Positions 1 to 64,000 of a stretch of DNA of 64,000 nucleotides are shown here, one piece after another (position 1 is the stretch's first letter; each line of letters opens with the position of its first letter). The position numbers and the translations under genes are program-made. The notes below the pieces were generated by a model. It had not been told where the DNA came from and did not search any database. It was given only the letters and a program-made list of their open reading frames with translations. Source of the stretch: Candidatus Moraniibacteriota bacterium (GTDB lineage Bacteria > Patescibacteriota > Minisyncoccia > Moranbacterales > GCA-2747515); contig CALNYG010000013.1 of assembly GCA_942490825.1 (NCBI GenBank), positions 189,359 through 253,358 on the forward strand, in the 5' to 3' direction.

Positions 1-120
1 AGTAACAATGAAAATATAAAAAAAGAAATGATTAAGGATGTTTTTCATCTAAAAAATAAATTTAGCTATAATAATTCAGCTAAACAATTTCTTTTAATAT
101 GTCAAAAAATTGTTAATTAG
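1..120 (+). CDS. 3' end of an upstream CDS (last 39 codons, product unknown)
   Basis: Frame 1 is open from the window edge to TAG at 118-120. Too short to assign. Confidence 0.3.
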   Translation, partial: SNNENIKKEMIKDVFHLKNKFSYNNSAKQFLLICQKIVN

Positions 121-177
121 TTTATTTTATACATTTTGCAACCAAAATGTATTTTTAATTTTTGATTGTTTTACTTC

Positions 178-1377
178 ATGAATATTCGAAATAACGGATT
201 TTTTACTAGAAATAAGTCTAAGTCTAATGCTGGCTTTAAAGATAAGTTTAAAAATAAAAAGAAATTATTTATAATTTTAGGAATAATTTTAGGAATTTTT
301 TTGGTTGGTTTTTTAATTGTTAATTCAATGGTTAATAATGCTACAGGTGGAGAAGGCAATCTTATAGGAAGCATTACTAGAAAAGTTATTCCAGGAGAAT
401 CTCCGTTGGATGGAGAGGATGATGGAAGAATCAATATTGCTTTATTAGGTATGCGTGGAAAAGGTGTTGAGGGCGGTGGAACTTTAGCTGATACAATTAT
501 TATTGCTAGTATTCGAATTATTGAAAATGAATCTGATAAAGATGCATTGCCAACTTATAAAGTTTCTATGGTTTCAATTCCGCGTGATTTATATGTAACA
601 GTACCTGGAACTAATGATCATCAAAAAATAAATGCTGTTTATCATTATGGAGAAAAACAAGGAGATAAAGGTGGTCTAGAATTGATGAAGACTATTTTAC
701 AAGATATTTCAGGTCAGAAAATTCATTATGCAATGGCAATAAATTTTGCTGGATTTGAACAAATTGTTGATGCTTTGGATGGTGTCGAAGTTACTTTAGA
801 TGAAGAATTTATTGAGCCAATTCAATTTCATGAAGAAAAAGTTTGTGATGGTACTAAGGGAGGTGTGTTTACTGTAAAAAGTGGTAATTTTCAGAATAAA
901 ATTGATCATAATAAGATAATTGCAAGGTATCCCTTGTGTTACAATGAGACTGAAGAATGTAATGGTGTTTTTAAAGTGCCAGCAGGAACTCAGGTTTTAG
1001 ATGGAAAAAATGCTCTTTGTTATGTTCGTGCTCGTGTTACTTCAAATGATTTTGACCGTGCGAGACGTCAACAGGATGTTATTAAACAATTAAAGAAAAA
1101 AGCTTTGTCAGTTGGTTTTTTGAGTGATTTTGGTAAGATAAGTGAAATGATGGGAATTGTGGGTGATAATTTATCTTTTGATATGGAACTGTGGGAAATG
1201 GAAAGATTCTTTAATATATATAAAGAAATGGGTGATCCTGAAGTGGTTCAAAAAGTTTTAGATAACTCTGCAGAAGGATTGCTTCAGTCTCATGAGGGAG
1301 ATGCTCGTGGTTATATTTTAATGCCTCGAAGTGGAGCTTATGATGAAATTAGAGATTTATTTGCAAATATAATTTAG
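178..1377 (+). CDS. LytR-CpsA-Psr (LCP) family envelope phosphotransferase
   Basis: N-terminal TM helix followed by LCP hallmarks INIALLGMRG, ADTIIIASI, VSIPRDLYV, RARVTSNDFDRARRQQ. The ORF track starts at TTG 166; ATG 178 is preferred. Confidence 0.8.
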   Translation: MNIRNNGFFTRNKSKSNAGFKDKFKNKKKLFIILGIILGIFLVGFLIVNSMVNNATGGEGNLIGSITRKVIPGESPLDGEDDGRINIALLGMRGKGVEGGGTLADTIIIASIRIIENESDKDALPTYKVSMVSIPRDLYVTVPGTNDHQKINAVYHYGEKQGDKGGLELMKTILQDISGQKIHYAMAINFAGFEQIVDALDGVEVTLDEEFIEPIQFHEEKVCDGTKGGVFTVKSGNFQNKIDHNKIIARYPLCYNETEECNGVFKVPAGTQVLDGKNALCYVRARVTSNDFDRARRQQDVIKQLKKKALSVGFLSDFGKISEMMGIVGDNLSFDMELWEMERFFNIYKEMGDPEVVQKVLDNSAEGLLQSHEGDARGYILMPRSGAYDEIRDLFANII

Positions 1378-1531
1378 TGATAGATTTTTAGATATTTATA
1401 AAATTAGACTTTTAGTTTTTTGCTAGAAGTCTTTTTTTCTAGTATGATTTAGATAGTCGATTTTTTATATAAAGTTTCGAAGATTTTTATACTACTATTT
1501 GTCTTATTTTGAAAATTTTTAAATTAAAATT

Positions 1532-2362
1532 ATGTTATCAATTGCAATAAATAATTATAAAAACCCTGAACTCCTTAAGCTTTGCATTAATTCAATTAAG
1601 AAAAATGTTAAGGGTATTGAGTATGAAATTATCGTGGCAGACAGTGCTACGGAAGAAGATACTCGATTGATGATGCAGGAAGATTTTCCTGATGTTAAAT
1701 TTTTTCCTTTTAAAAAAAATGTTGGATTAGCTCCTTTGATTAGAAAAGGTATGGGAGTGGCTACGGGTGATTATATTTTAATTTTAAATGGGGATATCTT
1801 AGTCCAGCCGGGTTCAGTGGAAAAGATGATTTTTTTCTTAGAAAATAATAAAGACGTTGGTTTGATTGGTCCGAAACTTTTGAATTTTAATGAGACTTTA
1901 CAAGATTCCTGTTTTCGATTTTATAAATTGATTACTATTCCTTATCGGCGTACTTTTTTAGGAAAATTTCCTTTTGCTAAAAAACATTTAGATAATTTTT
2001 TGATGAGGGATTATGATCGTAAAAATTTTAAGGATGTTGATTGGTTGATGGGATCAGCTTTGATGTGCAGCCGAGAGGCTTTTGAGAAAGTTGGTCATTG
2101 GGATTTGCGATTTTTTATGTATTTGGAGGATACTGATTGGTGCCGTCGTTTTTGGGAAAATGGTTTTCGGGTGGTTTATTTTCCTGAGGTGGAGATGTTG
2201 CATTATCATGGAAAGGGTAGTGGTAAGGGTGGTGTGATTCATTCTTTGTTGATGAATAGGTATACTTGGATTCATATTTCTAGTGCGATTAAATATTTTA
2301 AAAAATATTGGGGAAAGGGAAATCCTAGGGTTGAGTATTTTGAGAACAAAAATCAAAAATAA
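1532..2362 (+). CDS. glycosyltransferase family 2
   Basis: GT-A pattern: LSIAINNY, ADSATEED, LNGD (DxD-like), YLEDTDWCRR. Confidence 0.8.
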   Translation: MLSIAINNYKNPELLKLCINSIKKNVKGIEYEIIVADSATEEDTRLMMQEDFPDVKFFPFKKNVGLAPLIRKGMGVATGDYILILNGDILVQPGSVEKMIFFLENNKDVGLIGPKLLNFNETLQDSCFRFYKLITIPYRRTFLGKFPFAKKHLDNFLMRDYDRKNFKDVDWLMGSALMCSREAFEKVGHWDLRFFMYLEDTDWCRRFWENGFRVVYFPEVEMLHYHGKGSGKGGVIHSLLMNRYTWIHISSAIKYFKKYWGKGNPRVEYFENKNQK

Positions 2363-2378
2363 TTTTTTACTAAGTAAT

Positions 2379-3257
2379 ATGCGACATAATTTTAACGTAA
2401 ACGTAGCTTTATTGCAGTTAGATAGCAGTATAAAAGATAATCTTTTAGATACTAGAAATGCTTTAATAAATGCAAAAGAAAAAGGTGCTGAAATTGCATT
2501 ATTTCCTGAAATGTGGACAACGGGTTATGAAGAATGCCCAAGTGAAAAAAGTGAATTTGATAAATGGAAGAAAAAATCAATTTATATTGGGGATGAGAGG
2601 TATAATGATTATGTCAATCTTGCAAGAGAGATTGGAATTGCTATGGTATTTACTTTTTTAGAATCTAATAAGCAAAAAACCGAATTTTATAATTCCGCTA
2701 CTTTGATTAATAAAGAAGGGAATACTATTCTGCATTATAGAAAAACTCATATGGTAGATAAAGGTTGGGAGTCAATGCTTGTGGCAGGTGAAGAATTTCC
2801 AGTGGCTAATTTAAAAACTGATAAAGGTTCAGTTAAGGTTGGTATTATGATTTGTTATGATAGAGAATTTCCTGAAGTGGCGAGAATTTTAATGTTGAAA
2901 GGGGCTGAATTAATTCTTGTGCCAAATGCTTGTATATTAGAAAATAATCGCATTGCACAATTTCAGTCGAGAGGATTTGAAAATATGCTTGGTGTGGCTA
3001 TGGCTAATTATCCAAAGCTTCAAGGAAAATCAGTAGCTTTTGATGGCATGAGAAAAAAAGGCGAGGAATATGATCCACTTTTAGTTATGGGAGACGGGTC
3101 TAATGATATTTTTATGGCTAAATTCAATATAGACAAATTACGAGAATATAGGGAAAAAGAAATTTGGGGAGACGCTTATCGTAGACCATATTTGTATAAA
3201 TTGCTAGTAAATGATGATCCAAAACATCCTTTTAAAAGATCTGCTGCTAGAAGATAA
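2379..3257 (+). CDS. carbon-nitrogen hydrolase (nitrilase superfamily)
   Basis: Glu-Lys-Cys triad contexts ALFPEMW, YRKTHM, MICYDREFPE. The ORF-track start at 2283 overlaps the upstream gene; ATG 2379 (MRHNF) is preferred. Confidence 0.8.
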   Translation: MRHNFNVNVALLQLDSSIKDNLLDTRNALINAKEKGAEIALFPEMWTTGYEECPSEKSEFDKWKKKSIYIGDERYNDYVNLAREIGIAMVFTFLESNKQKTEFYNSATLINKEGNTILHYRKTHMVDKGWESMLVAGEEFPVANLKTDKGSVKVGIMICYDREFPEVARILMLKGAELILVPNACILENNRIAQFQSRGFENMLGVAMANYPKLQGKSVAFDGMRKKGEEYDPLLVMGDGSNDIFMAKFNIDKLREYREKEIWGDAYRRPYLYKLLVNDDPKHPFKRSAARR

Positions 3258-3285
3258 TTTTATTTTTAAATAAATAATAAACAAT

Positions 3286-4452
3286 ATGCAACAAAATTTT
3301 AAATCAAACATTTGGAAATATTTTATTCTTGTATTTACGCAAAGAAGAAATTTTCTTCCAGTATTATCAATATATTTTTTAACAATCCCAAATACCCAAG
3401 TTCAGCAAATCGGAATTTACACAGCAGCAGGAGCTCTAGCTTCTTTTTTATTAGAAATACCAAGTGGATATTTCGCAGATATTTTTGGACATAAAAAAAC
3501 TTTAGTTGTTTCAAAAATATTCATGTTTTTGTCTTCAATATTTTTTATCATAGCCGATAGTTTTTGGTATTTTTTAGCTGGGTCAGTTTGTATAAGTTTA
3601 GGTTGGGCTTTTATGTCAGGGGCTGGTAATGCTTTTATGCATGAGACTTTAATTAAATTAAAAAGAGAAGGTGAGTATACAAAGATAATGTCTAAACTTT
3701 CAGCTAATGTCTCACTTTTATGCATACCTTTTATAATTACTCTGCCATTTTTTACAAAAATAGATATTGTTTTACCTATAATCATTTGGGCCTTTTTTGA
3801 TTTTTTAGGATTAATAATAATTTTATCTGCAACTGATCCAAAAAATGGAGTGATGATTGCTAAAAAAGATCAGAAGTCAATTTTTACTCTTATTAAAGAA
3901 ATCAAGCATGATAAATTTTTTGCAGTTGCAATTTTTACAGGCGCTATTTCGGCGTTTACGGTTACAATGGGATCGTTTCGTCCTGTTTACCTTGAATCAT
4001 TAGGATTTCAAGTAGTTTTTTTAGGTTTTGTAATGGGAGGATCTAGGTTTGTTTGGTTTCTTGTGGGTCATCGTGTGCATTGGATAGAAAAATTTCTTTC
4101 AATGAAGCAACATTTTTTAATTGAAATTTTAGTGTTTGTTGGAGGCTTATTTTTATTAGCAGTTCTTAATAATGTATATATTATTGCTATTGTTTTTATT
4201 TTGATAAATGGTTATTGGTTAGGTAGAGATCAATTGATTAGTGGATACTTTTTAAAAGATTATATTAAAGATAAAAATTATAAAGCCACGCTTTTGTCTG
4301 TGCGTAGCCAAATTTCAGCAATGATTCAAATAGCCACTTCTTTTTTAATTGGATTTGTAATGAATTATTCTTATCAACTAGGATATGCAGTTTTAGGTGG
4401 AGTTCTTTTGTTAATACTATCTTCAAGTTACTATTTTATTCGAAAACATTAA
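3286..4452 (+). CDS. MFS-type transporter
   Basis: About 12 hydrophobic segments. Motif-A-like GYFADIFGHKKT after the second helix. Confidence 0.65.
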   Translation: MQQNFKSNIWKYFILVFTQRRNFLPVLSIYFLTIPNTQVQQIGIYTAAGALASFLLEIPSGYFADIFGHKKTLVVSKIFMFLSSIFFIIADSFWYFLAGSVCISLGWAFMSGAGNAFMHETLIKLKREGEYTKIMSKLSANVSLLCIPFIITLPFFTKIDIVLPIIIWAFFDFLGLIIILSATDPKNGVMIAKKDQKSIFTLIKEIKHDKFFAVAIFTGAISAFTVTMGSFRPVYLESLGFQVVFLGFVMGGSRFVWFLVGHRVHWIEKFLSMKQHFLIEILVFVGGLFLLAVLNNVYIIAIVFILINGYWLGRDQLISGYFLKDYIKDKNYKATLLSVRSQISAMIQIATSFLIGFVMNYSYQLGYAVLGGVLLLILSSSYYFIRKH

Positions 4453-4470
4453 ATTATTAAGTTTGCAAAA

Positions 4471-4566
4471 AACCTAAAGTATAGATTCTGGATAAATTAT
4501 TTTCTATATATAAAAAGCGATAAATCGACGTTTCTACAAAAGAAAATATATTTTCCGGAATGACAT
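4471..4566 (+). repeat. B-family MITE/REP-like unit B1
   Basis: aacctaaagtatagattctggataaattattttctat ... aagaaaatatattttccggaatgacat. Confidence 0.75.
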
Positions 4567-4582
4567 TTACAAGAGGTGATGG

Positions 4583-4602
4583 AAAGCCCGTGCGGCGAGC
4601 AC
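4583..4602 (+). repeat. GC-rich 20-mer, copy 1
   Basis: aaagcccgtgcggcgagcac followed by tttttt. Confidence 0.9.
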
Positions 4603-4641
4603 TTTTTTAGAGACCTTAAAATTTTAAAAAAACTCATAAAA

Positions 4642-4670
4642 TTGCATTTCAAGCAATTTTTCGCTACAAT
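4642..4670 (+). promoter_or_regulatory. sigma70-like promoter upstream of the S41 peptidase gene
   Basis: TTGCAT-N17-TACAAT. Confidence 0.45.
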
Positions 4671-4703
4671 TAGGATATTGATTAAAATAAAAATTTTAAA
4701 CTT

Positions 4704-5990
4704 ATGATGAATTATACGACTACCTCAGAAAAAGAAAAAAAGCAGATATCTTATGTAACAGTTGTTTTCACAACTCTGTTTTTTTCTTTAATATTTTTAT
4801 TGGTAGGTTTCTTTTTAGGACGAGAGTCAGTGGGCGAAAAATTATCCACCTCACGTTTCAATAATTCATTTAGTACAAAAGATGACAAATCATCAGAGAA
4901 AGATGTAGATCTTACTTTGTTTTGGGAGGTTTGGGATAAATTAGAAGAAAGATATGTAGATAATGATGAGTTGGATTCGCAAAAGATGATGTATGGAGCA
5001 ATTGATGGAATGTTAAGGTCTACGGGAGATCCGTATACAATTTTTCTTGATGCAGAACAAATGAAATCTTTGGAAGAGGAATTGAGCGGTGACTTTGAGG
5101 GAATTGGAGCAGAAATTGGAGTTAAAGATGAGATTTTAACTATAGTTGCACCATTGGAAGATTCACCAGCAATGAAATCTGGTCTTATGGCAGGTGATAA
5201 GATTGTTAAAATAGACGGTGGAGATACATCAGGAATGAATGTTTATGATGCGGTTAAGAAGATTAAAGGAAAGAAGGGCACGGAAGTTATTTTGAACATT
5301 TATCGAAAGGGTGAGGATGATACTCGAGATGTCTCGGTTATTCGTGACAAAATTAACGTAAAAAGTGTTAAGCTTGAATTTATTGATAATGTGGCTCATG
5401 TAAAGCTTATGCAGTTTGGTGACCATACAACAGCTGAGTTACAAAAGGCTATCCGTGAGATTCAAAAAACAGAGAATGTTAAAGGTGTGATTTTGGACAT
5501 GCGAAATAATTCAGGTGGTTATTTGAGTACAGCAGTGGATGTTTCCAGTAAATTTTTGAAAAATGATTTAGTGGTTGTTTCGCAAAAGAATGTAGAAAAA
5601 AAAGAAACCAAGCTTTATTCTGAAGGTTATGCTCCGTTTATTAATATTCCAGTTGTAGTTTTAATCAACGAAGGAAGTGCGAGTGCGTCGGAGATTGTTG
5701 CAGGTGCTCTAAGGGATAATCGAGAGGATGTTGTTTTGGTGGGTAAGAAGTCTTTTGGAAAGGGTTCTGTTCAGGAGTTAATTCCTACTCGCGGTAAGAC
5801 TGCAGCAAAAATTACGATTGCAAAGTGGTTTACTCCTAACGGTGATGGTATTAATGAAAAGGGAATTGAGCCTGATTTTACGGTTGATTATTCAATTGAG
5901 GATTATGAGAATGATAGGGATCCGCAGTTGGACAAAGCAATTCAGGTTGTTAAAGAGAAGTTTTTAAGTTCTAATTTTATTAAACTTTAA
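4704..5990 (+). CDS. S41 family C-terminal processing peptidase with PDZ domain
   Basis: TM anchor. PDZ-like GIGAEIG...GDKIVKIDG. Catalytic contexts GSASASEIVAGAL and GKKSFGKGSVQ. Confidence 0.85.
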   Translation: MMNYTTTSEKEKKQISYVTVVFTTLFFSLIFLLVGFFLGRESVGEKLSTSRFNNSFSTKDDKSSEKDVDLTLFWEVWDKLEERYVDNDELDSQKMMYGAIDGMLRSTGDPYTIFLDAEQMKSLEEELSGDFEGIGAEIGVKDEILTIVAPLEDSPAMKSGLMAGDKIVKIDGGDTSGMNVYDAVKKIKGKKGTEVILNIYRKGEDDTRDVSVIRDKINVKSVKLEFIDNVAHVKLMQFGDHTTAELQKAIREIQKTENVKGVILDMRNNSGGYLSTAVDVSSKFLKNDLVVVSQKNVEKKETKLYSEGYAPFINIPVVVLINEGSASASEIVAGALRDNREDVVLVGKKSFGKGSVQELIPTRGKTAAKITIAKWFTPNGDGINEKGIEPDFTVDYSIEDYENDRDPQLDKAIQVVKEKFLSSNFIKL

Positions 5991-6046
5991 TGTTGATTTT
6001 GCGGGTGTTTTGGGGTATAGTGGAATATTAAGTTTAAAGTTTTTTT

Positions 6047-6841
6047 ATGAAAGAATTTTTTGTAAAGTACAAAGTTTTTATTATTATAGTTTTAATTTTA
6101 AGTTTTTTTGTTTTGGTCTTTTTTATAGTCTATAATATTATTAATAATAAAGAATTTGTATTCATTGAAGAAGGTAATGAAGAATACTTTACGAATAATA
6201 TTGAAACTATTGAAAGTGGGAATCTTTATTTTAAAAGAAATAATGATATATATTTTAGATATAAATGCCCTCCTGATGGAACTTTTTGTTTTAATAAAGT
6301 TGGAAATGCTAATTTAGAAACATTTAAAATTATTAATCCTGAATTAAAATTTCCTTTTCTTCCTTATGCAAAAGATGAAAATCATGTGTATTGTGGAGGA
6401 GGGAAAGTGAAAAAAGCAGATCCTAAAACCTTCGATTTTTTATTTGGAAAATATTTTAAGGATAAGAATAATATATACTATCAATGCAAGAATTTAAATG
6501 TTGATCTAGAAACTTTTAGGGTAATTGATGAAAAAAGAGAATATGTTGCTGATAAAAATTATGTATGGAGAGGTAATTGCAAAGAAAAATTTGAGACATA
6601 TTTAGACCCTAGCACTTTTGAAATCTTAAGTGCATATTATGCAAAAGATAAAAATGGAGCATATTTTATAGATACACCAGTTCAATCTTGTATAACAAAA
6701 AAAATAGAAAATGTTGATCTAGAAACTTTTGAAGTAATCGGGAATGATGATTACAATACATATACAAAAGATAAAAACAATTGTTACTATTATAGGGGTG
6801 AGATTGTGCCAATGTCTGAATGTGAAAAATTAACTAAATAA
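6047..6841 (+). CDS. DKNYY repeat family protein, membrane anchored
   Basis: N-terminal TM helix. Repeated KDKNNIYY, DKNYVW, KDKNGAYF, KDKNNCYYY units. Confidence 0.6.
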   Translation: MKEFFVKYKVFIIIVLILSFFVLVFFIVYNIINNKEFVFIEEGNEEYFTNNIETIESGNLYFKRNNDIYFRYKCPPDGTFCFNKVGNANLETFKIINPELKFPFLPYAKDENHVYCGGGKVKKADPKTFDFLFGKYFKDKNNIYYQCKNLNVDLETFRVIDEKREYVADKNYVWRGNCKEKFETYLDPSTFEILSAYYAKDKNGAYFIDTPVQSCITKKIENVDLETFEVIGNDDYNTYTKDKNNCYYYRGEIVPMSECEKLTK

Positions 6842-6845
6842 AATT

Positions 6846-7853
6846 ATGTTTGTAAAAAAAATAGGAATCGATTTAGGAACAGCTAACACATTAGTCTTCA
6901 TACCCGGAAAAGGCGTCGTTGTAGACGAACCATCAGTAGTCGCAGTAGACATAAATGACAATAAAGTATTAGCAGTAGGAAATGAAGCTAAAGAAATGGT
7001 CGGACGAACACCAGATAACATTATTGCATATCGTCCTCTTAAAGATGGAGCAATTGCAGACTATCGAGTAACTGAGGCGATGTTAAAATATTTTATCGAT
7101 AAAGTAAGTGGACGTATGCGTTTCATTCGACCAGAAGTTATGATTTCAATTCCAGCAGGGGTAACATCAACAGAGAAAAGAGCTGTGGTTGATGCAGCGA
7201 TGCGAGCAGGAGCAAAAATAGCCTATGTCATTAAAGAGCCGATGTTAGCTATTATTGGAGCAGGAGTGCCAATTCATGAAGCTCAAGGAAACATGATTAT
7301 TAATATCGGTGGTGGAACAAGTGAAATTGCAGTAGTCTCTTTAGGTGGAATCGTAGCATCAAATAGTGCTCGCGTTGGCGGAAACAGATTCGATCAGGCA
7401 ATTTCAGATTATATTAAACGAAAATATTCACTAGCTATTGGAGAACAAACAGCTGAGGAAGTTAAAAAGACAATTGGTAGTGCTTTGGCGCAAGTGAAAG
7501 AAGAAAAGATGGACGTTTGTGGTCGTGATTTGATGGGAGGATTACCAAAGACTGTTGAGGTTTCTTCAAATGAAATTACTGAAGCTTTGCAAGATGAATT
7601 GCGAGAAGTAATTAATGCAATTAAAAAAGTTTTACAAGAGACTCCACCAGAATTAGCGTCTGATATTATAGACAAAGGAACTATTCTTTCTGGAGGTGGG
7701 GCTTTATTAAATAACTTAGATCAGCTTATTACGAAAACTATTGGTGTTCCATGTTATATTGCGGAAAATCCGTTGCAATGTGTGGCTCGGGGAACTGGTC
7801 AGGTTTTGGATAATTTAGATGTTTATAAGCGGACTATTTTGACAAATAAGTAG
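6846..7853 (+). CDS. mreB: rod shape-determining protein MreB
   Basis: Actin-fold motifs GIDLGTANT, EPMLAIIGAG, INIGGGTSEIA, LSGGGALL. Confidence 0.9.
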   Translation: MFVKKIGIDLGTANTLVFIPGKGVVVDEPSVVAVDINDNKVLAVGNEAKEMVGRTPDNIIAYRPLKDGAIADYRVTEAMLKYFIDKVSGRMRFIRPEVMISIPAGVTSTEKRAVVDAAMRAGAKIAYVIKEPMLAIIGAGVPIHEAQGNMIINIGGGTSEIAVVSLGGIVASNSARVGGNRFDQAISDYIKRKYSLAIGEQTAEEVKKTIGSALAQVKEEKMDVCGRDLMGGLPKTVEVSSNEITEALQDELREVINAIKKVLQETPPELASDIIDKGTILSGGGALLNNLDQLITKTIGVPCYIAENPLQCVARGTGQVLDNLDVYKRTILTNK

Positions 7854-7878
7854 GTGTTAATTTTTAATTAATAAAAAT

Positions 7879-8559
7879 ATGAAAAAAATATTATCAATCG
7901 TTTGTTTTGGGTTTATTTTATGCGGATGTGAAAGTAATGATGCTAATAACAGCATTGAAAATGATTCGAATGTTATTAAAAGTGATTTTGGTTTTGAGAT
8001 TAAAGTCCTTAAAGAATGGAAGGTATCAAAGTATAATTCAATTATGAATGCTAATGATTTGTTACTTGAAAAAAGTGATAGGCAAAAAAGTTTAGCAAAA
8101 ATAGTTGATAATCAAGAATTGAACGATGAAGAAAAGGAGATGCATAAAAATTTTATTGATAATTATAATTTGAATGAAAGTCAATATATAACTTTAGTTA
8201 AAAAAGAAGATGATGTTGAAAGTGTCAGTGCGGATGATTTTGATAATTTTATTAAAAATATTTCTACTGGGGATCAGTCAGTTGTTGATTTTGTCATTAG
8301 CTCAAGTAATATTAATTTCGATAAGATAATTGAGAAAGGCGAAGGTGATGTTGAAATTAAAGTTTTTGAAACAAATGAAAATATTAAATTTAAATATTCA
8401 AATAGACAGGGTTTCCAGATTATAAATATTCCTTTAAACTCAAATAAAAAGTTAGCTAATGGAGAAATTGCTAGTCAATTAGGTGTCATTGTTAATGATA
8501 AATTTATGAGTAAAGAAAAATTAATTGAGTGGATAAAAACAATAAAATTAGATAGATAA
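7879..8559 (+). CDS. putative lipoprotein, unknown function
   Basis: Signal peptide with lipobox-like FILCGC. No recognisable domain. Confidence 0.5.
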   Translation: MKKILSIVCFGFILCGCESNDANNSIENDSNVIKSDFGFEIKVLKEWKVSKYNSIMNANDLLLEKSDRQKSLAKIVDNQELNDEEKEMHKNFIDNYNLNESQYITLVKKEDDVESVSADDFDNFIKNISTGDQSVVDFVISSSNINFDKIIEKGEGDVEIKVFETNENIKFKYSNRQGFQIINIPLNSNKKLANGEIASQLGVIVNDKFMSKEKLIEWIKTIKLDR

Positions 8560-8624
8560 TTTAAGAGTTTTCATGATATAAATTTTAAAAAATGCTATGA
8601 CGATGTTTTTGATTTTCATCAAGC

Positions 8625-8867
8625 TCAAAAAATAATTACCACTTTATTATTTTTAATGTGGCATTCTCCATTTTTACTTTTAATAATTATTTTATTATTA
8701 TTAACATCAAAAAATCTCAAAACTATATTTCCTTCACTAACCAAAATAAAAGATTCAGCATGTCCAGTTAAAATTTCCATATTTCCAGAAGAAATTGGAA
8801 TTAGTATGCTTTTCAAATTATCATAAACTTTATTTTCACTTGAAGAAGTGATTTTGCAAGTGATCAT
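8625..8867 (-). CDS. atpC: F1 ATP synthase epsilon subunit, beta-sandwich only (80 aa)
   Basis: Sits immediately after atpD. Contains the GNMEILTGHAESFILVSEGNIV pattern of the epsilon N-domain. No C-terminal helical hairpin. Confidence 0.7.
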   Translation of the reverse strand: MITCKITSSSENKVYDNLKSILIPISSGNMEILTGHAESFILVSEGNIVLRFFDVNNNKIIIKSKNGECHIKNNKVVIIF

Positions 8868-8868
8868 T

Positions 8869-11080
<2,212 letters not shown>

Positions 11081-11124
11081 ATTTAAACTTTTATAAATTT
11101 TAATATTTATTCATTTTGCCTCGT

Positions 11125-11148
11125 CTGTTTATTTTATAAAATAAACAG
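11125..11148. repeat. perfect 11-bp palindrome in the atpA-atpG spacer
   Basis: ctgtttatttt-at-aaaataaacag. Confidence 0.7.
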
Positions 11149-11199
11149 TTTCCAGTTAAAATTACATAAGAGAATTAATGATAAAATATATTTAAAATA

Positions 11200-12672
11200 T
11201 TAAACTTGAGAATAAGACAATAAAAATTCTTGCTTAAAATCATTAACAATTTCTTGAATTTTAACTTTTATTTCATTATCAAACGTTCCACTTTCAATTT
11301 TTTCTAATGTCTTAAAATAACGGTTTCGTATTAATTCAAGTAAAAGAATCTCAAAAGTACTCCATTTATTTTTATCAATGTCATCAAAAAAACCTTTTTC
11401 TACAACATAAAATAATACCACTTGTTCAGGCCATTTAATATTCACGTGTTTATTTTGTTTTAAAAGTTCTAACATTAATTCTCCTCTGTAAATTTTTTTC
11501 TGAGCTTCAAGACTAACAGTCGTTTCTAATTGGGATAGCTTTTGTAATTCTTTATGTTGAGCTAAAACCAAACGAATTCCACTCACCACTTCTTTTAAAA
11601 CTTTAGGTTGCACTTGTGATCCTACTCTAGAAACAGAGAGTCCCACATTTACCGCTGGTAAAAAACCTTTCTGATAAAGACCTCTTTCTAAATAAATTTG
11701 TCCATCAGTAATAGAAATAATATTAGTCGGAATAAAAGACGTGATATCACCTTCTTGTGTTTCAACAATTGGCAAAGCTGTTAATGAGCCGCCACCTTTT
11801 TCCTCAGATAATTGAGCTGCTCGTTCCAAAAGACCAGCATGCAAAGAAAAAATATCACCTGGGTAAGATTCTCTTCCCGGAGATCTTTCTAATAATAATG
11901 AAATATCCCTGTAAGTTTTAGCATGTTTTGAAAGGTCATCATAAATAACCAAAGCGTCTTTACCTTGATCTCGAAAATATTCGCCAATAGCACAACCCAC
12001 AAAAGGCGCTAAATATTTTTCTGAAAATGAAGCATCTGCTGAAGAGGCTACTATTGTAGTGTATAAAAATGTATTATTTTTTTCACAAAGAGCAACTAAT
12101 TCTTTAATTTCTCTTTCTTTTTGACCACAAAAAACGTAGATACAATAAACTGGTGATTTATTATTTTTTTGATTTAATATTGTATCGATGGCAATCGTAC
12201 TTTTTCCTAATTTTTGATCACCGATTATAAGTTCTCTTTGACCTCTACCTAAAGGAAGATTTGTATCAATGATTTTTATTCCAGTAGAAAGGGGAGTGGT
12301 AACTGGAGATCTATCTATGATTGAAGGTGCTTGTTTAAAAATGCTAGTTGATTTCCCTTGAATTTCCCCTAATCCATCCCTTGCTTCTCCTAGACCATTG
12401 ACGATCCTACCTATGTAATCATCAGATATTTTTATAGAAAAAAGCTGATTACTGCGAAAAACAGTTTTTTTAAAATCAAATTTTTCCGAAAAAAATAATG
12501 CCTCAACAAAATCTTTGTCAAAACTTAAAACAATTGCCACTGAATTTCCTTGTTCATCCAAAAGAACTTCGTGTAAAAAAACTTGAGGCAAACCCTGAAT
12601 TCTAGCGATGCCCGAAAAAAAAGATATTATTTTTCCTGAGTTATTTTTTGTAGTGTTTATTTTATTTTTCAT
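11200..12672 (-). CDS. atpA: F1 ATP synthase alpha subunit
   Basis: P-loop GDQKLGKST, then YDDLSKHAKTYRDISLLL and PGDIFSLHAGLLERA. Confidence 0.95.
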   Translation of the reverse strand: MKNKINTTKNNSGKIISFFSGIARIQGLPQVFLHEVLLDEQGNSVAIVLSFDKDFVEALFFSEKFDFKKTVFRSNQLFSIKISDDYIGRIVNGLGEARDGLGEIQGKSTSIFKQAPSIIDRSPVTTPLSTGIKIIDTNLPLGRGQRELIIGDQKLGKSTIAIDTILNQKNNKSPVYCIYVFCGQKEREIKELVALCEKNNTFLYTTIVASSADASFSEKYLAPFVGCAIGEYFRDQGKDALVIYDDLSKHAKTYRDISLLLERSPGRESYPGDIFSLHAGLLERAAQLSEEKGGGSLTALPIVETQEGDITSFIPTNIISITDGQIYLERGLYQKGFLPAVNVGLSVSRVGSQVQPKVLKEVVSGIRLVLAQHKELQKLSQLETTVSLEAQKKIYRGELMLELLKQNKHVNIKWPEQVVLFYVVEKGFFDDIDKNKWSTFEILLLELIRNRYFKTLEKIESGTFDNEIKVKIQEIVNDFKQEFLLSYSQV

Positions 12673-13033
12673 TTTCTATTTTAGCTAAACGAGATTTAAT
12701 TTGTTTTATAATAGCATTTTTTTCATTTTGAGTTTCCTCACTGGATCGCTTTTTTAATTCACTTGCAATATCTTCTGCTTCTTTAATAATTTTTTTTGCT
12801 TGATTTTTAGTTTCAATAATCTTTTCTTTCTTTTCTTTGGCAAAAAGTTCTTTTTCTTCTCCTAATTTTATTTTTTGTGTTTTGACTTGCTTTAATTCTT
12901 TTTCATCTTTTTCAATTCGATCTATAATCGGTTTATAAAGAAACTTTTTTAAAATTATTAAAAGTAACCCAAAGTTTATCATTTGAGCGATTAAAAGTTT
13001 TATATCTATACCTAAATTTCCTAAAAATTCCAT
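12662..13033 (-). CDS. atpF: Fo ATP synthase b subunit (short, 123 aa)
   Basis: A single N-terminal TM helix (LIAQMINFGLLLIILKKFLYKPI) followed by a long charged helix. Overlaps the atpA start by 11 nt. Confidence 0.75.
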   Translation of the reverse strand: MEFLGNLGIDIKLLIAQMINFGLLLIILKKFLYKPIIDRIEKDEKELKQVKTQKIKLGEEKELFAKEKKEKIIETKNQAKKIIKEAEDIASELKKRSSEETQNEKNAIIKQIKSRLAKIENEK

Positions 13034-13177
13034 ATTTTATTTTTATAAAAACAATTTAAAAAAATCAAAAAATAAATATTTTTTTTAAAAGTGAACAAAA
13101 AAACATTAAACTTTTTGAAATTATCCACCTTTTCATTTTAAATGTAACTCACTTGTTGAATAGCAGATAGGTGAAAC

Positions 13178-13236
13178 GGAACAGAGAAATCTCAAAGTTC
13201 CATATCTTTATTTAAGCTTTGAGATCTCTCCATTCC
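13178..13236. repeat. long imperfect hairpin inside the atpE-atpF spacer
   Basis: ggaacagagaaatctcaaag (13178-13197) pairs with ctttgagatctctccattcc (13217-13236). Confidence 0.7.
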
Positions 13237-13466
13237 ATATTTTTTCACTGTACTCATCTTTTAATTATAAACAGTTTCAAAATATTTTATTCGAGATAGT
13301 ATGTGCAGAAATTTTTAAAGAGGTCTATTTTTTAAAAACTATAATTTTAATATAAAAGTTAAAAATTTTTAATTTAAAATAATTTGATAATTTTAATAAA
13401 TATAAATTCTATTGAGCTATTTAAAAATGAGTTTATTTAAATCTTTTAAAATATTCACCTAAAATA

Positions 13467-13682
13467 TTACTGAACAAATTTCAAAATAAGTGCAATTACC
13501 AAAGCATAAATTGCAATAGCCTCCGCAAATGCAATTGCAATAATCATCGTAATTTGAATTTTATCAGAATTTTCTGGATTACGTGCCATGCCCATTAAAC
13601 CAGCCGCTCCAATCATACCAATAGCTAATGCTGGTCCTATTGAACCAATTGCCATAGTAAAAGCTGATGAATCTTGAATCAT
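13467..13682 (-). CDS. atpE: Fo ATP synthase c subunit
   Basis: Two-helix hairpin with loop ARNPE and a carboxylate in AFAEAIAIYALV. Confidence 0.9.
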   Translation of the reverse strand: MIQDSSAFTMAIGSIGPALAIGMIGAAGLMGMARNPENSDKIQITMIIAIAFAEAIAIYALVIALILKFVQ

Positions 13683-13715
13683 ATTCTTATTTTTAATTAT
13701 TTATATTATTATCTT

Positions 13716-14450
13716 TTATTCAATATTATTAACCATGCTAGTTTTGATAAATGTCAAAGTTAACATGGTAAAAATAAAAGCTTGGATTATTCCTACAAAA
13801 ACTTCTAAAATCATAAACGGCAAAGGAATCAAATAAGGAATCAAAAAAGCGATAACTAAAAGTAAAACTTCTCCAGCAAAAATATTTCCAAATAATCGAA
13901 AAGAAAAAGAAAGCACTTTAACGCCTTCTGAAATTATTTCAAAAAAACCTAAAATAAATTTAATCGGATTCGTAAAATTAATAAATCTTTTTGAATAACT
14001 TTTAAATCCTAATTTACTTAAGGAAAAAAACTGGATAGCTAAAACTGAAAATAATGCTAAAGCTATCGTAGTGCTTAAGTCACTGTTTGGTGAACGTAAA
14101 AGCGATACTTTTTCTGATTGAAAATTAACAAAAAAAGATCCTAAAAATCCTGGAATTAGAGCTAATAAATTAGCGGTGACTATAAATAAAAAAAATGTAG
14201 AGATCAGAGGGAGAATTCTTTTAGACATTTCTCTTTCTTGAGTTACTAAATCCGTTAATTTTAATAACTCAAAAATTATAACTCGCATTGCTTTAATAAA
14301 AAGATTATTGCTATTCCTTTTTTTAAAATAAAAAAATATACCTAAAAAACTAAGTATTATGGTAACTAATATAGAAGTTAAAAAAGTATTTGTTATTAAA
14401 AAACCAAAAAAAGAAAAAATATATTCTGATTGTAGATTGATATTAATCAT
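13716..14450 (-). CDS. atpB: Fo ATP synthase a subunit
   Basis: Multi-TM protein with the conserved Arg context SFSFRLFGNIFAGE. Confidence 0.85.
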   Translation of the reverse strand: MININLQSEYIFSFFGFLITNTFLTSILVTIILSFLGIFFYFKKRNSNNLFIKAMRVIIFELLKLTDLVTQEREMSKRILPLISTFFLFIVTANLLALIPGFLGSFFVNFQSEKVSLLRSPNSDLSTTIALALFSVLAIQFFSLSKLGFKSYSKRFINFTNPIKFILGFFEIISEGVKVLSFSFRLFGNIFAGEVLLLVIAFLIPYLIPLPFMILEVFVGIIQAFIFTMLTLTFIKTSMVNNIE

Positions 14451-14673
14451 CTTTATTTTTAATTAAGGGAGCAAGTAGACGACGAACTTCATAAATAGTA
14501 GTAATAAATCCTAATAATAATCCTAAAAATAAAAAGATTAATTGTGTTTTAAAAAATTTACCTGCTAAAATTCCTAAAAACAAAAAACCAATTATAGGAA
14601 CTGTAATAAAAAAACCTAACTGCCAAGCAATTGATATTGCGTAAAATGTTTTGAAATTATTTTTTTTAGGCAT
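14443..14673 (-). CDS. small two-TM protein at the head of the atp operon (AtpI/AtpZ-like)
   Basis: 76 aa with two hydrophobic helices. Overlaps the atpB start. Assigned by position only. Confidence 0.45.
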   Translation of the reverse strand: MPKKNNFKTFYAISIAWQLGFFITVPIIGFLFLGILAGKFFKTQLIFLFLGLLLGFITTIYEVRRLLAPLIKNKDD

Positions 14674-14744
14674 TTAGTTTATTACAATTTTATTTTTCAA
14701 GTTAAACTAAGAATTTAATTTTAATTTTCAATTTGACTATTTTA

Positions 14745-14773
14745 ATTTTACGCCCTTATTAAACCATCGTCAA
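14745..14773 (-). promoter_or_regulatory. sigma70-like promoter for the atp operon
   Basis: The minus strand reads TTGACG-N17-TAAAAT, about 70 nt upstream of the first atp ORF. Confidence 0.45.
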
Positions 14774-15127
14774 ATTAAAAAAAACTTTTATTTAAATATG
14801 TTTCTATTTTATAAGAGCTAATAGATATTCCTTTTGGTAAATTTATACCGTTTTCAATTAACCTCTCTCCATTCTTAAATATTTATTTGTGACAAAACAT
14901 CACAAATGTTAATTATTAAAAATAATCACTGAGGAATAATTACTTAGAAATGATACTAGAAGTATTAGAAATAAATTAAAAAACTTAGCAAACAGGGCTC
15001 CGAACCCTGTTTGTACAGAGGTAGAATCCCTGTATGCGAAAAAATAATTAGTTATACTAGAACCAATAAACCCTTTCATAATCTTTAAAAGAAGGGATAA
15101 GCAAACCGTCTTTTATTTAAATTGCGT

Positions 15128-15360
15128 AGTATAGACATCACACCATGAAACCGCACTTTTTATAATTACATATCATTTCGAAAGATATTTTTTATTTAAA
15201 AGCTTGCATATTGCACGGCAGAAAGGTTAATTTATCTGGAATTTCAATAAGTTTTTCTGATATTTAACAAGATTCCGGATAAACAATTTTTCCGCTCCGC
15301 TACAAAATTATTTTCCGGAATGACATGGTTTGTGTGGTTTGTTAATGTGATGTCTATAGT
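15128..15360. repeat. B-family-containing element with roughly 13-27-nt terminal inverted repeats
   Basis: tatagacatcacacc at the left end and gtgatgtctata at the right end. The interior carries attccggataaa ... ttttccggaatgacat. Confidence 0.6.
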
Positions 15361-15451
15361 TTATTAGGGATGGTATTAATAGTATCAAATTAATACTACA
15401 TTTTGTATAAAAAAATCTTTTGGGTTTAAATTTAAATTATATTTTTTAGTA

Positions 15452-15480
15452 ATGACGGAAAAATTAAATTTTGCTATAAT
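15452..15480 (+). promoter_or_regulatory. promoter with an extended -10 upstream of the GT4 gene
   Basis: ATGACG-N17-TATAAT with a TG at the extended -10 position (TGcTATAAT). Confidence 0.45.
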
Positions 15481-15508
15481 AAATAAATATAAATAATAAA
15501 AACAAAGT

Positions 15509-16612
15509 ATGCGCATTGCGATTGACGGTTCGAGAGCTTTTCTTCATGAGAGGACAGGGATTGAGGAGTATTCTTATCAACTTATTAAACATTTGAGAAA
15601 ATATTTAATGGATGATCAGGTGATTTTGTATTTACGGAAAGGAACCGAAGAGAATATCGATTTCAATCTACCGCGAAATTGGGAAGTCAAAGAACTGAGT
15701 GCACGACGGTTTTGGACTTATTGGCGACTTTCTTGGGAAATTCTTTTTCATTGGCCAGATCGACTTTTGATTTCTAGTCATATTGTTCCGCCGATTCACC
15801 CAAAAAATACAACTTCGGTTATTCACGGAATTGAATATGAAATTTATCCAGAGGCTTATTCTAAAAAGGAATATCGTACGATGCGGCGAGGAATTCGTAA
15901 TTCTTGTAAATGGGCGAAACGAATTATTTGTGTTTCGAATAATACTAAAAAAGATTTAGTTGAATATTATGATGTTCCTGAAAGTAAAATGAGGGTTATT
16001 TACGAAGGTGTTAATCCTGCATATGAAAGTGAAGAGCATTATGATACTATTTTGTTGCAGAGAAATGGATTGGAAAGAAAAAAATACTTATTTTTTATTG
16101 GCAGGCTGGAAGAGCGAAAAAATATTATAAATATTTTGAAGGCGTTTGAGGTTTTAAAAACTCATTTTCGTGTGCCTCATAAATTAGTTTTAGCGGGAAA
16201 GCCTGGTTTTGGTTGGGAATATATTGAAGAGGAATTAGAAGAACATGAATACAAAGATGATATTCTTTTGACGGGTTTTGTGACAGATAAAGAAAAGTGG
16301 TCATTTTTGCGAAATGCTTCAGTTTTTGTTTTTCCAACTTTGTATGAAGGTTTTGGTTTACCGATTTTGGAAGCTCAACAGGTTGGCATTCCTGTGGTTA
16401 CTTCTGATCATTCTTCATTGAAGGAAGCGGCTTTGGAGAGCACTTTGATGGCGGATCCTCATGTTCCTGCAGAAATTGCGGAAAAGACTCATGTTTTAAT
16501 TAGTGATCAGGAAAAGCGAAATGATGTTATTAATAAAGGTTACGAAAATATTAAAAGGTTCAGTTGGGATCGTTGTGCAAAGTTGATGGCAAAGGTTTTG
16601 CGGATGGGGTAG
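15509..16612 (+). CDS. glycosyltransferase family 4 (GT-B)
   Basis: C-terminal signature FVFPTLYEGFGLPILEAQQVGIPVVTS. Confidence 0.8.
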   Translation: MRIAIDGSRAFLHERTGIEEYSYQLIKHLRKYLMDDQVILYLRKGTEENIDFNLPRNWEVKELSARRFWTYWRLSWEILFHWPDRLLISSHIVPPIHPKNTTSVIHGIEYEIYPEAYSKKEYRTMRRGIRNSCKWAKRIICVSNNTKKDLVEYYDVPESKMRVIYEGVNPAYESEEHYDTILLQRNGLERKKYLFFIGRLEERKNIINILKAFEVLKTHFRVPHKLVLAGKPGFGWEYIEEELEEHEYKDDILLTGFVTDKEKWSFLRNASVFVFPTLYEGFGLPILEAQQVGIPVVTSDHSSLKEAALESTLMADPHVPAEIAEKTHVLISDQEKRNDVINKGYENIKRFSWDRCAKLMAKVLRMG

Positions 16613-16946
16613 AGATTAATTTTCAATTTGCGAATTTTCAATTTTTAATGAATGTTTTAATGATAAAATTGTGAATTATGAATTATGAATTAAAATTTAA
16701 AATATTGTTGTGATGTAGCGTTTAGTCATTGGCTAATTTAGAAAAATAAGATGGAGGTTTAAGAAAATAAAAAAGCTATTTTAGGAGAAGATAGTCTTGG
16801 AGAATCTTTTTGGCGGGATACAAAATATATTATAATAGTATCAGTTTGGGATGTTTCCAAGTTATTTGAGAGCGTTGATTTAGAATTGTTTCGGAAGCAG
16901 TGGTCTTCGACACACTACTTCCGGCAAGATATTATTTATTACTATT

Positions 16947-18089
16947 ATGAAAACAACAAATTCAAAAAAAACCAAAAATTTAAAAATCGCTCTGGTTCAT
17001 GATTTTCTAATCTATCCTGGTGGAGCGGAAAAAGTATTGGAAACACTTTGTGAAATGTTTCCTGAGGCACCGATTTACACTTTGCTTTATGACGAAAAAA
17101 ACATGAAAGGAATGTTTAAAGATAAAAAAATTCACACTTCTTTTTTACAAAAATTTCCAAAGTTTATTCGCAAACATCATCGGTGGCTTTTGCCTTTTTA
17201 TGCTTCAGCGGTGGAGACTTATAATTTACGAGATTACGATTTGATAATTTCTAGTTCAGGTGCCTGGAGCAAGGGAATTGTAACTCGAGTTGATACAAAA
17301 CACATTGCTTACATTCATTCGCCAATGCGTTTTATCTGGGATGAAAATGAAAAATATTTAAAACGAAATAGAAATTTTAAAATTAATTTTTTTGTGCGAC
17401 AGATTTTAAGTTATTTACGGATTTGGGATTCTCAGGCGAGTAAACGACCAGATTTTTTAATTGCAAACTCTAAGTATACTCAAGCGAGGATTTCGAAATA
17501 TTATCGTCGTGATTCTGAAGTGATTTATCCGCCAGTGGATTTGGGTTTGCCATTGGCAAACCCCTACGATGCAATGACGGGTGAAAATTCAGAAAAGCCT
17601 TTTGTGATTATTTCGCGACTTTCTACTTACAAAAATGTGGTGTTGACAGTTGAAGCTTTTAATAAATTGAATTTACCTCTAGTTGTAATAGGCGATGGTG
17701 AGGAGAGAAAACATTTGGAGAAAATTGCTGGTCCAAAAATTGAGATTTTGGGTTGGGTTGATGAAAAGAAAAAACAGGAGATTTTAAATAATTCTCGGGC
17801 GTTTATTTTTCCGTCTGAGGATGATTTTGGGATTGTGTGTGTGGAGGCATTGAATGCTGGATTGCCTGTGATTGCTTTGCGAAAGGGTGGTGCGAGGGAG
17901 ATTGTGCAGGAGGGTGTTACGGGTGAGTTTTTTGATGCTCCAACGGTTGAGGTTTTGGCGGATGGCGTGAGGAGATTTTTGGAGAATGAGGATTCTTATG
18001 ATAGAGGAGTTATTAAAAAATCTACAGAGAGGTTCAGTAAGGATGTTTTTAAGGAAAAGATTTTGGGGTTTTTGGATGGGGTTTTGTAG
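16947..18089 (+). CDS. glycosyltransferase family 4 (GT-B)
   Basis: FIFPSEDDFGIVCVEALNAGLPVIALRKGGAREIV. Confidence 0.8.
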   Translation: MKTTNSKKTKNLKIALVHDFLIYPGGAEKVLETLCEMFPEAPIYTLLYDEKNMKGMFKDKKIHTSFLQKFPKFIRKHHRWLLPFYASAVETYNLRDYDLIISSSGAWSKGIVTRVDTKHIAYIHSPMRFIWDENEKYLKRNRNFKINFFVRQILSYLRIWDSQASKRPDFLIANSKYTQARISKYYRRDSEVIYPPVDLGLPLANPYDAMTGENSEKPFVIISRLSTYKNVVLTVEAFNKLNLPLVVIGDGEERKHLEKIAGPKIEILGWVDEKKKQEILNNSRAFIFPSEDDFGIVCVEALNAGLPVIALRKGGAREIVQEGVTGEFFDAPTVEVLADGVRRFLENEDSYDRGVIKKSTERFSKDVFKEKILGFLDGVL

Positions 18090-18129
18090 CGGTTTGGTTT
18101 TGTGGGTGATTTTTAGACAAAAGAAAAAA

Positions 18130-18159
18130 GTGATTATTTTTGGAATAATCGCTTTTTTT
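18130..18159 (+). terminator. intrinsic terminator after the GT4 gene
   Basis: Stem gtgattatt/aataatcgc (one G-U pair), loop tttgg, then a T7 run. Confidence 0.6.
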
Positions 18160-18176
18160 GGTGGTGATTTTTTTTA

Positions 18177-18202
18177 TAGAAAACTAAAGTAGACAGGCAT
18201 GG
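18177..18202 (+). repeat. left arm of the inverted repeat flanking orphan gene A
   Basis: tagaaaactaaagtagacaggcatgg. Confidence 0.8.
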
Positions 18203-18227
18203 TTTTTTGAAGTTGGAATTAGGAATA

Positions 18228-18254
18228 GGAAAAGAACGCCCTACGTTCTTTTCC
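18228..18254 (-). terminator. hairpin 12 nt downstream of orphan gene A
   Basis: Perfect 11-bp stem ggaaaagaacg/cgttcttttcc. Weak U tract. Confidence 0.45.
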
Positions 18255-18265
18255 CAGATAGAGGA

Positions 18266-18898
18266 TTACTCTTCGTTGTTAATATACGCTGCACTCGACG
18301 ATTGCTCCATAGTGATGGTTAACGTCCGCCTATTTCGCTGTATTTTAATCGGACCACACTCATATCGGCTCTGGTCTACTTCATATTTCAATGAAGCTTT
18401 TTTTGTTGTTTTTGGAAACCATGTCGTTCCGTTTTCAATTATTGGCAATATGTCAGCACTCATCCAGTCTTTCATCCATTGTGCTGAGTGAGCAATCTCA
18501 CTCTCTAGCATGCGAATCTCACTCTTGTTCAGGCTACTCCTTTCGGTTTGTAATCGTTGGTGAGCATTTTCTCCCCTTTCCCACATTTCTTTTTCATTTC
18601 CTCTAAGAACCATTTGTTTGGTACTCATAATTTTCTCTCCTGTTTCTTTGTTTGTAGGAATATAAACTTCCGTTGATGGTGTAGATGGTGTTGGTTCATT
18701 GCAATGTGGGCGGTTTGAAGCTCTTTGATTTCCTAAATCTGGTTTAAATATAGTATAGGCGAATCCTGCTAATACAAACAAACAAGCCACAGCTGTGCCA
18801 AGCGTAAAATCTTGAGATTTCCCTGTTAATCCATAAAAAGGAATTAATCCAATAGCTCCAGAACCGATTATTATAGTTGCATCATTAAAAAATGACAT
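18266..18898 (-). CDS. orphan membrane protein A (two N-terminal TM helices, P/S/T linker, soluble C-domain)
   Basis: 210-aa ORF. SD GAGGAGGA lies 5-6 nt before the ATG. An 11-bp hairpin lies 12 nt after the stop. No family recognised. Confidence 0.6.
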   Translation of the reverse strand: MSFFNDATIIIGSGAIGLIPFYGLTGKSQDFTLGTAVACLFVLAGFAYTIFKPDLGNQRASNRPHCNEPTPSTPSTEVYIPTNKETGEKIMSTKQMVLRGNEKEMWERGENAHQRLQTERSSLNKSEIRMLESEIAHSAQWMKDWMSADILPIIENGTTWFPKTTKKASLKYEVDQSRYECGPIKIQRNRRTLTITMEQSSSAAYINNEE

Positions 18899-18988
18899 AT
18901 TAATCCTCCTCTATCTAAAATTTTCTTCAGAAATTCCAAAAATCTAATTCAAAAATAATTTTATCTTTGAATAAAATTTAAGGAAAAC

Positions 18989-19010
18989 CCATGCCTACTT
19001 TAGTTTTCTA
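18989..19010 (-). repeat. right arm of the inverted repeat flanking orphan gene A
   Basis: ccatgcctactttagttttcta. Matches the reverse complement of the left arm at 22/22 positions with one 4-nt indel. Confidence 0.8.
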
Positions 19011-19038
19011 TTTGGTTGTCAAAAAACTATGATTATTA

Positions 19039-19067
19039 ATGTTAATATCATTAATTGAAAAAGTCAA
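19039..19067 (-). promoter_or_regulatory. candidate promoter for orphan gene A, outside the right IR arm
   Basis: The minus strand reads TTGACT-N17-TAACAT. Confidence 0.35.
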
Positions 19068-19108
19068 GCCCATTTTAGCGGAGCTCAGTAAATCTTCCAA
19101 AACTACTA

Positions 19109-19137
19109 TTGACTTTTTAGATATTTGGGTGTAGATT
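19109..19137 (+). promoter_or_regulatory. candidate promoter for the orphan B-C-D operon
   Basis: TTGACT-N17-TAGATT, about 90 nt upstream of ATG 19229. Confidence 0.45.
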
Positions 19138-19228
19138 TATATATCGTTCAAATGTAGTTCTTTTATTAACGAAATCATATTTTTGAACGAGTTATGGTTT
19201 TTATTGAATATTGGTTAGGAGGGAAGTT

Positions 19229-19660
19229 ATGAAATGGCTAACAAAGCTTAAAAAACGAATTAAAACGGATTTTCCTGAACCACCATTTTATCCTCCTGTG
19301 GAAAGTGATGGCGGAGGAGGTGGTGGTGAGAGAGCCTTGGTTCCAGTTTCAAAAAATGATTTAAATGATGATGGAGTCAAAAGTGGCGTGTATCGCGTTT
19401 CTTTGTGCGGTAAAAAAGCATTATTGTCAATTAATTTAGACATGGAAGATATGTGCTGTTTCTTTTTACAGGAAGCGGAACCTCGAAGATTTCCATTGAA
19501 TGAATTAAGTGAGTTCAAATGTGACCATAAAAACCCTTTGAAGAATACAGAGGTAAATCATATTCTTATGCGGGATACAGCTTATGGAACCAACAAAAAA
19601 GTCGAAGATCTGGCGGGGATATATGAGGCCTTAATAAAATTTAGTAAGGACGGGGGATAA
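19229..19660 (+). CDS. orphan protein B (143 aa; PP-rich and Gly6 linker)
   Basis: ATG 19229 is preceded by AGGAGGG at 19217-19223. The ORF-track TTG start at 19211 is rejected. No family recognised. Confidence 0.6.
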   Translation: MKWLTKLKKRIKTDFPEPPFYPPVESDGGGGGGERALVPVSKNDLNDDGVKSGVYRVSLCGKKALLSINLDMEDMCCFFLQEAEPRRFPLNELSEFKCDHKNPLKNTEVNHILMRDTAYGTNKKVEDLAGIYEALIKFSKDGG

Positions 19661-19664
19661 ATCC

Positions 19665-19994
19665 ATGAGGAAAGATAAATGGTACAGGAAAGTTGATCTT
19701 CTCTATATTTTCGGTCGAGAGGTTCATCTTTTACCTAAAGATGAAGTTGAGATTGACTTAGAAAAAACATCTAGTGCTGAAATCAGAATCAGAATTACTA
19801 CCAGCAGGTCTTTACCTTGCTCGTCTGTTCGTATCAATATGGACAGCGATATCTTGACGGAAGTTATAAGTTATAAAGATGATATTATTTTCCGCATTGC
19901 AAGTTGTTTAAAAGAAAATAAAAAAATAACCAAAGACGATGTGGAGGATATTATTAATAATATTATAATACAAGAAATGTCGCCTGAATGGTAA
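19665..19994 (+). CDS. orphan protein C (109 aa)
   Basis: Starts 4 nt after the stop of B, preceded by the G-rich SD GGACGGGGGA. No family recognised. Confidence 0.6.
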   Translation: MRKDKWYRKVDLLYIFGREVHLLPKDEVEIDLEKTSSAEIRIRITTSRSLPCSSVRINMDSDILTEVISYKDDIIFRIASCLKENKKITKDDVEDIINNIIIQEMSPEW

Positions 19995-20004
19995 AGGAGG
20001 GATT

Positions 20005-20241
20005 ATGAATTGGAGATTTAAGTCAGGAAGTACGAGGACTACTACTCCTCAAGATGAAAGTACAACTGCCACTGTTCAACAAGGTGTCAGTCAGTCCTCT
20101 CCAGTTTCAAATTCAAAAGATGACTTAGGTATAGTTGGTGCGATAATAATTTTTTTGATTTTTGTATTTATTGTCGCAAATGCTTTATTTGATATTCCTT
20201 TGAAAAATCTTCGGAAAAAAAAGAGCGATGAGTTGGAGTGA
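20005..20241 (+). CDS. orphan protein D (78 aa, S/T-rich N-terminus, single C-terminal TM helix)
   Basis: Starts 10 nt after the stop of C with SD AAGGAGGG. Followed by an intrinsic terminator. Confidence 0.55.
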   Translation: MNWRFKSGSTRTTTPQDESTTATVQQGVSQSSPVSNSKDDLGIVGAIIIFLIFVFIVANALFDIPLKNLRKKKSDELE

Positions 20242-20247
20242 TAAGAT

Positions 20248-20286
20248 GGGCAGTTGAGGAAAACCTCAACTCGCCCGTTTTTTTTA
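20248..20286 (+). terminator. intrinsic terminator after orphan gene D
   Basis: gggcagttgagg-aaaa-cctcaactcgccc (one bulge) followed by a T8 run. Confidence 0.7.
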
Positions 20287-20294
20287 TCAAAAAA

Positions 20295-20323
20295 ATGACA
20301 ATTCAAAAAAAATATAGTAGAAT
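20295..20323 (+). promoter_or_regulatory. candidate secDF promoter
   Basis: ATGACA-N17-TAGAAT. Confidence 0.4.
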
Positions 20324-20379
20324 AAAAGAGACTTGGGATTACTGAGTCTTATTTTCGTTATGTAATAAACCAAAACAAT

Positions 20380-23013
20380 ATGAACAAGAAAATCAGAAAT
20401 AAGTTTATTTTAGTAGTACTTTTCGCAGTATTAATGGGAGGAATCGCAACACCAAGAATACCGTATTTACCAGAAAAAGCACAGAGCTATTTAGATAAGT
20501 TCAAAATAAATTTAGGATTAGATTTACAAGGAGGACTACATCTCGAATACGAAATGGATTTATCACAAGTTCCTGATGACAAAAAGAAAGACGCAATCGA
20601 TGCAGTACAAGCAGTCGTAGAAAGGCGAGTAAATGCTTACGGAGTCGGAGAACCAGTTGTTCAACACGCAAAAAGAGGTGAACAAAATTTTCTTATCGTA
20701 GAATTTCCTGGTGCAGAAGATGTTGAAGATGTAAAAAATGTAATTGATAAAACACCATTTTTACAGTTTAGAGAAGAAAAAAACGAAGAAGAATTAAAGA
20801 CTGACGAGGAGATTTTTGTGTCTGTTAATGAGCAGGTCAGAACAGCGGCACAAGAGACATTAGATAAAATAAACAATGGAGAAAATTTTGATGATATTTA
20901 TAATGAACAAAGTCAAGGATTTGGAATTACAGATGAAGATTTAACATTTACAGAAAAAGGCTTATTACCAGCTGAAATAGAAAATGTAGTTTTTGCTGAT
21001 GAAATGGCAGACAATTCAGTCCATAGAGATTTAATTGAGACAGATCAAGGATTTTTTATTGTCAAAAAGTTAGAGACACAAGGTGAAGGCGATGAAAAAA
21101 AGGTGAAAATTAAACCTTTAAGCTTTGGTAAACAATCACCTGAAATGTATGATGAATTTAAATATAAAGCTACTGATTTAGATGGAAAACATTTAGAACG
21201 AGCCGATGTTAGTTTTTCTGGTGGGGGAGTTGGGATAGGATCTCCGAGTGTTAGTTTGCAATTTGATGATGAAGGAACAAAACTTTTTGCGGAGATTACT
21301 AAAAGAAACTTAAATAAAACAGTTGCTATTTTTCTTAAATATGGCGATGATCCAGAAGAATTAGTCAGTGCACCAGTTGTAAATGATGAAATTACAACAG
21401 GTCAGGCAGTGATTAGCGGAAACTTTACAATAGAAGAGGCAAAAGAATTAACAAAGAGGCTGAATGAAGGAGCGTTGCCAATTCCGATTAAATTAGTTTC
21501 GCAACAAAGTATCGGAGCATCTTTAGGGTTAGAATCTTTGGCGATGGGATTGAAAGCAGGAATGATTGGATTGATTTTTACCATGATTTACATGATTCTT
21601 TATTATCGTGTGTTTGGAATTGTGGCATCAGTAGCTTTGATAATCTATGCTTCAACTATTGTTTCGATTTTTAAAATTTCTGGAACAATGCCTCAGGGGA
21701 TGGCAATTACATTAACTTTAGCGGGAATTGCGGGACTTATTCTTTCAATTGGTATGGCGGTTGATGCTAACGTTTTGATTTTTGAAAGAATTAAGGAAGA
21801 ATTAAAAAAAGGTAAATCTTTAAAATCTGCAGTAAATGAAGGGTTTGAAAGAGCTTGGTCATCTATTCGTGATGGTAATTATTCTACAATTATTACATCT
21901 TTTATTTTAATGACGGTTGGAGCTGGTTTTGTAAAAGGTTTTGCATTGATTTTGATTATTGGTGTTTTGATTTCGATGTTTACAGCAATTGTTTTAGTAC
22001 GAATTATTGCTCAGTTTATTTCTAGAGACTGGCTTGAAAATAATACTTGGTTAATTTTTGGATTTAGGAAAAGGGCTAAAGTTGAAAATACTGAAGAAAA
22101 GAAATTTTTGCAAATTCTCGACAAGAGAAAATTTACTTATATTTTTTCAGTAATATTAATTGGAATAAGTATTTTTTCACTTTCAAATTGGGGGTTGAAG
22201 TTAGGAATTGATTTTGTGGGTGGAACTTTGGCTGAGTTTAAAATTTCAGAAGGAATTGAGGCACCAGATACTGAAAAAATTTGCCAATCGTTAGGTGATG
22301 GTGAATGTAATGAAAGTTTTACTTCGCAAAAGAGTGATGATAACCATATTATTATTCGATATAAACAATCAAGTGAAGAATTTAATCAAAAAGTTTTGAC
22401 AGCAGTAAAAGAGATTGACCCTAATGCTGAACAGCTACGAACTGACTTTATCGGTGCAACAATTTCTGATCAGTTAAAAAATGGAGCAGTTAAGGCTATT
22501 ATACTATCTGTGGTGGCTATCTTACTTTTCATTGCTTGGTCTTTTCGAAAAGTTTCTTATCCTGTTTCTTCTTGGAATTATGGTTTGGGAGCGGTATTGG
22601 CGTTGGCTCATGATGTTATTATTGTGTTGGGAGCGTTTGCATTTTTGGGTTATTTTTATGATATTGAAGTCGGAGTTCCTTTTATCGCAGCATTGCTTAC
22701 GATTTTAGGTTATTCAGTTAATGATACGATTGTGGTTTATGATCGTGTTCGAGAGAATGTTATTCGTACTCGAGAGACTGGTGATTTTGAGAAATTGTTG
22801 AATCGTTCACTAAATGAGTCTTTGGCGAGATCTTTAAATACTTCACTTACTGTTGTGGTTGTGTTGATTTCTGTTATTTTGTTTGGCGGTGAATCTTTGC
22901 AGAGTTTTGCGATTGCGATGTTAGTTGGTGTGGTAGCAGGAACTTATTCGTCTATGTTTGTAGCAACGGCTTTTATTGCTAGTGTTTTTAGATATAAGAA
23001 AAATAAGCAGTAA
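20380..23013 (+). CDS. secDF: protein translocase subunit SecDF fusion with an extra periplasmic insert
   Basis: SecD motifs LGLDLQGG and SIGASLG with 6 TM helices. The SecF part (GIDFVGG) adds 6 more TM helices in one 877-aa ORF. Confidence 0.9.
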   Translation: MNKKIRNKFILVVLFAVLMGGIATPRIPYLPEKAQSYLDKFKINLGLDLQGGLHLEYEMDLSQVPDDKKKDAIDAVQAVVERRVNAYGVGEPVVQHAKRGEQNFLIVEFPGAEDVEDVKNVIDKTPFLQFREEKNEEELKTDEEIFVSVNEQVRTAAQETLDKINNGENFDDIYNEQSQGFGITDEDLTFTEKGLLPAEIENVVFADEMADNSVHRDLIETDQGFFIVKKLETQGEGDEKKVKIKPLSFGKQSPEMYDEFKYKATDLDGKHLERADVSFSGGGVGIGSPSVSLQFDDEGTKLFAEITKRNLNKTVAIFLKYGDDPEELVSAPVVNDEITTGQAVISGNFTIEEAKELTKRLNEGALPIPIKLVSQQSIGASLGLESLAMGLKAGMIGLIFTMIYMILYYRVFGIVASVALIIYASTIVSIFKISGTMPQGMAITLTLAGIAGLILSIGMAVDANVLIFERIKEELKKGKSLKSAVNEGFERAWSSIRDGNYSTIITSFILMTVGAGFVKGFALILIIGVLISMFTAIVLVRIIAQFISRDWLENNTWLIFGFRKRAKVENTEEKKFLQILDKRKFTYIFSVILIGISIFSLSNWGLKLGIDFVGGTLAEFKISEGIEAPDTEKICQSLGDGECNESFTSQKSDDNHIIIRYKQSSEEFNQKVLTAVKEIDPNAEQLRTDFIGATISDQLKNGAVKAIILSVVAILLFIAWSFRKVSYPVSSWNYGLGAVLALAHDVIIVLGAFAFLGYFYDIEVGVPFIAALLTILGYSVNDTIVVYDRVRENVIRTRETGDFEKLLNRSLNESLARSLNTSLTVVVVLISVILFGGESLQSFAIAMLVGVVAGTYSSMFVATAFIASVFRYKKNKQ

Positions 23014-23028
23014 AAAGCTGTAAAGTTT

Positions 23029-23088
23029 CCTGTCATTCTGAACGCAATAAATTTATCGCAGATAAATTTATGAAGTGAAGAATCCCCC
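23029..23088 (+). repeat. A-family palindromic unit A1
   Basis: cctgtcattctgaacgca + hairpin ataaatttatc-gca-gataaatttat + gaagtgaagaatccccc. Confidence 0.9.
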
Positions 23089-23114
23089 AAAGAGAATCAC
23101 AAAACCAAAAATTT

Positions 23115-23399
23115 ATGGAAAAAACCTATTACGTTTATATTGCAACAAATAAATGGAATACAGTTTTATACACGGGAGCAACGAGTAATTTAGAAAATAG
23201 AATTTATCAACATAAAAATAAAATAATAAAAGGTTTTACAAGTAAACATAATATTTATAAATTAGTTTATTATGAAACCTTTTCAAATCCTGATGATGCG
23301 ATATTAGCTGAAAAGAAAATAAAAGGTTGGACGAGAAAAAAGAAAATTGATCTCATTGAAAAAGAAAATTCAAAATGGGAGGATTTGAGTGTAATTTAA
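23115..23399 (+). CDS. GIY-YIG (URI-domain) nuclease family protein, 94 aa
   Basis: YYVYIATNK...VLYTGATSNLENRIYQHK...YYE core. Confidence 0.85.
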   Translation: MEKTYYVYIATNKWNTVLYTGATSNLENRIYQHKNKIIKGFTSKHNIYKLVYYETFSNPDDAILAEKKIKGWTRKKKIDLIEKENSKWEDLSVI

Positions 23400-23419
23400 A
23401 AGGTTCGTGTTTCTTTTTT

Positions 23420-23479
23420 GGGGGATTCTTCACTTCTTTATTTTTTTAACAAAAAAATAAATCCGTTCAGAATGACGGG
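23420..23479 (-). repeat. A-family unit A2 (inverted)
   Basis: gggggattcttcacttc + hairpin tttattttttt-aac-aaaaaaataaa + tccgttcagaatgacggg. Confidence 0.9.
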
Positions 23480-23534
23480 TAAATTTGAATGATTTATAAT
23501 AATTTAAAATTAATTAACAATTAAATTAAAAAAT

Positions 23535-23924
23535 ATGGGAATAAAAGATTTATTTAAAAAGAAAAAAGATCAAAATATTGATCCAGTACAGGCTCAAAAG
23601 AAGATGCAATCGATGATGGGCGGGCAACAGATGCCAGAAATTACTGATGAAATGATTGACCAAATGTTAGCAGGGGATATGCCAGGAATGCCGAAATTAG
23701 GAATGATGCAAAAGATGGCGATCAAAGGTTTGAAAAAAATGAGTTCAGAAAAACGTCAGGAAGTTTTTGCTCAGGCTTTTGGTAAGATGGGTGAGAAGGG
23801 TGGCGAGAGTAAAGAGGAAATGTTAAAGCAAGTTGAAGAAATGCGTGCGAATGGACAATTGAATTCTAAGCAATATAAGATTTCACTAAAGAGAATTGAA
23901 CAGATGTTTAAAGGAAAAAATTAA
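23535..23924 (+). CDS. hypothetical Met/Gln/Lys-rich protein
   Basis: 129-aa ORF of low-complexity M-rich sequence (MMGGQQMPE, GDMPGMPKLGMMQKM). No family recognised. Confidence 0.5.
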   Translation: MGIKDLFKKKKDQNIDPVQAQKKMQSMMGGQQMPEITDEMIDQMLAGDMPGMPKLGMMQKMAIKGLKKMSSEKRQEVFAQAFGKMGEKGGESKEEMLKQVEEMRANGQLNSKQYKISLKRIEQMFKGKN

Positions 23925-23931
23925 CTTAAGT

Positions 23932-23967
23932 AAAAAAAGAGCATCACAGGAGTCGATGCTCTTTTTC
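23932..23967. terminator. bidirectional terminator shared by 23535-23924 (+) and 23976-24098 (-)
   Basis: Stem agagcatc/gatgctct, flanked by an A-run on the left and a T-run on the right. Confidence 0.6.
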
Positions 23968-23975
23968 GTGACGCT

Positions 23976-24098
23976 CTACTTGTTCAGTAGATATAGCATA
24001 AGCCCTCCAAATATTAAACCGGGAAACCCAACCATGGGAATAGAAAATCCCCAAACTATCAAGAAAACAAACCCTATATTTAATAAATTCTTCCCCAT
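23976..24098 (-). CDS. unlisted 40-aa hydrophobic peptide (MGKNLLNIGFVFLIVWGFSIPMVGFPGLIFGGLMLYLLNK)
   Basis: Below the ORF-track length cutoff. AGGAGG (24104-24109) lies 5 nt before the ATG. The stop is followed by the 23932-23967 hairpin. Confidence 0.45.
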   Translation of the reverse strand: MGKNLLNIGFVFLIVWGFSIPMVGFPGLIFGGLMLYLLNK

Positions 24099-24185
24099 TT
24101 TTTCCTCCTAATGATTTTGACTTTTCTCGAGATTGGAAAATTTTTTAAACAAAAAATCAATATTTAATTTTAAATTATTATTATT

Positions 24186-25112
24186 ATGTCAAGCGTAATT
24201 TTTAAAAATCCAAAAATATTTGTCATAATTTTAAATTATAATGGCGGAAAAGATTTATTAAAAACCATTGAAAGTGTGGTTGAATCAGATTATTTAAACT
24301 TAGAAATAATTTTGGTGGATAATAATTCTTCTGATGATTCTTTAAATTTAGCTAAACAATGGGTTGCAACCCATTGTTCAAGTGAGAATAAATTTCCAAA
24401 AGTTCACTTTATTAAAAATAAAAAAAATTTAGGATTTGGAGCCGGGAATAATATTGGAATAAAATATGCTTTTGAGAATGGTGCGGATTTTGTTTTTCTT
24501 TTAAATAATGACGCTTTAGTTCAAGAAAATACAATTTCTAATTTAGTTGATTCTATTAAGAACGAAAAAAATATTGGATTAGTAAGTCCTATAATTTATT
24601 CAGATTTAGATTACAAAAAAGTTTGGTTTTCTGGTGGAAAAATAAATTGGTGGAAAATGCGAGCGGAACATGTTCAGTATTTGACTGAACAAGGGGTCAT
24701 GACCCCTTGTTCAAATGATAATAACGTTATTCAATCAGATTTTATAACAGGTTGTGCAATGTTGATTAGTCGGGATATTTTTGAAAAAGTCGGATTATTT
24801 GATGAAAATATTTTTCTTTATTATGAAGATACTGATTTGTCTTTGCGAGTGAAAAAAGCTGATTTAAGAAATTTAGTTGTTGCAAGTTCAAAAGTTTTTC
24901 ATGCAGAGAAAAGTGAGGAAAATCAATCCAAAAAAATTTATTGGTTGGTTCTGTCAGGAGTTTATTTTTTTAAAAAACACGCAAAAGACTTTTGGAAAAT
25001 TTATTTGAGTATTTATTTATTTTTGCGAAAGTTTAAGAATTTTTTAGATGCGAAGTTTCGACCGAATGAGGTGAATTTGGCGGTTGAGAGGGCTTATGGA
25101 GACATTGATTGA
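24186..25112 (+). CDS. glycosyltransferase family 2
   Basis: IFVIILNYNG, LVDNNSSDDS, LLNNDA, YYEDTDLSLR. Confidence 0.8.
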   Translation: MSSVIFKNPKIFVIILNYNGGKDLLKTIESVVESDYLNLEIILVDNNSSDDSLNLAKQWVATHCSSENKFPKVHFIKNKKNLGFGAGNNIGIKYAFENGADFVFLLNNDALVQENTISNLVDSIKNEKNIGLVSPIIYSDLDYKKVWFSGGKINWWKMRAEHVQYLTEQGVMTPCSNDNNVIQSDFITGCAMLISRDIFEKVGLFDENIFLYYEDTDLSLRVKKADLRNLVVASSKVFHAEKSEENQSKKIYWLVLSGVYFFKKHAKDFWKIYLSIYLFLRKFKNFLDAKFRPNEVNLAVERAYGDID

Positions 25113-25158
25113 ATGTAATTTTAGGATAGTTGGGTTTGTGAATTTTGTGTTTTTCTGT

Positions 25159-25218
25159 GGGGGATTCTTCACTTCATAAATTTATCTGCGATAAATTTAT
25201 TACGTTCAGAATGACAGG
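25159..25218 (-). repeat. A-family unit A3 (inverted; 59/60 identical to the reverse complement of A1)
   Basis: gggggattcttcacttcataaatttatctgcgataaatttattacgttcagaatgacagg. Confidence 0.9.
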
Positions 25219-25281
25219 TTAATTTATCGGAATTTTTATGATCATAATAATATGGCAAATTCTAGATTTTCTTTTAGTTGA

Positions 25282-25301
25282 AAAGCCTGTGCGGCGAGCA
25301 C
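25282..25301 (+). repeat. GC-rich 20-mer, copy 2
   Basis: aaagcctgtgcggcgagcac followed by a T-rich run. Confidence 0.9.
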
Positions 25302-25356
25302 TTTATTTTTTTTAAAAATTAAAATATTAGTTTTAAGTAACTTTTGTAGAGAACAA

Positions 25357-25385
25357 TTGACATTTTCGGTTAAATAGATTAAAAT
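25357..25385 (+). promoter_or_regulatory. candidate rpsB-tsf promoter
   Basis: TTGACA-N17-TAAAAT, about 110 nt upstream of the rpsB ATG. The leader contains hairpin cctgtctaatt-tta-aattagataagg. Confidence 0.5.
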
Positions 25386-25493
25386 TATTAAATAAATCAA
25401 GTGTATACTTTAACAAACCAGTCCTGTCTAATTTTAAATTAGATAAGGTTTGTAGCGAAAAAGTGTACATGTTTAATTATTAAGGATAAATTT

Positions 25494-26265
25494 ATGACTA
25501 CTGAAAAAGTGGTAAAAAAAGCTGAAACTTCAAAGAAAGAAGTTTCAAAAGAAGTAAAAGAAGTAAAAACAAATGTTTTTGCTGATTTTGACTTTGATTC
25601 ATTAGAATTAACAATGCCTACATTATTGAGGGCAGGAGCGCATTTTGGGCATCAAAAATCGCGTCGTAATCCAAAAATGAGTCCGTTTATTTATACGACA
25701 AGAAATAATATTAATATTATTGATTTAGCTAAAACTGTTGAGTTGATGAAAGAGAGTTTAGATTTTCTAGCAAAGGTAAAGGAAAGTGGAAAACAAATTG
25801 TTTTTATTGGAACAAAAAAACAAGCTCAACCATTAGTGGTTGCAGTAGCTGAAATGACAAAAAACCCTTATGTTATTGAAAGGTGGTTAGGAGGAACTTT
25901 TACAAACTTTTCTAATCTTAGAAAGAGAGTTCGATATATGACTAGTTTGAAGGTTCAGATGGAGACTGGTGAACTTAAAAAATATACAAAATTTGAACAA
26001 GCAAAAAAGAAAGAAGAATTTGAAAAGCTTGATCGTCGAATGGGTGGTTTAACTGATATGCGAGATCTTCCGGGAGCAATTTTTGTAACAGATGTTGAAG
26101 CTGATAAATTAGCAATTAAAGAGGCTAAAAAAGTAGGGTACAGTTGTTGCAATTACTGATACGAATGTTAATCCAGATGAAGTTGATTATTTAATACCTG
26201 CTAATGATGATGCTGTTTCTTCATTGAAATTCATTCTTGCACATGTTTGCAAGATTTTAAAATAA
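25494..26265 (+). pseudogene. rpsB: 30S ribosomal protein S2, reading frame broken near 26137-26142 (true frameshift or assembly error)
   Basis: The first frame gives LLRAGAHFGHQ...IKEAKKVG, then nonsense and a stop at 26159. The +1 frame from 26137 gives [27 protein letters not shown], the normal S2 C-terminus, ending at 26265. Confidence 0.85.
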
Positions 26266-26286
26266 GTATTTAAAATAAAATTAGTT

Positions 26287-27018
26287 ATGAGTGTACTTGA
26301 ACAAGTTAAAAAATTAAGAGAAAAAACCGGAGCTGGTATTATTGATGTTAAAAAGGCATTAGATGAGGCTGGTGGAGATGAATCAAAGGCTTTAGAAATT
26401 TTAAAGAAAAAAGGTCAGGATAAAGCAATGAAAAAATCTGATCGTGTTGCTGGAGAAGGTGTGATTGGAATGTATGTTCATTCAAATCAAAAAACTGGAG
26501 TAATGGTTAAAATTTTATGTGAAACTGATTTTGTAGCACGCAATGAAGATTTTATTGCATTTGCTCGTGATATTGCTATGCACATTACAGCTATGAACCC
26601 AAGTGTTTTGAGTTATAAAGATTTGGATGTTACTGAAGTTGAAAAAGAAACTGAAGGTGCTATTGCTAAGGTTAAGGATGAAAATATTGAACTTGAGAGA
26701 TTAAAAAAACCTTTGAAAAATATTCCTCAGTTTATCAGTCGATCTCAAATTACTGATGAAATTATGGAAAAAATTACGGAAGATATTAAGGCTGAATTGA
26801 AAAAAGAAGGAAAACCAGAGGAGATTTGGGATAAAATTCTTCCAGGCAAACTAGAAAGATTTATTGAAGATAATACTTCTTATGATCGAGAAAACGCTCT
26901 TTTATCGCAAGGCTTCGCTAAAGATCCAGAAAAGACAGTCCAAGATGTTTTAACTGAGATTACTGCTAAAATTGGTGAAAAAATAGAGATCGGTGATTTT
27001 ACACGTTTTGAAATATAA
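26287..27018 (+). CDS. tsf: translation elongation factor Ts
   Basis: UBA-like VKKLREKTGAGIIDVKKAL and the core CETDFVARNEDF. Lies directly after rpsB. Confidence 0.9.
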   Translation: MSVLEQVKKLREKTGAGIIDVKKALDEAGGDESKALEILKKKGQDKAMKKSDRVAGEGVIGMYVHSNQKTGVMVKILCETDFVARNEDFIAFARDIAMHITAMNPSVLSYKDLDVTEVEKETEGAIAKVKDENIELERLKKPLKNIPQFISRSQITDEIMEKITEDIKAELKKEGKPEEIWDKILPGKLERFIEDNTSYDRENALLSQGFAKDPEKTVQDVLTEITAKIGEKIEIGDFTRFEI

Positions 27019-27063
27019 AGTGTGATATAATTAAAATAGAGTTTTAATAACTACAAACTTATT

Positions 27064-27822
27064 ATGTTTATTAATTTGATCGTTCCTCCGATTATAATTG
27101 TAGTGGCTATAGCATTGCTAATTATGTTTTTGGCTCGTGTGATACCTAAATCGGAGAATGAGGCTAGAGAAAGACAATTAAAGAAACGTGATAAACCAAA
27201 TTCTAAGAAAGAAGAAAGGTCTATGTTCAGTAAAAAGGTCATTGATGATGAAGAAAAAGCCGAACAGGGGGAGGGGTCGGAACTAGAAAATGTCTATAAT
27301 AACTCAAAAAAAGAGGTTAATGAAAATGTAACTACTGATACCTCGCTTGTTTCTGGTAAGTTTACAGCTGGGTCAAGGTTTAAAAAGAAAGTAGGAAAAA
27401 ATAAGAAAAAAGGTGGTTTTGGAAAATTTTTTAGTAAAATAAACTTTTTAAAGAAAAAGATAAATAAGGGAAGAGTTGTTTTGCCAGGAATTAATCGTGT
27501 TGATGGAATAAAAAGGATCAATTCATCTGTGAGTTTTACACAAAACAATGAGGAAAGTCTTTCAAGGATGGATAAGATTTTATTGGATAGTCGTAATCTT
27601 ACAAAGGATCCAAATTCTTCTAATAAAGAAGAATCTGAGCTAGTAAGGCAAATAAGTGTTGATCCACGGAATTCAGAATCTTATAGACGTTTAGGTGATT
27701 TTTATGTTGAGAGCGATCGTTTAACTGACGCTAGAGAGTGTTATAAATATGTTTTACGGTTAGATCCAAGGCATAAACGAGCGCAATTAGCGATGAGAAG
27801 ATTGGATAGGATTTTAGGTTAA
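27064..27822 (+). CDS. membrane-anchored Lys-rich protein with a C-terminal TPR-like repeat
   Basis: N-terminal TM helix. TPR-like segment YRRLGDFYVESDRLTDARECYKYVLRLDPRH. Confidence 0.5.
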   Translation: MFINLIVPPIIIVVAIALLIMFLARVIPKSENEARERQLKKRDKPNSKKEERSMFSKKVIDDEEKAEQGEGSELENVYNNSKKEVNENVTTDTSLVSGKFTAGSRFKKKVGKNKKKGGFGKFFSKINFLKKKINKGRVVLPGINRVDGIKRINSSVSFTQNNEESLSRMDKILLDSRNLTKDPNSSNKEESELVRQISVDPRNSESYRRLGDFYVESDRLTDARECYKYVLRLDPRHKRAQLAMRRLDRILG

Positions 27823-27848
27823 AGATATTCTTTAAATTTTTTCTGTAA

Positions 27849-27877
27849 GTAGAGACAAGGCACTGCCTTGTCTCTAC
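27849..27877 (+). terminator. perfect 13-bp hairpin after the gene ending at 27822
   Basis: gtagagacaaggc-act-gccttgtctctac. No clear T-run. Confidence 0.4.
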
Positions 27878-27911
27878 GAATCAGAAAATAATTTGATTTA
27901 TTTTTATTTTT

Positions 27912-27920
27912 TGGTATAAT
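27912..27920 (+). promoter_or_regulatory. extended -10 element upstream of the tRNA cluster
   Basis: TGgTATAAT, 30 nt before tRNA-Thr. Confidence 0.45.
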
Positions 27921-27949
27921 TATTTGAGTAAGTTATTTTTTGTATCTAA

Positions 27950-28022
27950 GCCTTCCTAGCTCAATTGGTAGAGCAACTGTTTTGTAAACAGTAGGTTATC
28001 GGTTCAAGTCCGTTGGAAGGCT
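27950..28022 (+). tRNA. tRNA-Thr (anticodon UGU)
   Basis: Hand-folded cloverleaf. Acceptor gccttcc/ggaaggc; anticodon arm actgt-tttgtaa-acagt; T-loop ttcaagt. Confidence 0.85.
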
Positions 28023-28048
28023 CATTTATTTTTTTAGAAAAGTAAATT

Positions 28049-28381
28049 ATGGAATTTAAAAAAGTGGCTGAAAGAGCAATGGAGATTAGAGAGGGATATG
28101 CAGATGTTCAAAAAATTGAAAGTGGTAATAGGTGGACGGGAGCACAAATGGCACAGGGGTTTGTTGGAGATGTCGGGGATTTGATGAAGATAATTATGGC
28201 TAAGGATGGTTTAAGGAATGTTGAGGGTGATATTGATGATAAGTTAAAACATGAGTTAGCGGATTGTTTATGGAGCGTTTTGGTTTTAGCGAATGAATAT
28301 GAAATTGATCTGGAGAAGGAATTTTTTAGTACAATGGATAGTTTAGAAAAGAGAATAGAAAAGGTTAAGTTGAAAAAGTAA
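28049..28381 (+). CDS. MazG-like nucleotide pyrophosphohydrolase domain protein
   Basis: All-alpha 110-aa protein with FVGDVGDLMK and HELADCLWSVLVLANEYEIDLE. Confidence 0.75.
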   Translation: MEFKKVAERAMEIREGYADVQKIESGNRWTGAQMAQGFVGDVGDLMKIIMAKDGLRNVEGDIDDKLKHELADCLWSVLVLANEYEIDLEKEFFSTMDSLEKRIEKVKLKK

Positions 28382-28386
28382 TATTA

Positions 28387-28469
28387 GGGCGAATGGCAGA
28401 GTGGTCAAATGCATCTGACTGTAAATCAGACGACTTCGGTCTACGGGGGTTCAAATCCCTCTTCGCCCA
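28387..28469 (+). tRNA. tRNA-Tyr (anticodon GUA), long variable arm
   Basis: Acceptor gggcgaa/ttcgccc; anticodon arm tctga-ctgtaaa-tcaga; long variable arm; T-loop ttcaaat. Confidence 0.85.
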
Positions 28470-28489
28470 CATTAATTGGTTTTGTTCTT

Positions 28490-28562
28490 GCCCACGTAGC
28501 TCAGCTGGTAGAGCATTTCCATGGTAAGGAAAAGGTCAGCAGTTCAAATCTGCTCGTGGGCT
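28490..28562 (+). tRNA. tRNA-Thr (anticodon GGU)
   Basis: Acceptor gcccacg/cgtgggc; anticodon arm tttcc-atggtaa-ggaaa; T arm agcag-ttcaaat-ctgct. Confidence 0.85.
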
Positions 28563-28609
28563 CATTTCTTTTATGGAGTTGAATTTTTGAAAATTAGTGT
28601 GTGAAAAAT

Positions 28610-28680
28610 GCGGGTGTCGTATAGTGGCAGTATAGGAGTCTCCAAAACTTCTGGCGGGAGTTCGATTCTCTCCACCCGTG
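28610..28680 (+). tRNA. tRNA-Trp (anticodon CCA)
   Basis: Acceptor gcgggtg/cacccgt (one G-U pair); anticodon arm ggagt-ctccaaa-acttc; T-loop ttcgatt. Confidence 0.8.
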
Positions 28681-28705
28681 CAAGTTATTTTTTTAAACAT
28701 ATATT

Positions 28706-28900
28706 ATGATGGACTATATTTGGATTATTTTAATAGTGGCACCCATATTTTATCAATTTTATGCAATAGAAAAATTGATTAAAAAAAGTAATGATGAGAA
28801 TAAAAGAAGATTTGATGTAATAGATGAGACTTTAAATTCTATGGAAGGTGATTTGTGGAAAGAGATAAATGAAGTTAATGAAAAATTAGATAAAAAATAA
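28706..28900 (+). CDS. hypothetical 64-aa protein with an N-terminal TM helix
   Basis: ORF followed by a hairpin and T-run at 28908-28936. Confidence 0.4.
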   Translation: MMDYIWIILIVAPIFYQFYAIEKLIKKSNDENKRRFDVIDETLNSMEGDLWKEINEVNEKLDKK

Positions 28901-28907
28901 TTTTTTA

Positions 28908-28936
28908 AAGAAGAGTTTTTAAGCTCTTCTTTTTTG
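28908..28936 (+). terminator. intrinsic terminator after the 64-aa ORF
   Basis: Stem gaagag/ctcttc followed by a T6 run. Confidence 0.45.
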
Positions 28937-28951
28937 TTATAAAAAAGATAT

Positions 28952-29347
28952 ATGAAAGATAAAGAATCAGAATTAAAAATTGATAAAATTGATGCAGCGA
29001 AAAGACAATTGAAGTATGCGATAGAAAATTTTTTTAGAGATGGGGATGCTGTTGTTACTCATAATCTTGCGTCAGCGTCTCTCCAAATATTACATGACCT
29101 TGGAAAGAAGGAGGGGATTAGTTCAGTTTTTGATTTAGGATGGATTAAGAAAGCGAGACGAAAAGAAGTAATGGATTCTTTTAGGGAGGCTCAAAATTTT
29201 TTTAAGCATGCTGATAGATGTGGTGACGAAGAAAAAATATTAAAATTTAAACCAAAAATAACTGAATTTTTTATTTTAGAAGCAGGTATGCTTTATATTA
29301 AATTAACCCAAAAAAATTTGCTACATATTATTTTATTTGAATGTTAA
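28952..29347 (+). CDS. hypothetical protein (131 aa)
   Basis: ORF only. No family recognised. Confidence 0.45.
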   Translation: MKDKESELKIDKIDAAKRQLKYAIENFFRDGDAVVTHNLASASLQILHDLGKKEGISSVFDLGWIKKARRKEVMDSFREAQNFFKHADRCGDEEKILKFKPKITEFFILEAGMLYIKLTQKNLLHIILFEC

Positions 29348-29508
29348 AGGGCAAGAAAACATATCCTGATATTTTCACAGGTGGTTTTGAAGAATATAAT
29401 TGTCTTTATAAAAAATTCTTTGGAAATACGCATTATTCTCAGAAAAAAAATTTTTTAGAAGTTTTGCCCGATTTTGAAGTGGCATATATTCTTTATGTAA
29501 GGGATTAA
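29341..29508 (+). CDS. possible 55-aa ORF overlapping the previous stop (ATGTTAA)
   Basis: Read by hand: MLKGKKTYPDIFTGGFEEYNCLYKKFFGNTHYSQKKNFLEVLPDFEVAYILYVRD. Below the ORF-track cutoff. Confidence 0.25.
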   Translation: MLKGKKTYPDIFTGGFEEYNCLYKKFFGNTHYSQKKNFLEVLPDFEVAYILYVRD

Positions 29509-29520
29509 TTTTTAAAGTCT

Positions 29521-29558
29521 TTCGTTCCTCAGATTCTCGCCTTCGCGGGAATGAGACA
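29521..29558 (-). repeat. degenerate relative of the gtcattc...gaatc repeat families
   Basis: The reverse complement reads tgtctcattcccgcgaaggcgagaatctgaggaacgaa. Confidence 0.35.
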
Positions 29559-29795
29559 TGAATTGGAAGATTTTTTTTTAGGATACTGTTTTACAGCTGG
29601 TTCCGAATGTTTTTAGCGAAGTTTTTAATTTATATTTAAAGTTTGTTGTAAAATTTTTTATTGAAACGTGTGAGGGGTTAAAAACCCGTTCTGCAGTTGC
29701 TTGTCTGTTTTAAGCATTAGAAAACTATTAAGATTACTATGCGATTTTGGGTTGGAAAATTTTCTAACCTCTACATTGCAATAACGTGATGTGTT

Positions 29796-30885
29796 TTATC
29801 TTTTCAACTTCAACCCAGAATCAGCCTGTAAAATTTTATAATTATCCAAACATTCAGCACGTTCAGTCTCAGACATCTTTTCCCAACGGTTGGCCGCAGC
29901 CAAAGCAATCATCGTAGCATTGTCCAAACAATACGTAAACGGCGGAACAGTAAAATCAACACCAGACAATTCATCATTCACAGCCGTTTCCAAGTCAGAT
30001 CGCAACTTTTTATTAGCACTAACACCACCAGCCAACACAACCGATTTAACACCAAATTCTCGAGTAGCTTTTATAGTTTTTTTAATTAAAACTTCAGTAG
30101 CAGCCAATTGAAATTCATTCGCAATTTTATCGATAAAATTTTCAGGAAGTGAATCTTCTTTAGAAAGATTGTTTTTTTCTCGAAAAGTTCTGATAGCATA
30201 AAGAGATGCAGTTTTCAATCCAGAAAAAGAAAAATCATAATCCTTTGTATTAATCATTGGGCGGGGAAGTTTTATTTCGTCAAATTCAGAATTTTTATTT
30301 TCTTCAAATTCTTCAGCTTTTTTATCGATGATTGGTCCGCCAGGGTAACTTAATCCTAACATCCGTGCAACTTTATCATAAGCTTCACCAACAGCATCGT
30401 CTTGTGTTTCGCCAACAATTTCATATTGCAAATGATCCCTCATTAAAATTAATTGAGTATGCCCACCTGAAACCACCAGAGCCAAAACAGGGAATTGAAC
30501 ATCTTTATTTTCTGCCCAGTTAGCGTAAATGTGACCTTCAGTGTGACTGAATACCCAAAAGTGGTTTTTGCCAAGCGTGAGCGAGCGATTTTGCGGTTGT
30601 AACGCCGACGAGGAGAGCAGGAATTAAACCTGGTCCTTGTGTGACGGCAATTAGATCAATGTCGTCTTTGGCCATTTTTGCTTCTTCGAGTGCTTCTTTC
30701 AAAACTGGAATTATGTTTTTTGTGTGTTCTCGTGCGGCTAGGTTTGGTACAACGCCACCCCATTCAGCATGAAGTTCAATTTGGGATGATACGACGTTGG
30801 CTAGTATTTCTGTTTTATTGTTTTCTGATTTTATGATGGCGATTGCTGTTTCGTCGCAAGATGTTTCGATTGATAGAATATTCAT
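29796..30885 (-). pseudogene. tsaD: tRNA N6-adenosine threonylcarbamoyltransferase TsaD, frame broken near 30538-30552 (true frameshift or assembly error)
   Basis: The N-terminal ORF (SIETSCDETA...AKSLAHAWQKPLLGIQSH*) ends at a TGA. The adjacent frame continues SHTEGHIYANW...LVVSGGHTQL...DDAVGEAYDKVARMLGL. Confidence 0.85.
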
Positions 30886-30927
30886 GATTTTTGATAATTA
30901 AAATTTAATAATTTTTAAATAGAATAG

Positions 30928-30987
30928 CTTGTTATTCTGAACGAAATAATTTTTATTTTATAAAAATTATGCAGTGAAGAATCTCAG
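30928..30987 (+). repeat. A-family unit A4 (diverged flanks)
   Basis: cttgttattctgaacgaa + hairpin ataatttttat-ttt-ataaaaattat + gcagtgaagaatctcag. Confidence 0.8.
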
Positions 30988-31034
30988 TAAGTTTTTCTGG
31001 CGCTTTGGTAACTTTGAGTTTTTGTGATTCTCTG

Positions 31035-31094
31035 CGGGGATTCTTCACTTCATGAATTTATCTACGATAAATTCATTACGTTCAGAATGACAAT
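31035..31094 (-). repeat. A-family unit A5 (inverted)
   Basis: cggggattcttcacttc + hairpin atgaatttatc-tac-gataaattcat + tacgttcagaatgacaat. Confidence 0.85.
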
Positions 31095-31141
31095 AAAATT
31101 TACTGAATAATAGAAAGCTTTTTAAATTATGTATCAGAAAT

Positions 31142-31156
31142 AGCCTGTGGCGAGCA
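31142..31156 (+). repeat. GC-rich motif, copy 3 (shortened)
   Basis: agcctgtggcgagca followed by tttttt. Confidence 0.6.
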
Positions 31157-31229
31157 TTTTTTGATTTTTCAGTTGTTTAAATGATTAAAAGCGTGTTAGA
31201 TTTAGAATAGCTAAATAATCGAGTATTTT

Positions 31230-31835
31230 ATGGATTTATTGAATCATAAAAATTTAAAAGTTGACCAATATTCTGATCAGACTGATGAGGAAATTATAAC
31301 ACTGGTTCAGTCTGGAAAGCAAGAGTTTTTTGATGTGATCATTGAGCGTTATCGGGAGAAGCTGCCTTTTTATATTATGCGTTTTGTGAAAAATGAGGAT
31401 GAGGTGAAAGATGTTTTACAAAATGTTTTTGTGAAGTCTTTGAATGCGATTGATTCGTTTGATTGTGAGCGGAAGTTTTCGTCGTGGATTTATCGGATTG
31501 CTCATAATGAGGCGGTGAACTGGGCGACACGGAAAAATAAGCGGACTGTTTCGATTGATGATTTGGGCGTGCAGGATAGTAATTTTTTGGTGAGTGATGA
31601 TTTTGATGTTTCAATGGAGAAATGGTTTCATTTGGAGTTGAAGGATGCGATGAGGGAGGCGATTGGGAAATTGCCTGAAAATTATGCGGAGGTGATTCGG
31701 ATGCGGTATATTGAGGATATGTCGTATAAGGAGATTGCGGAGGTTTTGGATAAGTCGGTGAATAGTGTGGGGACTTTGGTTCGGCGGGCGAAAAAGAGGT
31801 TGTTGGGAATTGTGATTGATTCGGAGGGGCTGTAA
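31230..31835 (+). CDS. RNA polymerase sigma factor, ECF/sigma-24 type
   Basis: Region 2 FSSWIYRIAHNEAVNW and region 4 HTH MSYKEIAEVLDKSVNSVGTLVRRAKKRL. Confidence 0.85.
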   Translation: MDLLNHKNLKVDQYSDQTDEEIITLVQSGKQEFFDVIIERYREKLPFYIMRFVKNEDEVKDVLQNVFVKSLNAIDSFDCERKFSSWIYRIAHNEAVNWATRKNKRTVSIDDLGVQDSNFLVSDDFDVSMEKWFHLELKDAMREAIGKLPENYAEVIRMRYIEDMSYKEIAEVLDKSVNSVGTLVRRAKKRLLGIVIDSEGL

Positions 31836-31838
31836 AGG

Positions 31839-31867
31839 TTGACAAAAAAAGTAATAAGAGTTATATT
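31839..31867 (+). promoter_or_regulatory. near-consensus promoter for the orphan gene at 31924
   Basis: TTGACA-N17-TATATT. Confidence 0.55.
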
Positions 31868-31923
31868 GGTGAGCGGTAGAGTGTAGTATTTTGATTTCAT
31901 CTTAATATTCGAAGAGGTAGAAA

Positions 31924-32217
31924 ATGTCTAGTGAGCAAACTAATCATATTCAAGTTAATGATACAGAAATTATTTTTTGGCCTGATTTTGTAGAAAAACA
32001 AAGAAGGAATGTTATTGAGTTTCCTTATAGGGCTGAGATGATAGCTTATTTCTTTGGAAAAGAAGTTCAGGGAGTAACAGCACAAGGAAAAACATTTGAA
32101 GCTTTACTTGAACTTTATCGCCTGAATGGATGGTTAAATTCAGGCGTAACAAAGGAAGTTGTTATTGAAGGTCCCGACGTTTATATAACCATAAAACCTA
32201 ATACTCATAGTTATTAG
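31924..32217 (+). CDS. orphan protein (97 aa)
   Basis: Has its own near-consensus promoter, a GAGG SD 6 nt before the ATG, and an intrinsic terminator. No family recognised. Confidence 0.5.
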   Translation: MSSEQTNHIQVNDTEIIFWPDFVEKQRRNVIEFPYRAEMIAYFFGKEVQGVTAQGKTFEALLELYRLNGWLNSGVTKEVVIEGPDVYITIKPNTHSY

Positions 32218-32233
32218 CAACACTGTTTGCATC

Positions 32234-32269
32234 TGCGTGTACTTTCTATAAAGTGCACGCAATTTTTTT
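32234..32269 (+). terminator. intrinsic terminator after orphan gene 31924-32217
   Basis: tgcgtgtac ... gtgcacgca (8 of 9 bp paired) followed by attttttt. Confidence 0.6.
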
Positions 32270-32307
32270 ATTATGTATTTAAGATGAATGTAAAAATGTT
32301 AACTCCT

Positions 32308-33201
32308 TTATTTCCAAACACACAATCGATCCAAATCAGCTAAATCTTTTTTAAATATAATTTTAGCATTTGGAAAATAATTTTTTATTTTTTCGGTTAA
32401 ATAATTTGGTTGTTCAGGATTGATTTCAAAATAAATAGTAAACTTTTTATTTTTATTAAAAATTTCTTTTATCTCTTGAGTGAGTCTGTCATAATGATTT
32501 AAACCTTCATCGTCTGACCAAAGTGCAATTTCCGGTTCAAATTTTAAAGCTTTCGATTCATCTTTTTTAAATAAATCATTTTTAAAATCTTCATTAACAT
32601 AAGGAAGATTAGCAATTAAAATAATTTCACCAGCAAAGTCTTTAATTTCTTTTCGCAACTTTTTATGTTTCAATAAATCAGATTTGTAAAAGTTTATTTT
32701 ATTTTTAACTTTATGATGAATAGAATTTATTTTTGCAACTTTCAAAGCTTTGTCTGAAATGTCAGTGGCAATAAATTCAAAATTATTATTTTTGTATTTT
32801 TCTAATTCTTTTGCTAAAGTTATTGGAATAATTCCACTTCCTGTTCCGATGTCTAAAATCAAGTAATCTTTATTTTCGCTATTTTCAATTTGTTCTAAAA
32901 CATTTTCGATAATTAATTCAGTTTCAGGGCGGGGAACTAACGTGTTTTTATTTACAAAAAAAGCTCTTCCGTAAAATTCTTTTTCTTTTGTTAAATAGGC
33001 GATGGGAATATTTTTTTCACGTTTTTTTAAACTCCTTTCAATTTTAAAAGTTTGCCAGAAACTTAGTAAGTGTTCAGGATGAGCGAGAATAAAGACTCTA
33101 TCTTTTTCTAATTCGTGGGCGATTAAAATTTCAATTTCAGTTAGCTCGACTTTTTTGTGCCATTTTTTAAGTAGTTCTTGAATTGTTGTTTTTTTGAACA
33201 T
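32308..33201 (-). CDS. prmC: release-factor glutamine N5-methyltransferase
   Basis: SAM-binding LDIGTGSGIIPI and substrate motif ANLPYV (an NPPY variant). Confidence 0.8.
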   Translation of the reverse strand: MFKKTTIQELLKKWHKKVELTEIEILIAHELEKDRVFILAHPEHLLSFWQTFKIERSLKKREKNIPIAYLTKEKEFYGRAFFVNKNTLVPRPETELIIENVLEQIENSENKDYLILDIGTGSGIIPITLAKELEKYKNNNFEFIATDISDKALKVAKINSIHHKVKNKINFYKSDLLKHKKLRKEIKDFAGEIILIANLPYVNEDFKNDLFKKDESKALKFEPEIALWSDDEGLNHYDRLTQEIKEIFNKNKKFTIYFEINPEQPNYLTEKIKNYFPNAKIIFKKDLADLDRLCVWK

Positions 33202-33230
33202 AATTTTTTTATTTGCGAATTATAAGGTAT

Positions 33231-33302
33231 GTCATTCCGGAAGACATAATTTGTTCACGAACGGAGTGAGTGATTACAAATTAGTCTATCCGGAATCTAC
33301 AC
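33231..33302 (-). repeat. B-family-related unit B3a
   Basis: gtcattccggaagacataatttg ... ctatccggaatctacac. Confidence 0.6.
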
Positions 33303-33316
33303 TTTAAGATTTGAGA

Positions 33317-33399
33317 AAACCTAGAGTATAGATTCCGGATAAATTATTTTCTATTTCATCGCTACGCTCTGAAAGAAAATATATTTTCCAGAATGACAT
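33317..33399 (+). repeat. B-family unit B3b
   Basis: aacctagagtatagattccggataaattattttctat ... aaagaaaatatattttccagaatgacat. The flanks match B1 and the core differs. Confidence 0.8.
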
Positions 33400-33425
33400 G
33401 TTTGGGAGTTTGAAAATTGAATAAC

Positions 33426-33453
33426 TTGACAAAAATGCATTTTTTGATATAAT
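33426..33453 (+). promoter_or_regulatory. near-consensus promoter upstream of the gene at 33530
   Basis: TTGACA-N16-TATAAT with a TG extension (TGaTATAAT). Confidence 0.5.
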
Positions 33454-33529
33454 GGTGAGTTATGTTTTAATCTAGTGATTTAAGAATAAAACAAGAATTA
33501 AAATTTATATCCGTTTAATTGAATTTTTT

Positions 33530-34609
33530 ATGAACAAAATAAGTTTAACTTTAATAACTGTAATAGTCGGAGTTTCGTTGGTTTTCACATTTTTACAAAT
33601 GGAAAAGCCAGCTTTTGGAATGGAGAATAAATTTATTGTTGTGCCTCAAAATTCAATTGTTGCGAATGATATGAACAATATTATTAATAATATAGTAAAT
33701 ATAGCTAGCGAGCAACAAAATAACGAATTACTTCAAAAAAATCGAGCGATGGTTGAAATTGAAAGATTGGATGAGACTAGCATGTTTCAAGTTACTGTAT
33801 TAGCTCAAAGTGAAAAAGACGTTAAAGAATTGAGTGAACAAGTTACATATAATGTTTTAAAAGATATTTCTAAATACTACGATGTCAAAACAGATGTTAA
33901 TATTAATCTTGTAAATGATAGTGAAATTAAAAAGAATATTTTAAATGGAATTTTGCCAATTGTATTTTGGGCTTTGGTTGGGATTTTGGTGAGTATTTTG
34001 GTAGTGATGATTGTTGAATTATTTACGCCAAAAAGGAGAGAAGAAAAAGTTGTTGATTTGAAAAATATGATTAATAGTAAAATTGAATCAAATAACGTTG
34101 ATTCTGTAGTAATTTCAAATAATGACAAAATAGAGAATAATATAAAAGAATCTGCACCAGTTTATAATTTACAGGATTCTAGGGATCTGAATGTTAATGA
34201 AAATTACGAATTTAATTCTTTTCAAAATATTAATAAGAAAGTTTCCAATGTCAATGAGAATGCAGAGCAGTTAGGAGAAGTTGTAACAGGAAGTAGTGGC
34301 GAGTCTACTGAAGAAGAGGTTAATGAAGAGACTGTTGAAGAGATTGTGAAAGAAGTGGAAGCTGAAAATGATTCTGGGGTGGAAGTGTCTGATGAGCCTA
34401 TTATTGAAAAGAAAATTGTTACAAGTAGTAATTCAGTAGCTAGCCGTTCGGGAGCTCCGAGTAATTTACCAGTTGCAGATTTTGATTTTAGTAATTTCGC
34501 ATCAAGCGAAAAAGCTATTCCAAAAGAAAAGGATAAAGCTGAGAGCGATGAGCCAACCGAAGAAGAATTGAAAGCTAGACTCAATAAACTTCTAAAAGGA
34601 GAAATGTAG
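33530..34609 (+). CDS. bitopic or two-TM membrane protein with an acidic C-terminal tail (Wzz-like topology, unassigned)
   Basis: A TM helix at the N-terminus and another around residue 150. E/S-rich tail. The topological resemblance to chain-length regulators is weak. Confidence 0.45.
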   Translation: MNKISLTLITVIVGVSLVFTFLQMEKPAFGMENKFIVVPQNSIVANDMNNIINNIVNIASEQQNNELLQKNRAMVEIERLDETSMFQVTVLAQSEKDVKELSEQVTYNVLKDISKYYDVKTDVNINLVNDSEIKKNILNGILPIVFWALVGILVSILVVMIVELFTPKRREEKVVDLKNMINSKIESNNVDSVVISNNDKIENNIKESAPVYNLQDSRDLNVNENYEFNSFQNINKKVSNVNENAEQLGEVVTGSSGESTEEEVNEETVEEIVKEVEAENDSGVEVSDEPIIEKKIVTSSNSVASRSGAPSNLPVADFDFSNFASSEKAIPKEKDKAESDEPTEEELKARLNKLLKGEM

Positions 34610-34619
34610 AACCTGAAAT

Positions 34620-34650
34620 AAAAACTCGCTTAAAGCGAGTTTTTATTTTG
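34620..34650 (+). terminator. intrinsic terminator after the gene ending at 34609
   Basis: aaaaactcgc-ttaaa-gcgagttttt followed by a T-rich run. Confidence 0.6.
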
Positions 34651-34679
34651 TTGACTTTCAGGTGTCGTAAGTGTAGAAT
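34651..34679 (+). promoter_or_regulatory. promoter for the efflux adaptor gene
   Basis: TTGACT-N17-TAGAAT, immediately after the 34620-34650 terminator. Confidence 0.5.
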
Positions 34680-34706
34680 TTTAAGATATGTTATTAATAT
34701 AATTTT

Positions 34707-35840
34707 ATGAAAAAAATTAGTAAAAAAGTAGGGGATTTTATTAAAAAATATCCGATGGGATTTTTCTTTGTTTCATTGGTAATTCTTTTAATTATTATAA
34801 TTATTGGAAATAAAATTCGTGAAGTAAAAGATATTGAAGAAGTAAAAACTGAATCAATAAAAAAAGTTTCTACAATTCAAATTAAAGATAAACAGTATGT
34901 AAATCTTTCAGGACAAGTTGAAAAAGGCGGTGTAGTTACAATTTTTTCACAAATTTCTGGTGTAATTAATAAAGTTTATGTGGAGGAAGGTTCAGAAATT
35001 AATCAGGGAAAAAGTATTGTATATATTGCAGATAATTATAGTGGAGGCAATAGTGCTTCTGTGGCTTATCAAATTGCAGAACGTCAGGTTCAAAATCAGG
35101 ATGAAACCATAGAAAGGCAATTAAAGGTATTTAATGATCAGCGGAAAGTTGCAAGAGCAATTGAAGGTAAAGCAGGTAAAATTGCTCGACGACAAGCTAC
35201 AATTCAGAAACGTAATACAGAAATGCAGTATGATTTGACAATTTTACAAGAGAAGCAAGCGGCAATTAATGTTTCATATCACACACCTACATCTCCGTTT
35301 ACTGGAAATGTAGAGCGTGTTTTTGTTAAAAAAGGAGAGACTGTAAATGCAGGAAGTAAAATTGCGGTTATTAATTCAAATGATAAAGAATTAAGTATCG
35401 CAGTAAATATCAGTTCTTCATTAGCGAGTGTTATTGATGTGGAAAATGCGAGTATTTTAAGTATTGGTGATGAACAGATTGAAATTTTTCCGACATATCT
35501 TTCGGAAAGCGAAATAGATAATCAGTCTTATGTTGTTATTTATGAACTAGAAGATAAATATATTGACAAGGTGGCGAATAATGAATTTATTGATATTTCA
35601 ATTCCAGTTAATGCTCAGGTGTCAGAAAATGAAATTATTATTCCTTTGGATGCGGTGCGTTTGATGAATGATAAGTCTGTAGTGTTTATTTTAGAAGATG
35701 GTGTTGCGAAGTCTCGGGAGGTAACTACTGGTGATGTGATGGGTAATTTTATTGTTGTGTATGGTGGAATTGGTGAAGATGATTTGATTATTCTAGATAG
35801 AAATGTTTTTGATGGGGATAGAGTTGAGTTGGGAAAGTAG
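34707..35840 (+). CDS. efflux transporter periplasmic adaptor (membrane fusion protein)
   Basis: TM anchor. Lipoyl-like halves GVINKVYVEEGSEINQGKSIVYI and GNVERVFVKKGETVNAGSKIAVI. C-terminal beta domain. Confidence 0.75.
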   Translation: MKKISKKVGDFIKKYPMGFFFVSLVILLIIIIIGNKIREVKDIEEVKTESIKKVSTIQIKDKQYVNLSGQVEKGGVVTIFSQISGVINKVYVEEGSEINQGKSIVYIADNYSGGNSASVAYQIAERQVQNQDETIERQLKVFNDQRKVARAIEGKAGKIARRQATIQKRNTEMQYDLTILQEKQAAINVSYHTPTSPFTGNVERVFVKKGETVNAGSKIAVINSNDKELSIAVNISSSLASVIDVENASILSIGDEQIEIFPTYLSESEIDNQSYVVIYELEDKYIDKVANNEFIDISIPVNAQVSENEIIIPLDAVRLMNDKSVVFILEDGVAKSREVTTGDVMGNFIVVYGGIGEDDLIILDRNVFDGDRVELGK

Positions 35841-35954
35841 AGTTTTTAATTTAAAAAGTTTTTTGAAATTTTGATTTATAAAAAAAGACCCTACACCAAG
35901 ATGTTACTATGGCATAGGGTTGTTGCAGATTAATTGAAATTTTAAGGAAAGAAT

Positions 35955-36317
35955 TTATTCTTCAGTTAAGATCGCTTCTCCATAAAGGAACAATGTTAAT
36001 ATAAAGGAGACATCGTTGTATTCAGTAGTAAAAACGGCAACGTTTTTGCATGAACTTTCAAAACCCTTGAAGCAAATTCTTTCCACCTGGAGTGTTACTG
36101 TCGATTTCATATTTTTAAAGTATACTTGATTATCTATGATTGCCAAGCATTTAAAAATTTTTGGAGAAGATAATCGATAGAATTGCCCGATTTTTAGCTT
36201 GGGTGAATTTACATGAGTAATATGACTTCTTTTATCTTCAGGTGTCAAAGCATTCCAATTTGAATTTGTTATGCTTCGAAATCTAGCTTCATTTCCAGTC
36301 ATTTGCATTGTTTTCAT
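35955..36317 (-). CDS. orphan protein (120 aa) antisense to the efflux genes
   Basis: Consensus promoter at 36384-36412 on the minus strand. GAGGA SD 7 nt before the ATG. No family recognised. Confidence 0.5.
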   Translation of the reverse strand: MKTMQMTGNEARFRSITNSNWNALTPEDKRSHITHVNSPKLKIGQFYRLSSPKIFKCLAIIDNQVYFKNMKSTVTLQVERICFKGFESSCKNVAVFTTEYNDVSFILTLFLYGEAILTEE

Positions 36318-36383
36318 GGATTATTCCTCTAGTATTTTGAATTGAGTTGTGATGAACTAATTTAAATTTATCTGTAACTCCAA

Positions 36384-36412
36384 ATTATAGCAGAAAAATA
36401 AAAATAAGTCAA
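36384..36412 (-). promoter_or_regulatory. consensus promoter for the antisense orphan gene 35955-36317
   Basis: The minus strand reads TTGACT-N17-TATAAT. Confidence 0.55.
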
Positions 36413-36487
36413 GAGGCTTCAAAATTTCAAATAACAAAATTAAACAAAGTAAAAATGAGTAAATTAATTTTTAAAATTAGCACAGTG

Positions 36488-36513
36488 AAAGCCCGTGTAT
36501 GGCGTTTGAACAC
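36488..36513 (+). repeat. GC-rich motif, copy 4 (variant)
   Basis: aaagcccgtgtatggcgtttgaacac. The terminal gtgt/acac replaces gtgc/gcac. Confidence 0.55.
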
Positions 36514-36567
36514 TTTTATTCTTAAATTTTTAAATAAAACATTACGAATTAAATATTATCTTAAATT

Positions 36568-39500
36568 ATGAACAAAGAAAATAAACCAAAAAATGAAATG
36601 TCAGTTTATTTATCACACTTGAAATACAAAGCCAGTGATTTTTCAGACATTTTGAAAAGCTATGTAACTAATATGAGATTGGTTGCATTAGTTTTGCTAT
36701 TTGTAATTTTAGGAGGTTTAGTTTCTTTCTTTTCTGTAGCACGTACTTTAAATCCAGAAATCAATATTGCTATGGTAGCGGTGTCAACTGTTTTACCTGG
36801 AGCAACACCAACGGACATGGAATCTTTGATTACGAAAAAATTGGAGAATGAAATTAAAAAAGTTGATGATATTGATGTTATTTCTTCTACGTCACGAGAG
36901 AGTGTTTCGGTAATTATGATTCAATTTAAAGATGGTGTAGATAGAGATGATGCTCAAACTGATGTTCAAAATGCAGTTGGAGCGGTTTCTGATTTACCTG
37001 ATGATGCACAAAGTCCTCGAGTAAAAGCACTAAATTTTGAGGATGTTCCAGTTTCAAGATATGCGGTTATTGCTAATGACACAGATCAAGCTTCTTTAAA
37101 TAGTTTCATTGAATCTTTTAAAACCGATTTGGAAAATGAAAATTTAATTGATCGAGTTGAGATTTCTGGAAATGAAACACAGGAAGTTCAAGTTTTAATT
37201 TCACAAGAAAAATTACAGGAGTTAAATGTTAATTTACAATCTTTATTACCTTTAATTACTTCAGCAACATCTTCTTATCCAGCAGGAACAGTTTACTCGG
37301 ATAAATCAGAAATTGGTTTGACTATTGATCGGGACAGTATGACGTTAGATGACCTGCGTAGTACAGTTATTTCAGTGGACGGTGTTTTATATAGACTTGG
37401 TGATATTGCAGAAGTTTCTGAAAGAAGTGCACCAGGATATGTTCCAGCTTTTATAACAAAACCTGATGGAACTGAATATAGAGCTATAACCATAGATACT
37501 TATCGAATTTTAGGTTCAAAAATTTCTGAAGCGACAGAACAAACAGAAGCTACTATTGAAAAATATGAAAAGATCGCAAATGGTTCAATTTCTTTTATTA
37601 AAGTTTCTGATATAAATAACGATATTAATAAAAGTTTTAGCGATCTTTACAGTAATTTATTTATGACGGTTTGTTTAGTTTTTATCGTTTTATTTTTATT
37701 TGTGGGAGTTCGTCAGGCATTTTTAGCTGCAATTTCTGTGCCGTTAGTTTTCATGACAGCTTTTATTGTGATGTATACAATAGGAATGTCACTAAACTTT
37801 TTATCAATTTTTGCTTTGCTTATTTCATTGGGTTTATTAGTCGATGTGACAATTGTTGTAATTAGTGCAATTACAACTTATTATCGTTCGGGCAAATTTT
37901 CTCCAAAAGAAACAGGCTTGCTTGTTTGGAAAGATTTTTTCACTACACTTTTAGTTACAACTTTAACGACTGTTTGGGCATTTTTACCACTTCTTTTAGC
38001 TGGCGGAATGATGGGAGCTTTTTTAAAGCCGTTGCCGATTGTTGTGAGCTCTGTTTTATTAGGATCTGTTTTTATTGGATTTTTTATAATCTTACCATTG
38101 ATGGTTTGGTTACTGGATTTTTCTATGCCAAAGCGGGTTTTAAATTTAATAAAACTTATTGGATTTATTTTTGTGTTATTTATTTCGTTTTCTTTTATCC
38201 AAAAAATATTAAATGATATACAACTTGAGTTTTCTAAATGGTGGTGGATTTTAATTATTTTAATTATTTTAATTTTAACAATTATTTTATTAATTTTATT
38301 TATTTCTCTCGGCAGGGTGATAAAAAATATTTTTAATTATTTTAAAAATTTAATTGCAAATAAATTTTCTATTTCAAAAAATAAAGATGAGAGTCATGAT
38401 GGAATAATAGATATTTCTTTTATTGAACGTTTATACAAAAAAGCATTAAATAAAATTCTTTTAAAACGAAAACATCGTCGTTCTATTGTTTGGCTTGTAA
38501 TTTTATTTTTTATTTTTTCAATTTCACTTATTGGATTTGGTTTTGTTAAAAATGAGTTCTTTCCAAAAGAAGATGCGAATATGGTATATGTGAGCATGGA
38601 ACTTCCATTGGATACTCGAGCATCTGTGGCAGAAGATATCTCTCTAAATTTTGTTTCTCAAATTAATGATATTTCAGGTTTATCAAATATTCAAACTCAA
38701 ATTGGTGCTAAAATTGATGGGGATGGAAATTTAAATTTAGGCTTAGATGCAAGTAATGTTTTACTTACAGTTAATTTAGTTGATGTTGACGATCGAGAAA
38801 TTACTTCTTCTGAAGTTGCAAAATCACTTCGTGAAAATAATGCAGTTAAAAATTTTATTAATGGAAAAATAGTTGTAGTTGAATCTGCAGGCGGACCACC
38901 AGCAGGAGCTGATGTGACTATAAAATTAACAGGTGATGATTTAGAACAGCTCAATGTCTATGTTGAACAAGTGAAGAGTCATTTGAAGGAAAAAGACGGC
39001 GTAATCAATGTAAGAAAATCAGTAGAATCTGGAAGCGTTAAAATTGTTTTTATTCCAAATAAAAGTGCAATGATGGAATACGGTGTTTCATTACAAGAAA
39101 TCGGATTTTATTTGCGTACTTTTGGAAGTGGAATGGTGGTTAGTGGTGATATTGATTTTGACGATTTGTCGGACAGTCGAGATATTGTTTTACGATTGTC
39201 TGATGATGTGCAGTCAGTTGATGCTTTAGAGCGTACAGTTATTCAGACAAACAGAGGCGAGCAAATTCCTTTGACAACTTTGGGTAAATTTAAACTCAAA
39301 GAAAGTCCAGCTCAGATTAAGAGGGAAGATTTGAAACGAGTTCTTTCTGTTACAGCAGCAGTTGAGGAGGGATATAATGCAACTCAGATCAATGAAGAAG
39401 TGAGTGAATTTATGGAAATAGGAATGCAATTAGCAGACGGTTACAGTTGGCAGTCAGGTGGTGCTAATGAGGAAAATAATAAATCTGTTCAGTCAATTTT

Positions 39501-39975
39501 GAAGGCAATGTTGTTGGCGTTTGTTTTAATCTTCTTAACTTTGATTATTCAACTTAATTCTTACCGAAAATCTTTTATTGTACTGTTGGTTATTCCGTTA
39601 GCGATTTCTGGTGTATTTGTTTTGTTTGCGATCTTTGGATTGCCATTGTCTTTTCCAGCGTTGATCGGTGTGTTGGCACTTTTTGGAATTGTTATTAATA
39701 ATTCTATTATGATCATTGATCAGATCAATAAAAATCATAAGGAAGATATGAGTTTTCATCAGGCTGTGGTGGATGGTTCTTCGTCTCGTCTTGAACCGAT
39801 TTTGTTGAGTTCATTGACGACTATTGTTGGGCTTTTGCCGATTACGATTACTCAGCCTGTTTGGCAGGGTCTGGGTGGAGCGATTATTTCTGGCTTGTCT
39901 TTTTCTGGAATTATTATGTTATTTTTTATTCCTGCGGTTTATTATATGATATTTGAAAACGACAAAGATTTTTAA
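36568..39975 (+). CDS. RND superfamily efflux permease (AcrB/HAE-like), 1135 aa
   Basis: Two pseudo-repeated halves, each with a large porter loop and a TM bundle. Contains the typical GLLVDVTIVV and ALFGIVINNSIMIID. Confidence 0.9.
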   Translation: MNKENKPKNEMSVYLSHLKYKASDFSDILKSYVTNMRLVALVLLFVILGGLVSFFSVARTLNPEINIAMVAVSTVLPGATPTDMESLITKKLENEIKKVDDIDVISSTSRESVSVIMIQFKDGVDRDDAQTDVQNAVGAVSDLPDDAQSPRVKALNFEDVPVSRYAVIANDTDQASLNSFIESFKTDLENENLIDRVEISGNETQEVQVLISQEKLQELNVNLQSLLPLITSATSSYPAGTVYSDKSEIGLTIDRDSMTLDDLRSTVISVDGVLYRLGDIAEVSERSAPGYVPAFITKPDGTEYRAITIDTYRILGSKISEATEQTEATIEKYEKIANGSISFIKVSDINNDINKSFSDLYSNLFMTVCLVFIVLFLFVGVRQAFLAAISVPLVFMTAFIVMYTIGMSLNFLSIFALLISLGLLVDVTIVVISAITTYYRSGKFSPKETGLLVWKDFFTTLLVTTLTTVWAFLPLLLAGGMMGAFLKPLPIVVSSVLLGSVFIGFFIILPLMVWLLDFSMPKRVLNLIKLIGFIFVLFISFSFIQKILNDIQLEFSKWWWILIILIILILTIILLILFISLGRVIKNIFNYFKNLIANKFSISKNKDESHDGIIDISFIERLYKKALNKILLKRKHRRSIVWLVILFFIFSISLIGFGFVKNEFFPKEDANMVYVSMELPLDTRASVAEDISLNFVSQINDISGLSNIQTQIGAKIDGDGNLNLGLDASNVLLTVNLVDVDDREITSSEVAKSLRENNAVKNFINGKIVVVESAGGPPAGADVTIKLTGDDLEQLNVYVEQVKSHLKEKDGVINVRKSVESGSVKIVFIPNKSAMMEYGVSLQEIGFYLRTFGSGMVVSGDIDFDDLSDSRDIVLRLSDDVQSVDALERTVIQTNRGEQIPLTTLGKFKLKESPAQIKREDLKRVLSVTAAVEEGYNATQINEEVSEFMEIGMQLADGYSWQSGGANEENNKSVQSILKAMLLAFVLIFLTLIIQLNSYRKSFIVLLVIPLAISGVFVLFAIFGLPLSFPALIGVLALFGIVINNSIMIIDQINKNHKEDMSFHQAVVDGSSSRLEPILLSSLTTIVGLLPITITQPVWQGLGGAIISGLSFSGIIMLFFIPAVYYMIFENDKDF

Positions 39976-40017
39976 GGGTGTTATAATGTATTTATTAATA
40001 ATTTAAAATATAAAAAT

Positions 40018-40737
40018 ATGGAAGAAAATACTTCAAGTAAAGTTGAAACTTTTGTAAGTTCGGCGGTTAGTAGAATTTTAAATTTAGTAATGATTTTGGT
40101 TACTATAGCTTTAGCGGGAATTGTGGTTTTCTTTTGGAATAAAAATCAGCTTTTAGAACAAAAGACTAAAACTTTACAAGAACAGAATGATAATTTTACT
40201 GAAATGAATGATCAGGTTAAGAGTGGGGATATCGAGGTTAAGGAGGAAATGGGTGCTAATAAAGAAGTGGGAAAAAATATTTCTGAGTGGAGGACTTATA
40301 AAAGTGATAAATATAAATTTGAAATAAAATATCCCAATAACTGGGGAGTTGAAACTTTTAAGACTTATTCTCAGTTTCCTGGTTTAGAGCCTATCGATTG
40401 CAATCAAACTCCTGAAAAGTGTAAATTTGAAATGATAAGATTCTCTAATAATAAAATAGGAAAAGAAAATCATTTTTTTAGTGTTCGAGAGAATTATGAT
40501 GCAAAAAAAGATCATGATAGTGTCATAAAAAATAGTATTTTAATGGAAGATATGATGGATGGTTGTTTAATTACATATTCAATTAGCTCTAAAAATAAAG
40601 GATTTTTAATACATACTTTTTTCTCGGGTGAGTTTATTAAGAGTGAAGTAGAAAAAGAACAATTTAAAGAAAAGTGTAAAACTAATAAATTAGTAGGAGA
40701 TATTGATGTAGTAGTAGGAACGCTTAAAGTTTATTAA
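40018..40737 (+). CDS. membrane-anchored hypothetical protein
   Basis: 239-aa ORF with a single TM helix near the N-terminus. Confidence 0.5.
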   Translation: MEENTSSKVETFVSSAVSRILNLVMILVTIALAGIVVFFWNKNQLLEQKTKTLQEQNDNFTEMNDQVKSGDIEVKEEMGANKEVGKNISEWRTYKSDKYKFEIKYPNNWGVETFKTYSQFPGLEPIDCNQTPEKCKFEMIRFSNNKIGKENHFFSVRENYDAKKDHDSVIKNSILMEDMMDGCLITYSISSKNKGFLIHTFFSGEFIKSEVEKEQFKEKCKTNKLVGDIDVVVGTLKVY

Positions 40738-40816
40738 AATTAAAAACTTTTTAAAATTTAAAAACCTTTTTCGTTAAGAATTGGGTTTTTAATTTTAAAA
40801 TAAATCTTTAATTGAA

Positions 40817-40857
40817 AAAGCCCGTGCGGCGAGCCTGCCTGTTCGGCAGACAGGCAC
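40817..40857 (+). repeat. GC-rich motif, copy 5, with a 20-nt palindromic insert
   Basis: aaagcccgtgcggcgagc[ctgcctgttcggcagacagg]cac. Confidence 0.8.
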
Positions 40858-40867
40858 AAAAATAATT

Positions 40868-42673
40868 TTACTCAACTTTATAAATCAAAATAGAAGTCCC
40901 AACTTGATGAATTGGTTTATAATTAAGTAACCAATGATACGAACTATCTTCAGATTTATTTTTGTCATAAAGAGACCCTTGCAAATGATTCACGGAAATA
41001 GCATAATAACCTTTTTCAATCGGACGTTTAGAGTCCCACCATTCAATAAATCTATCCTTGCCTAGTCTATTTTGAGGTCGATCACCGCCAAAATAATGAA
41101 CGCGGATTTTATCGATTTCAGGATGCTTATCTAAATATTCTTCAAGTCGTTTTAAATCTTGTCCCCAGTCAGCATTAGAATCAGTTATAATTTTGTAACC
41201 ATTTTTTGGTCCGCCAACAGTTTGATTAAAATAAGAAATATAATAAGGAAATTGCATTACAGTTTCAGAGATCATTAATGCAATTATTGCAATAAAAATA
41301 TATCGAACAGCAATAATTCTTTTTTCATTAATTAATTTACTATAAATATCTACACAAACTTTAGCAGTGATCAAATAAATCAAAGGCATGATAGGGAATA
41401 AATGTCTAAATCCAATATTTAAATTTCCTGTGATTGAAATATAAAAATAAAATATAACAAATAATAATAGAGAAATTTCAGTAAAATTATGAAGGACGTA
41501 TTTTCTCCCACTACTTGCACTTAGACCTATCTTTTGCGAGAATAATTTTAAAATATTTTGATAAGTTAAAATTATAAAAGCGCTTATAGCAAAAACATAA
41601 AAGAATAGATGAAATAATGTTTGTTTAGTTAAGAAAGCTACAGGGAAATAATTAGGAAATGCTTTATCAGAAACTTCTCCCATGAAATAAGCTCCATTAC
41701 CACCAGCCACTCTGTTTTTTACATACATTACACCGTAAACATAAGTTCCTAGTGATCGAGTAATTGAATTTTCATTTGACCATAGAACAAAATCTAAAGC
41801 TTTTTCATCAATAATACTAGTGTCAGGATTTATTTTTGCAGGAGCTAATGTAGAAAGGACTGTAGTTGGCATATTAAAAGTAAACGGAATGTAAGTAAGC
41901 CAGATTGTGAAGAATATTACAATTCCAATTAATAGACTTTTCGCTAAATATCCAGATATAAAGCTAATTTTATTATTTTTTACATCAATTAATTTAAAGA
42001 TTACAAAAGTAATTAGTAGTAATACAAAAAATATAACAAGTAATATTGCAGAAAATTTTGTGATTTGAGCAATGCCTAGAGTTAATCCAGTCAAGATAGC
42101 ATTTTTCCAACTTGGATTGCGAACAAAATTTAAAAAGAAATAAAAGGCTAGGGTAGTTGCAGCAGCAATTCCGATGTCCGTGGTAACTAAATGACTATGT
42201 CCGATTATATTTGGATCGAAAACATAAAGAAGAAGTGCAAAAATTCCAGTGGCTATTCCACCAATTTTTTTACCCCACCAAAAAAGTAGAAGGGCAAGTC
42301 CAACTGAAATTAAAATAATTGGTAGACGAGCAAATAATGCTATTTGGTCAACGTTATTACCAGCTTCATGTAGGAGATGATGACCAGCTTGCCATTGCTT
42401 ATATTCTCCCCATTGATTAACTTCATTCCATAATTCTTGAGTTGTTTCAAAGTTCAAATGCAAAAATAGTAATGGAATTCCAGAGAGAACTTTAACTAAG
42501 GGAGGGTGTTCTGGATTTAATCGGTAGTCAAATTCTGAGACGTAGCTGTAGCCAGCAAGGATGTGCGCTACTTCGTCAAAAGTTAGAGAATCATCATTGG
42601 CTAATTTTACAGATACAATCAATAAAAAAGATATTGCTAGAGTAACGATTATTTTATAATGTTTTGTAAACAT
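40868..42673 (-). CDS. GT-C fold glycosyltransferase, PMT/ArnT-like (family 39-like)
   Basis: Multi-TM protein. First-loop motifs FDEVAH and NPEHPPLVK. Soluble C-terminal domain. Confidence 0.8.
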   Translation of the reverse strand: MFTKHYKIIVTLAISFLLIVSVKLANDDSLTFDEVAHILAGYSYVSEFDYRLNPEHPPLVKVLSGIPLLFLHLNFETTQELWNEVNQWGEYKQWQAGHHLLHEAGNNVDQIALFARLPIILISVGLALLLFWWGKKIGGIATGIFALLLYVFDPNIIGHSHLVTTDIGIAAATTLAFYFFLNFVRNPSWKNAILTGLTLGIAQITKFSAILLVIFFVLLLITFVIFKLIDVKNNKISFISGYLAKSLLIGIVIFFTIWLTYIPFTFNMPTTVLSTLAPAKINPDTSIIDEKALDFVLWSNENSITRSLGTYVYGVMYVKNRVAGGNGAYFMGEVSDKAFPNYFPVAFLTKQTLFHLFFYVFAISAFIILTYQNILKLFSQKIGLSASSGRKYVLHNFTEISLLLFVIFYFYISITGNLNIGFRHLFPIMPLIYLITAKVCVDIYSKLINEKRIIAVRYIFIAIIALMISETVMQFPYYISYFNQTVGGPKNGYKIITDSNADWGQDLKRLEEYLDKHPEIDKIRVHYFGGDRPQNRLGKDRFIEWWDSKRPIEKGYYAISVNHLQGSLYDKNKSEDSSYHWLLNYKPIHQVGTSILIYKVE

Positions 42674-42753
42674 ATTTTATTTTTTATTTTAATTTTATAA
42701 ATTAATTATAGCATTTTTTTATTGAGATAAAAAATTTATTTTTTATAATTATT

Positions 42754-45141
42754 TTATTTAGTATTAAGCATCACGCAAATATAATTCGTTTCTCGATTAG
42801 CTATTACTAATTTGTGTTCGTATTCTTTGCACTGGTATAGTTCTCTGTAAAATTTTTGATTGTCTGTCCCATATACTTTTATTAAGTCATGAATTCCAGT
42901 AGCTCTACGGTTACTGGAAATAATATAATAATCATAATCATCTTCTCCTGAGCATTTTCCAACAAAGAAGTCGCAGATTCTAGTTCTGTCTGTCCAAATA
43001 TTTAAATTTTTAGCATTGGGTAAATTGTTTAAATATTCAGCAATTTCATATGTTCCTTCACCAATATCTTTAGGATTAATAATGTGTTTTTTAGGCAATA
43101 ATGAGCTGTTGTAACTGAAATAAAATGGTGTAATATTCCATAAAATAAATGAGTTTATAATAACAACAAAAGTTAAAAATAAGTATAAACTTTTTTTATT
43201 AAACTTTTTGATTATTTGAGCAAAGCCTAAAGCACTTAATAAAATCGCCAATGGATAGGTTATTGCTTGGTAGCGAGGCATCGGAACAACGCCACTGAAA
43301 GCAGATGAAAGGAAATAAATAAGAATAAAAAATGATAGCTGCCAGATTACATATTTACTAAGGGTTATTTTTTTATTTTTCCAAAAATCTTTTAAGTTTG
43401 AAAATTGAGTAATTAATAAGCCAGTCAGAACTATTGGAGTTATTCCAAAAATCAAAGCATAAAAACCAGATAAATAAACAGAAATTTTACTATTGCTTTC
43501 ACCAAAAGTTTTTGGGTTAGCAACAGCTAATTCAAAGTCAAAAGGTTTCATTCCGAGGTAAGTGTCAACTAAAATAAAAACTATTGAAATAATGAAGATT
43601 ATTGGAACTGAAATTATAAGTAGAGAGCGTAACTTTTTTAATTTATCAATCAGTATGAATATAATTTTATTTTTCAAAAAGAAAATTTCTAATAGAGATA
43701 TAAATAGGAGGATAAGAATAGGAATTTGTTGTATGAAAAAGTTTTCACCAAACATATTTTCTGTATTTCGAATGTTGAAATTAAAAATTAATAACTCAAA
43801 AAATAAAATCGCAAAAGAGAATGATAATATTTTTTTAAGGAATAGTTTTGATATTTCTTCTTTTACTTTAAATAAAATAGTTTGTGTGTAAAATAAAATG
43901 AGTGCGACAAAAGATATCCATATAGCTTCAAATGGTTGACTCCATAAAGTCGCAAGTAACATTCTGTCTAATTTAACCCACATGCCAGAATATAATATGT
44001 ATAAAGTGAGTAAAGATATGATAAAAATTATTACAAGATCTAATAATTTGTTTTTAAAAAAGTTTGTGTAATTTTCTTTTTTAACTTTTAATATTATAGC
44101 TTGAAAAAAAGGTTCTATTAAGAAGAAAGGCAATAGTAAATTAGTAACATATTTTGTGAGAAGCCCTAATCCAAGTAAAAAACCAGTTAAATAAAGAAAA
44201 TTTTTGTTATTATTTTTTTGATAAATAAAGTAAGAAAAAATTGTTAGCGGAATAAAGATCCAAGTTAAAGCATCAGGATTTATTAATTTGCTGATACCAA
44301 TTAAAAGAGGTGAGAAACCAATTAGAGTGGTAGATATTAATCCAACCGTTGGATCAAATAGTTTTGAAATTAATAAATAAATTAAAATTAAGCTGAGAGA
44401 AGTAAATATTATTACAGGTAATCGTACTAAAAAAAGCATTTTAGTAAAATCTTTCTTACCTTCTGCATCAAAATTCTTTACAGGTTTAAAATCACTAGGA
44501 GTTGTCCATAATAAGCTTATTCCAGAAATTAAATTTAATGTAACTCCAGGTTTATCACTAACTCGGGTACTTGACCAATCTCTTTCGCCTACATTTTTCC
44601 AAAAATTTTGAATTCTTTTTTCTCCACCGTATGTCCATAATCTTTCGTCTGTGTATAGGGCAGTGTTAGATTTGTAAAGAGCAAAAAATAAATGAATCGT
44701 AACTATTAGGAAAAGAAAAATAATCTGAATTTTTTTTGTTGATTTTTGCGTTTCAGGTTTATATTCTAATTCAGTATTTTTAATTGTAGCTTGCGTTTCG
44801 TTAATTTTTTTTATTGTAAAAAAGCTAAACAGAATAAGCCATCCTCCGATTATTAAGTCAAATATATAATGTAAATCGTCAAATCGAATGATTCCTAAAA
44901 TGTAAAAGGTAGAAAGAGATGGAAAAGTTACAATTAAAAATTGTTTTGTGTCCAGATATTTTAACAGTCTTAAAATTATAATTATAAAAATTGCAACAAA
45001 AAACAATAAATAAAAGAATTTTATTCCTAAAAACTCAAGAAATTCTAGATAACCATATTTTCTGAGTAGGGTTGAACAGGTGATAATAAGTAGAATTATC
45101 GTTAGGTCGATGTTTTTATATTTCAAAATTAAATTTTTCAT
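42754..45141 (-). CDS. GT-C fold membrane glycosyltransferase (ArnT/PMT-like), 795 aa
   Basis: Many TM helices. Loop motif YTDERLWTYGG...SDKPGV. Confidence 0.7.
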   Translation of the reverse strand: MKNLILKYKNIDLTIILLIITCSTLLRKYGYLEFLEFLGIKFFYLLFFVAIFIIIILRLLKYLDTKQFLIVTFPSLSTFYILGIIRFDDLHYIFDLIIGGWLILFSFFTIKKINETQATIKNTELEYKPETQKSTKKIQIIFLFLIVTIHLFFALYKSNTALYTDERLWTYGGEKRIQNFWKNVGERDWSSTRVSDKPGVTLNLISGISLLWTTPSDFKPVKNFDAEGKKDFTKMLFLVRLPVIIFTSLSLILIYLLISKLFDPTVGLISTTLIGFSPLLIGISKLINPDALTWIFIPLTIFSYFIYQKNNNKNFLYLTGFLLGLGLLTKYVTNLLLPFFLIEPFFQAIILKVKKENYTNFFKNKLLDLVIIFIISLLTLYILYSGMWVKLDRMLLATLWSQPFEAIWISFVALILFYTQTILFKVKEEISKLFLKKILSFSFAILFFELLIFNFNIRNTENMFGENFFIQQIPILILLFISLLEIFFLKNKIIFILIDKLKKLRSLLIISVPIIFIISIVFILVDTYLGMKPFDFELAVANPKTFGESNSKISVYLSGFYALIFGITPIVLTGLLITQFSNLKDFWKNKKITLSKYVIWQLSFFILIYFLSSAFSGVVPMPRYQAITYPLAILLSALGFAQIIKKFNKKSLYLFLTFVVIINSFILWNITPFYFSYNSSLLPKKHIINPKDIGEGTYEIAEYLNNLPNAKNLNIWTDRTRICDFFVGKCSGEDDYDYYIISSNRRATGIHDLIKVYGTDNQKFYRELYQCKEYEHKLVIANRETNYICVMLNTK

Positions 45142-45271
45142 ATTTATTGATAATTTTTAAGGGATTTATGGTTTATTTTAACGTATTTTTTAGCTAAAGT
45201 AAAACTTCTGTTATTTTGGTTTTGTGGTAGAATTAGGTGGAGATGTTTAAATTCATTTAAGCATATTTTTT

Positions 45272-45622
45272 ATGAATGAAATTAATTTTGAAGAATTCTA
45301 TTTTGAAGATATTGCTTTAAGCTTGCATAGAGTTATTCAAATAGAAAATAGGGAAATCATAACAAAAGGATTTATTAATTCAAGTATCAGGAAGAGTTTA
45401 TCTATCTATGTTAGATCAAATGATCACAATCCTTCTCATTTTCATATAGAATCAGTTCAAAGATCTTATAATCAAAAATTTTCTGTTGATGAAATAAAAA
45501 ATGTATCTAAAAACAAAGACCATAGGTTTGATGTGTATATTCAAAAATTTTTTATAAAAAATTCTAATTTTTTGACTAAAATAGAAAGCAAATTTTATGA
45601 ATTAAATCCTAATTTAATATGA
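45272..45622 (+). CDS. small protein, DUF4160-like
   Basis: IYVRSNDHNPSHFHIE resembles the (E/D)H-x-PPH-x-H signature of DUF4160. Weak. Confidence 0.4.
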   Translation: MNEINFEEFYFEDIALSLHRVIQIENREIITKGFINSSIRKSLSIYVRSNDHNPSHFHIESVQRSYNQKFSVDEIKNVSKNKDHRFDVYIQKFFIKNSNFLTKIESKFYELNPNLI

Positions 45623-47535
45623 AAAACAAAACAATATATTTAGCAGTTGCAATATTCATTATCGGAATATTTTTACGAACCTATCATTTTACAGATTGGT
45701 TACATTTTGAACTCGATCAAGCACGAGACGTTTTTATAATTTCAGACGCAATTGATGGAATAAGGGATTTACCATTGCTCGGTCCGCAAGCACGTGGGCG
45801 AGAATTACAACTTGGTCCAATTTTTTATTATTTCCAATTTTTTTCTGCGAAGATTTTTGGAGTATCACCAGTCTCCGTAGCTTTTCCAGATTTACTATTT
45901 TCTATTTTGACAATTCCGTTATCTTATTTTTTCGCTCGGCAATTTTTTTCAAAAAGAATTAGTTTTTTACTTTTTGCGATGACGTCTTCCTCATATTTTT
46001 TAATTGTTTATGGGCGATTTGCGTGGAATCCAAATTCAATGCCTTTTTGGTCAATGTTGGCAGCTTATTCATTATTAAAAGTGTCGCGTCATTGTAGCAT
46101 AGAGGTTGAAAATTCTCAGTTTAGAAGATGCATTAATCTTAAAAATTGGTTTAAAAATAAATTTATTGTAGAAAAAAAGATATCTTGGTGGTTTGTACTT
46201 GCGGTATGTGCAACTTCGATTTTAATGCAATTACATTTTATCGCTTTTTTATGTTTCCCAGTCGCTTTTTTTGTTTATTTTATTTTTTCAAAAATTCAAA
46301 CTTCTTGGAAGACAATTTTAGTTTCGATGATTACAATCATTCTTTTATGTTTGCCAGTTATCATTAACGAGTACAAAACTGGTGGACAGAATACAAGAGG
46401 TTTGATTGGCTCAGTTACAGAAGATAGAAATGATGACCATGACTTAATAGAAAAAACCATTCGATCTTTTCAAGAGACAGCAACTTTTTATTTCACAATT
46501 TTTACAGGCGATCAGCATGGAAGAGATTTATTGATTACAAAAAAACAAACACATGGATATTTTCCTTTGATTTGTGATAAAACTTGTAAAGAGCGATTGC
46601 CTTATTTAGTTTTGGCGATAATTTTCTTTTTAATTTCATTGGCAACTTTTCCTTTTTATATTTTTAAAAGAAATTTTTATGTTGTTTATAAAAAAAGTGG
46701 ATTGCATAGAAACAGAAAATCTTTTAAATTGTTTTTCCGAAAAATTTCATTTGCAACTAAAATTGCTTGGAATAACTTTTCTTTTTCACGTTTTAAAAAA
46801 TATTTTAGGGGATTGAAAAAAGTAAGACAAAGTTTTGAAAAAGTTTTATTGAAAAAACATTCAGCGATATTTTTAATTGTGCCTTGGTTTTTGATGGGTG
46901 GTTTATTTTTAACTTTAGTAGCTTATCAAATTTCTCCTCGTTTTTATCTTTTTATGTATCCACCATTTTTAATTTTATTGGGATCGGTATTTTATTTTAT
47001 GGAAAAAGTTTTTGTGAGATTTGGTAAATTTATTACAGTGGGACTAACGATTATTTTAGTTGCAATAAACTTTTTTAATATTAAAACTAGTTTTACGGAA
47101 TTAAACAATTCAATAAATGAGAATATTGAGCCAAGTCGAGATCTTGTTATGAAACGATCAGATCGGATTACTTTGGGTCAGTTAGAAGATATTGCAGATT
47201 ATATCTTAGAGAGCAATGAGAGCAATAATAAAATTGTTGTTGGGGATAATCGATATGCTCGAGCGATTTATTATTTAGTTAGTTCTAAAAGTGAAAAAGA
47301 TGTGTTATCATGTTATGTAAAGAGGGGCGGATTTGATAAGAAAAGTGTGCAAAATAGGAATTTTTATGTTTTAGTTCGGGAGAAGACAGAGAAAAAGATT
47401 AATGAAAAAATGTTAGAAAAACATAAAATTGTTGATGAAAAGTCTTTTGGAACTTTGAAGTTGTATGAATTAAATTTAAAAGATGATTTAAATGTTGAGA
47501 ATGTCAGTAATCCAATAGGGTGTTTTGTTCGGTAA
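45619..47535 (+). CDS. GT-C fold membrane glycosyltransferase (ArnT-like), full-length paralogue
   Basis: Multi-TM protein. Motifs FELDQARD, LGPIFYY, FAWNPN. C-terminal soluble domain ending in FGTLKLYEL. Confidence 0.7.
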   Translation: MKNKTIYLAVAIFIIGIFLRTYHFTDWLHFELDQARDVFIISDAIDGIRDLPLLGPQARGRELQLGPIFYYFQFFSAKIFGVSPVSVAFPDLLFSILTIPLSYFFARQFFSKRISFLLFAMTSSSYFLIVYGRFAWNPNSMPFWSMLAAYSLLKVSRHCSIEVENSQFRRCINLKNWFKNKFIVEKKISWWFVLAVCATSILMQLHFIAFLCFPVAFFVYFIFSKIQTSWKTILVSMITIILLCLPVIINEYKTGGQNTRGLIGSVTEDRNDDHDLIEKTIRSFQETATFYFTIFTGDQHGRDLLITKKQTHGYFPLICDKTCKERLPYLVLAIIFFLISLATFPFYIFKRNFYVVYKKSGLHRNRKSFKLFFRKISFATKIAWNNFSFSRFKKYFRGLKKVRQSFEKVLLKKHSAIFLIVPWFLMGGLFLTLVAYQISPRFYLFMYPPFLILLGSVFYFMEKVFVRFGKFITVGLTIILVAINFFNIKTSFTELNNSINENIEPSRDLVMKRSDRITLGQLEDIADYILESNESNNKIVVGDNRYARAIYYLVSSKSEKDVLSCYVKRGGFDKKSVQNRNFYVLVREKTEKKINEKMLEKHKIVDEKSFGTLKLYELNLKDDLNVENVSNPIGCFVR

Positions 47536-47546
47536 ATTATAATAAA

Positions 47547-47876
47547 ATGAGGAGATTTGAAAATTTTTTAACAGAAGTTTTAATATATATTGTGTTCAGA
47601 CCTTTTAGACTTTTTGCTTTGACTATCATTGGAATTTGTTTGATGGATATTTATAATGTGAATACGGTTAGTAATGTATTAATTTTTTCTACTGGAATGA
47701 TTATTTTATGGAATGCAAGAGAATTTTATATTAAAAATGATATTGATTTCATTAATTATAAATTGAGAGAATTAATGAAAAAAGAGGGGACTGCCGAATA
47801 TATATTTAAAAGAGGTCCTGAAAGAAAGTGGAAGTTTAGAGAAAGGCTTACATATATAGAAGAAATGAGAAAATAA
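47547..47876 (+). CDS. hypothetical small membrane protein
   Basis: ATG 47547 (MRRFENF) is preferred over the overlapping ORF-track start at 47520. Two hydrophobic helices. Confidence 0.4.
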   Translation: MRRFENFLTEVLIYIVFRPFRLFALTIIGICLMDIYNVNTVSNVLIFSTGMIILWNAREFYIKNDIDFINYKLRELMKKEGTAEYIFKRGPERKWKFRERLTYIEEMRK

Positions 47877-47908
47877 TTTTTTTATTATAATTAAAATAAA
47901 GTAAGTTT

Positions 47909-49045
47909 ATGAAAAAAATAATTTTATTAAGTTTATTTATTGGATTGGTAATTGGAGGTGGATGTTATTTTAAAAAGTATAATACCTATGAATACCAACA
48001 TAAAGGATTTTTCCCATTACCAATTCTAAAACCACTTTGGGAAAGAAAAATTCCAACTGAACAAGATGTAAGAATTGGAATAATCACTGATAATCACGTT
48101 CACGCCAAAAGAATTGATCGAGAAAATAAAACTGATGAAGCGCCTCGTTACTTAAATGAAAAATATACGCAACCACTTGATGATTTTAATAAAGGTATGA
48201 AATCATTTAAACCAAATTATATTTTTCAGTTGGGTGATGCAATTGAAGGAACAGGCGATGAAGATTTTGTTGGTATTATGGGACTAGAGTTAATTCGAGA
48301 TGAATTGAAAAAATCTGGTGTGCCAGTGTATTTTGCTATAGGAAATCACGAATTAAGAAGCATAAACAAAGAACAATTTAAAGAAATTTTTGAATTGGAA
48401 GATACTAATCAATACTTTGATGATGGTGTTTATCGTTTTATTGTTTTAGACTCGAATTGTTATACGGAAGATAGGGAAGCAGGAGTAGATTGTTCTAAAG
48501 TTGATGGTAATTTTTCAGATAAGTCTTTTGCTTGGTTGGAGCCTTTGTTAGATACAGACAAACATGTTTTTGTGTTTGCTCATCACCCACTTTTTGGTAA
48601 AAATAATGGTGCTAATAATATTCCAAATGCTGGAGAACGTTTAAGAGAAGCTTTTGGAAAATATAATGTAACAGCTGTTTTTAACGGGCATGTTGAAAAA
48701 AACTATATTATGGAACAGGATGGTGTAAAATACTATTCTTTTCGAGGACCTAAAAAAAGTTTCAAAAAACAGATACCTGTTCAACGACCTTTTTATGAGT
48801 TGAAGATTGATGACGCTGAACCTAATGTAGAGATGATTTATGTTAGTTTGGATAATGAAAAGAGTGTTAGAATTGATTTTGAAGAAGAAATTGATGAATT
48901 AGAGACAGAATGTAGGGAGGTAGTAGGACAGAAAAAATTGGAAGAAGAGAGAGAGGAGAAAGAAGAGGAAGAAAAAAAACAGAAAAAATTGGAAGAGGAG
49001 GAAAATGAGAATGAAAAGGGCGGCGAAGAATATGAGGAAGATTAA
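47909..49045 (+). CDS. calcineurin-like metallophosphoesterase, probable lipoprotein, E/K-rich tail
   Basis: Motifs DNHVH, GDAIEG, GNHE, AHHP, NGHVE. Lipobox-like GGGC. Confidence 0.8.
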   Translation: MKKIILLSLFIGLVIGGGCYFKKYNTYEYQHKGFFPLPILKPLWERKIPTEQDVRIGIITDNHVHAKRIDRENKTDEAPRYLNEKYTQPLDDFNKGMKSFKPNYIFQLGDAIEGTGDEDFVGIMGLELIRDELKKSGVPVYFAIGNHELRSINKEQFKEIFELEDTNQYFDDGVYRFIVLDSNCYTEDREAGVDCSKVDGNFSDKSFAWLEPLLDTDKHVFVFAHHPLFGKNNGANNIPNAGERLREAFGKYNVTAVFNGHVEKNYIMEQDGVKYYSFRGPKKSFKKQIPVQRPFYELKIDDAEPNVEMIYVSLDNEKSVRIDFEEEIDELETECREVVGQKKLEEEREEKEEEEKKQKKLEEEENENEKGGEEYEED

Positions 49046-49059
49046 TAATTTTTTGTTTT

Positions 49060-49551
49060 ATGAATTTAATAGAAATTTTTAATAATGTTCGGGACATACC
49101 TTATGAATTACCAACAAATATTAATAATAAAAACAATTCCTGTTTAGGAAAGCATAGAAAATTAAAAAGTCTCTTAGAAAAAGAGGGGATTAAAGCTAGG
49201 TATAAAATTTGTTCATATTTGTGGAATTCGATGAACTTGCCAGAAAATGTTTTAAGTTTGATTGAAAATGACGAGGCGACTCATTTATATTTAGAAATTT
49301 TAATAAATAAAAAATGGATTATTTTAGATGCAACTTGGGATAGTAATTTGAAAAATATTTTTGAAGTTAATTTTTGGGACGGTAAGAGTGATACAATGAT
49401 AGCAGTTAAGCCAGTTAAAATATTTAGCGTAGAAGAAAGCGAGAAAATTATAGGAGATATAAGTGCTCAAGATGTTTTAAATAATTTAGGCAAAGATTTA
49501 GATTTTAAAAGTACTTTTAATAATTGGTTGAGTGAAAATAGAATAAAATAA
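49060..49551 (+). CDS. transglutaminase-like (Cys-His-Asp) domain protein
   Basis: Ordered core NSCLGKH ... THLYLE ... ILDATWD. Confidence 0.55.
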   Translation: MNLIEIFNNVRDIPYELPTNINNKNNSCLGKHRKLKSLLEKEGIKARYKICSYLWNSMNLPENVLSLIENDEATHLYLEILINKKWIILDATWDSNLKNIFEVNFWDGKSDTMIAVKPVKIFSVEESEKIIGDISAQDVLNNLGKDLDFKSTFNNWLSENRIK

Positions 49552-49566
49552 TAATTAAATTTTAAT

Positions 49567-51168
49567 ATGCAAAAAATTATAAACGAAATTAAGAACTATA
49601 AATATATTTACATCACTTTATTTTTAGTAATAATTTTAGGGTCTTTTTTGCGTTTGTATAATTTAGGAGAGAATTCATTTGTAGCTGATGAATTTTTAGA
49701 TGTAAATGCAACTTATGGTTATCATCAGCTTGGAGAATGGCAAGCATGGGATTTCAATCATGATAAAGTCAGTGTACGTGACAATAAACTTAGTGATGAA
49801 CGTGCATGGATTTATCGTTGGCAGGTTAGTCAGTTGTACAAAATTCTGCCTCCAGTAGAATTTACGATTCGTTTAGTTAGTGCATTTTGGGGAATTTTAA
49901 CTATTTTAATTTTATATTTTATAACTTTAAGTTTCACAAAAAATCGTTGGATTGCATTAATTTCAGCGTTGTTGTGGGCAGTGAGTGTGCCAGCAATTGA
50001 GATAAATAGAAAAATCAGAATGTATTCAATGTTTGCGCCAATATTTCTTATTTTTTCTTGGTCAGCCTTTCAATTCATAGAAACCAGTAAGAAAAAAACT
50101 AAAAGCCTATTAAAATCATTTTTTAATTTTAATTGGGTGTACTTTTTACCAGCGATGTTCTTTGGATTACTGTCTCTACATTTACATCAATTAACTGGTA
50201 ATCTAGCCTTGGTGGTTTTTACATATTGTTTGGTTAGATTTTTTATTGAATACAGAAAGGAAAATAATTTAAATCGATATGTTTTTTACGTTACAGGGAT
50301 AATTTTGGTTGTATTAGTTTTTTCAATAGCAGCCAAAACTCAATTTGAATGGTTGATAAATACTTTAACTTTCTTTGAAAATCATTGGAAATATTTCAAC
50401 CACATTGGTTTAAATTACGGGAATACTTTAGTGGGTTGGTTTTTAATTTTTGTGGGTAGTTGGTATTTAACGCGGAATAAATATATTTATAAAAGCGGAT
50501 TATGGATTGTATTAAATTTTTTTGCTATATTTTTAGCAGCAGTTTTTTTGTGGGAGAGAAATGTTGGTCCGCAATATATATTTTTCATCCAAAGTTTTAG
50601 TTTAATTTTAACAGCGAGTGGAATTTATGTTTTAGCTAAGTTTATCGCTGAAGCACTTTCTTTTCAATCAGTTAATATTTTTAATAAAAATAAAAAATAC
50701 GGACTAAGTAAAGAGCAATGGTTTCCAGTTGTTGTGGTTTTGTTTGTAATTTTAGTTTTAAATTTAGGGTACTTTTTTCAGAAAAATAATACTTATCACT
50801 TAACAAGAACATCTGATACACCGAATTACCGAAAGGTTTTTGATTATGTTAAAAGGAACTATCAGGAAGGTGATGTGATGATTACTCGTAATTTTAGAAA
50901 TTATTATTATAATGATCTGGATGTTCAGGTTTTTGATTTTGGAACGGAGAGAAGTGATAAGGCTATCAAAGCTGAAGGCAAGGTTCAAGAGATTAGCCTT
51001 GATTATGTTAAAAAAATTGTTACAGAAAATCCAAGCGGTTGGGTTGTTTTTTCTGATAATGATGAGACTTTTATTGAAAAAGAAGCATTGAAGTATTTTG
51101 AAGATAATTTTAAAAAGATTGATGATTCATCGTTGGTTCGAGGTAAAATAAAAGTTTATCAGTGGTAG
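49567..51168 (+). CDS. GT-C fold membrane glycosyltransferase (ArnT/PMT-like)
   Basis: Multi-TM protein. First-loop motif FVADEFLD. C-terminal soluble domain. Confidence 0.7.
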   Translation: MQKIINEIKNYKYIYITLFLVIILGSFLRLYNLGENSFVADEFLDVNATYGYHQLGEWQAWDFNHDKVSVRDNKLSDERAWIYRWQVSQLYKILPPVEFTIRLVSAFWGILTILILYFITLSFTKNRWIALISALLWAVSVPAIEINRKIRMYSMFAPIFLIFSWSAFQFIETSKKKTKSLLKSFFNFNWVYFLPAMFFGLLSLHLHQLTGNLALVVFTYCLVRFFIEYRKENNLNRYVFYVTGIILVVLVFSIAAKTQFEWLINTLTFFENHWKYFNHIGLNYGNTLVGWFLIFVGSWYLTRNKYIYKSGLWIVLNFFAIFLAAVFLWERNVGPQYIFFIQSFSLILTASGIYVLAKFIAEALSFQSVNIFNKNKKYGLSKEQWFPVVVVLFVILVLNLGYFFQKNNTYHLTRTSDTPNYRKVFDYVKRNYQEGDVMITRNFRNYYYNDLDVQVFDFGTERSDKAIKAEGKVQEISLDYVKKIVTENPSGWVVFSDNDETFIEKEALKYFEDNFKKIDDSSLVRGKIKVYQW

Positions 51169-51178
51169 TTTTTAAATA

Positions 51179-52609
51179 ATGAAGTACATTAACTCTATGC
51201 AGAAAATAAAAAAATTTTTAAATTCAAATTATTTAATTTACTTCATTATCGTGTGTGTAGGGATATTTTGGTTTTTTATAGCTTATCAAAAATATGATAA
51301 TTTTGTCTTTCATGTTGGAGATACTGCAATTGAAGAAAATTCTTTTTGGAATACTATTCATGGAAATTTTTTTTATCAGAGCAATCTTACTTCTGCAGAC
51401 AATAATTTTCGTGAACATGTTAATTTTAGTAGGTTTTTATATTTGCCCTTCTATTATATTTTCCCACACACTCTAGTTTTCTTTTCCATTATCCAAATAA
51501 TGTTTATCATTGCTGGAATATGGTTGTATCGTTTTGCACTGGGGTTAATCGGAAAAGTAGGGGCTATAATTTCTACAGCTTTATTTCTTTTCAATCCATT
51601 AACCGCAGCCCAAACAGTTGGACCGATGCATGTTGTAGCTATTTGCACACCTCTATTTTTATTTCTATTAATTTCTTATACTAATAGAAATTATAAACAT
51701 TTTCTTATTTGGACACTTGTTGTTTTATTCTCATCTGAATTTACTTCTCCTACTATATTTATGGTAGGTTTATTGGCTTTATGGGATCGTCGTGGATGGA
51801 AATGGTATCTTTTTCCTATGTTGAGTAGTATTATTTTTTATTTTATTACGCAGTCATTCATTACTGTGGGCGCTAGTAAGTCTATGATTGATAATTTTAA
51901 ATGGGATTCATTAAAAGAAATTAATAAATTGGATAAGCGTTTAGATTTTGTTTTTAGCTTTTTAAAGCCATTGCTTTTTATCACTCCATTTTTTTCTCGT
52001 TATATAATTTTGTTAATTCCTTCGATAATTGTTGCAATTTTTATTATAGTAACAATAAGGAGATTTGAAGATGGAGCTCATATATTTTCTTTTATCCCAG
52101 CAATTTTAGCTATTATATTTATAGATCTTGCTAAAAAATGGTCTAATAAAAAAAGAATATTGTTGTATGCTATATCAATAATTGGTATTATTATAACGCT
52201 ATCAAGTTATTTTGAATGGATGAAAATAGATGGTAGATTAGAAAAAAATACATCGGATAAGGCAGTATCTTATGTTATTGATGTTGGAAGTGTAACCAGC
52301 ACTCCTTTTATAGGAACACATTTATCAAGAAGAACATATTTTTATCTTTGGGAGAATGATCAATTAACAGATTATGTCATATTGAATTTTAATAAAAATG
52401 GGAAAAAAAATAAAAAGATTGGTGATGGTGACAGATATATAGATAGAGTTTTTTTGTCAGATAAATATAAAGAAGTTTTTTACGAAAATAAAATTATTGT
52501 TTATATTAAAAAAGAAAAATTAAAAGAATTATTAAAGTTACCTATTGAAGAAATAGAAAAAATGTCTCAAGATGATTTACAAAATAAGTTGTTAAATATA
52601 AAAAAGTAA
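51179..52609 (+). CDS. polytopic membrane protein, DUF2079-like (putative GT-C)
   Basis: About 12 TM helices. First-loop acidic motif HVGDTAIEENSFWN. Assigned by resemblance and context. Confidence 0.5.
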   Translation: MKYINSMQKIKKFLNSNYLIYFIIVCVGIFWFFIAYQKYDNFVFHVGDTAIEENSFWNTIHGNFFYQSNLTSADNNFREHVNFSRFLYLPFYYIFPHTLVFFSIIQIMFIIAGIWLYRFALGLIGKVGAIISTALFLFNPLTAAQTVGPMHVVAICTPLFLFLLISYTNRNYKHFLIWTLVVLFSSEFTSPTIFMVGLLALWDRRGWKWYLFPMLSSIIFYFITQSFITVGASKSMIDNFKWDSLKEINKLDKRLDFVFSFLKPLLFITPFFSRYIILLIPSIIVAIFIIVTIRRFEDGAHIFSFIPAILAIIFIDLAKKWSNKKRILLYAISIIGIIITLSSYFEWMKIDGRLEKNTSDKAVSYVIDVGSVTSTPFIGTHLSRRTYFYLWENDQLTDYVILNFNKNGKKNKKIGDGDRYIDRVFLSDKYKEVFYENKIIVYIKKEKLKELLKLPIEEIEKMSQDDLQNKLLNIKK

Positions 52610-52624
52610 TTTTTAAGTTATATT

Positions 52625-54106
52625 ATGCAAAAAAACATATTCAAAAAAAATAAAATAGCCATAATTTTTATAGTGATTTTAGCTCTAGGATTTTTTCTGA
52701 GGGCATTTAAATTCGATGACTGGATGCATTATCAGTTAGATCAAGCTCGAGATTTTAAGGTAATTCATGCAGTTATAAAGTATGGACCAGGTGAGTTGCC
52801 ATTGCAAGGTCCAAAAGCAGCAGGAAATGTAATGATTAAATCAAAAGGCTCTGATGTTGCTGATGATAAGACAACACTTCGATTAGGTCCGCTTTTTTAT
52901 TATATGGAATATGCCAGTGCTTTGATTTTTGGGGATAGTCCAACTGGTAGTATTGTTGTAATTTTAATTTTTTCATTTTTAACGATTCCACTTTTTTATA
53001 TTTTTACTCGAGAGTTTTTTAATCAAAAAATTTCTTTAGCATTGATGACAATTTTTTCAGTTTCGATATTTTTCGTAACCTATAGTCGCTTTAGTTGGAA
53101 TCCAAATTTGATACCATTCTTTATGCTGGCTTTTATGTATAGTTTATTGCAAGTTACAAAGGAAAAAGGAAAATACTTGAATCGAACTTTGTATTTTATT
53201 AAAAATTTAAGAAATAATTTACGATTTAATAAAAGTAAAATTTTAACTAAACTTGAAAAAACAATTGAAAAAGTTTCTAGTCACTTTAATAAAGACCCTA
53301 AAAAACAAAAAGGTTGGTGGTTAATGACAACGAGTATTTCTTTGGCGTTCTTAAGCAATATGCATTTTTTGGCTTTTACGATTGCACCAATTATTGCGAT
53401 TGCATATTTTGTGTGGACTCGACCTCGTGTGGCTTTGAAATATTGGCTAGGGGCGATTGCAATTTTTGTTTTTTTGAATATTCCGTTGATTATTAATGAT
53501 ATAAAAACTGATGGTGAAAATTCAAAGGCTTTTGTGGCAGCTATCTTAAAGAAATCAGATGTTGACACTGGTGAAGGTGCGGATGAGGATAACGATGAAA
53601 ATAAAGGAGAAGATGCTCATAATCTAATTGAGAAAATGGTAAGAAATACAAGCGAACATTCTCGGTATAATTGGATGATTTTAACCGGAGATCAGCGAGC
53701 AGAATTGCCCGAAATTAACTATCGAGATATTAAATGTGATAAAAATTGTAGGAATGGATTTTTCAGAGGAATCATTTCATTTATAATTTTATTTTTAGGT
53801 GTGATTGCCGGAGCTTTTCTTTTTTGGAAAGAAAAAGAAATTGAAAAGAAAAATTTTCTAAAAATTATCATTTTATGGCTAGGTGTTAATTTTATGGCGT
53901 ATGTTCCGCTGTCTTATGATTTAGCGCCAAGGTTTTTCTTGTTAAGCGGTCCATTAGTGATTGTTTTGTGGGGGATGGTTTTGAAAGTTGTTTTACAAGA
54001 TAATAAGAAGTATTTACGTGTGGCGACTTGGTCAATTGTTTTTACTTTGGTTATTTTGATCTTGTCGTTGATATTTGAGTTTGTAGTGGGGGGATTTTTT
54101 ACTTAG
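52625..54106 (+). CDS. GT-C fold membrane glycosyltransferase, paralogue of 45619-47535 lacking the C-terminal domain
   Basis: Shares YQLDQARD, LGPLFYY and FSWNPN with the paralogue. Ends at a TAG after the last TM helix. Confidence 0.7.
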   Translation: MQKNIFKKNKIAIIFIVILALGFFLRAFKFDDWMHYQLDQARDFKVIHAVIKYGPGELPLQGPKAAGNVMIKSKGSDVADDKTTLRLGPLFYYMEYASALIFGDSPTGSIVVILIFSFLTIPLFYIFTREFFNQKISLALMTIFSVSIFFVTYSRFSWNPNLIPFFMLAFMYSLLQVTKEKGKYLNRTLYFIKNLRNNLRFNKSKILTKLEKTIEKVSSHFNKDPKKQKGWWLMTTSISLAFLSNMHFLAFTIAPIIAIAYFVWTRPRVALKYWLGAIAIFVFLNIPLIINDIKTDGENSKAFVAAILKKSDVDTGEGADEDNDENKGEDAHNLIEKMVRNTSEHSRYNWMILTGDQRAELPEINYRDIKCDKNCRNGFFRGIISFIILFLGVIAGAFLFWKEKEIEKKNFLKIIILWLGVNFMAYVPLSYDLAPRFFLLSGPLVIVLWGMVLKVVLQDNKKYLRVATWSIVFTLVILILSLIFEFVVGGFFT

Positions 54107-54113
54107 AGAGTCA

Positions 54114-54743
54114 TTGTTGAGGATAATTATTTTAGGAATTATTTTAGGTATTATTTTGAAGTTTGGTAAAAAGTATTTTAAAATTATAGTAGTTTTGATT
54201 ACCTTAATTTTTATAATTTCTAATTTAGTGTTTGTATTTCTATATTTTAATGAATTATCTCAAGCAAAAAATAATCCTGATTTAACGATTAAAACCGATT
54301 ACATTTTGAAGGAAAAAACTAGAATTACCTTGGAACAGACAGAAGAAATTGTTGAATATATGGCAAGTAAGCATGAGGAAAATAATTATCCTATTTTTAT
54401 TGATGCGCAAGCAGAATTTAAGCGGGCTTTTTGGGAAAGAATTGGCATACGAGATATTCCTCGTTCGCGTATTTCGAAAGATTTAAAAAGTTTGTATCGA
54501 GAAGGAAATTACTTTATTATTATTCGTACGCAATCGGATGAGGAGAGTTATTTAGAGAAGTTTAAAGTAGGTATGGATATTGTGAATATTGAAGTTTTTG
54601 GAACTTTGACTTTGTATGAGTTAAAGCCAAAAGAGGATTTTATTAAAGCGGAAAGAAAAGAATTTGAACCAGATGAGCGTGATCCGAAATTTAGTTCTAG
54701 TGCACAGGTTAGATTTTTGTGGCGACAGATTTTTGAAAAATAA
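54114..54743 (+). CDS. TM-anchored protein homologous to the C-terminal domain of 45619-47535
   Basis: TTG start. RITLEQTEEIVEYM and FGTLTLYELKPKEDF parallel RITLGQLEDIADYI and FGTLKLYELNLKDDL. Confidence 0.5.
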   Translation: MLRIIILGIILGIILKFGKKYFKIIVVLITLIFIISNLVFVFLYFNELSQAKNNPDLTIKTDYILKEKTRITLEQTEEIVEYMASKHEENNYPIFIDAQAEFKRAFWERIGIRDIPRSRISKDLKSLYREGNYFIIIRTQSDEESYLEKFKVGMDIVNIEVFGTLTLYELKPKEDFIKAERKEFEPDERDPKFSSSAQVRFLWRQIFEK

Positions 54744-54756
54744 TTTAGTTGAGAAT

Positions 54757-55605
54757 ATGAGTAAAAAAGTTGAACAATTAAAGGGTAAGTTAGACAAATT
54801 AGAGAAAGAAATAAATGATAAAGATGAATTCTATAAAAAAGAATTAATTGACTGGATAGTTGAATGTACAGCTTTATTTTCACAATTAAAAGTTAACAAT
54901 GAAATTATAAAAAGATTTATTGATGTTTTTGATGTTAGAAAAATTGGATTTGAAGAAGAGACATCAGAAAAAGCAAGAGCCTCAACAGAACCTAACTCTT
55001 TTAGCCATTGCAACCATTCGTTTACTGGTGGCGTTAATGAAATAAAAGATTGTTATAAAATGAATGAATCTGGTAAAAATAGTAAAAATATTTTTTATGT
55101 AAATTTAGCTTTCACAACAGCTAGAGCAATTATAGAGAATGAAGAAGAAAATGAAAGATTAGTTCCAAAATATTTGATAGAGACTTTGTTTAAAAGTGGA
55201 AATTATCTGCACATAATTTCCTCATTAGAATTAATTGAGGATAATTATGAAGAGAGAAATTCTGATGGACTAATTACAAATACAGTAACTTTATTAGATT
55301 CAATTTTAAATTTAGATGAGGATTTGAGAATAATAAAAAACGAAGGTAAAAAAGATAGAATTAGAAGTATCGGTTTAAAGTTAGAATTTTTAGAAAAAAA
55401 TGTTATAGCTAGGCAAAGATTTGGAGTCAGTCATGATATTATTAAGACTTTAAATAATGCACGTGTTATTAGAAATGTTAAAAATGTGCATAAAAAAGAT
55501 TCACCAATAGAATTTAACACGCCTTTTATTGTTGCAATGGGATTTGCGAGTATCACTATTTTATTTTTAGAAATGACAAATGCGACTGGTGAAGTGATAA
55601 AATAA
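54757..55605 (+). CDS. hypothetical protein with an N-terminal coiled coil and a C-terminal R-N-x4-H motif
   Basis: ATG 54757 (MSKKVEQLKG) is preferred over the overlapping ORF-track start at 54664. No family recognised. Confidence 0.5.
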   Translation: MSKKVEQLKGKLDKLEKEINDKDEFYKKELIDWIVECTALFSQLKVNNEIIKRFIDVFDVRKIGFEEETSEKARASTEPNSFSHCNHSFTGGVNEIKDCYKMNESGKNSKNIFYVNLAFTTARAIIENEEENERLVPKYLIETLFKSGNYLHIISSLELIEDNYEERNSDGLITNTVTLLDSILNLDEDLRIIKNEGKKDRIRSIGLKLEFLEKNVIARQRFGVSHDIIKTLNNARVIRNVKNVHKKDSPIEFNTPFIVAMGFASITILFLEMTNATGEVIK

Positions 55606-55622
55606 AATTTCTTTATACTTTA

Positions 55623-55642
55623 AAAGCCCGTGCGGCGAGCAC
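55623..55642 (+). repeat. GC-rich 20-mer, copy 6
   Basis: aaagcccgtgcggcgagcac. Identical to copy 1. Confidence 0.9.
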
Positions 55643-55681
55643 AAGAATTTTTATAAATAAATTTTGTGTTAAAATAAAACC

Positions 55682-57964
55682 ATGAAAATAATATCAATAC
55701 TATTTGGAAAAGTTGTTGGAATTGTAAAAAACGAAGGGTTAATTTCAGGATTATCAATGACTCTTCGAGGACTTTTTCAAATTTCAAAAATGATGATCGT
55801 GCGTCGAGGTGAAATTTTATTTGTCGCCTCTGGAGCCTCTGGAGCGAGTACATTGCACAGAGTTTTTCATATTGCAGAAGAATTACAAAATCAAAAATTT
55901 AAAGTTTCAGTGATTCATCAATCTAGTCCTTTTTTATTACAACAAGTAAATAAATTTCAAGTTTTTATTTTTCATCATGCGACTAAAACAGAGAAGATGG
56001 ACAAATTTATTTCAGAGTTAGAAAAAGAGAAAAAAACAATTATTTTTGAAACAGATGATTTGACTTTCAATAAAGAAATTTTTCAGGAGACAGATGCTTA
56101 TCAAAATTTTAACGAATTAGAAAAAAAACAGTACGAAGATAGTAATTTTTTACTAGAAAATCCAGCGGTTAAATTTGCGACAACCTCAACAAATTATTTG
56201 GCGAGACAGTTAGAAAAAAATGGAAAAGAAGTTTTTATAGTTCCGGATAAGGTTTCTGAAAAGGATTTGGTGGATGCTAAAAAGGCAATCGGGAATATTA
56301 AGAAAGATAATAGTAAAATTACAATCGGATATTTTAGTGGTTCGAAATCGCATGATCGAGACTTCACGGTAGTTTCGGATGTGCTTTTGCAAATTTTAGA
56401 AGAGAATAAAAATGTTCAATTGTATCTTGTGGGAGCATTAGAAATAGACAAAAAGTTTGAAAAATATAAAGATCAAATAGTTCGTAAATCTTTGGTTAAG
56501 CGGGAAAAATATTTTTACGAAATGGCACAAAGTGATATTACAATTGCACCGTTGGAGGTTGGTGATCCGTTTTGTGAATCGAAAGCTGAATTGAAATTTT
56601 TTGAATCAGCTATTGTTAAAATTCCGGTGGTGGTTAGTAATACGCAAACATTTCAAAATGCTATTCGTCAGGACGGTGAAGATGGTTTTATTGCGAGTAA
56701 TTCGGAAGAGTGGCATGAGAAATTAACTACTTTGATTAAAGATGAAAAACTGCGTGAGCAAATAGCAGGGAAAGCTTATAAGACAGCTTTGCAAAAATAT
56801 ACAACTTCTAGTGAAAATAAATCAGAATATTATAATTTTTTGAAAAATGCTATCGATAAAGTTGTTGATGTAAAATTGGCTGAGTCTCATTTACAGAAAA
56901 ATATTGATACAGCAATTGTAATTGCGAATTGGAATGGAAAACAGTATTTAGAACAGTGTTTGCAGTCTTTGAGGAAACAAACTGATCAAAATTTTCAAGT
57001 TACTGTTTTAGATAATGGATCAACAGATGGTTCGGTTGAATTTATAAAAGAAAATTATCCAGAAATTTCACTTGTTTGTTTAGCGAAAAATGCTGGGTTT
57101 GCACAACCTAATAATATTGCAATTAGAACAGCTTTATTAAATTTTAATATTAAATATGTAATTGCTTTAAATAATGATGCTGAGGCAACGGAAAATTACG
57201 TTAAGGAAATGCGATCGGCTATTCAGAAATATGAAGGTGGAGGTGTGGTAGCAATTCAGCCAAAATTAATGAATTTTTATGAAAAGGAAAAATTTGACGC
57301 GACAGGTATTTTAACAACTTTTGAATTTAGTGCGGTTAATCGTGGGCGTGGCGAAGTTGATGAGGGTCAATTTGATAAAATGGAAAAAGTTTTTGGTCCG
57401 AGTGCTAGTGCAGCATTGTATACTCGAGAACTTTTGGAGGAAATAGATTTATCTCGTGATGAATATTTTGATAAAGATTATTTTGCTTATTATGAAGATG
57501 TTGATTTAGCTTGGCGTTTGCATTTAGCCGGACATAAAACTATGTATGTGCCAGATACGTTACTTTATCATGTGCACAGTGCGACAGGCGTTAATTATTC
57601 GCCATTTAAGGCTTTTCACATTCATCGGAATCATTATTTTAATATTATTAAAAATGCACCCTTTTTGTATCTTTGGAAAGTTTTATTATTTATACCGATT
57701 CGCTATGCCTTGTTAGTTTTGAGTGTAGTGAAAGGAAATGGGGCTTCGGCAAAAATTGTTTTGGCTGATAAAGATAGGGTTGAAAAAGGTGATGGTGTAA
57801 TTAAGATTGTTTTTCGGTCTTGGTGGGAGGTTTTGATTAGTTTGCCAATGTTATTACGAAAGAGGAAAGTGATTCAAAAAAATCGTAAAATTTCTAATCA
57901 AGAATTTAAAAAGATTTTGAAAGACAACAAGGTTTCAATTTTTGATGTGATTTTTAGATCTTGA
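55682..57964 (+). CDS. two-domain glycosyltransferase (GT-B-like N-half fused to a GT2 C-half)
   Basis: N-half: GYFSGSKSHDRDF and ESKAELKFFESA. C-half: AIVIANWNG, VLDNGSTDGS, LNNDA, YYEDVDLAWR. Confidence 0.8.
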   Translation: MKIISILFGKVVGIVKNEGLISGLSMTLRGLFQISKMMIVRRGEILFVASGASGASTLHRVFHIAEELQNQKFKVSVIHQSSPFLLQQVNKFQVFIFHHATKTEKMDKFISELEKEKKTIIFETDDLTFNKEIFQETDAYQNFNELEKKQYEDSNFLLENPAVKFATTSTNYLARQLEKNGKEVFIVPDKVSEKDLVDAKKAIGNIKKDNSKITIGYFSGSKSHDRDFTVVSDVLLQILEENKNVQLYLVGALEIDKKFEKYKDQIVRKSLVKREKYFYEMAQSDITIAPLEVGDPFCESKAELKFFESAIVKIPVVVSNTQTFQNAIRQDGEDGFIASNSEEWHEKLTTLIKDEKLREQIAGKAYKTALQKYTTSSENKSEYYNFLKNAIDKVVDVKLAESHLQKNIDTAIVIANWNGKQYLEQCLQSLRKQTDQNFQVTVLDNGSTDGSVEFIKENYPEISLVCLAKNAGFAQPNNIAIRTALLNFNIKYVIALNNDAEATENYVKEMRSAIQKYEGGGVVAIQPKLMNFYEKEKFDATGILTTFEFSAVNRGRGEVDEGQFDKMEKVFGPSASAALYTRELLEEIDLSRDEYFDKDYFAYYEDVDLAWRLHLAGHKTMYVPDTLLYHVHSATGVNYSPFKAFHIHRNHYFNIIKNAPFLYLWKVLLFIPIRYALLVLSVVKGNGASAKIVLADKDRVEKGDGVIKIVFRSWWEVLISLPMLLRKRKVIQKNRKISNQEFKKILKDNKVSIFDVIFRS

Positions 57965-57992
57965 AAAATTTAAATGTTTTAAAATAAATTTT

Positions 57993-58334
57993 ATGTTAAT
58001 TAAAAAAGAGCATTCTCATAAAAAATCTAATTCGGATAATTGTATTGTTTGGGAATATGATTCTAAAAATGAAAATTATAACATAGCAACAGCCTTTATT
58101 GATGGTAGATATCCTGATGAAAAGAGGGTAGTTAATCTTGAAATTGAAGAAATATATTATGTTAGTTCTGGTTCGGCTATTATTCATTCAGAAAAAGGTG
58201 ACTTTAAAATAGAACAAGGAGATGTTTATTATTTTGAAAAAAATGAGAAGTTTTGGCTAGAGGCAAATAAATTATCTTTGGTGGTTATGTGTGTGCCAGC
58301 TTTCAGATTAGAACAACATAAAATTGTAGATTAA
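57993..58334 (+). CDS. cupin domain protein
   Basis: 113-aa beta-barrel-like sequence (EIYYVSSGSAIIHSEKGDFKIEQGDVYYF). Confidence 0.55.
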   Translation: MLIKKEHSHKKSNSDNCIVWEYDSKNENYNIATAFIDGRYPDEKRVVNLEIEEIYYVSSGSAIIHSEKGDFKIEQGDVYYFEKNEKFWLEANKLSLVVMCVPAFRLEQHKIVD

Positions 58335-58401
58335 TTTCTATTAATTTTTTAAAAATCTCTAAACATTCTTTTTTAATCTGTAAAAAATAAAATAAAAAAA
58401 T

Positions 58402-58848
58402 ATGAACAATGCAAAACCAGGGCGAGATTATATTGGAGTTGGAGCAGGCGTGATGATCTTAGATGAAAAAAAAGAAAAAATATTATTGATGAAAAGAGGT
58501 AAGGATTCTAAGAATGAAGTTGGTTATTGGTCAAAGCCAGGTGGTGCTATTGAATTTGGCGAAACAGCTATTGAATCCATGATAAGAGAAATGAAAGAAG
58601 AATTAAATATTGAAGTTGATATTTGGGGATATTTGCCACACACAGATCACATTATAAAAAGTGAAAATGAACACTGGGTTTCACCTAATTTAATTGGAAG
58701 TATTTCGAAAGATAATCCAGAAATTATGGAGTCACATAAATGTTCAGAAATAAAGTGGTTTAAATTAAATGAACTTCCAGATAAGCTTACACAAACAACT
58801 AAAGAGCCAGTGGAAGATTATTTGGCGGGGAGATTTATAGAATTATAG
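58402..58848 (+). CDS. NUDIX hydrolase
   Basis: Nudix box GGAIEFGETAIESMIREMKEELNI. Confidence 0.85.
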   Translation: MNNAKPGRDYIGVGAGVMILDEKKEKILLMKRGKDSKNEVGYWSKPGGAIEFGETAIESMIREMKEELNIEVDIWGYLPHTDHIIKSENEHWVSPNLIGSISKDNPEIMESHKCSEIKWFKLNELPDKLTQTTKEPVEDYLAGRFIEL

Positions 58849-58913
58849 TGTTATAATGATTAAATTAAGTTTGTAGTATTTTAAAGTATAAAATAATTTT
58901 TAAAAAATAAATT

Positions 58914-59873
58914 ATGAAATATTTAATAACAGGTGGTGCTGGATTTATTGGTTCAGCTACTGCTAAAGCGTTGATTAATCGAGGTGATACAGCTGTGCTT
59001 GTGGATAATTTTAATGATTATTATGAGCCTAAATTAAAGGAAGATCGAATTAAAATATTTTTAAAAGGACATGAAGATAGCTTCAAATTATATAAAGGTG
59101 ATATTCGTGATACAGAATTTTTAGAAGAAGTTTTTAGCAAGGAAAAACCTAATAAGGTTTTGCATTTGGCAGCAATGGCAGGAGTTAGATCATCTTTGGA
59201 AAATCCAATGTTATATGCAGATGTAAATGTTATGGGAACGATGAATATGCTTGAAATGGCGAGAAAATATAATGTTGAAAATTTTGTGTATGCTTCATCA
59301 TCATCAGTTTATGGAAATAATAAAAAGACTCCATTCGAAGAAACTGACAGAGTTGATCATCCAGTTTCTCCTTATGCTGCAACTAAAAAGGCTACTGAAC
59401 TTTTGGCGCATACTTATTCTTACTTATATGGTTTAAATACTTGCGGTTTGCGATATTTTACGGTTTATGGACCTTGGGGACGTCCAGATATGGGTGTTTT
59501 CAAATTTCCAGAAAGAATCATTAAAGATGAAATTATTGATGTTTATAACAATGGCGATATGCAGAGAAATTTTACATACATTGATGATATTGTTTCTGGG
59601 ACGATAACGGTTCTTGATGCTAATTTAAAATATGATGTGATGAACATTGGGGGTAGTAAGACAGTTAAATTGATGGATTTTATTGAAGCGGTAGAAAATT
59701 GTATTGGCAAAAAAGCGGAAAAAAATATGATGCCGATGCAACCAGGAGATGTTCAATCAACAGAAGCTGATATTTCTAAATTAAAAAAGTTAGGCTGGGA
59801 GCCAAAAATTAGTGTTGACGAGGGGATAAATAATTTTGTGGAGTGGCATAGGAAGTATTATAAAAATAAATAA
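58914..59873 (+). CDS. NAD-dependent nucleotide-sugar epimerase/dehydratase (UDP-glucuronate 4-epimerase-like)
   Basis: Rossmann motif GGAGFIGS, SSSSVYG, and catalytic YAATKKATE. Confidence 0.9.
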   Translation: MKYLITGGAGFIGSATAKALINRGDTAVLVDNFNDYYEPKLKEDRIKIFLKGHEDSFKLYKGDIRDTEFLEEVFSKEKPNKVLHLAAMAGVRSSLENPMLYADVNVMGTMNMLEMARKYNVENFVYASSSSVYGNNKKTPFEETDRVDHPVSPYAATKKATELLAHTYSYLYGLNTCGLRYFTVYGPWGRPDMGVFKFPERIIKDEIIDVYNNGDMQRNFTYIDDIVSGTITVLDANLKYDVMNIGGSKTVKLMDFIEAVENCIGKKAEKNMMPMQPGDVQSTEADISKLKKLGWEPKISVDEGINNFVEWHRKYYKNK

Positions 59874-59972
59874 CAAGTTGCAATATTGCTATATAATACT
59901 TGCGTCAAATCGTTTTTTGTGTTATTATATCCTAAATAGTTAAGGAGGTCTTTATTTATTCAATAATTTTTT

Positions 59973-60548
59973 ATGAAAAATAATAAGTTTATATTTTTAG
60001 GTTTGCTCATTTTTGTTATGATAGTTTTTTCTGGATGTAGTAAAAAGGAGGAGATTAAAGTAGCGGAGGATTTACAAGGAGAAGGTCAGTCTTTAGAAAA
60101 AAATGAAGAAGGACAGTCTTTAAAAGAAAATGAGAATATTCAATCAGAGAATCAAATGAAAGTTACTGATATGGAGAAAGATGTTATTGATATAGAAAAA
60201 AATGATAAGAACAGCAGTAGAGATTTAGAAAATTTAGAAGAGACGAAAAATGAAGAAAATAATCTAAAAGAAAACGATTCAACGTCTCAGATCGATACTA
60301 ATAAGCAAGATTCTTTGAAGGACTCAAATTATTCAAAAAAAGAAGTAAAAATAGATGAAGGAAATAAAGTTAATAATGATTGTTTAGAGTCAGGAGGTGT
60401 TTATAATTCAATAATGGAAAAATGTTACTACGATAGCGAATCTAATGATGATTCAACTGAAGGTAAAGAGACTGATGATCCTAAAGCTCAAAAATGTATT
60501 GATGAAGGAGGGGTATATAACAATATGGTAGAGGAGTGTTTTGAATAA
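59973..60548 (+). CDS. putative lipoprotein with an acidic linker and two C-terminal Cys-bracketed GGVYN motifs
   Basis: Lipobox VFSGC. CLESGGVYNSIMEKC and CIDEGGVYNNMVEEC. Confidence 0.55.
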   Translation: MKNNKFIFLGLLIFVMIVFSGCSKKEEIKVAEDLQGEGQSLEKNEEGQSLKENENIQSENQMKVTDMEKDVIDIEKNDKNSSRDLENLEETKNEENNLKENDSTSQIDTNKQDSLKDSNYSKKEVKIDEGNKVNNDCLESGGVYNSIMEKCYYDSESNDDSTEGKETDDPKAQKCIDEGGVYNNMVEECFE

Positions 60549-60670
60549 ATTTCAGAAATAGAGGACAGCGTTAAGTAATGTATTTTTATTTCAATAAATT
60601 ATTTTCAATTATTTATTGAAGACCTAATAGATGTATAATTGAAATCAAATAATCGATTCAAAATTAATTT

Positions 60671-61507
60671 ATGACAAGATATCTTGGTAGGTTATATTAT
60701 TTTATTTCCAGAAAACAACCTGCCTCAAATGAAATGTTACAAGAGTATCATCAAAATAAGAAATTAATTAATCAACCAATTGATTTAGAAGGTAATAATG
60801 ATAGTTGCGTTCTTTTAATTCATGGTTGGTCTTCAACATCTTATGAGATGCATCATTTAAGCCAGAAATTAAATTCTGAAGGTTTTTCTGTTTGTGTGCC
60901 ATTGTTGCCAGGTCATGGAACAAAATCTAGCGATTTGGAAAATATTATTTGGGAGGATTGGTATAATTGTGTTGAAAAAAAATATTTAGAATTGAAAAAA
61001 AAACATAAAAAAGTTTATGTTGGCGGTTGTTCTTTAGGTGGAAATTTAAGTATTCTTTTGGCTCAAAAATATGAATGTGTTTCGGGAGTTGTTTTATTGG
61101 GCACTCCTTTTAGAATGCAGAGAGAAAAAATGAATTTTGTAATTGCTAAATTCGTTAGTCAATTTAAAAAAAATATTAAAAAATCTTATCCGCTAAAAAT
61201 GAAAAAAATTTGTGGAATAATTAGATTGATTTCATATCAAGAGTACCCAATTAAAAGTGCTCTCGAGGTTCTTAAAGCTGTTCAAGCTTCTCGCAATAAT
61301 TTAAAATCAGTCAATCAGCCTATTTTAATTTTTCAATCAGATATTGATTATCTTTTAGATAGAGATAGTATTTATGAATTTTATAAAGCTATCAACTCTT
61401 CAAATAAAAAAATGAAATTGGTTCCGAATGCTTATCATAATTTTGTTTATGACAAAAAACACAGTGATGTTTATGATGAAATAACTAAATTCGTTAAAAG
61501 CTATTAA
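60671..61507 (+). CDS. alpha/beta hydrolase (esterase/lipase-like)
   Basis: LLIHGWSSTS and the nucleophile elbow GGCSLGG. Confidence 0.75.
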   Translation: MTRYLGRLYYFISRKQPASNEMLQEYHQNKKLINQPIDLEGNNDSCVLLIHGWSSTSYEMHHLSQKLNSEGFSVCVPLLPGHGTKSSDLENIIWEDWYNCVEKKYLELKKKHKKVYVGGCSLGGNLSILLAQKYECVSGVVLLGTPFRMQREKMNFVIAKFVSQFKKNIKKSYPLKMKKICGIIRLISYQEYPIKSALEVLKAVQASRNNLKSVNQPILIFQSDIDYLLDRDSIYEFYKAINSSNKKMKLVPNAYHNFVYDKKHSDVYDEITKFVKSY

Positions 61508-61509
61508 TA

Positions 61510-61914
61510 ATGAAAAAGCTGAAAAAATATAATAATTTTATATCTTACTCATTAATTGGTGTGGTTGGCACAACCTTAGATTCTTTAACTCTTTTTTCTT
61601 TGAATGAAAAAGGTGTTTATTATTTAATTGCGGGTACTATAGGTTTTTCTATTGGTGTAAGTATTAATTTTGTTTTAAATTCCTTTTTTAATTTTAAAGT
61701 TAAAGATAATTTAGTTCGACGTTTTCTTAATTACTATAGCGTCGGAGTTATTGGTTTGATTATAACTTCATTTATATTATACATCTTTGTTGATTTTTTT
61801 AGTTTTAGCTTGCTTTTGGCTAAATTAATAGCTATTATAAGTGTTTTATTTATACAATATAATTTAAATAAAAAAATTACTTTTTCAGATAGCTTTGTTA
61901 AGGTAAGTTTATAA
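61510..61914 (+). CDS. GtrA-like small membrane protein
   Basis: 134 aa with 4 TM helices. N-terminal YSLIGVVGTTLD pattern. Confidence 0.7.
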   Translation: MKKLKKYNNFISYSLIGVVGTTLDSLTLFSLNEKGVYYLIAGTIGFSIGVSINFVLNSFFNFKVKDNLVRRFLNYYSVGVIGLIITSFILYIFVDFFSFSLLLAKLIAIISVLFIQYNLNKKITFSDSFVKVSL

Positions 61915-62241
61915 TATTTTTTTAAAAATAGATTTTTGTTTCTATAAAAAAATGGCTCTACAATCTATTCGCAAAGTCTTGTTTAAAGTCTTACTTTTAG
62001 ATTGTGGAGTTTTCGGTTTACGTCTTCAGATAACAAGTTATTTATATATATTGTTAGTTTCAGCAGACTAGCCATCTTCATCAATTTTGTAGCTGGTAAT
62101 ATTGTTTTTAATAGATATTATTATCTTTCTTAAACTTTTGATTATATTGAATATAATTATTAAACACAATCCAACTCGTTTATGTTAGAATATAGAAAGA
62201 AACAAAAAAGCTGAGAGTCTTTTGATTATAATTTTAAATTT

Positions 62242-63399
62242 ATGAATATAGCAATTTTTACAAATAATTATTTACCAAATCCTTATGGAGTCAGTACTTC
62301 AGTTGATGGATTCCGAAAAGCCTTATTCAAAAAAGGTCATCAGGTTTATATCTTTGCACCACATTGGGAGGGAGACTATAAAGATGATGAAAATATTTTT
62401 CGCTACCCTTCAATTAATGTAAAAACCAAAGTGCCTTTTTCTTTGGTGGTGCCTTATTCTAAAAAAATAGATGAAATTATTGAAAATTTGGAAATAGATA
62501 TTATTCATTCACAACATCCAAATCTACTTGGGTTAGTTGCAAAAAATTGGTCTTTGAAAAAAAATGTTCCTTTAGTTTTTACATGGCATACTTTATATGA
62601 TAAATATGGTCATTATACACCAATAGTTCCAGATTTTATGGCGGGGAGTTGGGCCTTGAAAAATGCGATTGGATTTGCTGAAGACTGTGATCACATTATC
62701 ACACCTACTGATTCAGTAAAGGAGTTTATTCTGGCACAGGAAGTCGAAAATGAAAATATTAGTGTTGTACCGTCTGGCGTTGATGAAAAACTTTTTGCAA
62801 ACGCTGACGGAACTAAGATTAGAGAAAGATATAAAATAAAAGATAATCAAATTCTTTTGGTAAGTATTTCTCGTTTAACTGAAGAAAAAAATGTTGTATT
62901 TTTAGCAAAGAGTGTCTCAAAAGTTTTAAAGGATAATAAAAATGCATTTTTTATTTATGGTGGCGAAGGAGATTTGAAAGATGATTTAAAAGATATTTTT
63001 ATGATGGCAGGTGTAGAGGAACAAATTTTTCTTCCGGGAAAAATTAAACGGGAGGAAATAAAAAACTATTTAGATGTCAGTGATATTTTTGTTTATGCGT
63101 CAACATCAGAGACACAGGGAACTATTGTTACGGAAAATATGTATATTGGAAAGCCAATTGTTGCAGTTGAGGCAAGTGGTATAAAAGATTTAGTTATTAA
63201 TGAAAAGACAGGTATTTTAGTTGATGAAAATGAAGTTCAATTTTCTGAGGCAGTGGAGAGATTGATTGATAATGGTGATTTGAGAAAGAAAATGGGTGAG
63301 AATGCTAAAAAAGAAGCTTTGAAAAATTATACAATTGACGCTTGTGGCAAACAGTTGATTGAAGTTTATAAAAAAGTAATTGAAGACTTTAAAAAATAA
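62242..63399 (+). CDS. glycosyltransferase family 4 (GT-B)
   Basis: FVYASTSETQGTIVTENMYIGKPIVAVEASGIKDLV. Confidence 0.8.
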   Translation: MNIAIFTNNYLPNPYGVSTSVDGFRKALFKKGHQVYIFAPHWEGDYKDDENIFRYPSINVKTKVPFSLVVPYSKKIDEIIENLEIDIIHSQHPNLLGLVAKNWSLKKNVPLVFTWHTLYDKYGHYTPIVPDFMAGSWALKNAIGFAEDCDHIITPTDSVKEFILAQEVENENISVVPSGVDEKLFANADGTKIRERYKIKDNQILLVSISRLTEEKNVVFLAKSVSKVLKDNKNAFFIYGGEGDLKDDLKDIFMMAGVEEQIFLPGKIKREEIKNYLDVSDIFVYASTSETQGTIVTENMYIGKPIVAVEASGIKDLVINEKTGILVDENEVQFSEAVERLIDNGDLRKKMGENAKKEALKNYTIDACGKQLIEVYKKVIEDFKK

Positions 63400-63408
63400 A
63401 AATTTAAT

Positions 63409-63876
63409 ATGAAACAAATTATAATATCCTTGATTTTTATCGCAATCAGTTTTTCTGCTGGAGCTATTGGGTCATTGTTCACTTCTTCTGATAGTAATTG
63501 GTATAAAAATTTGATCAAACCATCTTTCAATCCGCCAGGTTGGGTTTTTGGTCCGGTGTGGACAACACTTTATATAATGATGGGAATTTCAGCTTATTTG
63601 ATTTGGCAGAAAAAAGACGATAATAATTTAGCGACTATTGCTTTAGTAATTTTCTTCATTCATTTGATTTTTAACACAACCTGGTCAATTGCATTTTTTG
63701 GTTTGCAAAATCCAGCTTTGGCTTTTGCAAATATAATAATTTTGTTGATTTTTATCATTACTTTAATTTTTGTTTTTTATAAAATTGATAAAACGGCTTG
63801 TTATTTATTAATCCCGTATTTACTTTGGGTGAGTTTTGCTACAGTTTTGAATTATTCAATTTGGCAACTAAATTAA
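63409..63876 (+). CDS. tspO: TspO/MBR family tryptophan-rich membrane protein
   Basis: 5 TM helices. WYKNLIKPSFNPPGWVFGPVWTTLY. Confidence 0.85.
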   Translation: MKQIIISLIFIAISFSAGAIGSLFTSSDSNWYKNLIKPSFNPPGWVFGPVWTTLYIMMGISAYLIWQKKDDNNLATIALVIFFIHLIFNTTWSIAFFGLQNPALAFANIIILLIFIITLIFVFYKIDKTACYLLIPYLLWVSFATVLNYSIWQLN

Positions 63877-63909
63877 TTTGTTGTGGTATAATTTAAAATA
63901 TTAGAAAAA

Positions 63910-63958
63910 CTTACTGAGATTGTCACGTCACTTCCTACGGTCATTCCTTGCAATGACG
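63910..63958 (-). repeat. degenerate repeat relative at the window end
   Basis: cttactgagattgtcacgtcacttcctacggtcattccttgcaatgacg. cttactgagat is the reverse complement of atctcagtaag at 30981-30991. Confidence 0.35.
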
Positions 63959-64000
63959 TACATTGCTTTAAAAATAAATTTAAAATAAAAAAATGGTTAC

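Follow-up and report, generated by a model that had tools for sequence, protein, structure and literature searches.

A 2,213-bp segment (18077-20289) carrying four ORFs lies between conserved envelope-biogenesis genes of a Candidatus Moranbacteria (Parcubacteria, CPR) genome. Positions refer to the 64-kb window that was analyzed, which has a G+C content of 30%. The boundaries of this lineage-specific segment are given by homology breaks against the relatives L001/L005 and L009. Gene A lies on the minus strand, and genes B, C, and D lie on the plus strand. An earlier note on this DNA described the four genes as a self-contained, accessory cassette encoding orphan proteins; that description is supported here, and the ORF coordinates and operon gaps on which it was based were reproduced.

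Gene A (18266-18898, minus strand) encodes 210 aa and is preceded by the Shine-Dalgarno (SD) site GAGGAGGA (18904-18911, minus strand), located 5 nt before the ATG. Its leader has a modest fold (z −2.3), and an in-frame internal SD site and ATG are found at Met91 (18628). Two N-terminal hydrophobic helices are modeled at 3-23 and 29-51 and are followed by a P/S/T linker, a helical hairpin (101-147), and a small β-rich end in a model with a pLDDT of 50. The proposed anatomy of two N-terminal transmembrane (TM) helices and a P/S/T linker is seen, with only the second helix exceeding a Kyte-Doolittle value of 1.6. A hairpin (18226-18256, minus strand; −18.4 kcal/mol, z −4.3) lies 10 nt past the stop codon and has no U-tract on the A strand. 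The gene, its SD site, and this hairpin are enclosed by an inverted repeat with a 17-nt exact core and a 6-nt extension. The left arm (18176-18202) is ATAGAAAACTAAAGTAG, followed by the extra bases ACAG and then by GCATGG, and the right arm (18989-19011) is situated in the A-B intergenic region, in the presumed 5′ leader of A.

Genes B (19229-19660, 143 aa), C (19665-19994, 109 aa), and D (20005-20241, 78 aa) form a plus-strand operon with gaps of 4 nt (B-C) and 10 nt (C-D). B is led by the SD site AGGAGGG (19217-19223, plus strand) in a leader that shows no fold (z +0.4). The N-terminus of its product is basic and amphipathic; a linker that is rich in Pro and contains Gly6 (PPFYPP…GGGGGG) and a globular part with four Cys residues are also present. 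The product of C is acidic (pI 5.2) and soluble; its SD site, GGGGGA, overlaps the end of B and is the weakest of the four. D follows the SD site AAGGAGGG (19994-20001, plus strand) and encodes a protein that is rich in S/T at its N-terminus and has a single, very hydrophobic TM helix (Kyte-Doolittle 3.0) and a basic tail. The B linker and the S/T-rich, single-helix layout of D match what had been described previously. All four ORFs bear signs of coding, i.e., purine-rich first codon positions, GC3 not above GC1, lengths improbable in AT-rich DNA, and coupled starts. That the genes are real is also favored by an independent assembly, L004, in which the A-B region recurs at 99.4% identity.

The operon ends in an intrinsic terminator (20248-20285, plus strand; −24.5 kcal/mol, z −7.1), in which a hairpin with a 12-bp stem and one bulge (20248-20276) is followed by U8. 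A bidirectional terminator-like hairpin with T-runs on both strands (18123-18159) lies after the second glycosyltransferase gene (GT4#2), within the novel DNA; its folding energies are −15.4 kcal/mol on the plus strand (z −4.8) and −9.4 kcal/mol on the minus strand (z −8.5). Hairpin terminators had been proposed for both ends of the cassette. Stable hairpins are indeed present at both, but the one after A is without a U-tract, and a simple terminator scan detected neither (18226-18256, 20248-20276). The claimed back-to-back sigma-70-like promoters likewise exist as candidate sites, one for A (19039-19067, minus strand; TTGACT-17-TAACAT), outside the inverted repeat, and one for B-C-D (19109-19137, plus strand; TTGACT-17-TAGATT). 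Both are consensus matches only, at 9/12 positions, and are not enriched over shuffled sequence (16 sites of this quality in the region vs 11 ± 3.1 in shuffles). Thus, they are consistent with promoters and are not evidence for them.

Genomic position and database searches

The islet is flanked by conserved chromosomal genes that are syntenic with those of relatives, namely, two GT4 genes and SecDF. This neighborhood is one of envelope biogenesis and not the defense island or prophage that had been considered. In the relative L001/L005, SecDF is 81% identical and the order GT4#1-GT4#2-SecDF is kept, and A-D are absent from the spacer. At the islet site, this relative has a MITE-bearing spacer of ~320 bp vs the 2,213 bp of the window, and its GT4#2 and SecDF ORFs are 485 bp apart. 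The left homology break against both L001/L005 and L009 falls at 18076, within the final codons of GT4#2, and the three lineages part ways directly after an identical GT4#2 codon. Homology resumes at ~20290, at the SecDF promoter. In genomes that are otherwise syntenic and reduced, the spacer between GT4 and SecDF and its neighbors stand out as hotspots of exchange.

The inserted state of the islet is established relative to one relative lineage. The accessory status proposed earlier is borne out to this extent: the four genes do not occur at the locus in all relatives, being missing from the spacer between the GT4 and SecDF orthologues of the nearest available one, L001/L005, which is the one informative lineage. 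Because a single relative lineage spans the junction, gain and loss of the islet are not polarizable by phylogeny. Metagenome scans for SecDF relatives returned distant, uninformative loci only.

The products of A-D, none of which had been recognized in the earlier note, are ORFans for which all family and database searches came back empty. A, B, and C retrieved only themselves among 5.8 billion (5.8e9) proteins, CPR and metagenome proteins included. A full HMMER scan of 1.84 billion representatives with A found nothing but P0013, a fragment of A itself; this copy is truncated and derives from a near-identical contig. D was searched against family libraries and phages, and exact-protein look-ups showed that A-D are not on record. 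Pfam and NCBIfam gave no domain above noise for any of the four, no confident match to a housekeeping family, no HTH, RHH, or AbrB match, and no toxin or antitoxin domain; no endolysin, peptidoglycan hydrolase, or other catalytic domain was found in A-D. Searches of PHROGs and PADLOC produced no match better than E 0.03, with A, B, and D having none at all in PADLOC. Two matches of C, to Csm2 (PADLOC; E 0.086, 10.9 bits) and to an AmiA-like family (Pfam; E 0.027, 14.4 bits vs a cut-off of 27), are attributed to chance.

The islet has no match in 50,697 phage records (tblastn and blastn) and no similarity to 72,556 plasmids, and scans of IMG/VR contigs for A, B, and C were without match. There is no evidence for any of the roles suggested previously, i.e., defense or abortive infection, toxin-immunity, and phage exclusion or lysis. 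In the PDB, sequence matches to SunS (24 residues) and CFAP100 were rejected (E > 0.1). Structure searches were hampered by poor models: the AF2 model of B (pLDDT 36) is unusable, and the model of A (pLDDT 50) yielded no Foldseek match in the PDB with E < 0.7. A 46-residue match of A to the DHp hairpin of histidine kinases reflects a generic helical hairpin, A having neither an H-box nor an ATPase domain. No paralogues of A-D occur in the window or the loci examined. The similarity of B to a neighboring GT2 protein (25% identity over 138 residues, 21% gaps, E 0.27 in a small database) was discarded, and B gives no Pfam GT2 signal. No integrase, transposase, or recombinase was present in the 29 non-cassette window proteins scanned with Pfam (about half of the window ORFs), no defense domain was present in the window genes scanned, and neither an att site nor a target-site duplication was found at the islet.

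Translation signals, codon usage, and composition

The islet carries a foreign translation and codon signature. As noted earlier, AGGAGG-type SD sites precede all four starts, that of C being the weakest. Among the other window starts, only 3/56 have such sites (Fisher p = 7e-5) and 53/56 have purely A/T-rich leaders, in agreement with the leaders previously described. The core genes of the relative are also without SD sites. The islet is therefore conspicuous by its mode of translation initiation, with lineage-specific ORFans that carry SD sites, promoter-like sites, and terminators set among core genes that are almost devoid of SD sites.

Codon usage points in the same direction, with A-D ranking 3, 5, 6, and 7 of 60 genes in synonymous codon atypicality (p = 7e-5). 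In contrast, the impression that the islet is more G+C-rich than its flanks fails, as its bulk G+C (0.353) does not differ from that of the left (0.346) and right (0.324) flanks. In tetranucleotide distance, the islet ranks only within the top 7% of windows of its size, and the zone of deviation takes in the conserved GT4 gene as well. The islet is thus distinct from its surroundings in codon usage and not in G+C. Since its ribosome-binding signals and codons are unlike those of the host genes, it looks recently acquired from outside.

Self-contained SD-led ORFan genes are also found in other variable spacers of the host genome and of the relative, two genomes that differ by ~15-20% in DNA. 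The set comprises A-D, a gene for a 40-aa hydrophobic peptide, a 120-aa gene, and two genes in the relative. Those outside the islet lie at 23976-24098 and 35955-36317 in the window and at 11215-11451 and 16368-16766 in L005, all on the minus strand. They have no Pfam, PHROG, or PADLOC match and are oriented opposite to their neighbors.

Origin and possible function

The segment 18077-20289 is best explained, with a probability of roughly 0.6, as a recently acquired, lineage-specific, moron-like foreign ORFan islet in a hypervariable spacer. It would contain two units that are transcribed divergently and autonomously from separate promoters and have separate ribosome-binding sites and terminators: gene A within its 17+6-nt inverted repeat, and the translationally coupled operon B-C-D. 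The products are predicted to be real proteins without known relatives that are translated via SD pairing, unlike those of the host core genes. The donor may have been an unsampled mobile element or phage circulating in these bacteria.

Membrane segments are present in the predicted products of A and D, and the islet products probably act at the cytoplasmic membrane. The N-terminal helical hairpin of A would serve as an anchor for a coiled-coil-like cytoplasmic part, and the small D protein would be bitopic. B may be docked through its basic amphipathic N-terminus, with C as its partner. On the basis of topology and architecture, the likeliest role would be in exclusion or in a toxin/immunity-like function, as a selfish or conflict-type module at the membrane, which is a tentative guess. 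Still more speculative is the idea that an inverted-repeat-controlled A and a coupled B-C-D complex constitute an undescribed membrane-acting conflict-type system, one of a hidden pool of self-contained SD-dependent ORFan modules moving between the variable spacers of Parcubacteria. If such a pool exists, these bacteria would retain SD recognition, or expose it conditionally, specifically to serve accessory or mobile genes.

It is possible, at odds well short of even, that the gene A unit is separate from B-C-D. This reading is compatible with the moron-like islet. The unit could be an inverted-repeat-bounded cassette without a transposase, akin to a mobile insertion cassette (MIC). It could also be a segment that is inverted by a recombinase encoded elsewhere, connecting or disconnecting A from the candidate promoter at 19039-19067 for phase variation, or its mRNA could pair at the 5′ and 3′ ends in a hok-like fold-back for stability control or RNase III processing. 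The repeat brackets exactly A, its SD site, and its hairpin, leaving the candidate promoter outside, and only ~0.04 inverted-repeat pairs of this kind are expected by chance per 64-kb window. As RNA, the arms have a pairing energy of −32.5 kcal/mol. Because the hairpin after A has no U-tract and a true bidirectional terminator occurs past the left arm, both arms could share one transcript.

Gene A can be compared with MICs and MITE-like elements with passenger genes, such as MIC231 of Bacillus cereus. Like these, the gene A unit (836 bp) lies between terminal inverted repeats without a transposase; unlike them, it has no target-site duplication, none being seen abutting the arms by direct reading, and no other copies of its repeat in the window or 10 loci. 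No cognate IS is known for this repeat. A 17-mer match to the repeat core in IMG/VR (L011) has neither the extension nor a partner and is ascribed to chance. The inverted repeats around A are also a feature of invertons, but no recombinase is encoded among the window genes scanned, although a trans-acting enzyme elsewhere is possible. In L004, the sole independent contig, the orientation at the right arm is the same as in the window; this contig ends short of the left arm.

A somewhat unlikely alternative holds that the islet is foreign DNA that has lost, or never had, a function in this host, whose ORFs are intact only through recency and whose SD sites are donor relics unusable by the host ribosome. 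The L004 assembly covers 18733-19710 and matches the A-B region at 99.4% identity. In it, 1-nt deletions cut A short at 54 aa and join B in frame to C. These frameshifting changes affect A and the junction of B with C, fall within 975 bp, and, if real, suggest decay or a different gene structure; however, the adjacent substitution-plus-deletion changes could reflect errors of sequencing or assembly. A, B, and C have no homologues and thus give no sign of conservation. In the window itself, the four ORFs, SD sites, spacing, and terminators are all intact, and the recurrence of SD-led ORFans in several spacers of two genomes is accounted for more readily if such genes are usable. The anti-SD motif is reported to be missing in about half of Parcubacteria (PMC9297842), which is in keeping with nonfunctional DNA and also with a foreign translation signature of the islet. 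If it is absent from the host, the SD sites cannot work as proposed for the moron-like islet.

It is quite improbable that the four genes are ancestral to the Moranbacteria clade and were deleted in the relative, with a MITE replacing them and the SD sites and codons reflecting special expression needs. The junction is spanned by one relative lineage only, the spacer is a hotspot that differs in all three lineages, and the adjoining conserved GT4 genes also have raised GC3. Nevertheless, A, B, and C have no homologue among the proteins of the other genomes and metagenomes searched, CPR included, and codon usage and translation signals are outliers.

Equally doubtful is a remnant of phage lysis or superinfection exclusion, with D as the holin-like component, A as a second membrane component, and B and C as accessory proteins. 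ORFans are said to be often phage-derived, and the islet units are moron-like, each with a candidate promoter and a terminator of its own. D resembles class III-like holins and small membrane toxins in being short (78 aa), in its single, strongly hydrophobic helix and short basic C-terminal tail, and in its terminal position in a tightly coupled operon. Unlike such holins, it has no family match or lysin partner, and its long S/T-rich N-terminus is unusual. Moreover, the PHROG, phage, and IMG/VR searches described above were empty, the best enzymatic match (C to the AmiA-like family) was below threshold, and no phage genes, integrase, or att site adjoin the islet.

An assembly or binning chimera placing 2.2 kb foreign to the GT4#2-SecDF site is very improbable: no independent contig covers the junctions (L004 spans only the interior), and each end has a short T-rich direct repeat (18168-18183 and 20278-20293), but these are exact over only 10 nt and too short to mislead an assembler, host-syntenic sequence occurs on both sides within a single 290-kb contig, and the novel DNA supplies GT4#2 with a proper terminator and leaves the conserved SecDF promoter intact. 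The direct repeat itself (TTTTTTTTAT, at 18168 and 20278) was also considered as an att core; its simplest reading is as the T-tails of two terminators.

Relation to known systems

Phage morons reportedly carry their own sigma-70-type promoter and factor-independent terminator, lie between conserved genes, and often encode small membrane or ORFan proteins. The islet is similar in that its signature is unlike that of its surroundings and it is sited between conserved genes. With respect to moron-type signals, its own terminators are strongly supported as hairpins, and its candidate promoters are consensus matches that do not rise above shuffles. In contrast to morons, the islet is outside a prophage, with no phage genes nearby and no phage-family homology, and it is set apart by its SD and codon use instead of by G+C.

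Horizontally acquired, lineage-specific ORFan islets are said to consist of short, homologue-free genes with atypical codons. The present islet shares the lack of homologues, the atypical codons, and the absence from the syntenic site of a relative; it differs in its host, a CPR bacterium with core genes that lack SD sites. The islet does not fit type II toxin-antitoxin modules, which are two-gene operons with a DNA-binding antitoxin: the B-C-D operon has three genes, and no toxin or antitoxin domain occurs in A-D.

A further parallel is found in Bacteroidia, in which translation is reported to be SD-blind, with a few SD-led genes translated by specialized ribosomes (PMC9976891, PMC13000453). 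As in that group, the host core leaders are A-rich and SD-less, and a small gene set has strong SD sites. The SD-led genes of Bacteroidia are housekeeping regulators (rpsU, prfB), and those described here are accessory ORFans. A further difference is that Parcubacteria may lack the anti-SD itself (PMC9297842).

As long as they have no assigned function, the four proteins do not extend known biology. The islet is nevertheless a clean natural marker, which raises the questions of whether the ribosomes of Parcubacteria can still use SD pairing and whether the CPR accessory gene pool stems from SD-using donors or elements.

Coding and expression signals of the cassette

The cassette between the second GT4 glycosyltransferase gene (GT4#2) and the SecDF gene consists of gene A (18266-18898, minus strand) and, on the plus strand, genes B (19229-19660), C (19665-19994), and D (20005-20241), which are separated by gaps of 4 and 10 nt, just as the earlier note had laid out. 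Its claim that all four starts carry Shine-Dalgarno (SD) sites amid A/T-rich leaders is likewise borne out. The sites are GAGGAGGA for A, AGGAGGG for B, GGGGGA for C, and AAGGAGGG for D, whereas 53 of the 56 other gene starts in the window have only A/T-rich leaders (Fisher p = 7e-5). The three exceptions are all weak: AAGGA at S2, GAGGA at a 120-aa ORFan (a gene without known relatives), and GAAGAGG at 31924.

Synonymous codon usage is clearly atypical, with A-D ranking 3, 5, 6, and 7 among 60 genes (chance 7e-5 that all four fall within the top seven). In contrast, the bulk composition is not distinct. The G+C content, which had been judged by eye to exceed that of the flanks, is 0.353 versus 0.346 and 0.324, and the tetranucleotide distance reaches only the top 7%, in an atypical zone that takes in the conserved GT4#2 gene.

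The two N-terminal helices and P/S/T linker described for A are present, and so is the single helix of D. Both helices of A are hydrophobic, the second being clearly transmembrane, and the C-terminal part that follows the linker is modelled as a helical hairpin (residues 101-147) and a beta region of poor prediction quality. The helix of D is very hydrophobic (KD 3.0) and is accompanied by a basic tail. The N-terminus of B is basic and amphipathic and is attached by a flexible Pro/Gly linker; C is an acidic protein coupled to B. An in-frame internal SD, AGGAGA, lies 7-8 nt before an ATG at 18628 (minus strand), which encodes Met91 of A, the exact start of its soluble part. Initiation at this codon could yield a 120-aa soluble isoform, or the internal SD may be due to chance, since similar internal matches are present in other genes.

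Terminators had been proposed at both ends of the cassette. Hairpins far more stable than shuffled sequences occur at both (-18.4 kcal/mol, z -4.3, after A; -24.5 kcal/mol, z -7.1, at the other end), but the hairpin 3′ of A has no U-tract; a bidirectional terminator (18123-18159) is located just past it. The back-to-back sigma70-like promoters exist as sites that each match the consensus at 9 of 12 positions, yet the region has 16 such sites against 11 ± 3.1 in shuffled sequences and is not enriched in them.

The two arms of an inverted repeat (18176-18202 and 18989-19011) enclose gene A along with its SD and hairpin. Each arm has an exact 17-nt core (ATAGAAAACTAAAGTAG) and then GCATGG, the left arm containing four additional bases. 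By chance, a window should contain only 0.04 17-mer pairs of this sort spaced within 1.5 kb. A's candidate promoter is located outside the right arm. The left arm sits between the hairpin that lacks a U-tract and the bidirectional terminator, so the mRNA of A may carry both arms, which could then pair with each other (-32.5 kcal/mol as RNA). Another possibility is that the repeat-bounded segment can invert or is a cassette devoid of a transposase. No target duplication adjoins the arms, the window and 10 other loci contain no further copies of the repeat, and there is no recombinase among the window genes scanned.

Distribution in relatives and databases

The 64-kb window has a G+C content of 30%. 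GT4#1 (15509-16612) clusters at at least 90% identity with an annotated Candidatus Moranbacteria MAG protein, and the sole close relative of SecDF among 185,579 species genomes is one Candidatus Moraniibacteriota MAG. The cassette is surrounded by genes of envelope biogenesis, which encode two GT4 glycosyltransferases, a fused SecDF, GT2 and PMT-type transferases, and an RND pump. The window also contains an F-type ATP synthase operon, recognised from synteny and reading alone rather than by a Pfam scan. Among the 29 non-cassette proteins scanned against Pfam (about half of the ORFs), there is no integrase, transposase, or recombinase.

Contigs L001 and L005 represent one related lineage, in which SecDF is 81% identical, the DNA is 80-88% identical, and the gene order is GT4#1, GT4#2, SecDF. 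Homology to the window ends within the final five codons of GT4#2 (18076) and restarts at ~20290, where the conserved SecDF promoter (ATGACA-17-TAGAAT) lies. The intervening spacer is 2,213 bp long in the window versus ~320 bp with a MITE-like repeat in this lineage, from which A-D are absent. In a third lineage, the contig (L009) stops 49 nt past the same breakpoint, and its sequence there is different again. Since the sequences after this breakpoint differ among all three, the spacer is hypervariable and the cassette is lineage-specific.

Searches of A, B, and C against 5.8 billion proteins retrieved only the queries themselves, and a full HMMER scan of A against 1.84 billion representatives returned only a 54-aa fragment, which derives from the near-identical contig L004. 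The cassette proteins have no significant match in Pfam, NCBIfam, PHROGs, PADLOC, PDB sequences, phage and plasmid collections (DNA and protein), or IMG/VR. AlphaFold models built from single sequences were of little or no use (pLDDT 36 for B and 50 for A), and Foldseek gave no match. By these searches, which for D covered family libraries and phages, the four proteins are genuine ORFans.

Recurring SD-led units and the origin of the cassette

Within the 64 kb, few places outside known gene bodies combine a strong SD with an ATG; the four cassette genes are among them. Another is the gene for a very hydrophobic 40-aa peptide (MGKNLLNIGFVFLIVWGFSIPMVGFPGLIFGGLMLYLLNK; 23976-24098, minus strand), which is preceded by a perfect AGGAGG SD and followed by a terminator of its own, is opposite in strand to its neighbours, and resembles in layout a type I toxin or small membrane protein. 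The 120-aa ORFan (35955-36317, minus strand; codon usage rank 4 of 60) combines TTGACT-17-TATAAT with its GAGGA site and a terminator and is inserted between HlyD-like (34707-35840) and AcrB-like (36568-39975) genes, on the strand opposite to them. The core genes of the relative are equally SD-less, and the 21 kb of L005 contain only two SD-led genes, both lineage-specific ORFans in variable spacers and opposite in strand to their neighbours: one of 78 aa, two-TM-looking by eye (11215-11451, minus strand), and one of 132 aa (16368-16766, minus strand), which lies in the spacer that in the window contains the 40-aa gene. Because similar units recur in the window and the relative, the cassette is the largest local example of a self-contained SD-led ORFan class.

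For the anti-SD motif, the 16S rRNA partner of the SD, a published study reports no detection in roughly half of Parcubacteria (PMC9297842), and work on Bacteroidia describes a few SD-led genes that are translated by SD-blind ribosomes under special conditions (PMC9976891, PMC13000453). In light of both, the SD contrast is worth testing, and the importance of the islet lies mainly in the translation-signal dichotomy that it exposes.

The best supported explanation, with a probability of roughly 80%, is the recent horizontal acquisition, into a hypervariable spacer, of two moron-like units (in phages, morons bring a promoter and terminator of their own; here the promoters are candidates) whose four products are real ORFan proteins. 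Homologues are completely lacking although SD-using bacteria are densely sampled, and similar units recur in the two related genomes; together, these facts make an unsampled pool of mobile elements or phages of these bacteria the probable donor, and a random bacterial donor is less likely. The cassette is a real feature, and the first observation is largely correct: the absence of homologues, the absence from the relative, and the SD and codon outliers support its accessory, foreign, orphan reading.

Alternatively, the cassette could be non-functional relic DNA. L004 (Logan, ERR9669538; 975 bp, 99.4% identical to window 18733-19710) is an independent assembly that supports the A-B divergent region as real. 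It carries three substitutions and three 1-nt deletions, one of which ends A at residue 54, and another of which creates an in-frame B-C fusion via the linker MTGDKS. Genuine variants would mean either that the cassette is decaying in that population or that B and C can function as one polypeptide; sequencing errors would have no meaning. In the window, the codon-position statistics of A-D agree with real coding frames. An ancestral cassette lost in the relative would also leave A-D missing from L001/L005, but this is unlikely in view of the lack of homologues of A, B, and C and of the outlying codon usage and SD sites. The specific functions suggested in the earlier note, among them a phage lysis remnant, are unsupported, as the cassette shows no signature of defence, toxin-antitoxin, or lysis. 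An assembly chimera is the weakest alternative, given that DNA syntenic with the relatives extends on either side of the cassette within one 290-kb contig.

The cassette products are predicted to assemble at the membrane, where A would be anchored through a helical hairpin and D would be bitopic. A conflict-type membrane module is the most likely functional guess, albeit a doubtful one.

Repeats and possible rearrangements elsewhere in the window

The MITE-like repeats form a family of 65-200 nt with window copies at 23018-23116, 23391-23493, 25136-25326, and 30909-31106 and further copies in the relatives (L001 3312-3502; L009 3972-4151). In the relative, a copy fills the position that the cassette has in the window, between GT4#2 and SecDF. 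The SecDF promoter and a leader hairpin (20328-20350) lie within 20295-20350, which is 71% identical to L001 ~3615-3694. Further indels relative to these lineages are a small GIY-YIG gene (23115-23399), missing in the relative and flanked by two inverted copies of the same family, and the whole ATP synthase operon. The latter, which is on the minus strand with negative GC skew and host-like leaders, is part of a ~7.6-kb stretch (~7893-15469) between the MreB/DKNYY genes and GT4#1. This stretch is missing at the corresponding position in L005 and L009 and looks like a rearrangement or translocation.

A short palindromic element is located within coding regions (window 24680-24713 and 63892-63959; L001 2751-2784; L009 6316-6383) and codes for ..EQGVMTPCS.. 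in the GT2 gene of the window and GT4#2 of the relative, recalling in-frame insertions of the Rickettsia-palindromic-element type. TsaD is split into two minus-strand ORFs, 29796-30485 and 30538-30885 (Pfam positions 1-89 and 107-263), which could reflect a frameshift, a pseudogene, or an assembly error; its N-terminal piece has the most atypical codon usage of the whole window. SecDF harbors a PPIC-type rotamase-like insert.

Follow-up and report, generated by a model that had tools for sequence, protein, structure and literature searches.

The window analysed here, a stretch of 64,000 nucleotides, raises the question of how translation would start on a handful of small orphan genes led by canonical Shine-Dalgarno (SD) sequences in a genome whose housekeeping genes do without them. 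The nearest relatives of its SecDF (81–86% identity) and its named matches are Candidatus Moranbacteria/Moraniibacteriota, and by sequence affinity the window is assigned to a Moranbacteria genome, from a tiny-genome lineage of the Parcubacteria within the candidate phyla radiation (CPR). The identities proposed in an earlier note for atp, mreB, secDF, rpsB, tsf, the glycosyltransferases (GTs), RND, Nudix and epimerase genes were borne out by Pfam annotation.

SD strength was scored as the duplex energy between the 20 nt upstream of each of the 64 window ORFs and 5'-CACCUCCUUUC-3', the canonical anti-SD, which may not be this lineage's own 16S 3' end. With this canonical anti-SD, exactly 7 of the 64 ORFs reached dG <= -6 kcal/mol. 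They are the seven orphans that the earlier note had set apart from the SD-less assigned genes, and the scoring confirms this separation, two weak SDs being individually at chance level. The remaining 57 ORFs scored dG >= -4.9 (median ~+1), the strongest of them being rpsB (AAGGA, -4.9). The seven ORFs and their SDs (dG in kcal/mol) are:

18266-18898, minus strand: orphan gene, 210 aa
18904-18912, minus strand: SD AGAGGAGGA, GGAGG core 6 nt before the ATG at 18898, dG -12.1
19229-19660, plus strand: orphan gene, 143 aa, with one homologue
19217-19224, plus strand: SD AGGAGGGA, 6 nt before the ATG at 19229, dG -10.7
19665-19994, plus strand: orphan gene, 109 aa
19646-19657, plus strand: SD-like AAGGACGGGGGA of the 109-aa gene, within the 3' end of the upstream gene, dG -9.0
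20005-20241, plus strand: orphan gene, 78 aa, with a C-terminal transmembrane helix
19994-20001, plus strand: SD AAGGAGGG, 4 nt before the ATG at 20005, dG -12.5
23976-24098, minus strand: hydrophobic peptide gene, 40 aa
24103-24109, minus strand: SD AGGAGGA, 5 nt before the ATG, dG -10.2
31924-32217, plus strand: orphan gene, 97 aa, with an ECF sigma factor gene upstream
31912-31918, plus strand: weak SD AAGAGGT, 6 nt before the ATG, dG -7.2, individually within chance
35955-36317, minus strand: orphan gene, 120 aa
36324-36330, minus strand: weak SD AGAGGAA, AGAGG core 8 nt from the ATG, dG -6.1, individually within chance

Five ORFs lay at or below -9, a strength found in 0.55% of intergenic 20-mers (p = 3e-5). 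A dG of -6 is attained by 5% of intergenic 20-mers, so that neither weak SD, at 31924 (GAGGT) or at 35955 (GAGGA), stands out individually from chance. The window has six intergenic GGAGG sites, and for four of them the distance to an ORF start is exactly that of an SD; an independent motif scan for an SD, a start and an ORF (>= 25 aa) at gene starts returned no further case. A TTG at 19211 was considered as the start of the second cassette gene and rejected; the true start is the ATG at 19229. The ECF sigma factor gene upstream of the 97-aa orphan is atypical in codon use, as are the SD genes (see below).

The same tally was made over nine genomes, namely the window and eight other non-redundant Moranbacteria assemblies drawn from NCBI, ENA, JGI and Logan, whose SecD identity ranges from 86% down to ~53% and which include the complete genome CP175956.1. 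An SD was present on 0/117 Pfam-assigned genes and on 32/84 unassigned genes (Fisher p = 1.1e-14), with a median distance of 6 nt between SD core and start (3–9 nt in 30/33). The split between an SD-less core and SD-bearing orphans is lineage-wide. SDs are also missing from conserved unannotated genes, such as a 129-aa gene that all relatives share. In core leaders G is actively depleted: G was absent from positions -20 to -1 in 21 of 51 (5% expected), A made up 50–67% of positions -13 to -3 and T 84% of position -1. Start regions (-30 to +30) folded at -6.3 kcal/mol in SD-led and -2.9 kcal/mol in SD-less genes (p = 0.005), the SD's own G residues being part of this difference, and the GC content of the first 10 codons was 0.33 and 0.23 respectively (p = 1.5e-4).

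The SD genes are part of the flexible or hypervariable gene pool. They show no relationship to one another and are strain-specific, sister genomes being without them. They are atypical in synonymous codon use (p = 1.6e-5) and in GC3, and at a GC content of 0.23–0.39 they are as AT-rich as the host. None of the seven had relatives in phage, plasmid or viral collections. Two of them, the 210-aa and 143-aa proteins, were searched against large protein collections and gave at most one homologue each.

Four of the seven form a cassette at 18.1–20.3 kb, which contains the following further elements:

18176-18207: left arm of a ~30-bp inverted repeat around the variable 210-aa gene, from a repeat search
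18984-19011: right arm of the same ~30-bp inverted repeat, from a repeat search
18228-18254, minus strand: hairpin terminator of the 210-aa gene (GGAAAAGAACG ... CGTTCTTTTCC), from sequence
19109-19137, plus strand: promoter-like TTGACT-17-TAGATT of a three-gene operon, followed by its 5'UTR
20248-20286, plus strand: intrinsic terminator of the operon (GGGCAGTTGAGG-AAAA-CCTCAACTCGCCC and a T run), kept in L012

The cassette (18077-20289) is missing in L001/L006 and L004. In L012, an independent assembly, a variant cassette abuts the GT gene at the same end, in flanking DNA that is 91% identical. The left-hand genes of the two cassettes are unrelated, yet both carry an SD, and the same inverted-repeat arms enclose the 210-aa gene in the window and an unrelated 267-aa gene in L012. 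A search of 5.8e9 proteins with the 210-aa protein returned itself alone, and no Pfam, PHROG, PADLOC or NCBIfam match was found; its AF2 model, of low confidence (pLDDT 50), has two N-terminal helices, which may be membrane-spanning, a long helical pair at 101–147 and a beta-rich C-terminal part. On the operon side the 5'UTR is 92% identical between window and L012. The sole homologue of the 143-aa protein among 1.84e9 representative proteins is P0129 on L012 (46% identity); both genes have a GGAGG at 5–6 nt (GGAGGAG in L012), in SD-proximal DNA that is only ~58% identical. L012 has it at the same site and with conserved regulatory DNA, its genes being replaced or hyperdiverged and still SD-bearing; the cassette is a resident hypervariable locus and not a fresh insertion.

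One slot, flanked by the 129-aa gene and the GT2 gene, is filled in the window, L004, L006 and L011 by SD-led ORFs on the minus strand that differ from one another. L005 has, at the slot where the 40-aa peptide gene lies in the window, an unannotated, syntenic ~50-aa homologue (tblastn E = 8e-4), and the AGGAGGA SD is also present in this alignment. The SD thus persists in two diverged orthologous pairs (143-aa/L012 and 40-aa/L005), which is weak statistics, the chance of retention being ~0.3 each at ~80% neutral identity.

Outside the cassette, the orphan units are accompanied by these signals:

23932-23966, minus strand: intrinsic terminator of the 40-aa peptide gene
31839-31867, plus strand: promoter-like TTGACA-17-TATATT
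32234-32270, plus strand: intrinsic terminator
35880-35920, minus strand: intrinsic terminator (ACCCTA ... TAGGGT and a T run)
36384-36412, minus strand: promoter-like TTGACT-17-(TG)TATAAT

Near-consensus sigma-70 promoters and terminators had been put forward as a further mark of the orphans. Terminators do lie 3' of all five orphan units and the promoters at 36412-36384, 31839-31867 and 19109-19137 are real, but no convincing promoter was found for 18898(-) and 24098(-). Moreover, the best promoter match of the region (33426-33453, 12/12) precedes core gene 33530 and another (25357-25385) precedes rpsB. The promoter and terminator argument is non-discriminating because core genes carry such promoters too. 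Phage morons and small genomic islets are autonomous promoter-gene-terminator units between conserved genes. The orphan units share with them a terminator and usually a promoter of their own, a position between conserved genes, presence or absence among close relatives and atypical composition; they differ in lying on a bacterial chromosome without prophage context, integrase, att site or phage/viral homologues.

The reading towards which we lean is that SD-dependent initiation is kept for fast-turnover flexible genes and unstructured A/U leaders for the core. On core genes the ribosome would be recruited without SD pairing, via long leaders that lack G, consist of A/U only and are essentially without structure, the first codons after them being rich in A; these genes would presumably have been adapted over long periods to initiation free of structure. 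The second class would comprise small, fast-turnover, lineage-restricted accessory genes that recur at particular intergenic positions, with conserved genes on either side. Most would be self-contained, each having a terminator of its own and, where one can be recognised, a promoter of its own, and all would have a canonical GGAGG-type SD 4–8 nt from the start codon. A usable anti-SD would still be present on this lineage's 16S rRNA, and SD pairing would provide a start signal that works whatever sequence surrounds and follows the start codon, which may matter because accessory start regions are GC-richer, more structured and codon-atypical and their coding sequences are often replaced. Of the two ideas of the earlier note, that of two initiation regimes within a single genome has the better support (lineage-wide split, tight spacing, SD kept in two orthologous pairs), the function of the SDs and the translation of the orphans being predictions from sequence. 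Atypical codon use counts against it, in that it fits recent import too. The other idea, that the orphans came in recently from a phage, plasmid or host that uses SDs, agrees with strain specificity and atypical codons but not with the host-like AT content, the lack of phage, plasmid or viral relatives or the resident nature of the main cassette.

A form of import that we regard as unlikely would make the SDs undecayed relics, in genes recently taken from SD-using donors such as phages, other CPR lineages or hosts, on a ribosome unable to use them with its anti-SD lost or permanently occluded. Since Tsurumaki et al. (2022, PMC9297842) found CCTCCT in no more than 48% of the 16S genes of Parcubacteria, about half being without the motif, the anti-SD may be absent here and the SDs would then be functionless; the strain specificity and atypical codon use and GC3 of the SD genes also fit. 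That study covers the same superphylum and proposes that SD helices are probably not formed in part of the Parcubacteria, which fits the SD-less core; it deals with rRNA only, describes neither mRNA leaders nor an SD-bearing gene class, and does not name Moranbacteria in its main text. However, recurrence in nine genomes (~50% SecD divergence) would call for an unceasing supply of genes from donors that are otherwise invisible, as the searches described above illustrate. The host-like AT-richness of the SD genes, the SDs kept by orthologues that are only 46% identical in amino acids and by the genes exchanged at one locus, and the placement of the window's GGAGG sites likewise argue against relics.

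Bacteroidia retain the anti-SD, yet initiate without SDs (PMC7797042, PMC9976891, PMC13000453). Their SD-independent initiation (see also PMC13000457) shares with our case SD-less core genes, A-rich and G-poor leaders, which in Moranbacteria resemble the 'upstream adenine' mode, and a small gene set with strong canonical SDs. In Flavobacterium johnsoniae, bS21-lacking ribosomes translate SD-led rpsU (PMC9976891, PMC13000453). By this precedent the anti-SD could be sequestered and the SD genes translated conditionally or by a ribosome subpopulation, in which case the SD would be a regulatory tag of the accessory genome; the common design of core leaders and the strict separation of two gene classes are in line with it. 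Such a switch seems distinctly improbable here, because the strong SD of Bacteroidia belongs to the single gene rpsU, in an autoregulatory loop, whereas here ~16% of genes carry one, all unannotated and strain-specific and none a ribosomal protein gene. In addition, bS21 is reported as frequently absent from Parcubacteria (PMC9297842), the anti-SD is known in Bacteroidia and presumed in this CPR lineage, and nothing in the window addresses its occlusion. Finally, chimeric assembly of CPR DNA with SD-using fragments, or spurious ORFs behind chance SDs, is scarcely credible. Frameshifts in rpsB and tsaD do reveal indel errors in the contig and the two weak SDs are at chance level, but relatives are colinear across the junctions on both sides, L012 independently links its cassette to the same GT gene end, and the pattern recurs in eight other assemblies, on which grounds a chimera is rejected. 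ORFs of 97–210 aa with terminators in 30% GC DNA are unlikely to be spurious, and the 143-aa protein is conserved at the protein level.

Under the favoured reading, SD-dependent initiation for flexible genes beside A/U leaders for the core, two ribosome-recruiting modes appear to coexist in one genome, divided by gene class.

The duplex energy between the 20 nt 5' of each of 64 ORFs in the window and 5'-CACCUCCUUUC-3', the canonical anti-Shine-Dalgarno sequence (anti-SD), which may differ from the host's own 16S tail, was calculated. Seven of the 64 ORFs reached dG <= -6 kcal/mol, and they are exactly the seven orphans to which the earlier note had assigned a Shine-Dalgarno (SD) sequence:

Window ORFs with an SD (coordinates, strand, product, dG in kcal/mol)
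18266-18898, minus strand, 210 aa, cassette at 18.1-20.3 kb, -12.1
19229-19660, plus strand, 143 aa, same cassette, -10.7
19665-19994, plus strand, 109 aa, same cassette, -9.0
20005-20241, plus strand, 78 aa, same cassette, -12.5
23976-24098, minus strand, 40 aa, -10.2
31924-32217, plus strand, 97 aa, -7.2
35955-36317, minus strand, 120 aa, -6.1

None of the 57 other ORFs came closer to this threshold than -4.9, and their median was near +1. A separate scan of the window for an SD core, a start codon and an ORF gave no additional case at any gene start. Because 0.55% of intergenic 20-mers attain -9 and 4.9% attain -6, the five strong sites (-9 or better) are far beyond chance (p = 3e-5), whereas the weak SDs at 31924 and 35955 are each, on their own, not. 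Four of the six GGAGG pentamers found between genes of the window stand 4-6 nt before an orphan start. A perfect AAGGAGGT is also present at 59942-59949, 23 nt 5' of the ATG of an unannotated 191-aa ORF (59973-60548), with no start codon nearer to it. This is too distant for a normal SD and may represent a displaced site, a stand-by site or a remnant.

The leaders of the core (conserved) genes avoid G beyond plain AT-richness. G accounts for ~5% of their bases and is absent from the 20-nt leader in 21 of 51 core genes, versus 5% expected from intergenic composition, while A makes up 50-67% at positions -13 to -3 and T 84% at -1. An alternative core-leader motif that could pair with an altered anti-SD was considered and rejected, the enriched 5-mers being all generic A/T.

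The window has a GC content of about 30% and encodes LytR, glycosyltransferases (GT), an MFS protein, an S41 peptidase, MreB, the F-type ATP synthase operon, a fused SecDF, rpsB, tsf, four tRNAs, TsaD, an ECF sigma factor, PrmC, an HlyD/RND pair, PMT-type glycosyltransferases, Nudix, epimerase and TspO. Single frameshifts break two essential genes, rpsB (25494-26159, at about 26138) and tsaD (30885-29796, at about 30500). Both proteins continue in another frame, the RpsB C-terminus in the next frame being 85% identical to that of the relative locus L005, and these are most likely assembly indel errors rather than pseudogenes. The closest genome found is a Candidatus Moraniibacteriota MAG (SecDF 81% identical), and the best SecDF/SecD matches among 5.8 billion proteins are Moranbacteria, with SecD matches named Moranbacteria or Parcubacteria group. 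The nearest genome and the SecD matches thus support a place within Parcubacteria. Scanning metagenomes with SecDF gave no match, and a two-sequence profile retrieved only two distant relatives (L002 and L003). A scan of the window and of seven relatives' loci detected no rRNA gene.

SecD(F) neighbourhoods from eight non-redundant relatives were analyzed, giving a sample of the 64 kb window plus about 150 kb.

Relatives' loci and their SecD(F) identity to the window
L004: 86%
L005: 84%
L006 (same genome as L001): 81%
L011: 66%
L009 (complete genome CP175956.1): 57%
L015 and L016: about 53-57%
L010: 51%

In all eight, genes with a Pfam family or a window homologue have A/T-only leaders, and strong SDs occur only on unannotated ORFs without a window counterpart. 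Pooled over nine genomes, the window included, an SD (dG <= -6) precedes none of the 117 genes with a Pfam assignment but 32 of the 84 without one (Fisher p = 1.1e-14). Conserved unannotated genes, such as the 129-aa gene adjoining secDF, are SD-less as well; the dividing line is therefore conservation, not annotation. The GGAGG core stands a median of 6 nt from the start codon, and 30 of 33 cases fall within 3-9 nt. These SD-led counts are probably conservative. In L004, the slot that separates GT2 from secDF contains an SD-led ORF that had not been called, and the true start of the 140-aa orphan of L004 is most likely an internal ATG with a GAGGA SD and a signal peptide. Together, these results show that the SD split belongs to the lineage as a whole: it is not peculiar to this contig but is found throughout a class-level clade.

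The SD-led genes encode products of 37-396 aa with no mutual relatedness, and no credible family emerged from searches against Pfam, PHROGs, PADLOC and NCBIfam. No match to phages or plasmids was obtained by tblastn with all seven window orphans, nor to viral contigs with the four of them that were scanned. The 210-aa protein has no homologue among 5.8e9 proteins. AlphaFold2 models of this protein and of the 143-aa protein with its one homologue reached mean pLDDT values of 50 and 39 respectively, which is not enough to support a fold search. Several SD-led orphans of relatives (L005 5073-6065, L009 8355-8630, and 1821-2402 of L012, a 2.5-kb contig of another relative) abound in zinc-ribbon-like pairs of CxxC / CPHC motifs, which hints, at the level of sequence motifs, that small nucleic-acid- or protein-binding proteins could be a common type among the flexible genes.

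The atypical composition proposed for SD-positive genes was also found. Synonymous codon log-odds are 0.08-0.24 in the window SD genes (-0.14 in the 40-aa gene) versus a core median of 0.29 (p = 1.6e-5), and GC3 is 0.30 versus 0.20 (p = 0.004), with a host-like overall GC. The most atypical annotated gene of the window is the SD-less ECF sigma factor gene (31230-31835; GC3 0.47, log-odds 0.03), located just 5' of the 97-aa ORF; the two may belong to a single accessory islet. Lacking a transmembrane segment, the 97-aa protein does not resemble a classical membrane anti-sigma factor. Across five genomes, SD-led start regions (-30 to +30) fold more stably than SD-less ones (-6.3 vs -2.9 kcal/mol, p = 0.005), and the GC content of the first ten codons is 0.33 vs 0.23. 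The core thus looks tuned for structure-free initiation and the flexible genes, which have an SD in its place, do not.

The presence of SD-led units varies between close relatives, at recurrent slots. The intergenic slot between the 129-aa gene and GT2 is a hot spot: the window, L004, L006 and L011 each carry there a different, mutually unrelated, SD-led ORF on the minus strand.

Content of the slot between the 129-aa gene and GT2
Window 23925-24185: 40-aa ORF, minus strand
L004 6648-7026: 85-aa ORF, minus strand
L006 13030-13643: 132-aa ORF, minus strand
L011 7547-7976: 86-aa ORF, minus strand
L005 3745-4050: unannotated homologue (~50 aa) of the window 40-aa peptide, about 3815-3971, minus strand, AGGAGGA conserved

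The 40-aa product of 23976-24098 (minus strand) is very hydrophobic (MGKNLLNIGFVFLIVWGF...), and its gene has a strong SD and its own terminator. A product so short and hydrophobic is reminiscent of small membrane toxins or regulators. In the same part of the window, a small GIY-YIG endonuclease gene (23115-23399), missing at the corresponding L001 site, is bracketed by copies of a partly palindromic repeat of ~84 nt (23021-23104 and, inverted, 23417-23486). This repeat recurs 2 kb away (25143-25226, inverted) and in L001 (3312-3375 and 8587-8674), and is therefore REP- or MITE-like dispersed DNA.

The cassette (18077-20289) is missing from L001/L006 and L004. A search of 1.84 billion representative proteins with its 143-aa protein gave a single homologue (46% identity), encoded by L012, which carries a variant of the cassette with an SD on all three of its genes. 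Between L012 and the window, identity is 91% over the end of the same GT gene with its terminator and 79-92% over the divergent promoter / 5'UTR region, and the operon terminator is recognisably the same. The left-hand gene encodes 210 aa in the window and an unrelated 267 aa in L012, and the downstream proteins are barely alignable. In both genomes, this variable minus-strand gene with unrelated cargo is enclosed by a conserved inverted repeat with arms of ~30 bp (18176-18207 and 18984-19011 in the window; 150-169 and 1154-1173 in L012), suggesting that the segment may be invertible or exchangeable. Neither further copies of the repeat in the window nor a recombinase gene near it were found. 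The 5'UTR of the operon (19137-19200) is 92% identical to L012 despite the hyperdiverged genes behind it. It contains a hairpin (CGTTCAAA...TTTGAACG) of ordinary folding energy (z = -0.26) and has no Rfam match, and a riboswitch-like reading is not supported. Judged from this comparison, the cassette is not a fresh foreign insert; it is a resident hypervariable locus whose control DNA is conserved and whose cargo changes fast or is exchanged.

The promoters and terminators that the earlier note had described on the orphans are present, and they are not specific to them. Intrinsic terminators lie 3' of all five SD-led units of the window and promoter matches of 9-11 of 12 positions precede three of them; no promoter was identified for 18898 (minus) and 24098 (minus). 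The best sigma-70 match of the region is located 5' of a core gene (33530), another is found 5' of rpsB, and hairpin terminators are also present on core genes. Since core genes are equally well equipped, these signals are the normal ones of the organism, and their use as a mark of foreign origin was rejected. The SD-led units resemble moron-like islets in their variable presence, recurrent slots, own terminators (with promoters in three units) and a composition unlike that of the core, but no donor, mobility gene or att site could be identified. No integrase or transposase was detected among the window ORFs scanned. Nor do the units fit integron gene cassettes, which form an array next to intI with an attC site at each cassette end: Pfam results for the window ORFs contain no integrase family, the units are scattered singly, and a T run comes after each 3' hairpin, as in intrinsic terminators.

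Bacteroidia and cyanobacteria are already known as SD-poor lineages. The closest known system is the SD-blind ribosome of Bacteroidia, which matches on the core-gene side and not on the SD-led side. In Bacteroidia the anti-SD is kept but sequestered by bS21, bS18 and bS6, and one gene, rpsU, is strongly SD-led, providing bS21 autoregulation (PMC7797042, PMC9976891, PMC13000453). As there, conserved genes here lack an SD (0 of 57 non-orphan window ORFs, 0 of 117 Pfam-assigned genes) and have upstream adenines and an unstructured start (median MFE -2.9 kcal/mol, -30 to +30). Unlike in Bacteroidia, where a strong SD is confined to rpsU, at least five genes in 64 kb are strongly SD-led here, and about 16% of genes are SD-led, all of them strain-specific and none a ribosomal protein gene; the only such gene in the window is rpsB, rpsU not being among its genes. 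The main text of Tsurumaki et al. (PMC9297842) reports the CCTCCT anti-SD in only 48% of Parcubacteria 16S genes, the group without it overlapping a subgroup that lacks ribosomal protein uL1, and does not name Moranbacteria. This rRNA-level remark was all that searches linking Shine-Dalgarno with CPR, Patescibacteria, Parcubacteria or Moranbacteria returned.

Three explanations had been offered for the split: two initiation regimes in one genome, recent acquisition of the orphans, and chimeric assembly. The last is excluded, because the flanks are colinear, L012 carries a variant of the cassette and the pattern recurs in eight other assemblies. Recent acquisition accounts for the strain specificity and atypical codon usage of the orphans, but the cassette is a resident locus and the searched phages, plasmids and viral contigs hold no relatives. 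De novo birth from intergenic DNA was rejected by inference, as AT-rich DNA should yield A/U leaders more readily than correctly spaced GGAGG. The universality of the pattern at class level, the tight SD geometry, the lack of a visible donor pool and the persistence of SDs despite a protein divergence of 54% and, at one locus, the replacement of genes favour two coexisting initiation modes over foreign DNA yet to be assimilated.

With two modes, SD pairing would free initiation from the sequence around the start, which would suit genes whose coding sequences turn over fast, and core genes would rely on unstructured A/U leaders and A-rich first codons. It is a speculative and rather improbable extension that Moranbacteria possess two separate initiation pathways by gene class, SD-independent for conserved and SD-dependent for hypervariable genes, with anti-SD access as a possible single translational switch. 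If true, such a switch, acting by occlusion, modification or ribosome heterogeneity, could activate or silence all strain-specific genes together, or tell resident genes apart from incoming ones.

Judging by the literature that could be searched, a clean class split across a whole CPR class, in which conserved genes have no SD and about 40% of the unannotated, strain-specific ones have a textbook SD, appears to be new. Gene callers would need two start models within one genome and start sites would need re-checking, the probably mis-started L004 orphan being a case in point; the split also matters for how the expression of genes in CPR bacteria, or of genes taken from them, should be designed. 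If the 16S tail is missing, the SDs would be relics, and the genes behind them would have been imported recently from an unsampled pool; SDs that do not work would serve as a timestamp for genes flowing in from an unknown pool of donors. If the SDs do work, they would provide a cheap sequence marker for the flexible, fast-evolving gene pool of unculturable organisms, and CPR ribosomes would keep a second, selectively used recruitment mode.

What the first reader, a model, noticed from the sequence alone, without database searches (positions are those of the whole stretch)
23029..23479. GIY-YIG nuclease gene sits exactly between two inverted 60-nt palindromic units (filled site)
Unit A1 (23029-23088) and inverted unit A2 (23420-23479) bracket a 331-nt interval. 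Of that interval, 285 nt is the 94-aa GIY-YIG ORF.

The same pair of units occurs at 30928-31094 separated by only 47 nt and with no ORF. In both loci the segment next to one arm is conserved:
- aaagagaatcacaaaacc after A1
- its reverse complement, gtttttgtgattctctgc, before A5

This filled-versus-empty contrast within one window is what is expected if the nuclease gene, or the whole unit, is mobile. I cannot say from memory whether this specific association has been formally described.
Basis: partly seen in the sequence, partly recalled or inferred. Interest (0 to 1): 0.6.

Follow-up and report, generated by a model that had tools for sequence, protein, structure and literature searches.

The report
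Ssn nuclease gene with hairpin repeats
This is a Candidatus Moranbacteria copy of the Ssn system described in 2025: a 94-residue GIY-YIG single-strand DNA nuclease gene flanked by its own hairpin repeats, so it is real and tidy but already explained.

Summary
Five copies of a 53-nt hairpin unit (GTCATTCTGAACG-N29-GTGAAGAATC) lie in the window where none is expected by chance. A 94-aa GIY-YIG ORF (23115-23399) sits between two copies that face inward.

The association has been formally described. The protein is 46% identical to the Neisseria SsnA orthologue, with the same length and catalytic residues. SsnA is the founding member of the Ssn family of site-specific single-stranded-DNA nucleases (Chenal et al. 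2025, PMC11893778), whose genes are typically flanked by their target hairpins (NTS/SRM). In 80 relatives from many phyla, 52 carry inward-facing hairpins on both sides.

The within-window "filled versus empty" contrast is not a true site pair. The 30928-31094 doublet is a recurrent composite element with its own conserved spacer.

A real filled/empty contrast does exist between genomes. Three contigs from two sister lineages have a 32-nt SecDF-to-next-gene spacer where this window carries the roughly 480-bp cassette.

Two local features stand out. The hairpins have a tandem G·A base and an 11-bp covarying inner helix, and they escape the published SRM search string. Mobility remains unproven.

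Verdict: new member of a known kind, modest interest.

The parts
23014..23495 (.). Whole cassette (5' flank, U1, leader, ssn, tail, U2, flank). It is present here and in L206 and absent from the orthologous SecDF|next-gene spacer of L202/L203/L204. The right boundary is uncertain by about 8 nt because the DNA is AT-rich.
23020..23031 (+). Conserved 5' flank of U1 (TAAAGTTTCCT). This is the inferred zone of Ssn nicking on the top strand, a few nt 5' of the GTC tag.
   Evidence: Flank conservation. The cut position is inferred from Neisseria SsnA in PMC11893778.
23032..23084 (+). U1 core. GTC tag, 5-bp ATTCT/AGAAT helix, tandem G·A, AC/GT, 3x3 internal loop, 11-bp variable helix with a 3-nt loop, then the closing C.
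23085..23114 (+). Tail 'ext1' of U1, which is also the ssn 5' leader (CCCCAAAGAGAATCACAAAACCAAAAATTT) and ends at the ATG.
   Evidence: Similar leaders occur in L001, L205 and L206.
23115..23399 (+). ssn gene: a 94-aa single-domain GIY-YIG protein of the Ssn family. Y8, Y19 and E66 align with SsnA Y6, Y17 and E64.
23400..23423 (-). Tail 'ext1' of U2 (CCCCCAAAAAAGAAACACGAACCTT on the minus strand). It abuts the ssn stop codon.
23424..23476 (-). U2 core, inverted with respect to U1. It has the same outer helix and a different but fully paired inner helix.
25139..25215 (-). U3, a solo unit (core 25163-25215) with an ext1 tail (25139-25162), 3' of a glycosyltransferase gene. An orthologous unit is present in L202 (9822-9874) and absent in L205.
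30931..30983 (+). U4 core, the left arm of the doublet. It has GTT instead of GTC and lacks the ext1 tail.
30984..31008 (+). Doublet spacer ('ext2', TCAGTAAGTTTTTCTGGCGCTTTGG). It is conserved with the L202 doublet and has no significant similarity to the ssn ORF.
31009..31091 (-). U5 (core 31039-31091) with an ext1 tail (31009-31038). The tail matches the full ssn leader up to the position of the start codon.
33231..33397 (.). Related 'B' family doublet (GTCATTCYGGAA...TATCCGGAATC), arms 33231-33297 (+) and 33331-33397 (-). Further B copies lie at 4484-4564 (-) and 15271-15324 (-).
29527..29558 (-). Single NTS-like unit TGTCTCATTCCCGCGAAGGCGAGAATCTGAGG. My manual comparison gives 22 of 24 matches to the Neisseria NTS core.
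   Evidence: NTS consensus from PMC11893778.

Best explanation
The ORF encodes an Ssn-family enzyme, a monomeric single-domain GIY-YIG nuclease. The A units are its cognate Ssn-related hairpin motifs, which belong to the CGTC/TGTC-tagged REP superfamily.

**Mechanism, by analogy with the characterised Neisseria and Wolbachia enzymes.**
- When DNA is single-stranded (incoming transforming DNA, replication or repair intermediates), the strand reading 5'-GTC...C-3' folds into the hairpin.
- Ssn binds the base of the helix and the C that follows it, then nicks a few nucleotides 5' of the GTC tag.
- The complementary strand, double-stranded DNA and RNA are not substrates.
- In this window that places the nicks in the conserved TAAATTTnCC flank. 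For the ssn cassette that means about 23020-23030 on the top strand and about 23478-23490 on the bottom strand, just outside the cassette on each strand.

**Local features.**
- The inner 11-bp helix varies in sequence but stays paired. It probably serves only to stabilise hairpin extrusion.
- The gene with its two inward-facing units is a compact cassette of about 480 bp that is present or absent between related genomes. It is acquired or lost as a block, but rarely.
- The ORF-less doublets are dispersed composite copies of the same repeat, not vacated insertion sites.

**Status of each step.**
- Shown here: sequence anatomy, homology, gene-repeat association, covariation, presence/absence.
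- Taken from the literature: ssDNA-specific binding and cleavage.
- Inferred: that this protein cuts these units, where it cuts, and any role in limiting recombination of incoming DNA.
For: - **Repeat count.** 5 units against 0 expected.
- **Protein domain.** Pfam GIY-YIG E = 8e-17, 94 aa.
- **Homology.** BLASTP to the N. gonorrhoeae SsnA orthologue gives 46% identity over 85 aa with no gaps, E = 6e-27. That protein is also 94 aa and is surrounded by 9 NTS repeats in 3.3 kb. Y8, Y19 and E66 align with the Y6, Y17 and E64 mutated in the paper (PMC11893778).
- **Distinct from UPF0213.** The solved UPF0213 proteins are much more distant (E = 8.5e-5 and 0.11), and the better-matching one (1ZG2) aligns with a one-residue gap between the two motif tyrosines.
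- **Association in relatives.** In 80 loci from CPR, cyanobacteria, delta-proteobacteria, Firmicutes, Bacteroidota and others, an inward hairpin unit lies within 200 nt upstream in 57, downstream in 67 and on both sides in 52. I estimate about 3 by chance from the shuffle rate.
- **Shared framework.** The units share the GTCATT...AATC(C) framework of the NTS.
- **Structure.** The inner helix is 100% paired, and 6 of its 11 pairs show double changes. 0 of 500 shuffles reach the observed score.
- **Dispersal.** 64 long units from metagenomes carry 61 different inserts, and 45% of them fold better than z = -2.
- **Alternatives excluded.** No Rfam family matches. There is no terminator signal, and promoter-like sites are no more frequent than in shuffles.
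- **Location.** By my comparison of the unit coordinates with the ORF list, all A, B and C units are intergenic.
Against: - No biochemistry exists for this protein or for any Patescibacteria Ssn.
- The published degenerate SRM search string finds 0 hits in the window and hits only 1 of 80 related loci. The units therefore lie outside the operational definition used in the paper.
- The unit core is 53 nt, above the 20-50 nt quoted there.
- Three repeat families (A, B, C) but only one ssn gene occur in the 64 kb. Which family this enzyme serves is therefore not settled.
- A palindromic helix pairs equally well in RNA, so an RNA-level role is not excluded by the covariation.
- Only 3 of 80 metagenomic loci with an A unit also hold an ssn gene within the fetched stretch. 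This is expected for a dispersed repeat but gives no support for cognate pairing.
Confidence: 0.8

Rival explanations
1. The cassette is an autonomous, IS-like mobile element of about 480 bp in which Ssn itself is the mobilising enzyme. The solo units and doublets would then be its non-autonomous (MITE/REPIN-like) derivatives. This overlaps with the best explanation but adds self-mobilisation.
For: - Terminal inverted repeats of about 85-95 nt fit exactly around the ORF.
- The orthologous site is empty in two sister lineages (three contigs) and occupied in this window and in L206.
- A 77% identical gene sits in a different context, corA|cysS, in another Moranbacteria genome.
- Protein identity of 53-70% across distant phyla suggests horizontal spread.
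- The doublet recurs at non-orthologous sites.
- U5 keeps the whole ssn leader.
- The ssn ORF is 24.6% GC against 34-36% in its neighbours.
- The authors of PMC11893778 raise the same idea.
Against: - No target-site duplication or sharp boundary is visible.
- The two arms would be nicked on opposite strands, which is not how IS200/IS605 excises.
- Ssn has no known strand-transfer activity.
- One identical homologue is in the same glyQ|glyS context in all 8 contigs shown, out of 24 read, so there is no sign of recent movement.
- The SecDF junction is a general hot spot that also holds unrelated cargo without repeats (L216). Recombination or transformation could therefore explain the presence/absence.
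Confidence: 0.25
2. The ORF is a classical GIY-YIG homing endonuclease that cuts the 'empty' double-stranded unit pair at 30928-31094 and copies itself into it.
For: - GIY-YIG domain.
- Two pairs of inverted units, one with the ORF and one without.
Against: - The protein is 94 aa with no DNA-binding domain.
- It belongs to the Ssn family, whose characterised members show no activity on dsDNA (PMC11893778).
- The doublet has a conserved spacer of its own that recurs elsewhere.
- The inner boundaries differ: ext2 on the doublet's left arm, ext1 on both cassette arms.
- The flanks of the two loci are unrelated.
Confidence: 0.03
3. The units act mainly at the RNA level, as REP-like 3'-UTR stabilisers or other structured RNA. 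Their proximity to the nuclease gene would then be incidental or regulatory.
For: - A stable, covarying hairpin.
- The units lie in intergenic DNA just 3' of genes (U1 after secDF, U3 after a glycosyltransferase gene).
- A terminator-like motif follows some units.
Against: - The association with ssn in 57-67 of 80 loci across phyla is far above chance.
- The conserved asymmetric GTC tag and closing C match the determinants of Ssn cleavage and binding.
- No Rfam family matches.
- No T-run terminators are found.
- Units occur in both orientations relative to neighbouring genes.
Confidence: 0.1

Closest known systems
Ssn (SsnA) nucleases with NTS/SRM repeats (Chenal et al., Nat Commun 2025, PMC11893778)
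   Same: - A 94-aa single-domain GIY-YIG protein, 46% identical to the Neisseria orthologue with aligned catalytic residues.
- The gene is flanked by multi-copy intergenic hairpin repeats built on the GTCATT...AATC-C framework.
- The repeat-gene-repeat architecture has already been noted as IS-like.
   Different: - The host is a Candidatus Moranbacteria (Patescibacteria).
- The repeat has a tandem G·A in the basal helix, a 31-nt structured insert where the NTS has a 3-nt loop, and conserved 5' and 3' flanks.
- It is not found by the published SRM search string.
- Both flanking units face inward, like clean terminal inverted repeats. In the Neisseria locus the nearest downstream NTS is in the same orientation as the gene.
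CGTC-tagged REPs (Di Nocera et al., BMC Genomics 2013, PMC3733652)
   Same: - An unpaired CGTC/TGTC tag.
- The stem begins with A-T and T-A pairs.
- A short C-rich tail.
- Mostly intergenic, frequent inverted dimers, and several families per genome.
   Different: - The described families have 8-9 bp stems and 4-5 nt loops, and were reported to lack any dedicated enzyme.
- Here the stem is interrupted and extended, and a dedicated GIY-YIG gene sits between two copies.
RAYT / REP / REPIN systems (REPtrons)
   Same: - An enzyme gene flanked by inverted copies of the hairpin repeat that it recognises as ssDNA.
- Dispersed singlets and inverted doublets.
   Different: - The enzyme there is an HUH Y1 transposase-like protein and the tag is GTAG.
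- There is no sequence or fold relationship to GIY-YIG.
IS200/IS605 TnpA elements
   Same: - Recognition of imperfect hairpins in single-stranded DNA near the element ends.
- A very small element.
   Different: - Both ends are cut on the same strand by a Y1 HUH enzyme that also rejoins DNA.
- Here the two units lie on opposite strands, and no joining activity is known.
GIY-YIG homing endonucleases (I-TevI, Seg proteins)
   Same: - The GIY-YIG catalytic domain.
- A presence/absence polymorphism of the gene.
   Different: - Those are two-domain proteins of over 200 aa that cut dsDNA at intron or gene insertion sites.
- The NCBIfam group I intron endonuclease model scores only 15.9 bits against a cut-off of 56.
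UPF0213 / YhbQ-type small GIY-YIG proteins (PDB 1ZG2, 1YWL)
   Same: Small single-domain GIY-YIG proteins of about 95-105 aa.
   Different: - Only a distant match (E = 8.5e-5 and 0.11).
- The alignment to 1ZG2 has a one-residue gap between the two motif tyrosines.
- No known repeat association.

Membership tests
Ssn nuclease family (cd10448-like) | Single GIY-YIG domain, about 94 aa, no extra DNA-binding domain | tested here: met
   The ORF is 94 aa. Pfam PF01541 covers residues 5-78, and no other domain is found.
Ssn nuclease family (cd10448-like) | Sequence homology to characterised SsnA (the paper's criterion is tblastn E < 1e-10) | tested here: met
   46% identity over 85 ungapped residues, E = 6e-27 pairwise. 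tblastn gives E = 5e-12 in a 7.3-Gb database. The subject is the 94-aa N. gonorrhoeae orthologue embedded in NTS repeats. The comparison is to N. gonorrhoeae, not to the N. meningitidis protein actually assayed.
Ssn nuclease family (cd10448-like) | Catalytic tyrosines and metal-binding glutamate (Y6, Y17, E64 in SsnA) | tested here: met
   Y8, Y19 and E66 align with them. Y8 and Y19 are invariant and E66 is at least 90% conserved in 36 homologues.
Ssn nuclease family (cd10448-like) | Assignment to CDD model cd10448 | not testable with these tools
   No CDD library is available. NCBIfam has no specific model.
Ssn nuclease family (cd10448-like) | Gene flanked by its hairpin repeat on one or both sides | tested here: met
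   U1 ends 31 nt before the ATG and U2 starts 25 nt after the stop. The same holds in 52 of 80 relatives.
Ssn nuclease family (cd10448-like) | Strand-specific binding and cleavage of ssDNA only, 5' of the repeat | not testable with these tools
   Needs purified protein and oligonucleotides.
Ssn-related motif (SRM) as searched in PMC11893778 | Match to HGTCWYN(0-2)YYVSBRHN(0-5)WNVSBRGN(0-2)RNCYNB | tested here: not met
   0 hits in the window, even with the loop relaxed to 60 nt, and 1 of 80 related loci. The same script finds 9 NTS in the Neisseria locus. This string is a search heuristic, not a functional definition.
Ssn-related motif (SRM) as searched in PMC11893778 | Oriented hairpin with GTC immediately 5' and C immediately 3' of the palindrome; multi-copy; extragenic | tested here: met
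   GTC (GTT in U4), then ATTCT...AGAAT, then C in all five copies. All copies are intergenic.
Ssn-related motif (SRM) as searched in PMC11893778 | Size 20-50 nt | tested here: not met
   The core is 53 nt, and about 85-95 nt with the conserved flanks. Close relatives have the same core with a 3-nt loop, 25 nt in all (L207).
CGTC-tagged REP superfamily | Unpaired CGTC/TGTC tag, stem starting A-T then T-A, short C-rich tail, dimers common | tested here: met
   The tag is TGTC in U1, U3 and U5, CGTC in U2 and TGTT in U4, and the tail is CCCC. There are two inverted dimers plus the ssn-containing pair.
CGTC-tagged REP superfamily | Stem 8-9 bp, loop 4-5 nt | tested here: not met
   The stem is 5 bp, then G·A/G·A, then 2 bp, then an internal loop, then an 11-bp helix.
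REPtron (RAYT flanked by REPs) | Flanked gene encodes an HUH Y1 transposase-like protein | tested here: not met
   The gene is GIY-YIG.
GIY-YIG homing endonuclease | Two-domain protein with a C-terminal DNA-binding module | tested here: not met
   94 aa with a single domain. TIGR01453 scores 15.9 bits against a cut-off of 56.

The most novel reading that the evidence does not exclude
The unit-ssn-unit cassette is a self-mobilising element of about 480 bp, which would be among the smallest autonomous DNA elements known. It would use a GIY-YIG single-strand nuclease instead of an HUH transposase. The solo units and conserved doublets would be its REPIN-like passengers. This would answer the question left open in 2013 of which enzyme spreads CGTC-tagged REPs.
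Probability: 0.25. Interest if true: 0.75.

Novelty: new member of a known kind. Interest (0 to 1): 0.3.

Why it matters
The main value is that a striking-looking locus is explained. It is an Ssn nuclease with its target hairpins, a system published in 2025.

Three smaller points may interest specialists.
1. The published SRM search string misses essentially the whole clade to which this protein belongs (1 of 80 loci). That clade spans CPR, cyanobacteria, delta-proteobacteria and other phyla. Its hairpins have a conserved tandem G·A at the base and tolerate inserts from 3 to over 40 nt. Published prevalence figures are therefore probably underestimates, and the recognition rules are broader than the Neisseria model suggests.
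2. Sister Moranbacteria genomes provide natural occupied and empty sites for the cassette. This is the kind of material needed to test whether Ssn cassettes move.
3. Ssn enzymes are being developed as ssDNA tools. An enzyme whose site accepts an arbitrary inner hairpin could be a useful scaffold.

Tried and rejected
- **Rfam.** Searches at gathering and at permissive thresholds found only four tRNAs and chance-level hits over the locus.
- **Source contig.** Exact look-up of the window's protein failed twice. The organism was inferred from SecDF and Ssn homologues instead.
- **Solved structures and supplements.** The PDB holds no solved Ssn, only distant UPF0213 proteins. The paper's supplements are not held.
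- **Hairpin detectors.** My first two generic detectors were too noisy, giving about 22 and 12 hits in shuffles. I tightened them.
- **Remnant of ssn in the doublet.** tblastn of 36 homologues against the window found only the one gene and no remnant inside the U4-U5 doublet. Local alignment of the doublet spacers to the cassette interior found nothing beyond the ext1 tail.
- **Regulatory signals.** No terminator-like site was found, and promoter-like sites are at background.
- **Recent transposition.** An identical protein seen on many contigs turned out to sit in one context.
- **Target-site duplication.** I looked for one at the cassette ends. None is visible, and the AT-rich spacer blurs the right boundary.
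- **Further literature.** A search for later work on Ssn mobility or on CPR Ssn found none.
Full report
**1. The observation**

The sequence is as described. The pattern ATTCTGAACG-N(10-40)-GTGAAGAAT occurs five times in the 64-kb window and never in 100 dinucleotide-preserving shuffles. All five matches have a 29-nt gap.
- U1 23035-23083 (+)
- U2 23425-23473 (-)
- U3 25164-25212 (-)
- U4 30934-30982 (+)
- U5 31040-31088 (-)

The only sizeable ORF between U1 and U2 is 23115-23399 (+), 94 aa. It matches Pfam GIY-YIG at E = 8e-17 over residues 5-78.

**2. Anatomy of the repeat**

Aligning the five copies with their flanks shows that the repeat is longer than 60 nt. From 5' to 3' it consists of:
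- a conserved 5' flank (TAAATTTnCC);
- an unpaired GTC tag (GTT in U4);
- the hairpin and a closing C;
- in U1, U2, U3 and U5, a 3' tail CCCCCA-AGAGAAWCACAAAA, which I call ext1.

It matches its counterpart at 15 of 18 positions and is also present at the solo copy U3 and on the far side of the gene (U2). It therefore does not mark an insertion boundary.

Each copy folds the same way: ATTCT/AGAAT (5 bp), a tandem G·A, AC/GT (2 bp), a 3x3 internal loop, and an 11-bp AT-rich helix with a 3-nt loop.

I counted pairs on nine copies of identical length, five from the window and four from two related genomes. The outer helix is invariant. The inner helix is 100% paired, and six of its eleven pairs change on both sides. 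No shuffle out of 500 reaches the observed covariation, and slid registers drop to 40-57% paired. The inner helix is therefore kept as structure, not as sequence.

No Rfam family matches. No terminator-like site was found, and promoter-like sites are at background.

**3. What it is**

A literature search turned up Chenal et al., Nat Commun 2025 (PMC11893778). That paper reports the following.
- The 94-aa single-domain GIY-YIG protein SsnA of Neisseria meningitidis binds a hairpin repeat, the NTS (CGTCATTCCCGCGMAVGCGGGAATCYRG).
- Binding occurs only when the DNA is single-stranded and only on one strand. The enzyme cuts a few nucleotides 5' of the repeat.
- Homologues from other Neisseria and from Wolbachia do the same on their own repeats.
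- The genes of this "Ssn" family are typically flanked by such repeats. With the paper's degenerate SRM motif, 71% have at least one nearby and 42% have them on both sides.
- The repeat-gene-repeat layout looks like an insertion sequence.

The window's unit shares the GTCATT...AATC-C framework.

I tested membership directly. A tblastn search of the plasmid collection happened to hit two N. gonorrhoeae chromosomes filed as plasmids. The hit is a 94-aa ORF embedded in NTS repeats, with Y6, Y17 and E64 as in the paper. BLASTP against the window's protein gives 46% identity over 85 ungapped residues, E = 6e-27. Y8, Y19 and E66 align with the three residues the authors mutated. Solved UPF0213 proteins are far more distant, and the alignment to the closer one (1ZG2) has a one-residue gap between the two motif tyrosines.

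**4. Is the association general in this protein's clade?**

A scan of one genome per species returned 574 or more relatives. I examined the best 80, which are 53-70% identical and come from CPR groups, cyanobacteria, delta-proteobacteria, Firmicutes, Bacteroidota, Elusimicrobia and others.

I used a detector for "GTCWYY, a helix of at least 5 bp starting at the W, then C". An inward-facing unit lies within 200 nt upstream in 57 loci, downstream in 67 and on both sides in 52. From the shuffle rate I estimate about three by chance.

The units read GTCATTCTGAGC...GCGAAGAATC, GTCATTGCGAGC...GAAGCAATC or GTCATCCTGAGC...GAAGGATC, with inner parts from 3 nt to over 40 nt. A tandem G·A at the base is common. 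A strict pattern for it hits 37 of 80 loci and 0 shuffled controls. Several homologues even read through into the downstream unit, giving ...RDSSLRSE tails.

My implementation of the published degenerate SRM string finds nine NTS in the 3.3-kb Neisseria locus. It finds nothing in the window, even with the loop relaxed to 60 nt, and hits only 1 of the 80 loci. The units here are thus SRM-like in architecture and context but lie outside the published search definition.

They also fit the older description of "CGTC-tagged REPs". Those have the tag often changed to TGTC, a stem starting A-T then T-A, a C-rich tail and frequent inverted dimers, and they include the Neisseria dRS3. In 2013 no dedicated enzyme could be found for them (PMC3733652). 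The Ssn paper does not mention that classification.

**5. Distribution of the long A unit**

- In the 80 loci I could read, 64 matches are single long units with 61 different inserts.
- The inserts fold better than shuffles. The median z is -1.5, and 45% fall below -2.
- Only 3 loci hold an ssn gene within the fetched stretch. This is as expected for a dispersed repeat with one or a few enzyme genes per genome.
- A 77% identical Ssn in another Moranbacteria genome is flanked upstream by the same core with just a 3-nt loop, GTCATTCTGAAC-ACA-GTGAAGAATC. The 31-nt structured insert is therefore a lineage-specific expansion of the loop.

**6. Filled versus empty**

The within-window contrast does not hold.
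- U4 lacks ext1 and carries a different tail (TCAGTAAGTTTTTCTG...).
- The complete doublet, spacer included, aligns with a doublet at a non-orthologous site (GT4|secDF) in a related genome, L202 4511-4702.
- tblastn finds no nuclease remnant between the arms.
- Local alignment of the spacers to the cassette interior finds only U5's ext1, which extends over the whole ssn leader up to the start-codon position.

The doublet is thus a recurrent composite repeat, REPIN/BIME-like. An origin by internal deletion of a cassette cannot be excluded, but it is not a vacated or naive target site.

A genuine contrast exists between genomes. SecDF homologues identify the organism as a Candidatus Moranbacteria and give syntenic contigs. 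At the secDF|next-gene junction:

| Locus | SecDF identity | State of the junction |
|---|---|---|
| This window | - | 521-nt intergenic region; about 480 nt of it (23014 to about 23495) is the flank-U1-leader-ssn-tail-U2-flank cassette |
| L206 | not measured (Ssn in the same 90% cluster) | Same cassette at the same site |
| L204 | 86% | 32-nt spacer, no unit, no ssn |
| L202/L203 | 81% | 32-nt spacer, no unit, no ssn |
| L205 | 84% | One SRM in U1's position and orientation, with an ext1-like leader, followed by an unrelated 147-aa Cys-rich membrane ORF |
| L216 | 66% | Three unrelated ORFs, no repeats |

No target-site duplication is visible, and the AT-rich spacer blurs the right boundary by about 8 nt. 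Solo units are polymorphic too. U3's site is occupied in L202 and empty in L205.

Against recent movement, one homologue found on many contigs lies between glyQ and glyS in all 8 places shown, out of 24 read. The ssn ORF is more AT-rich (24.6% GC) than its neighbours (34-36%).

**7. Mechanism**

Best supported (confidence about 0.8): this is an Ssn-SRM pair.
- The enzyme recognises the base of the hairpin plus the GTC tag and the closing C on single-stranded DNA.
- It nicks in the conserved 5' flank. For the cassette, that places one nick just outside each end, on opposite strands.
- The inner helix only stabilises the fold.
- U4 (GTT) may be bound but poorly cut, because in Neisseria the three nucleotides 5' of the palindrome govern cleavage.

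Homology, architecture, association, covariation and presence/absence are shown here. The chemistry is taken from the literature. Its application to this protein, the cut position and any biological role are inferred. One possible role is limiting recombination of incoming single-stranded DNA. That is plausible because, from my own knowledge rather than anything tested here, Patescibacteria take up DNA through competence machinery.

The main rival addition is that the cassette mobilises itself (about 0.25). The terminal inverted repeats, the empty sites, the different contexts and the cross-phylum similarity support it. The opposite-strand geometry, the absence of duplications, the lack of a known joining activity and the hot-spot nature of the site weaken it. 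A classical homing endonuclease (0.03) and a purely RNA-level element (0.1) are disfavoured.

**8. Verdict**

The system is already described, and this is a new member from Patescibacteria with a structurally expanded repeat that escapes the published search string. Interest is modest (0.3).

Noticed in passing
window 4484-4564 (-), 15271-15324 (-), 33231-33297 (+), 33331-33397 (-): A second hairpin-repeat family ('B'), GTCATTCYGGAA-[variable hairpin]-TATCCRGAATC. All copies are intergenic and one pair forms an inverted doublet. No second ssn gene lies in the window, so its enzyme is either the same Ssn or a paralogue elsewhere in the genome.
   Followed up: partly
window 29527-29558 (-): A single unit, TGTCTCATTCCCGCGAAGGCGAGAATCTGAGG, that matches the Neisseria NTS core at 22 of 24 positions. 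Its GTC tag is displaced by 2 nt.
   Followed up: no
window 4588-4605, 25287-25304, about 31143-31160; L202 about 9668 and 9925: A recurrent motif, CYGTGCGGCGAGCACTTT followed by a T-run (small hairpin GTGC/GCAC). It lies 20-70 nt beyond the GTC end of minus-strand units and upstream of plus-strand genes. It may be a lineage-specific terminator, which would place the units inside 3' UTRs.
   Followed up: partly
L205 2773-3348; L216 5629-6757; window 23014-23534: The secDF|next-gene junction is a hot spot for variable content in this Moranbacteria group. It is empty in two lineages. It holds an ssn cassette in two contigs (this window and L206), one SRM plus a 147-aa Cys-rich membrane protein in another, and three unrelated ORFs in a more distant one.
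   Followed up: partly
L001, L006, L009, L016; L207 2962-3321: In several loci (mostly CPR) the upstream and downstream units of ssn have different core types: GTCATTCTGA... upstream and GTCATCCTGA... downstream. This is a consistent heterodimer arrangement. In the window both are the ATTCT type.
   Followed up: no
window 22944-23090 (-); homologues P0044, P0069, P0112, P0118, P0115: Spurious or extended reading frames run through the repeats, such as the 48-aa ORF over U1 (...DSSLH...FRMT...) and C-terminal ...RDSSLRSE tails on homologues. These peptide strings are translation artefacts of the repeat.
   Followed up: no
L208-L215 (P0033 context): In a Portnoybacteria lineage the ssn gene sits between glyQ and glyS, inside what is normally a tight gene pair. 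It is stable across all 8 contigs shown, which come from several samples.
   Followed up: no
L081 (NZ_CP119140.1) and NZ_CP119142.1: Two complete N. gonorrhoeae chromosomes (about 2.17 Mb) are filed as plasmids in the plasmid collection. This was useful here, but it is a database labelling error.
   Followed up: no
window 27950-28680: A cluster of four tRNA genes (Rfam scores 54-69 bits), unrelated to the finding.
   Followed up: no
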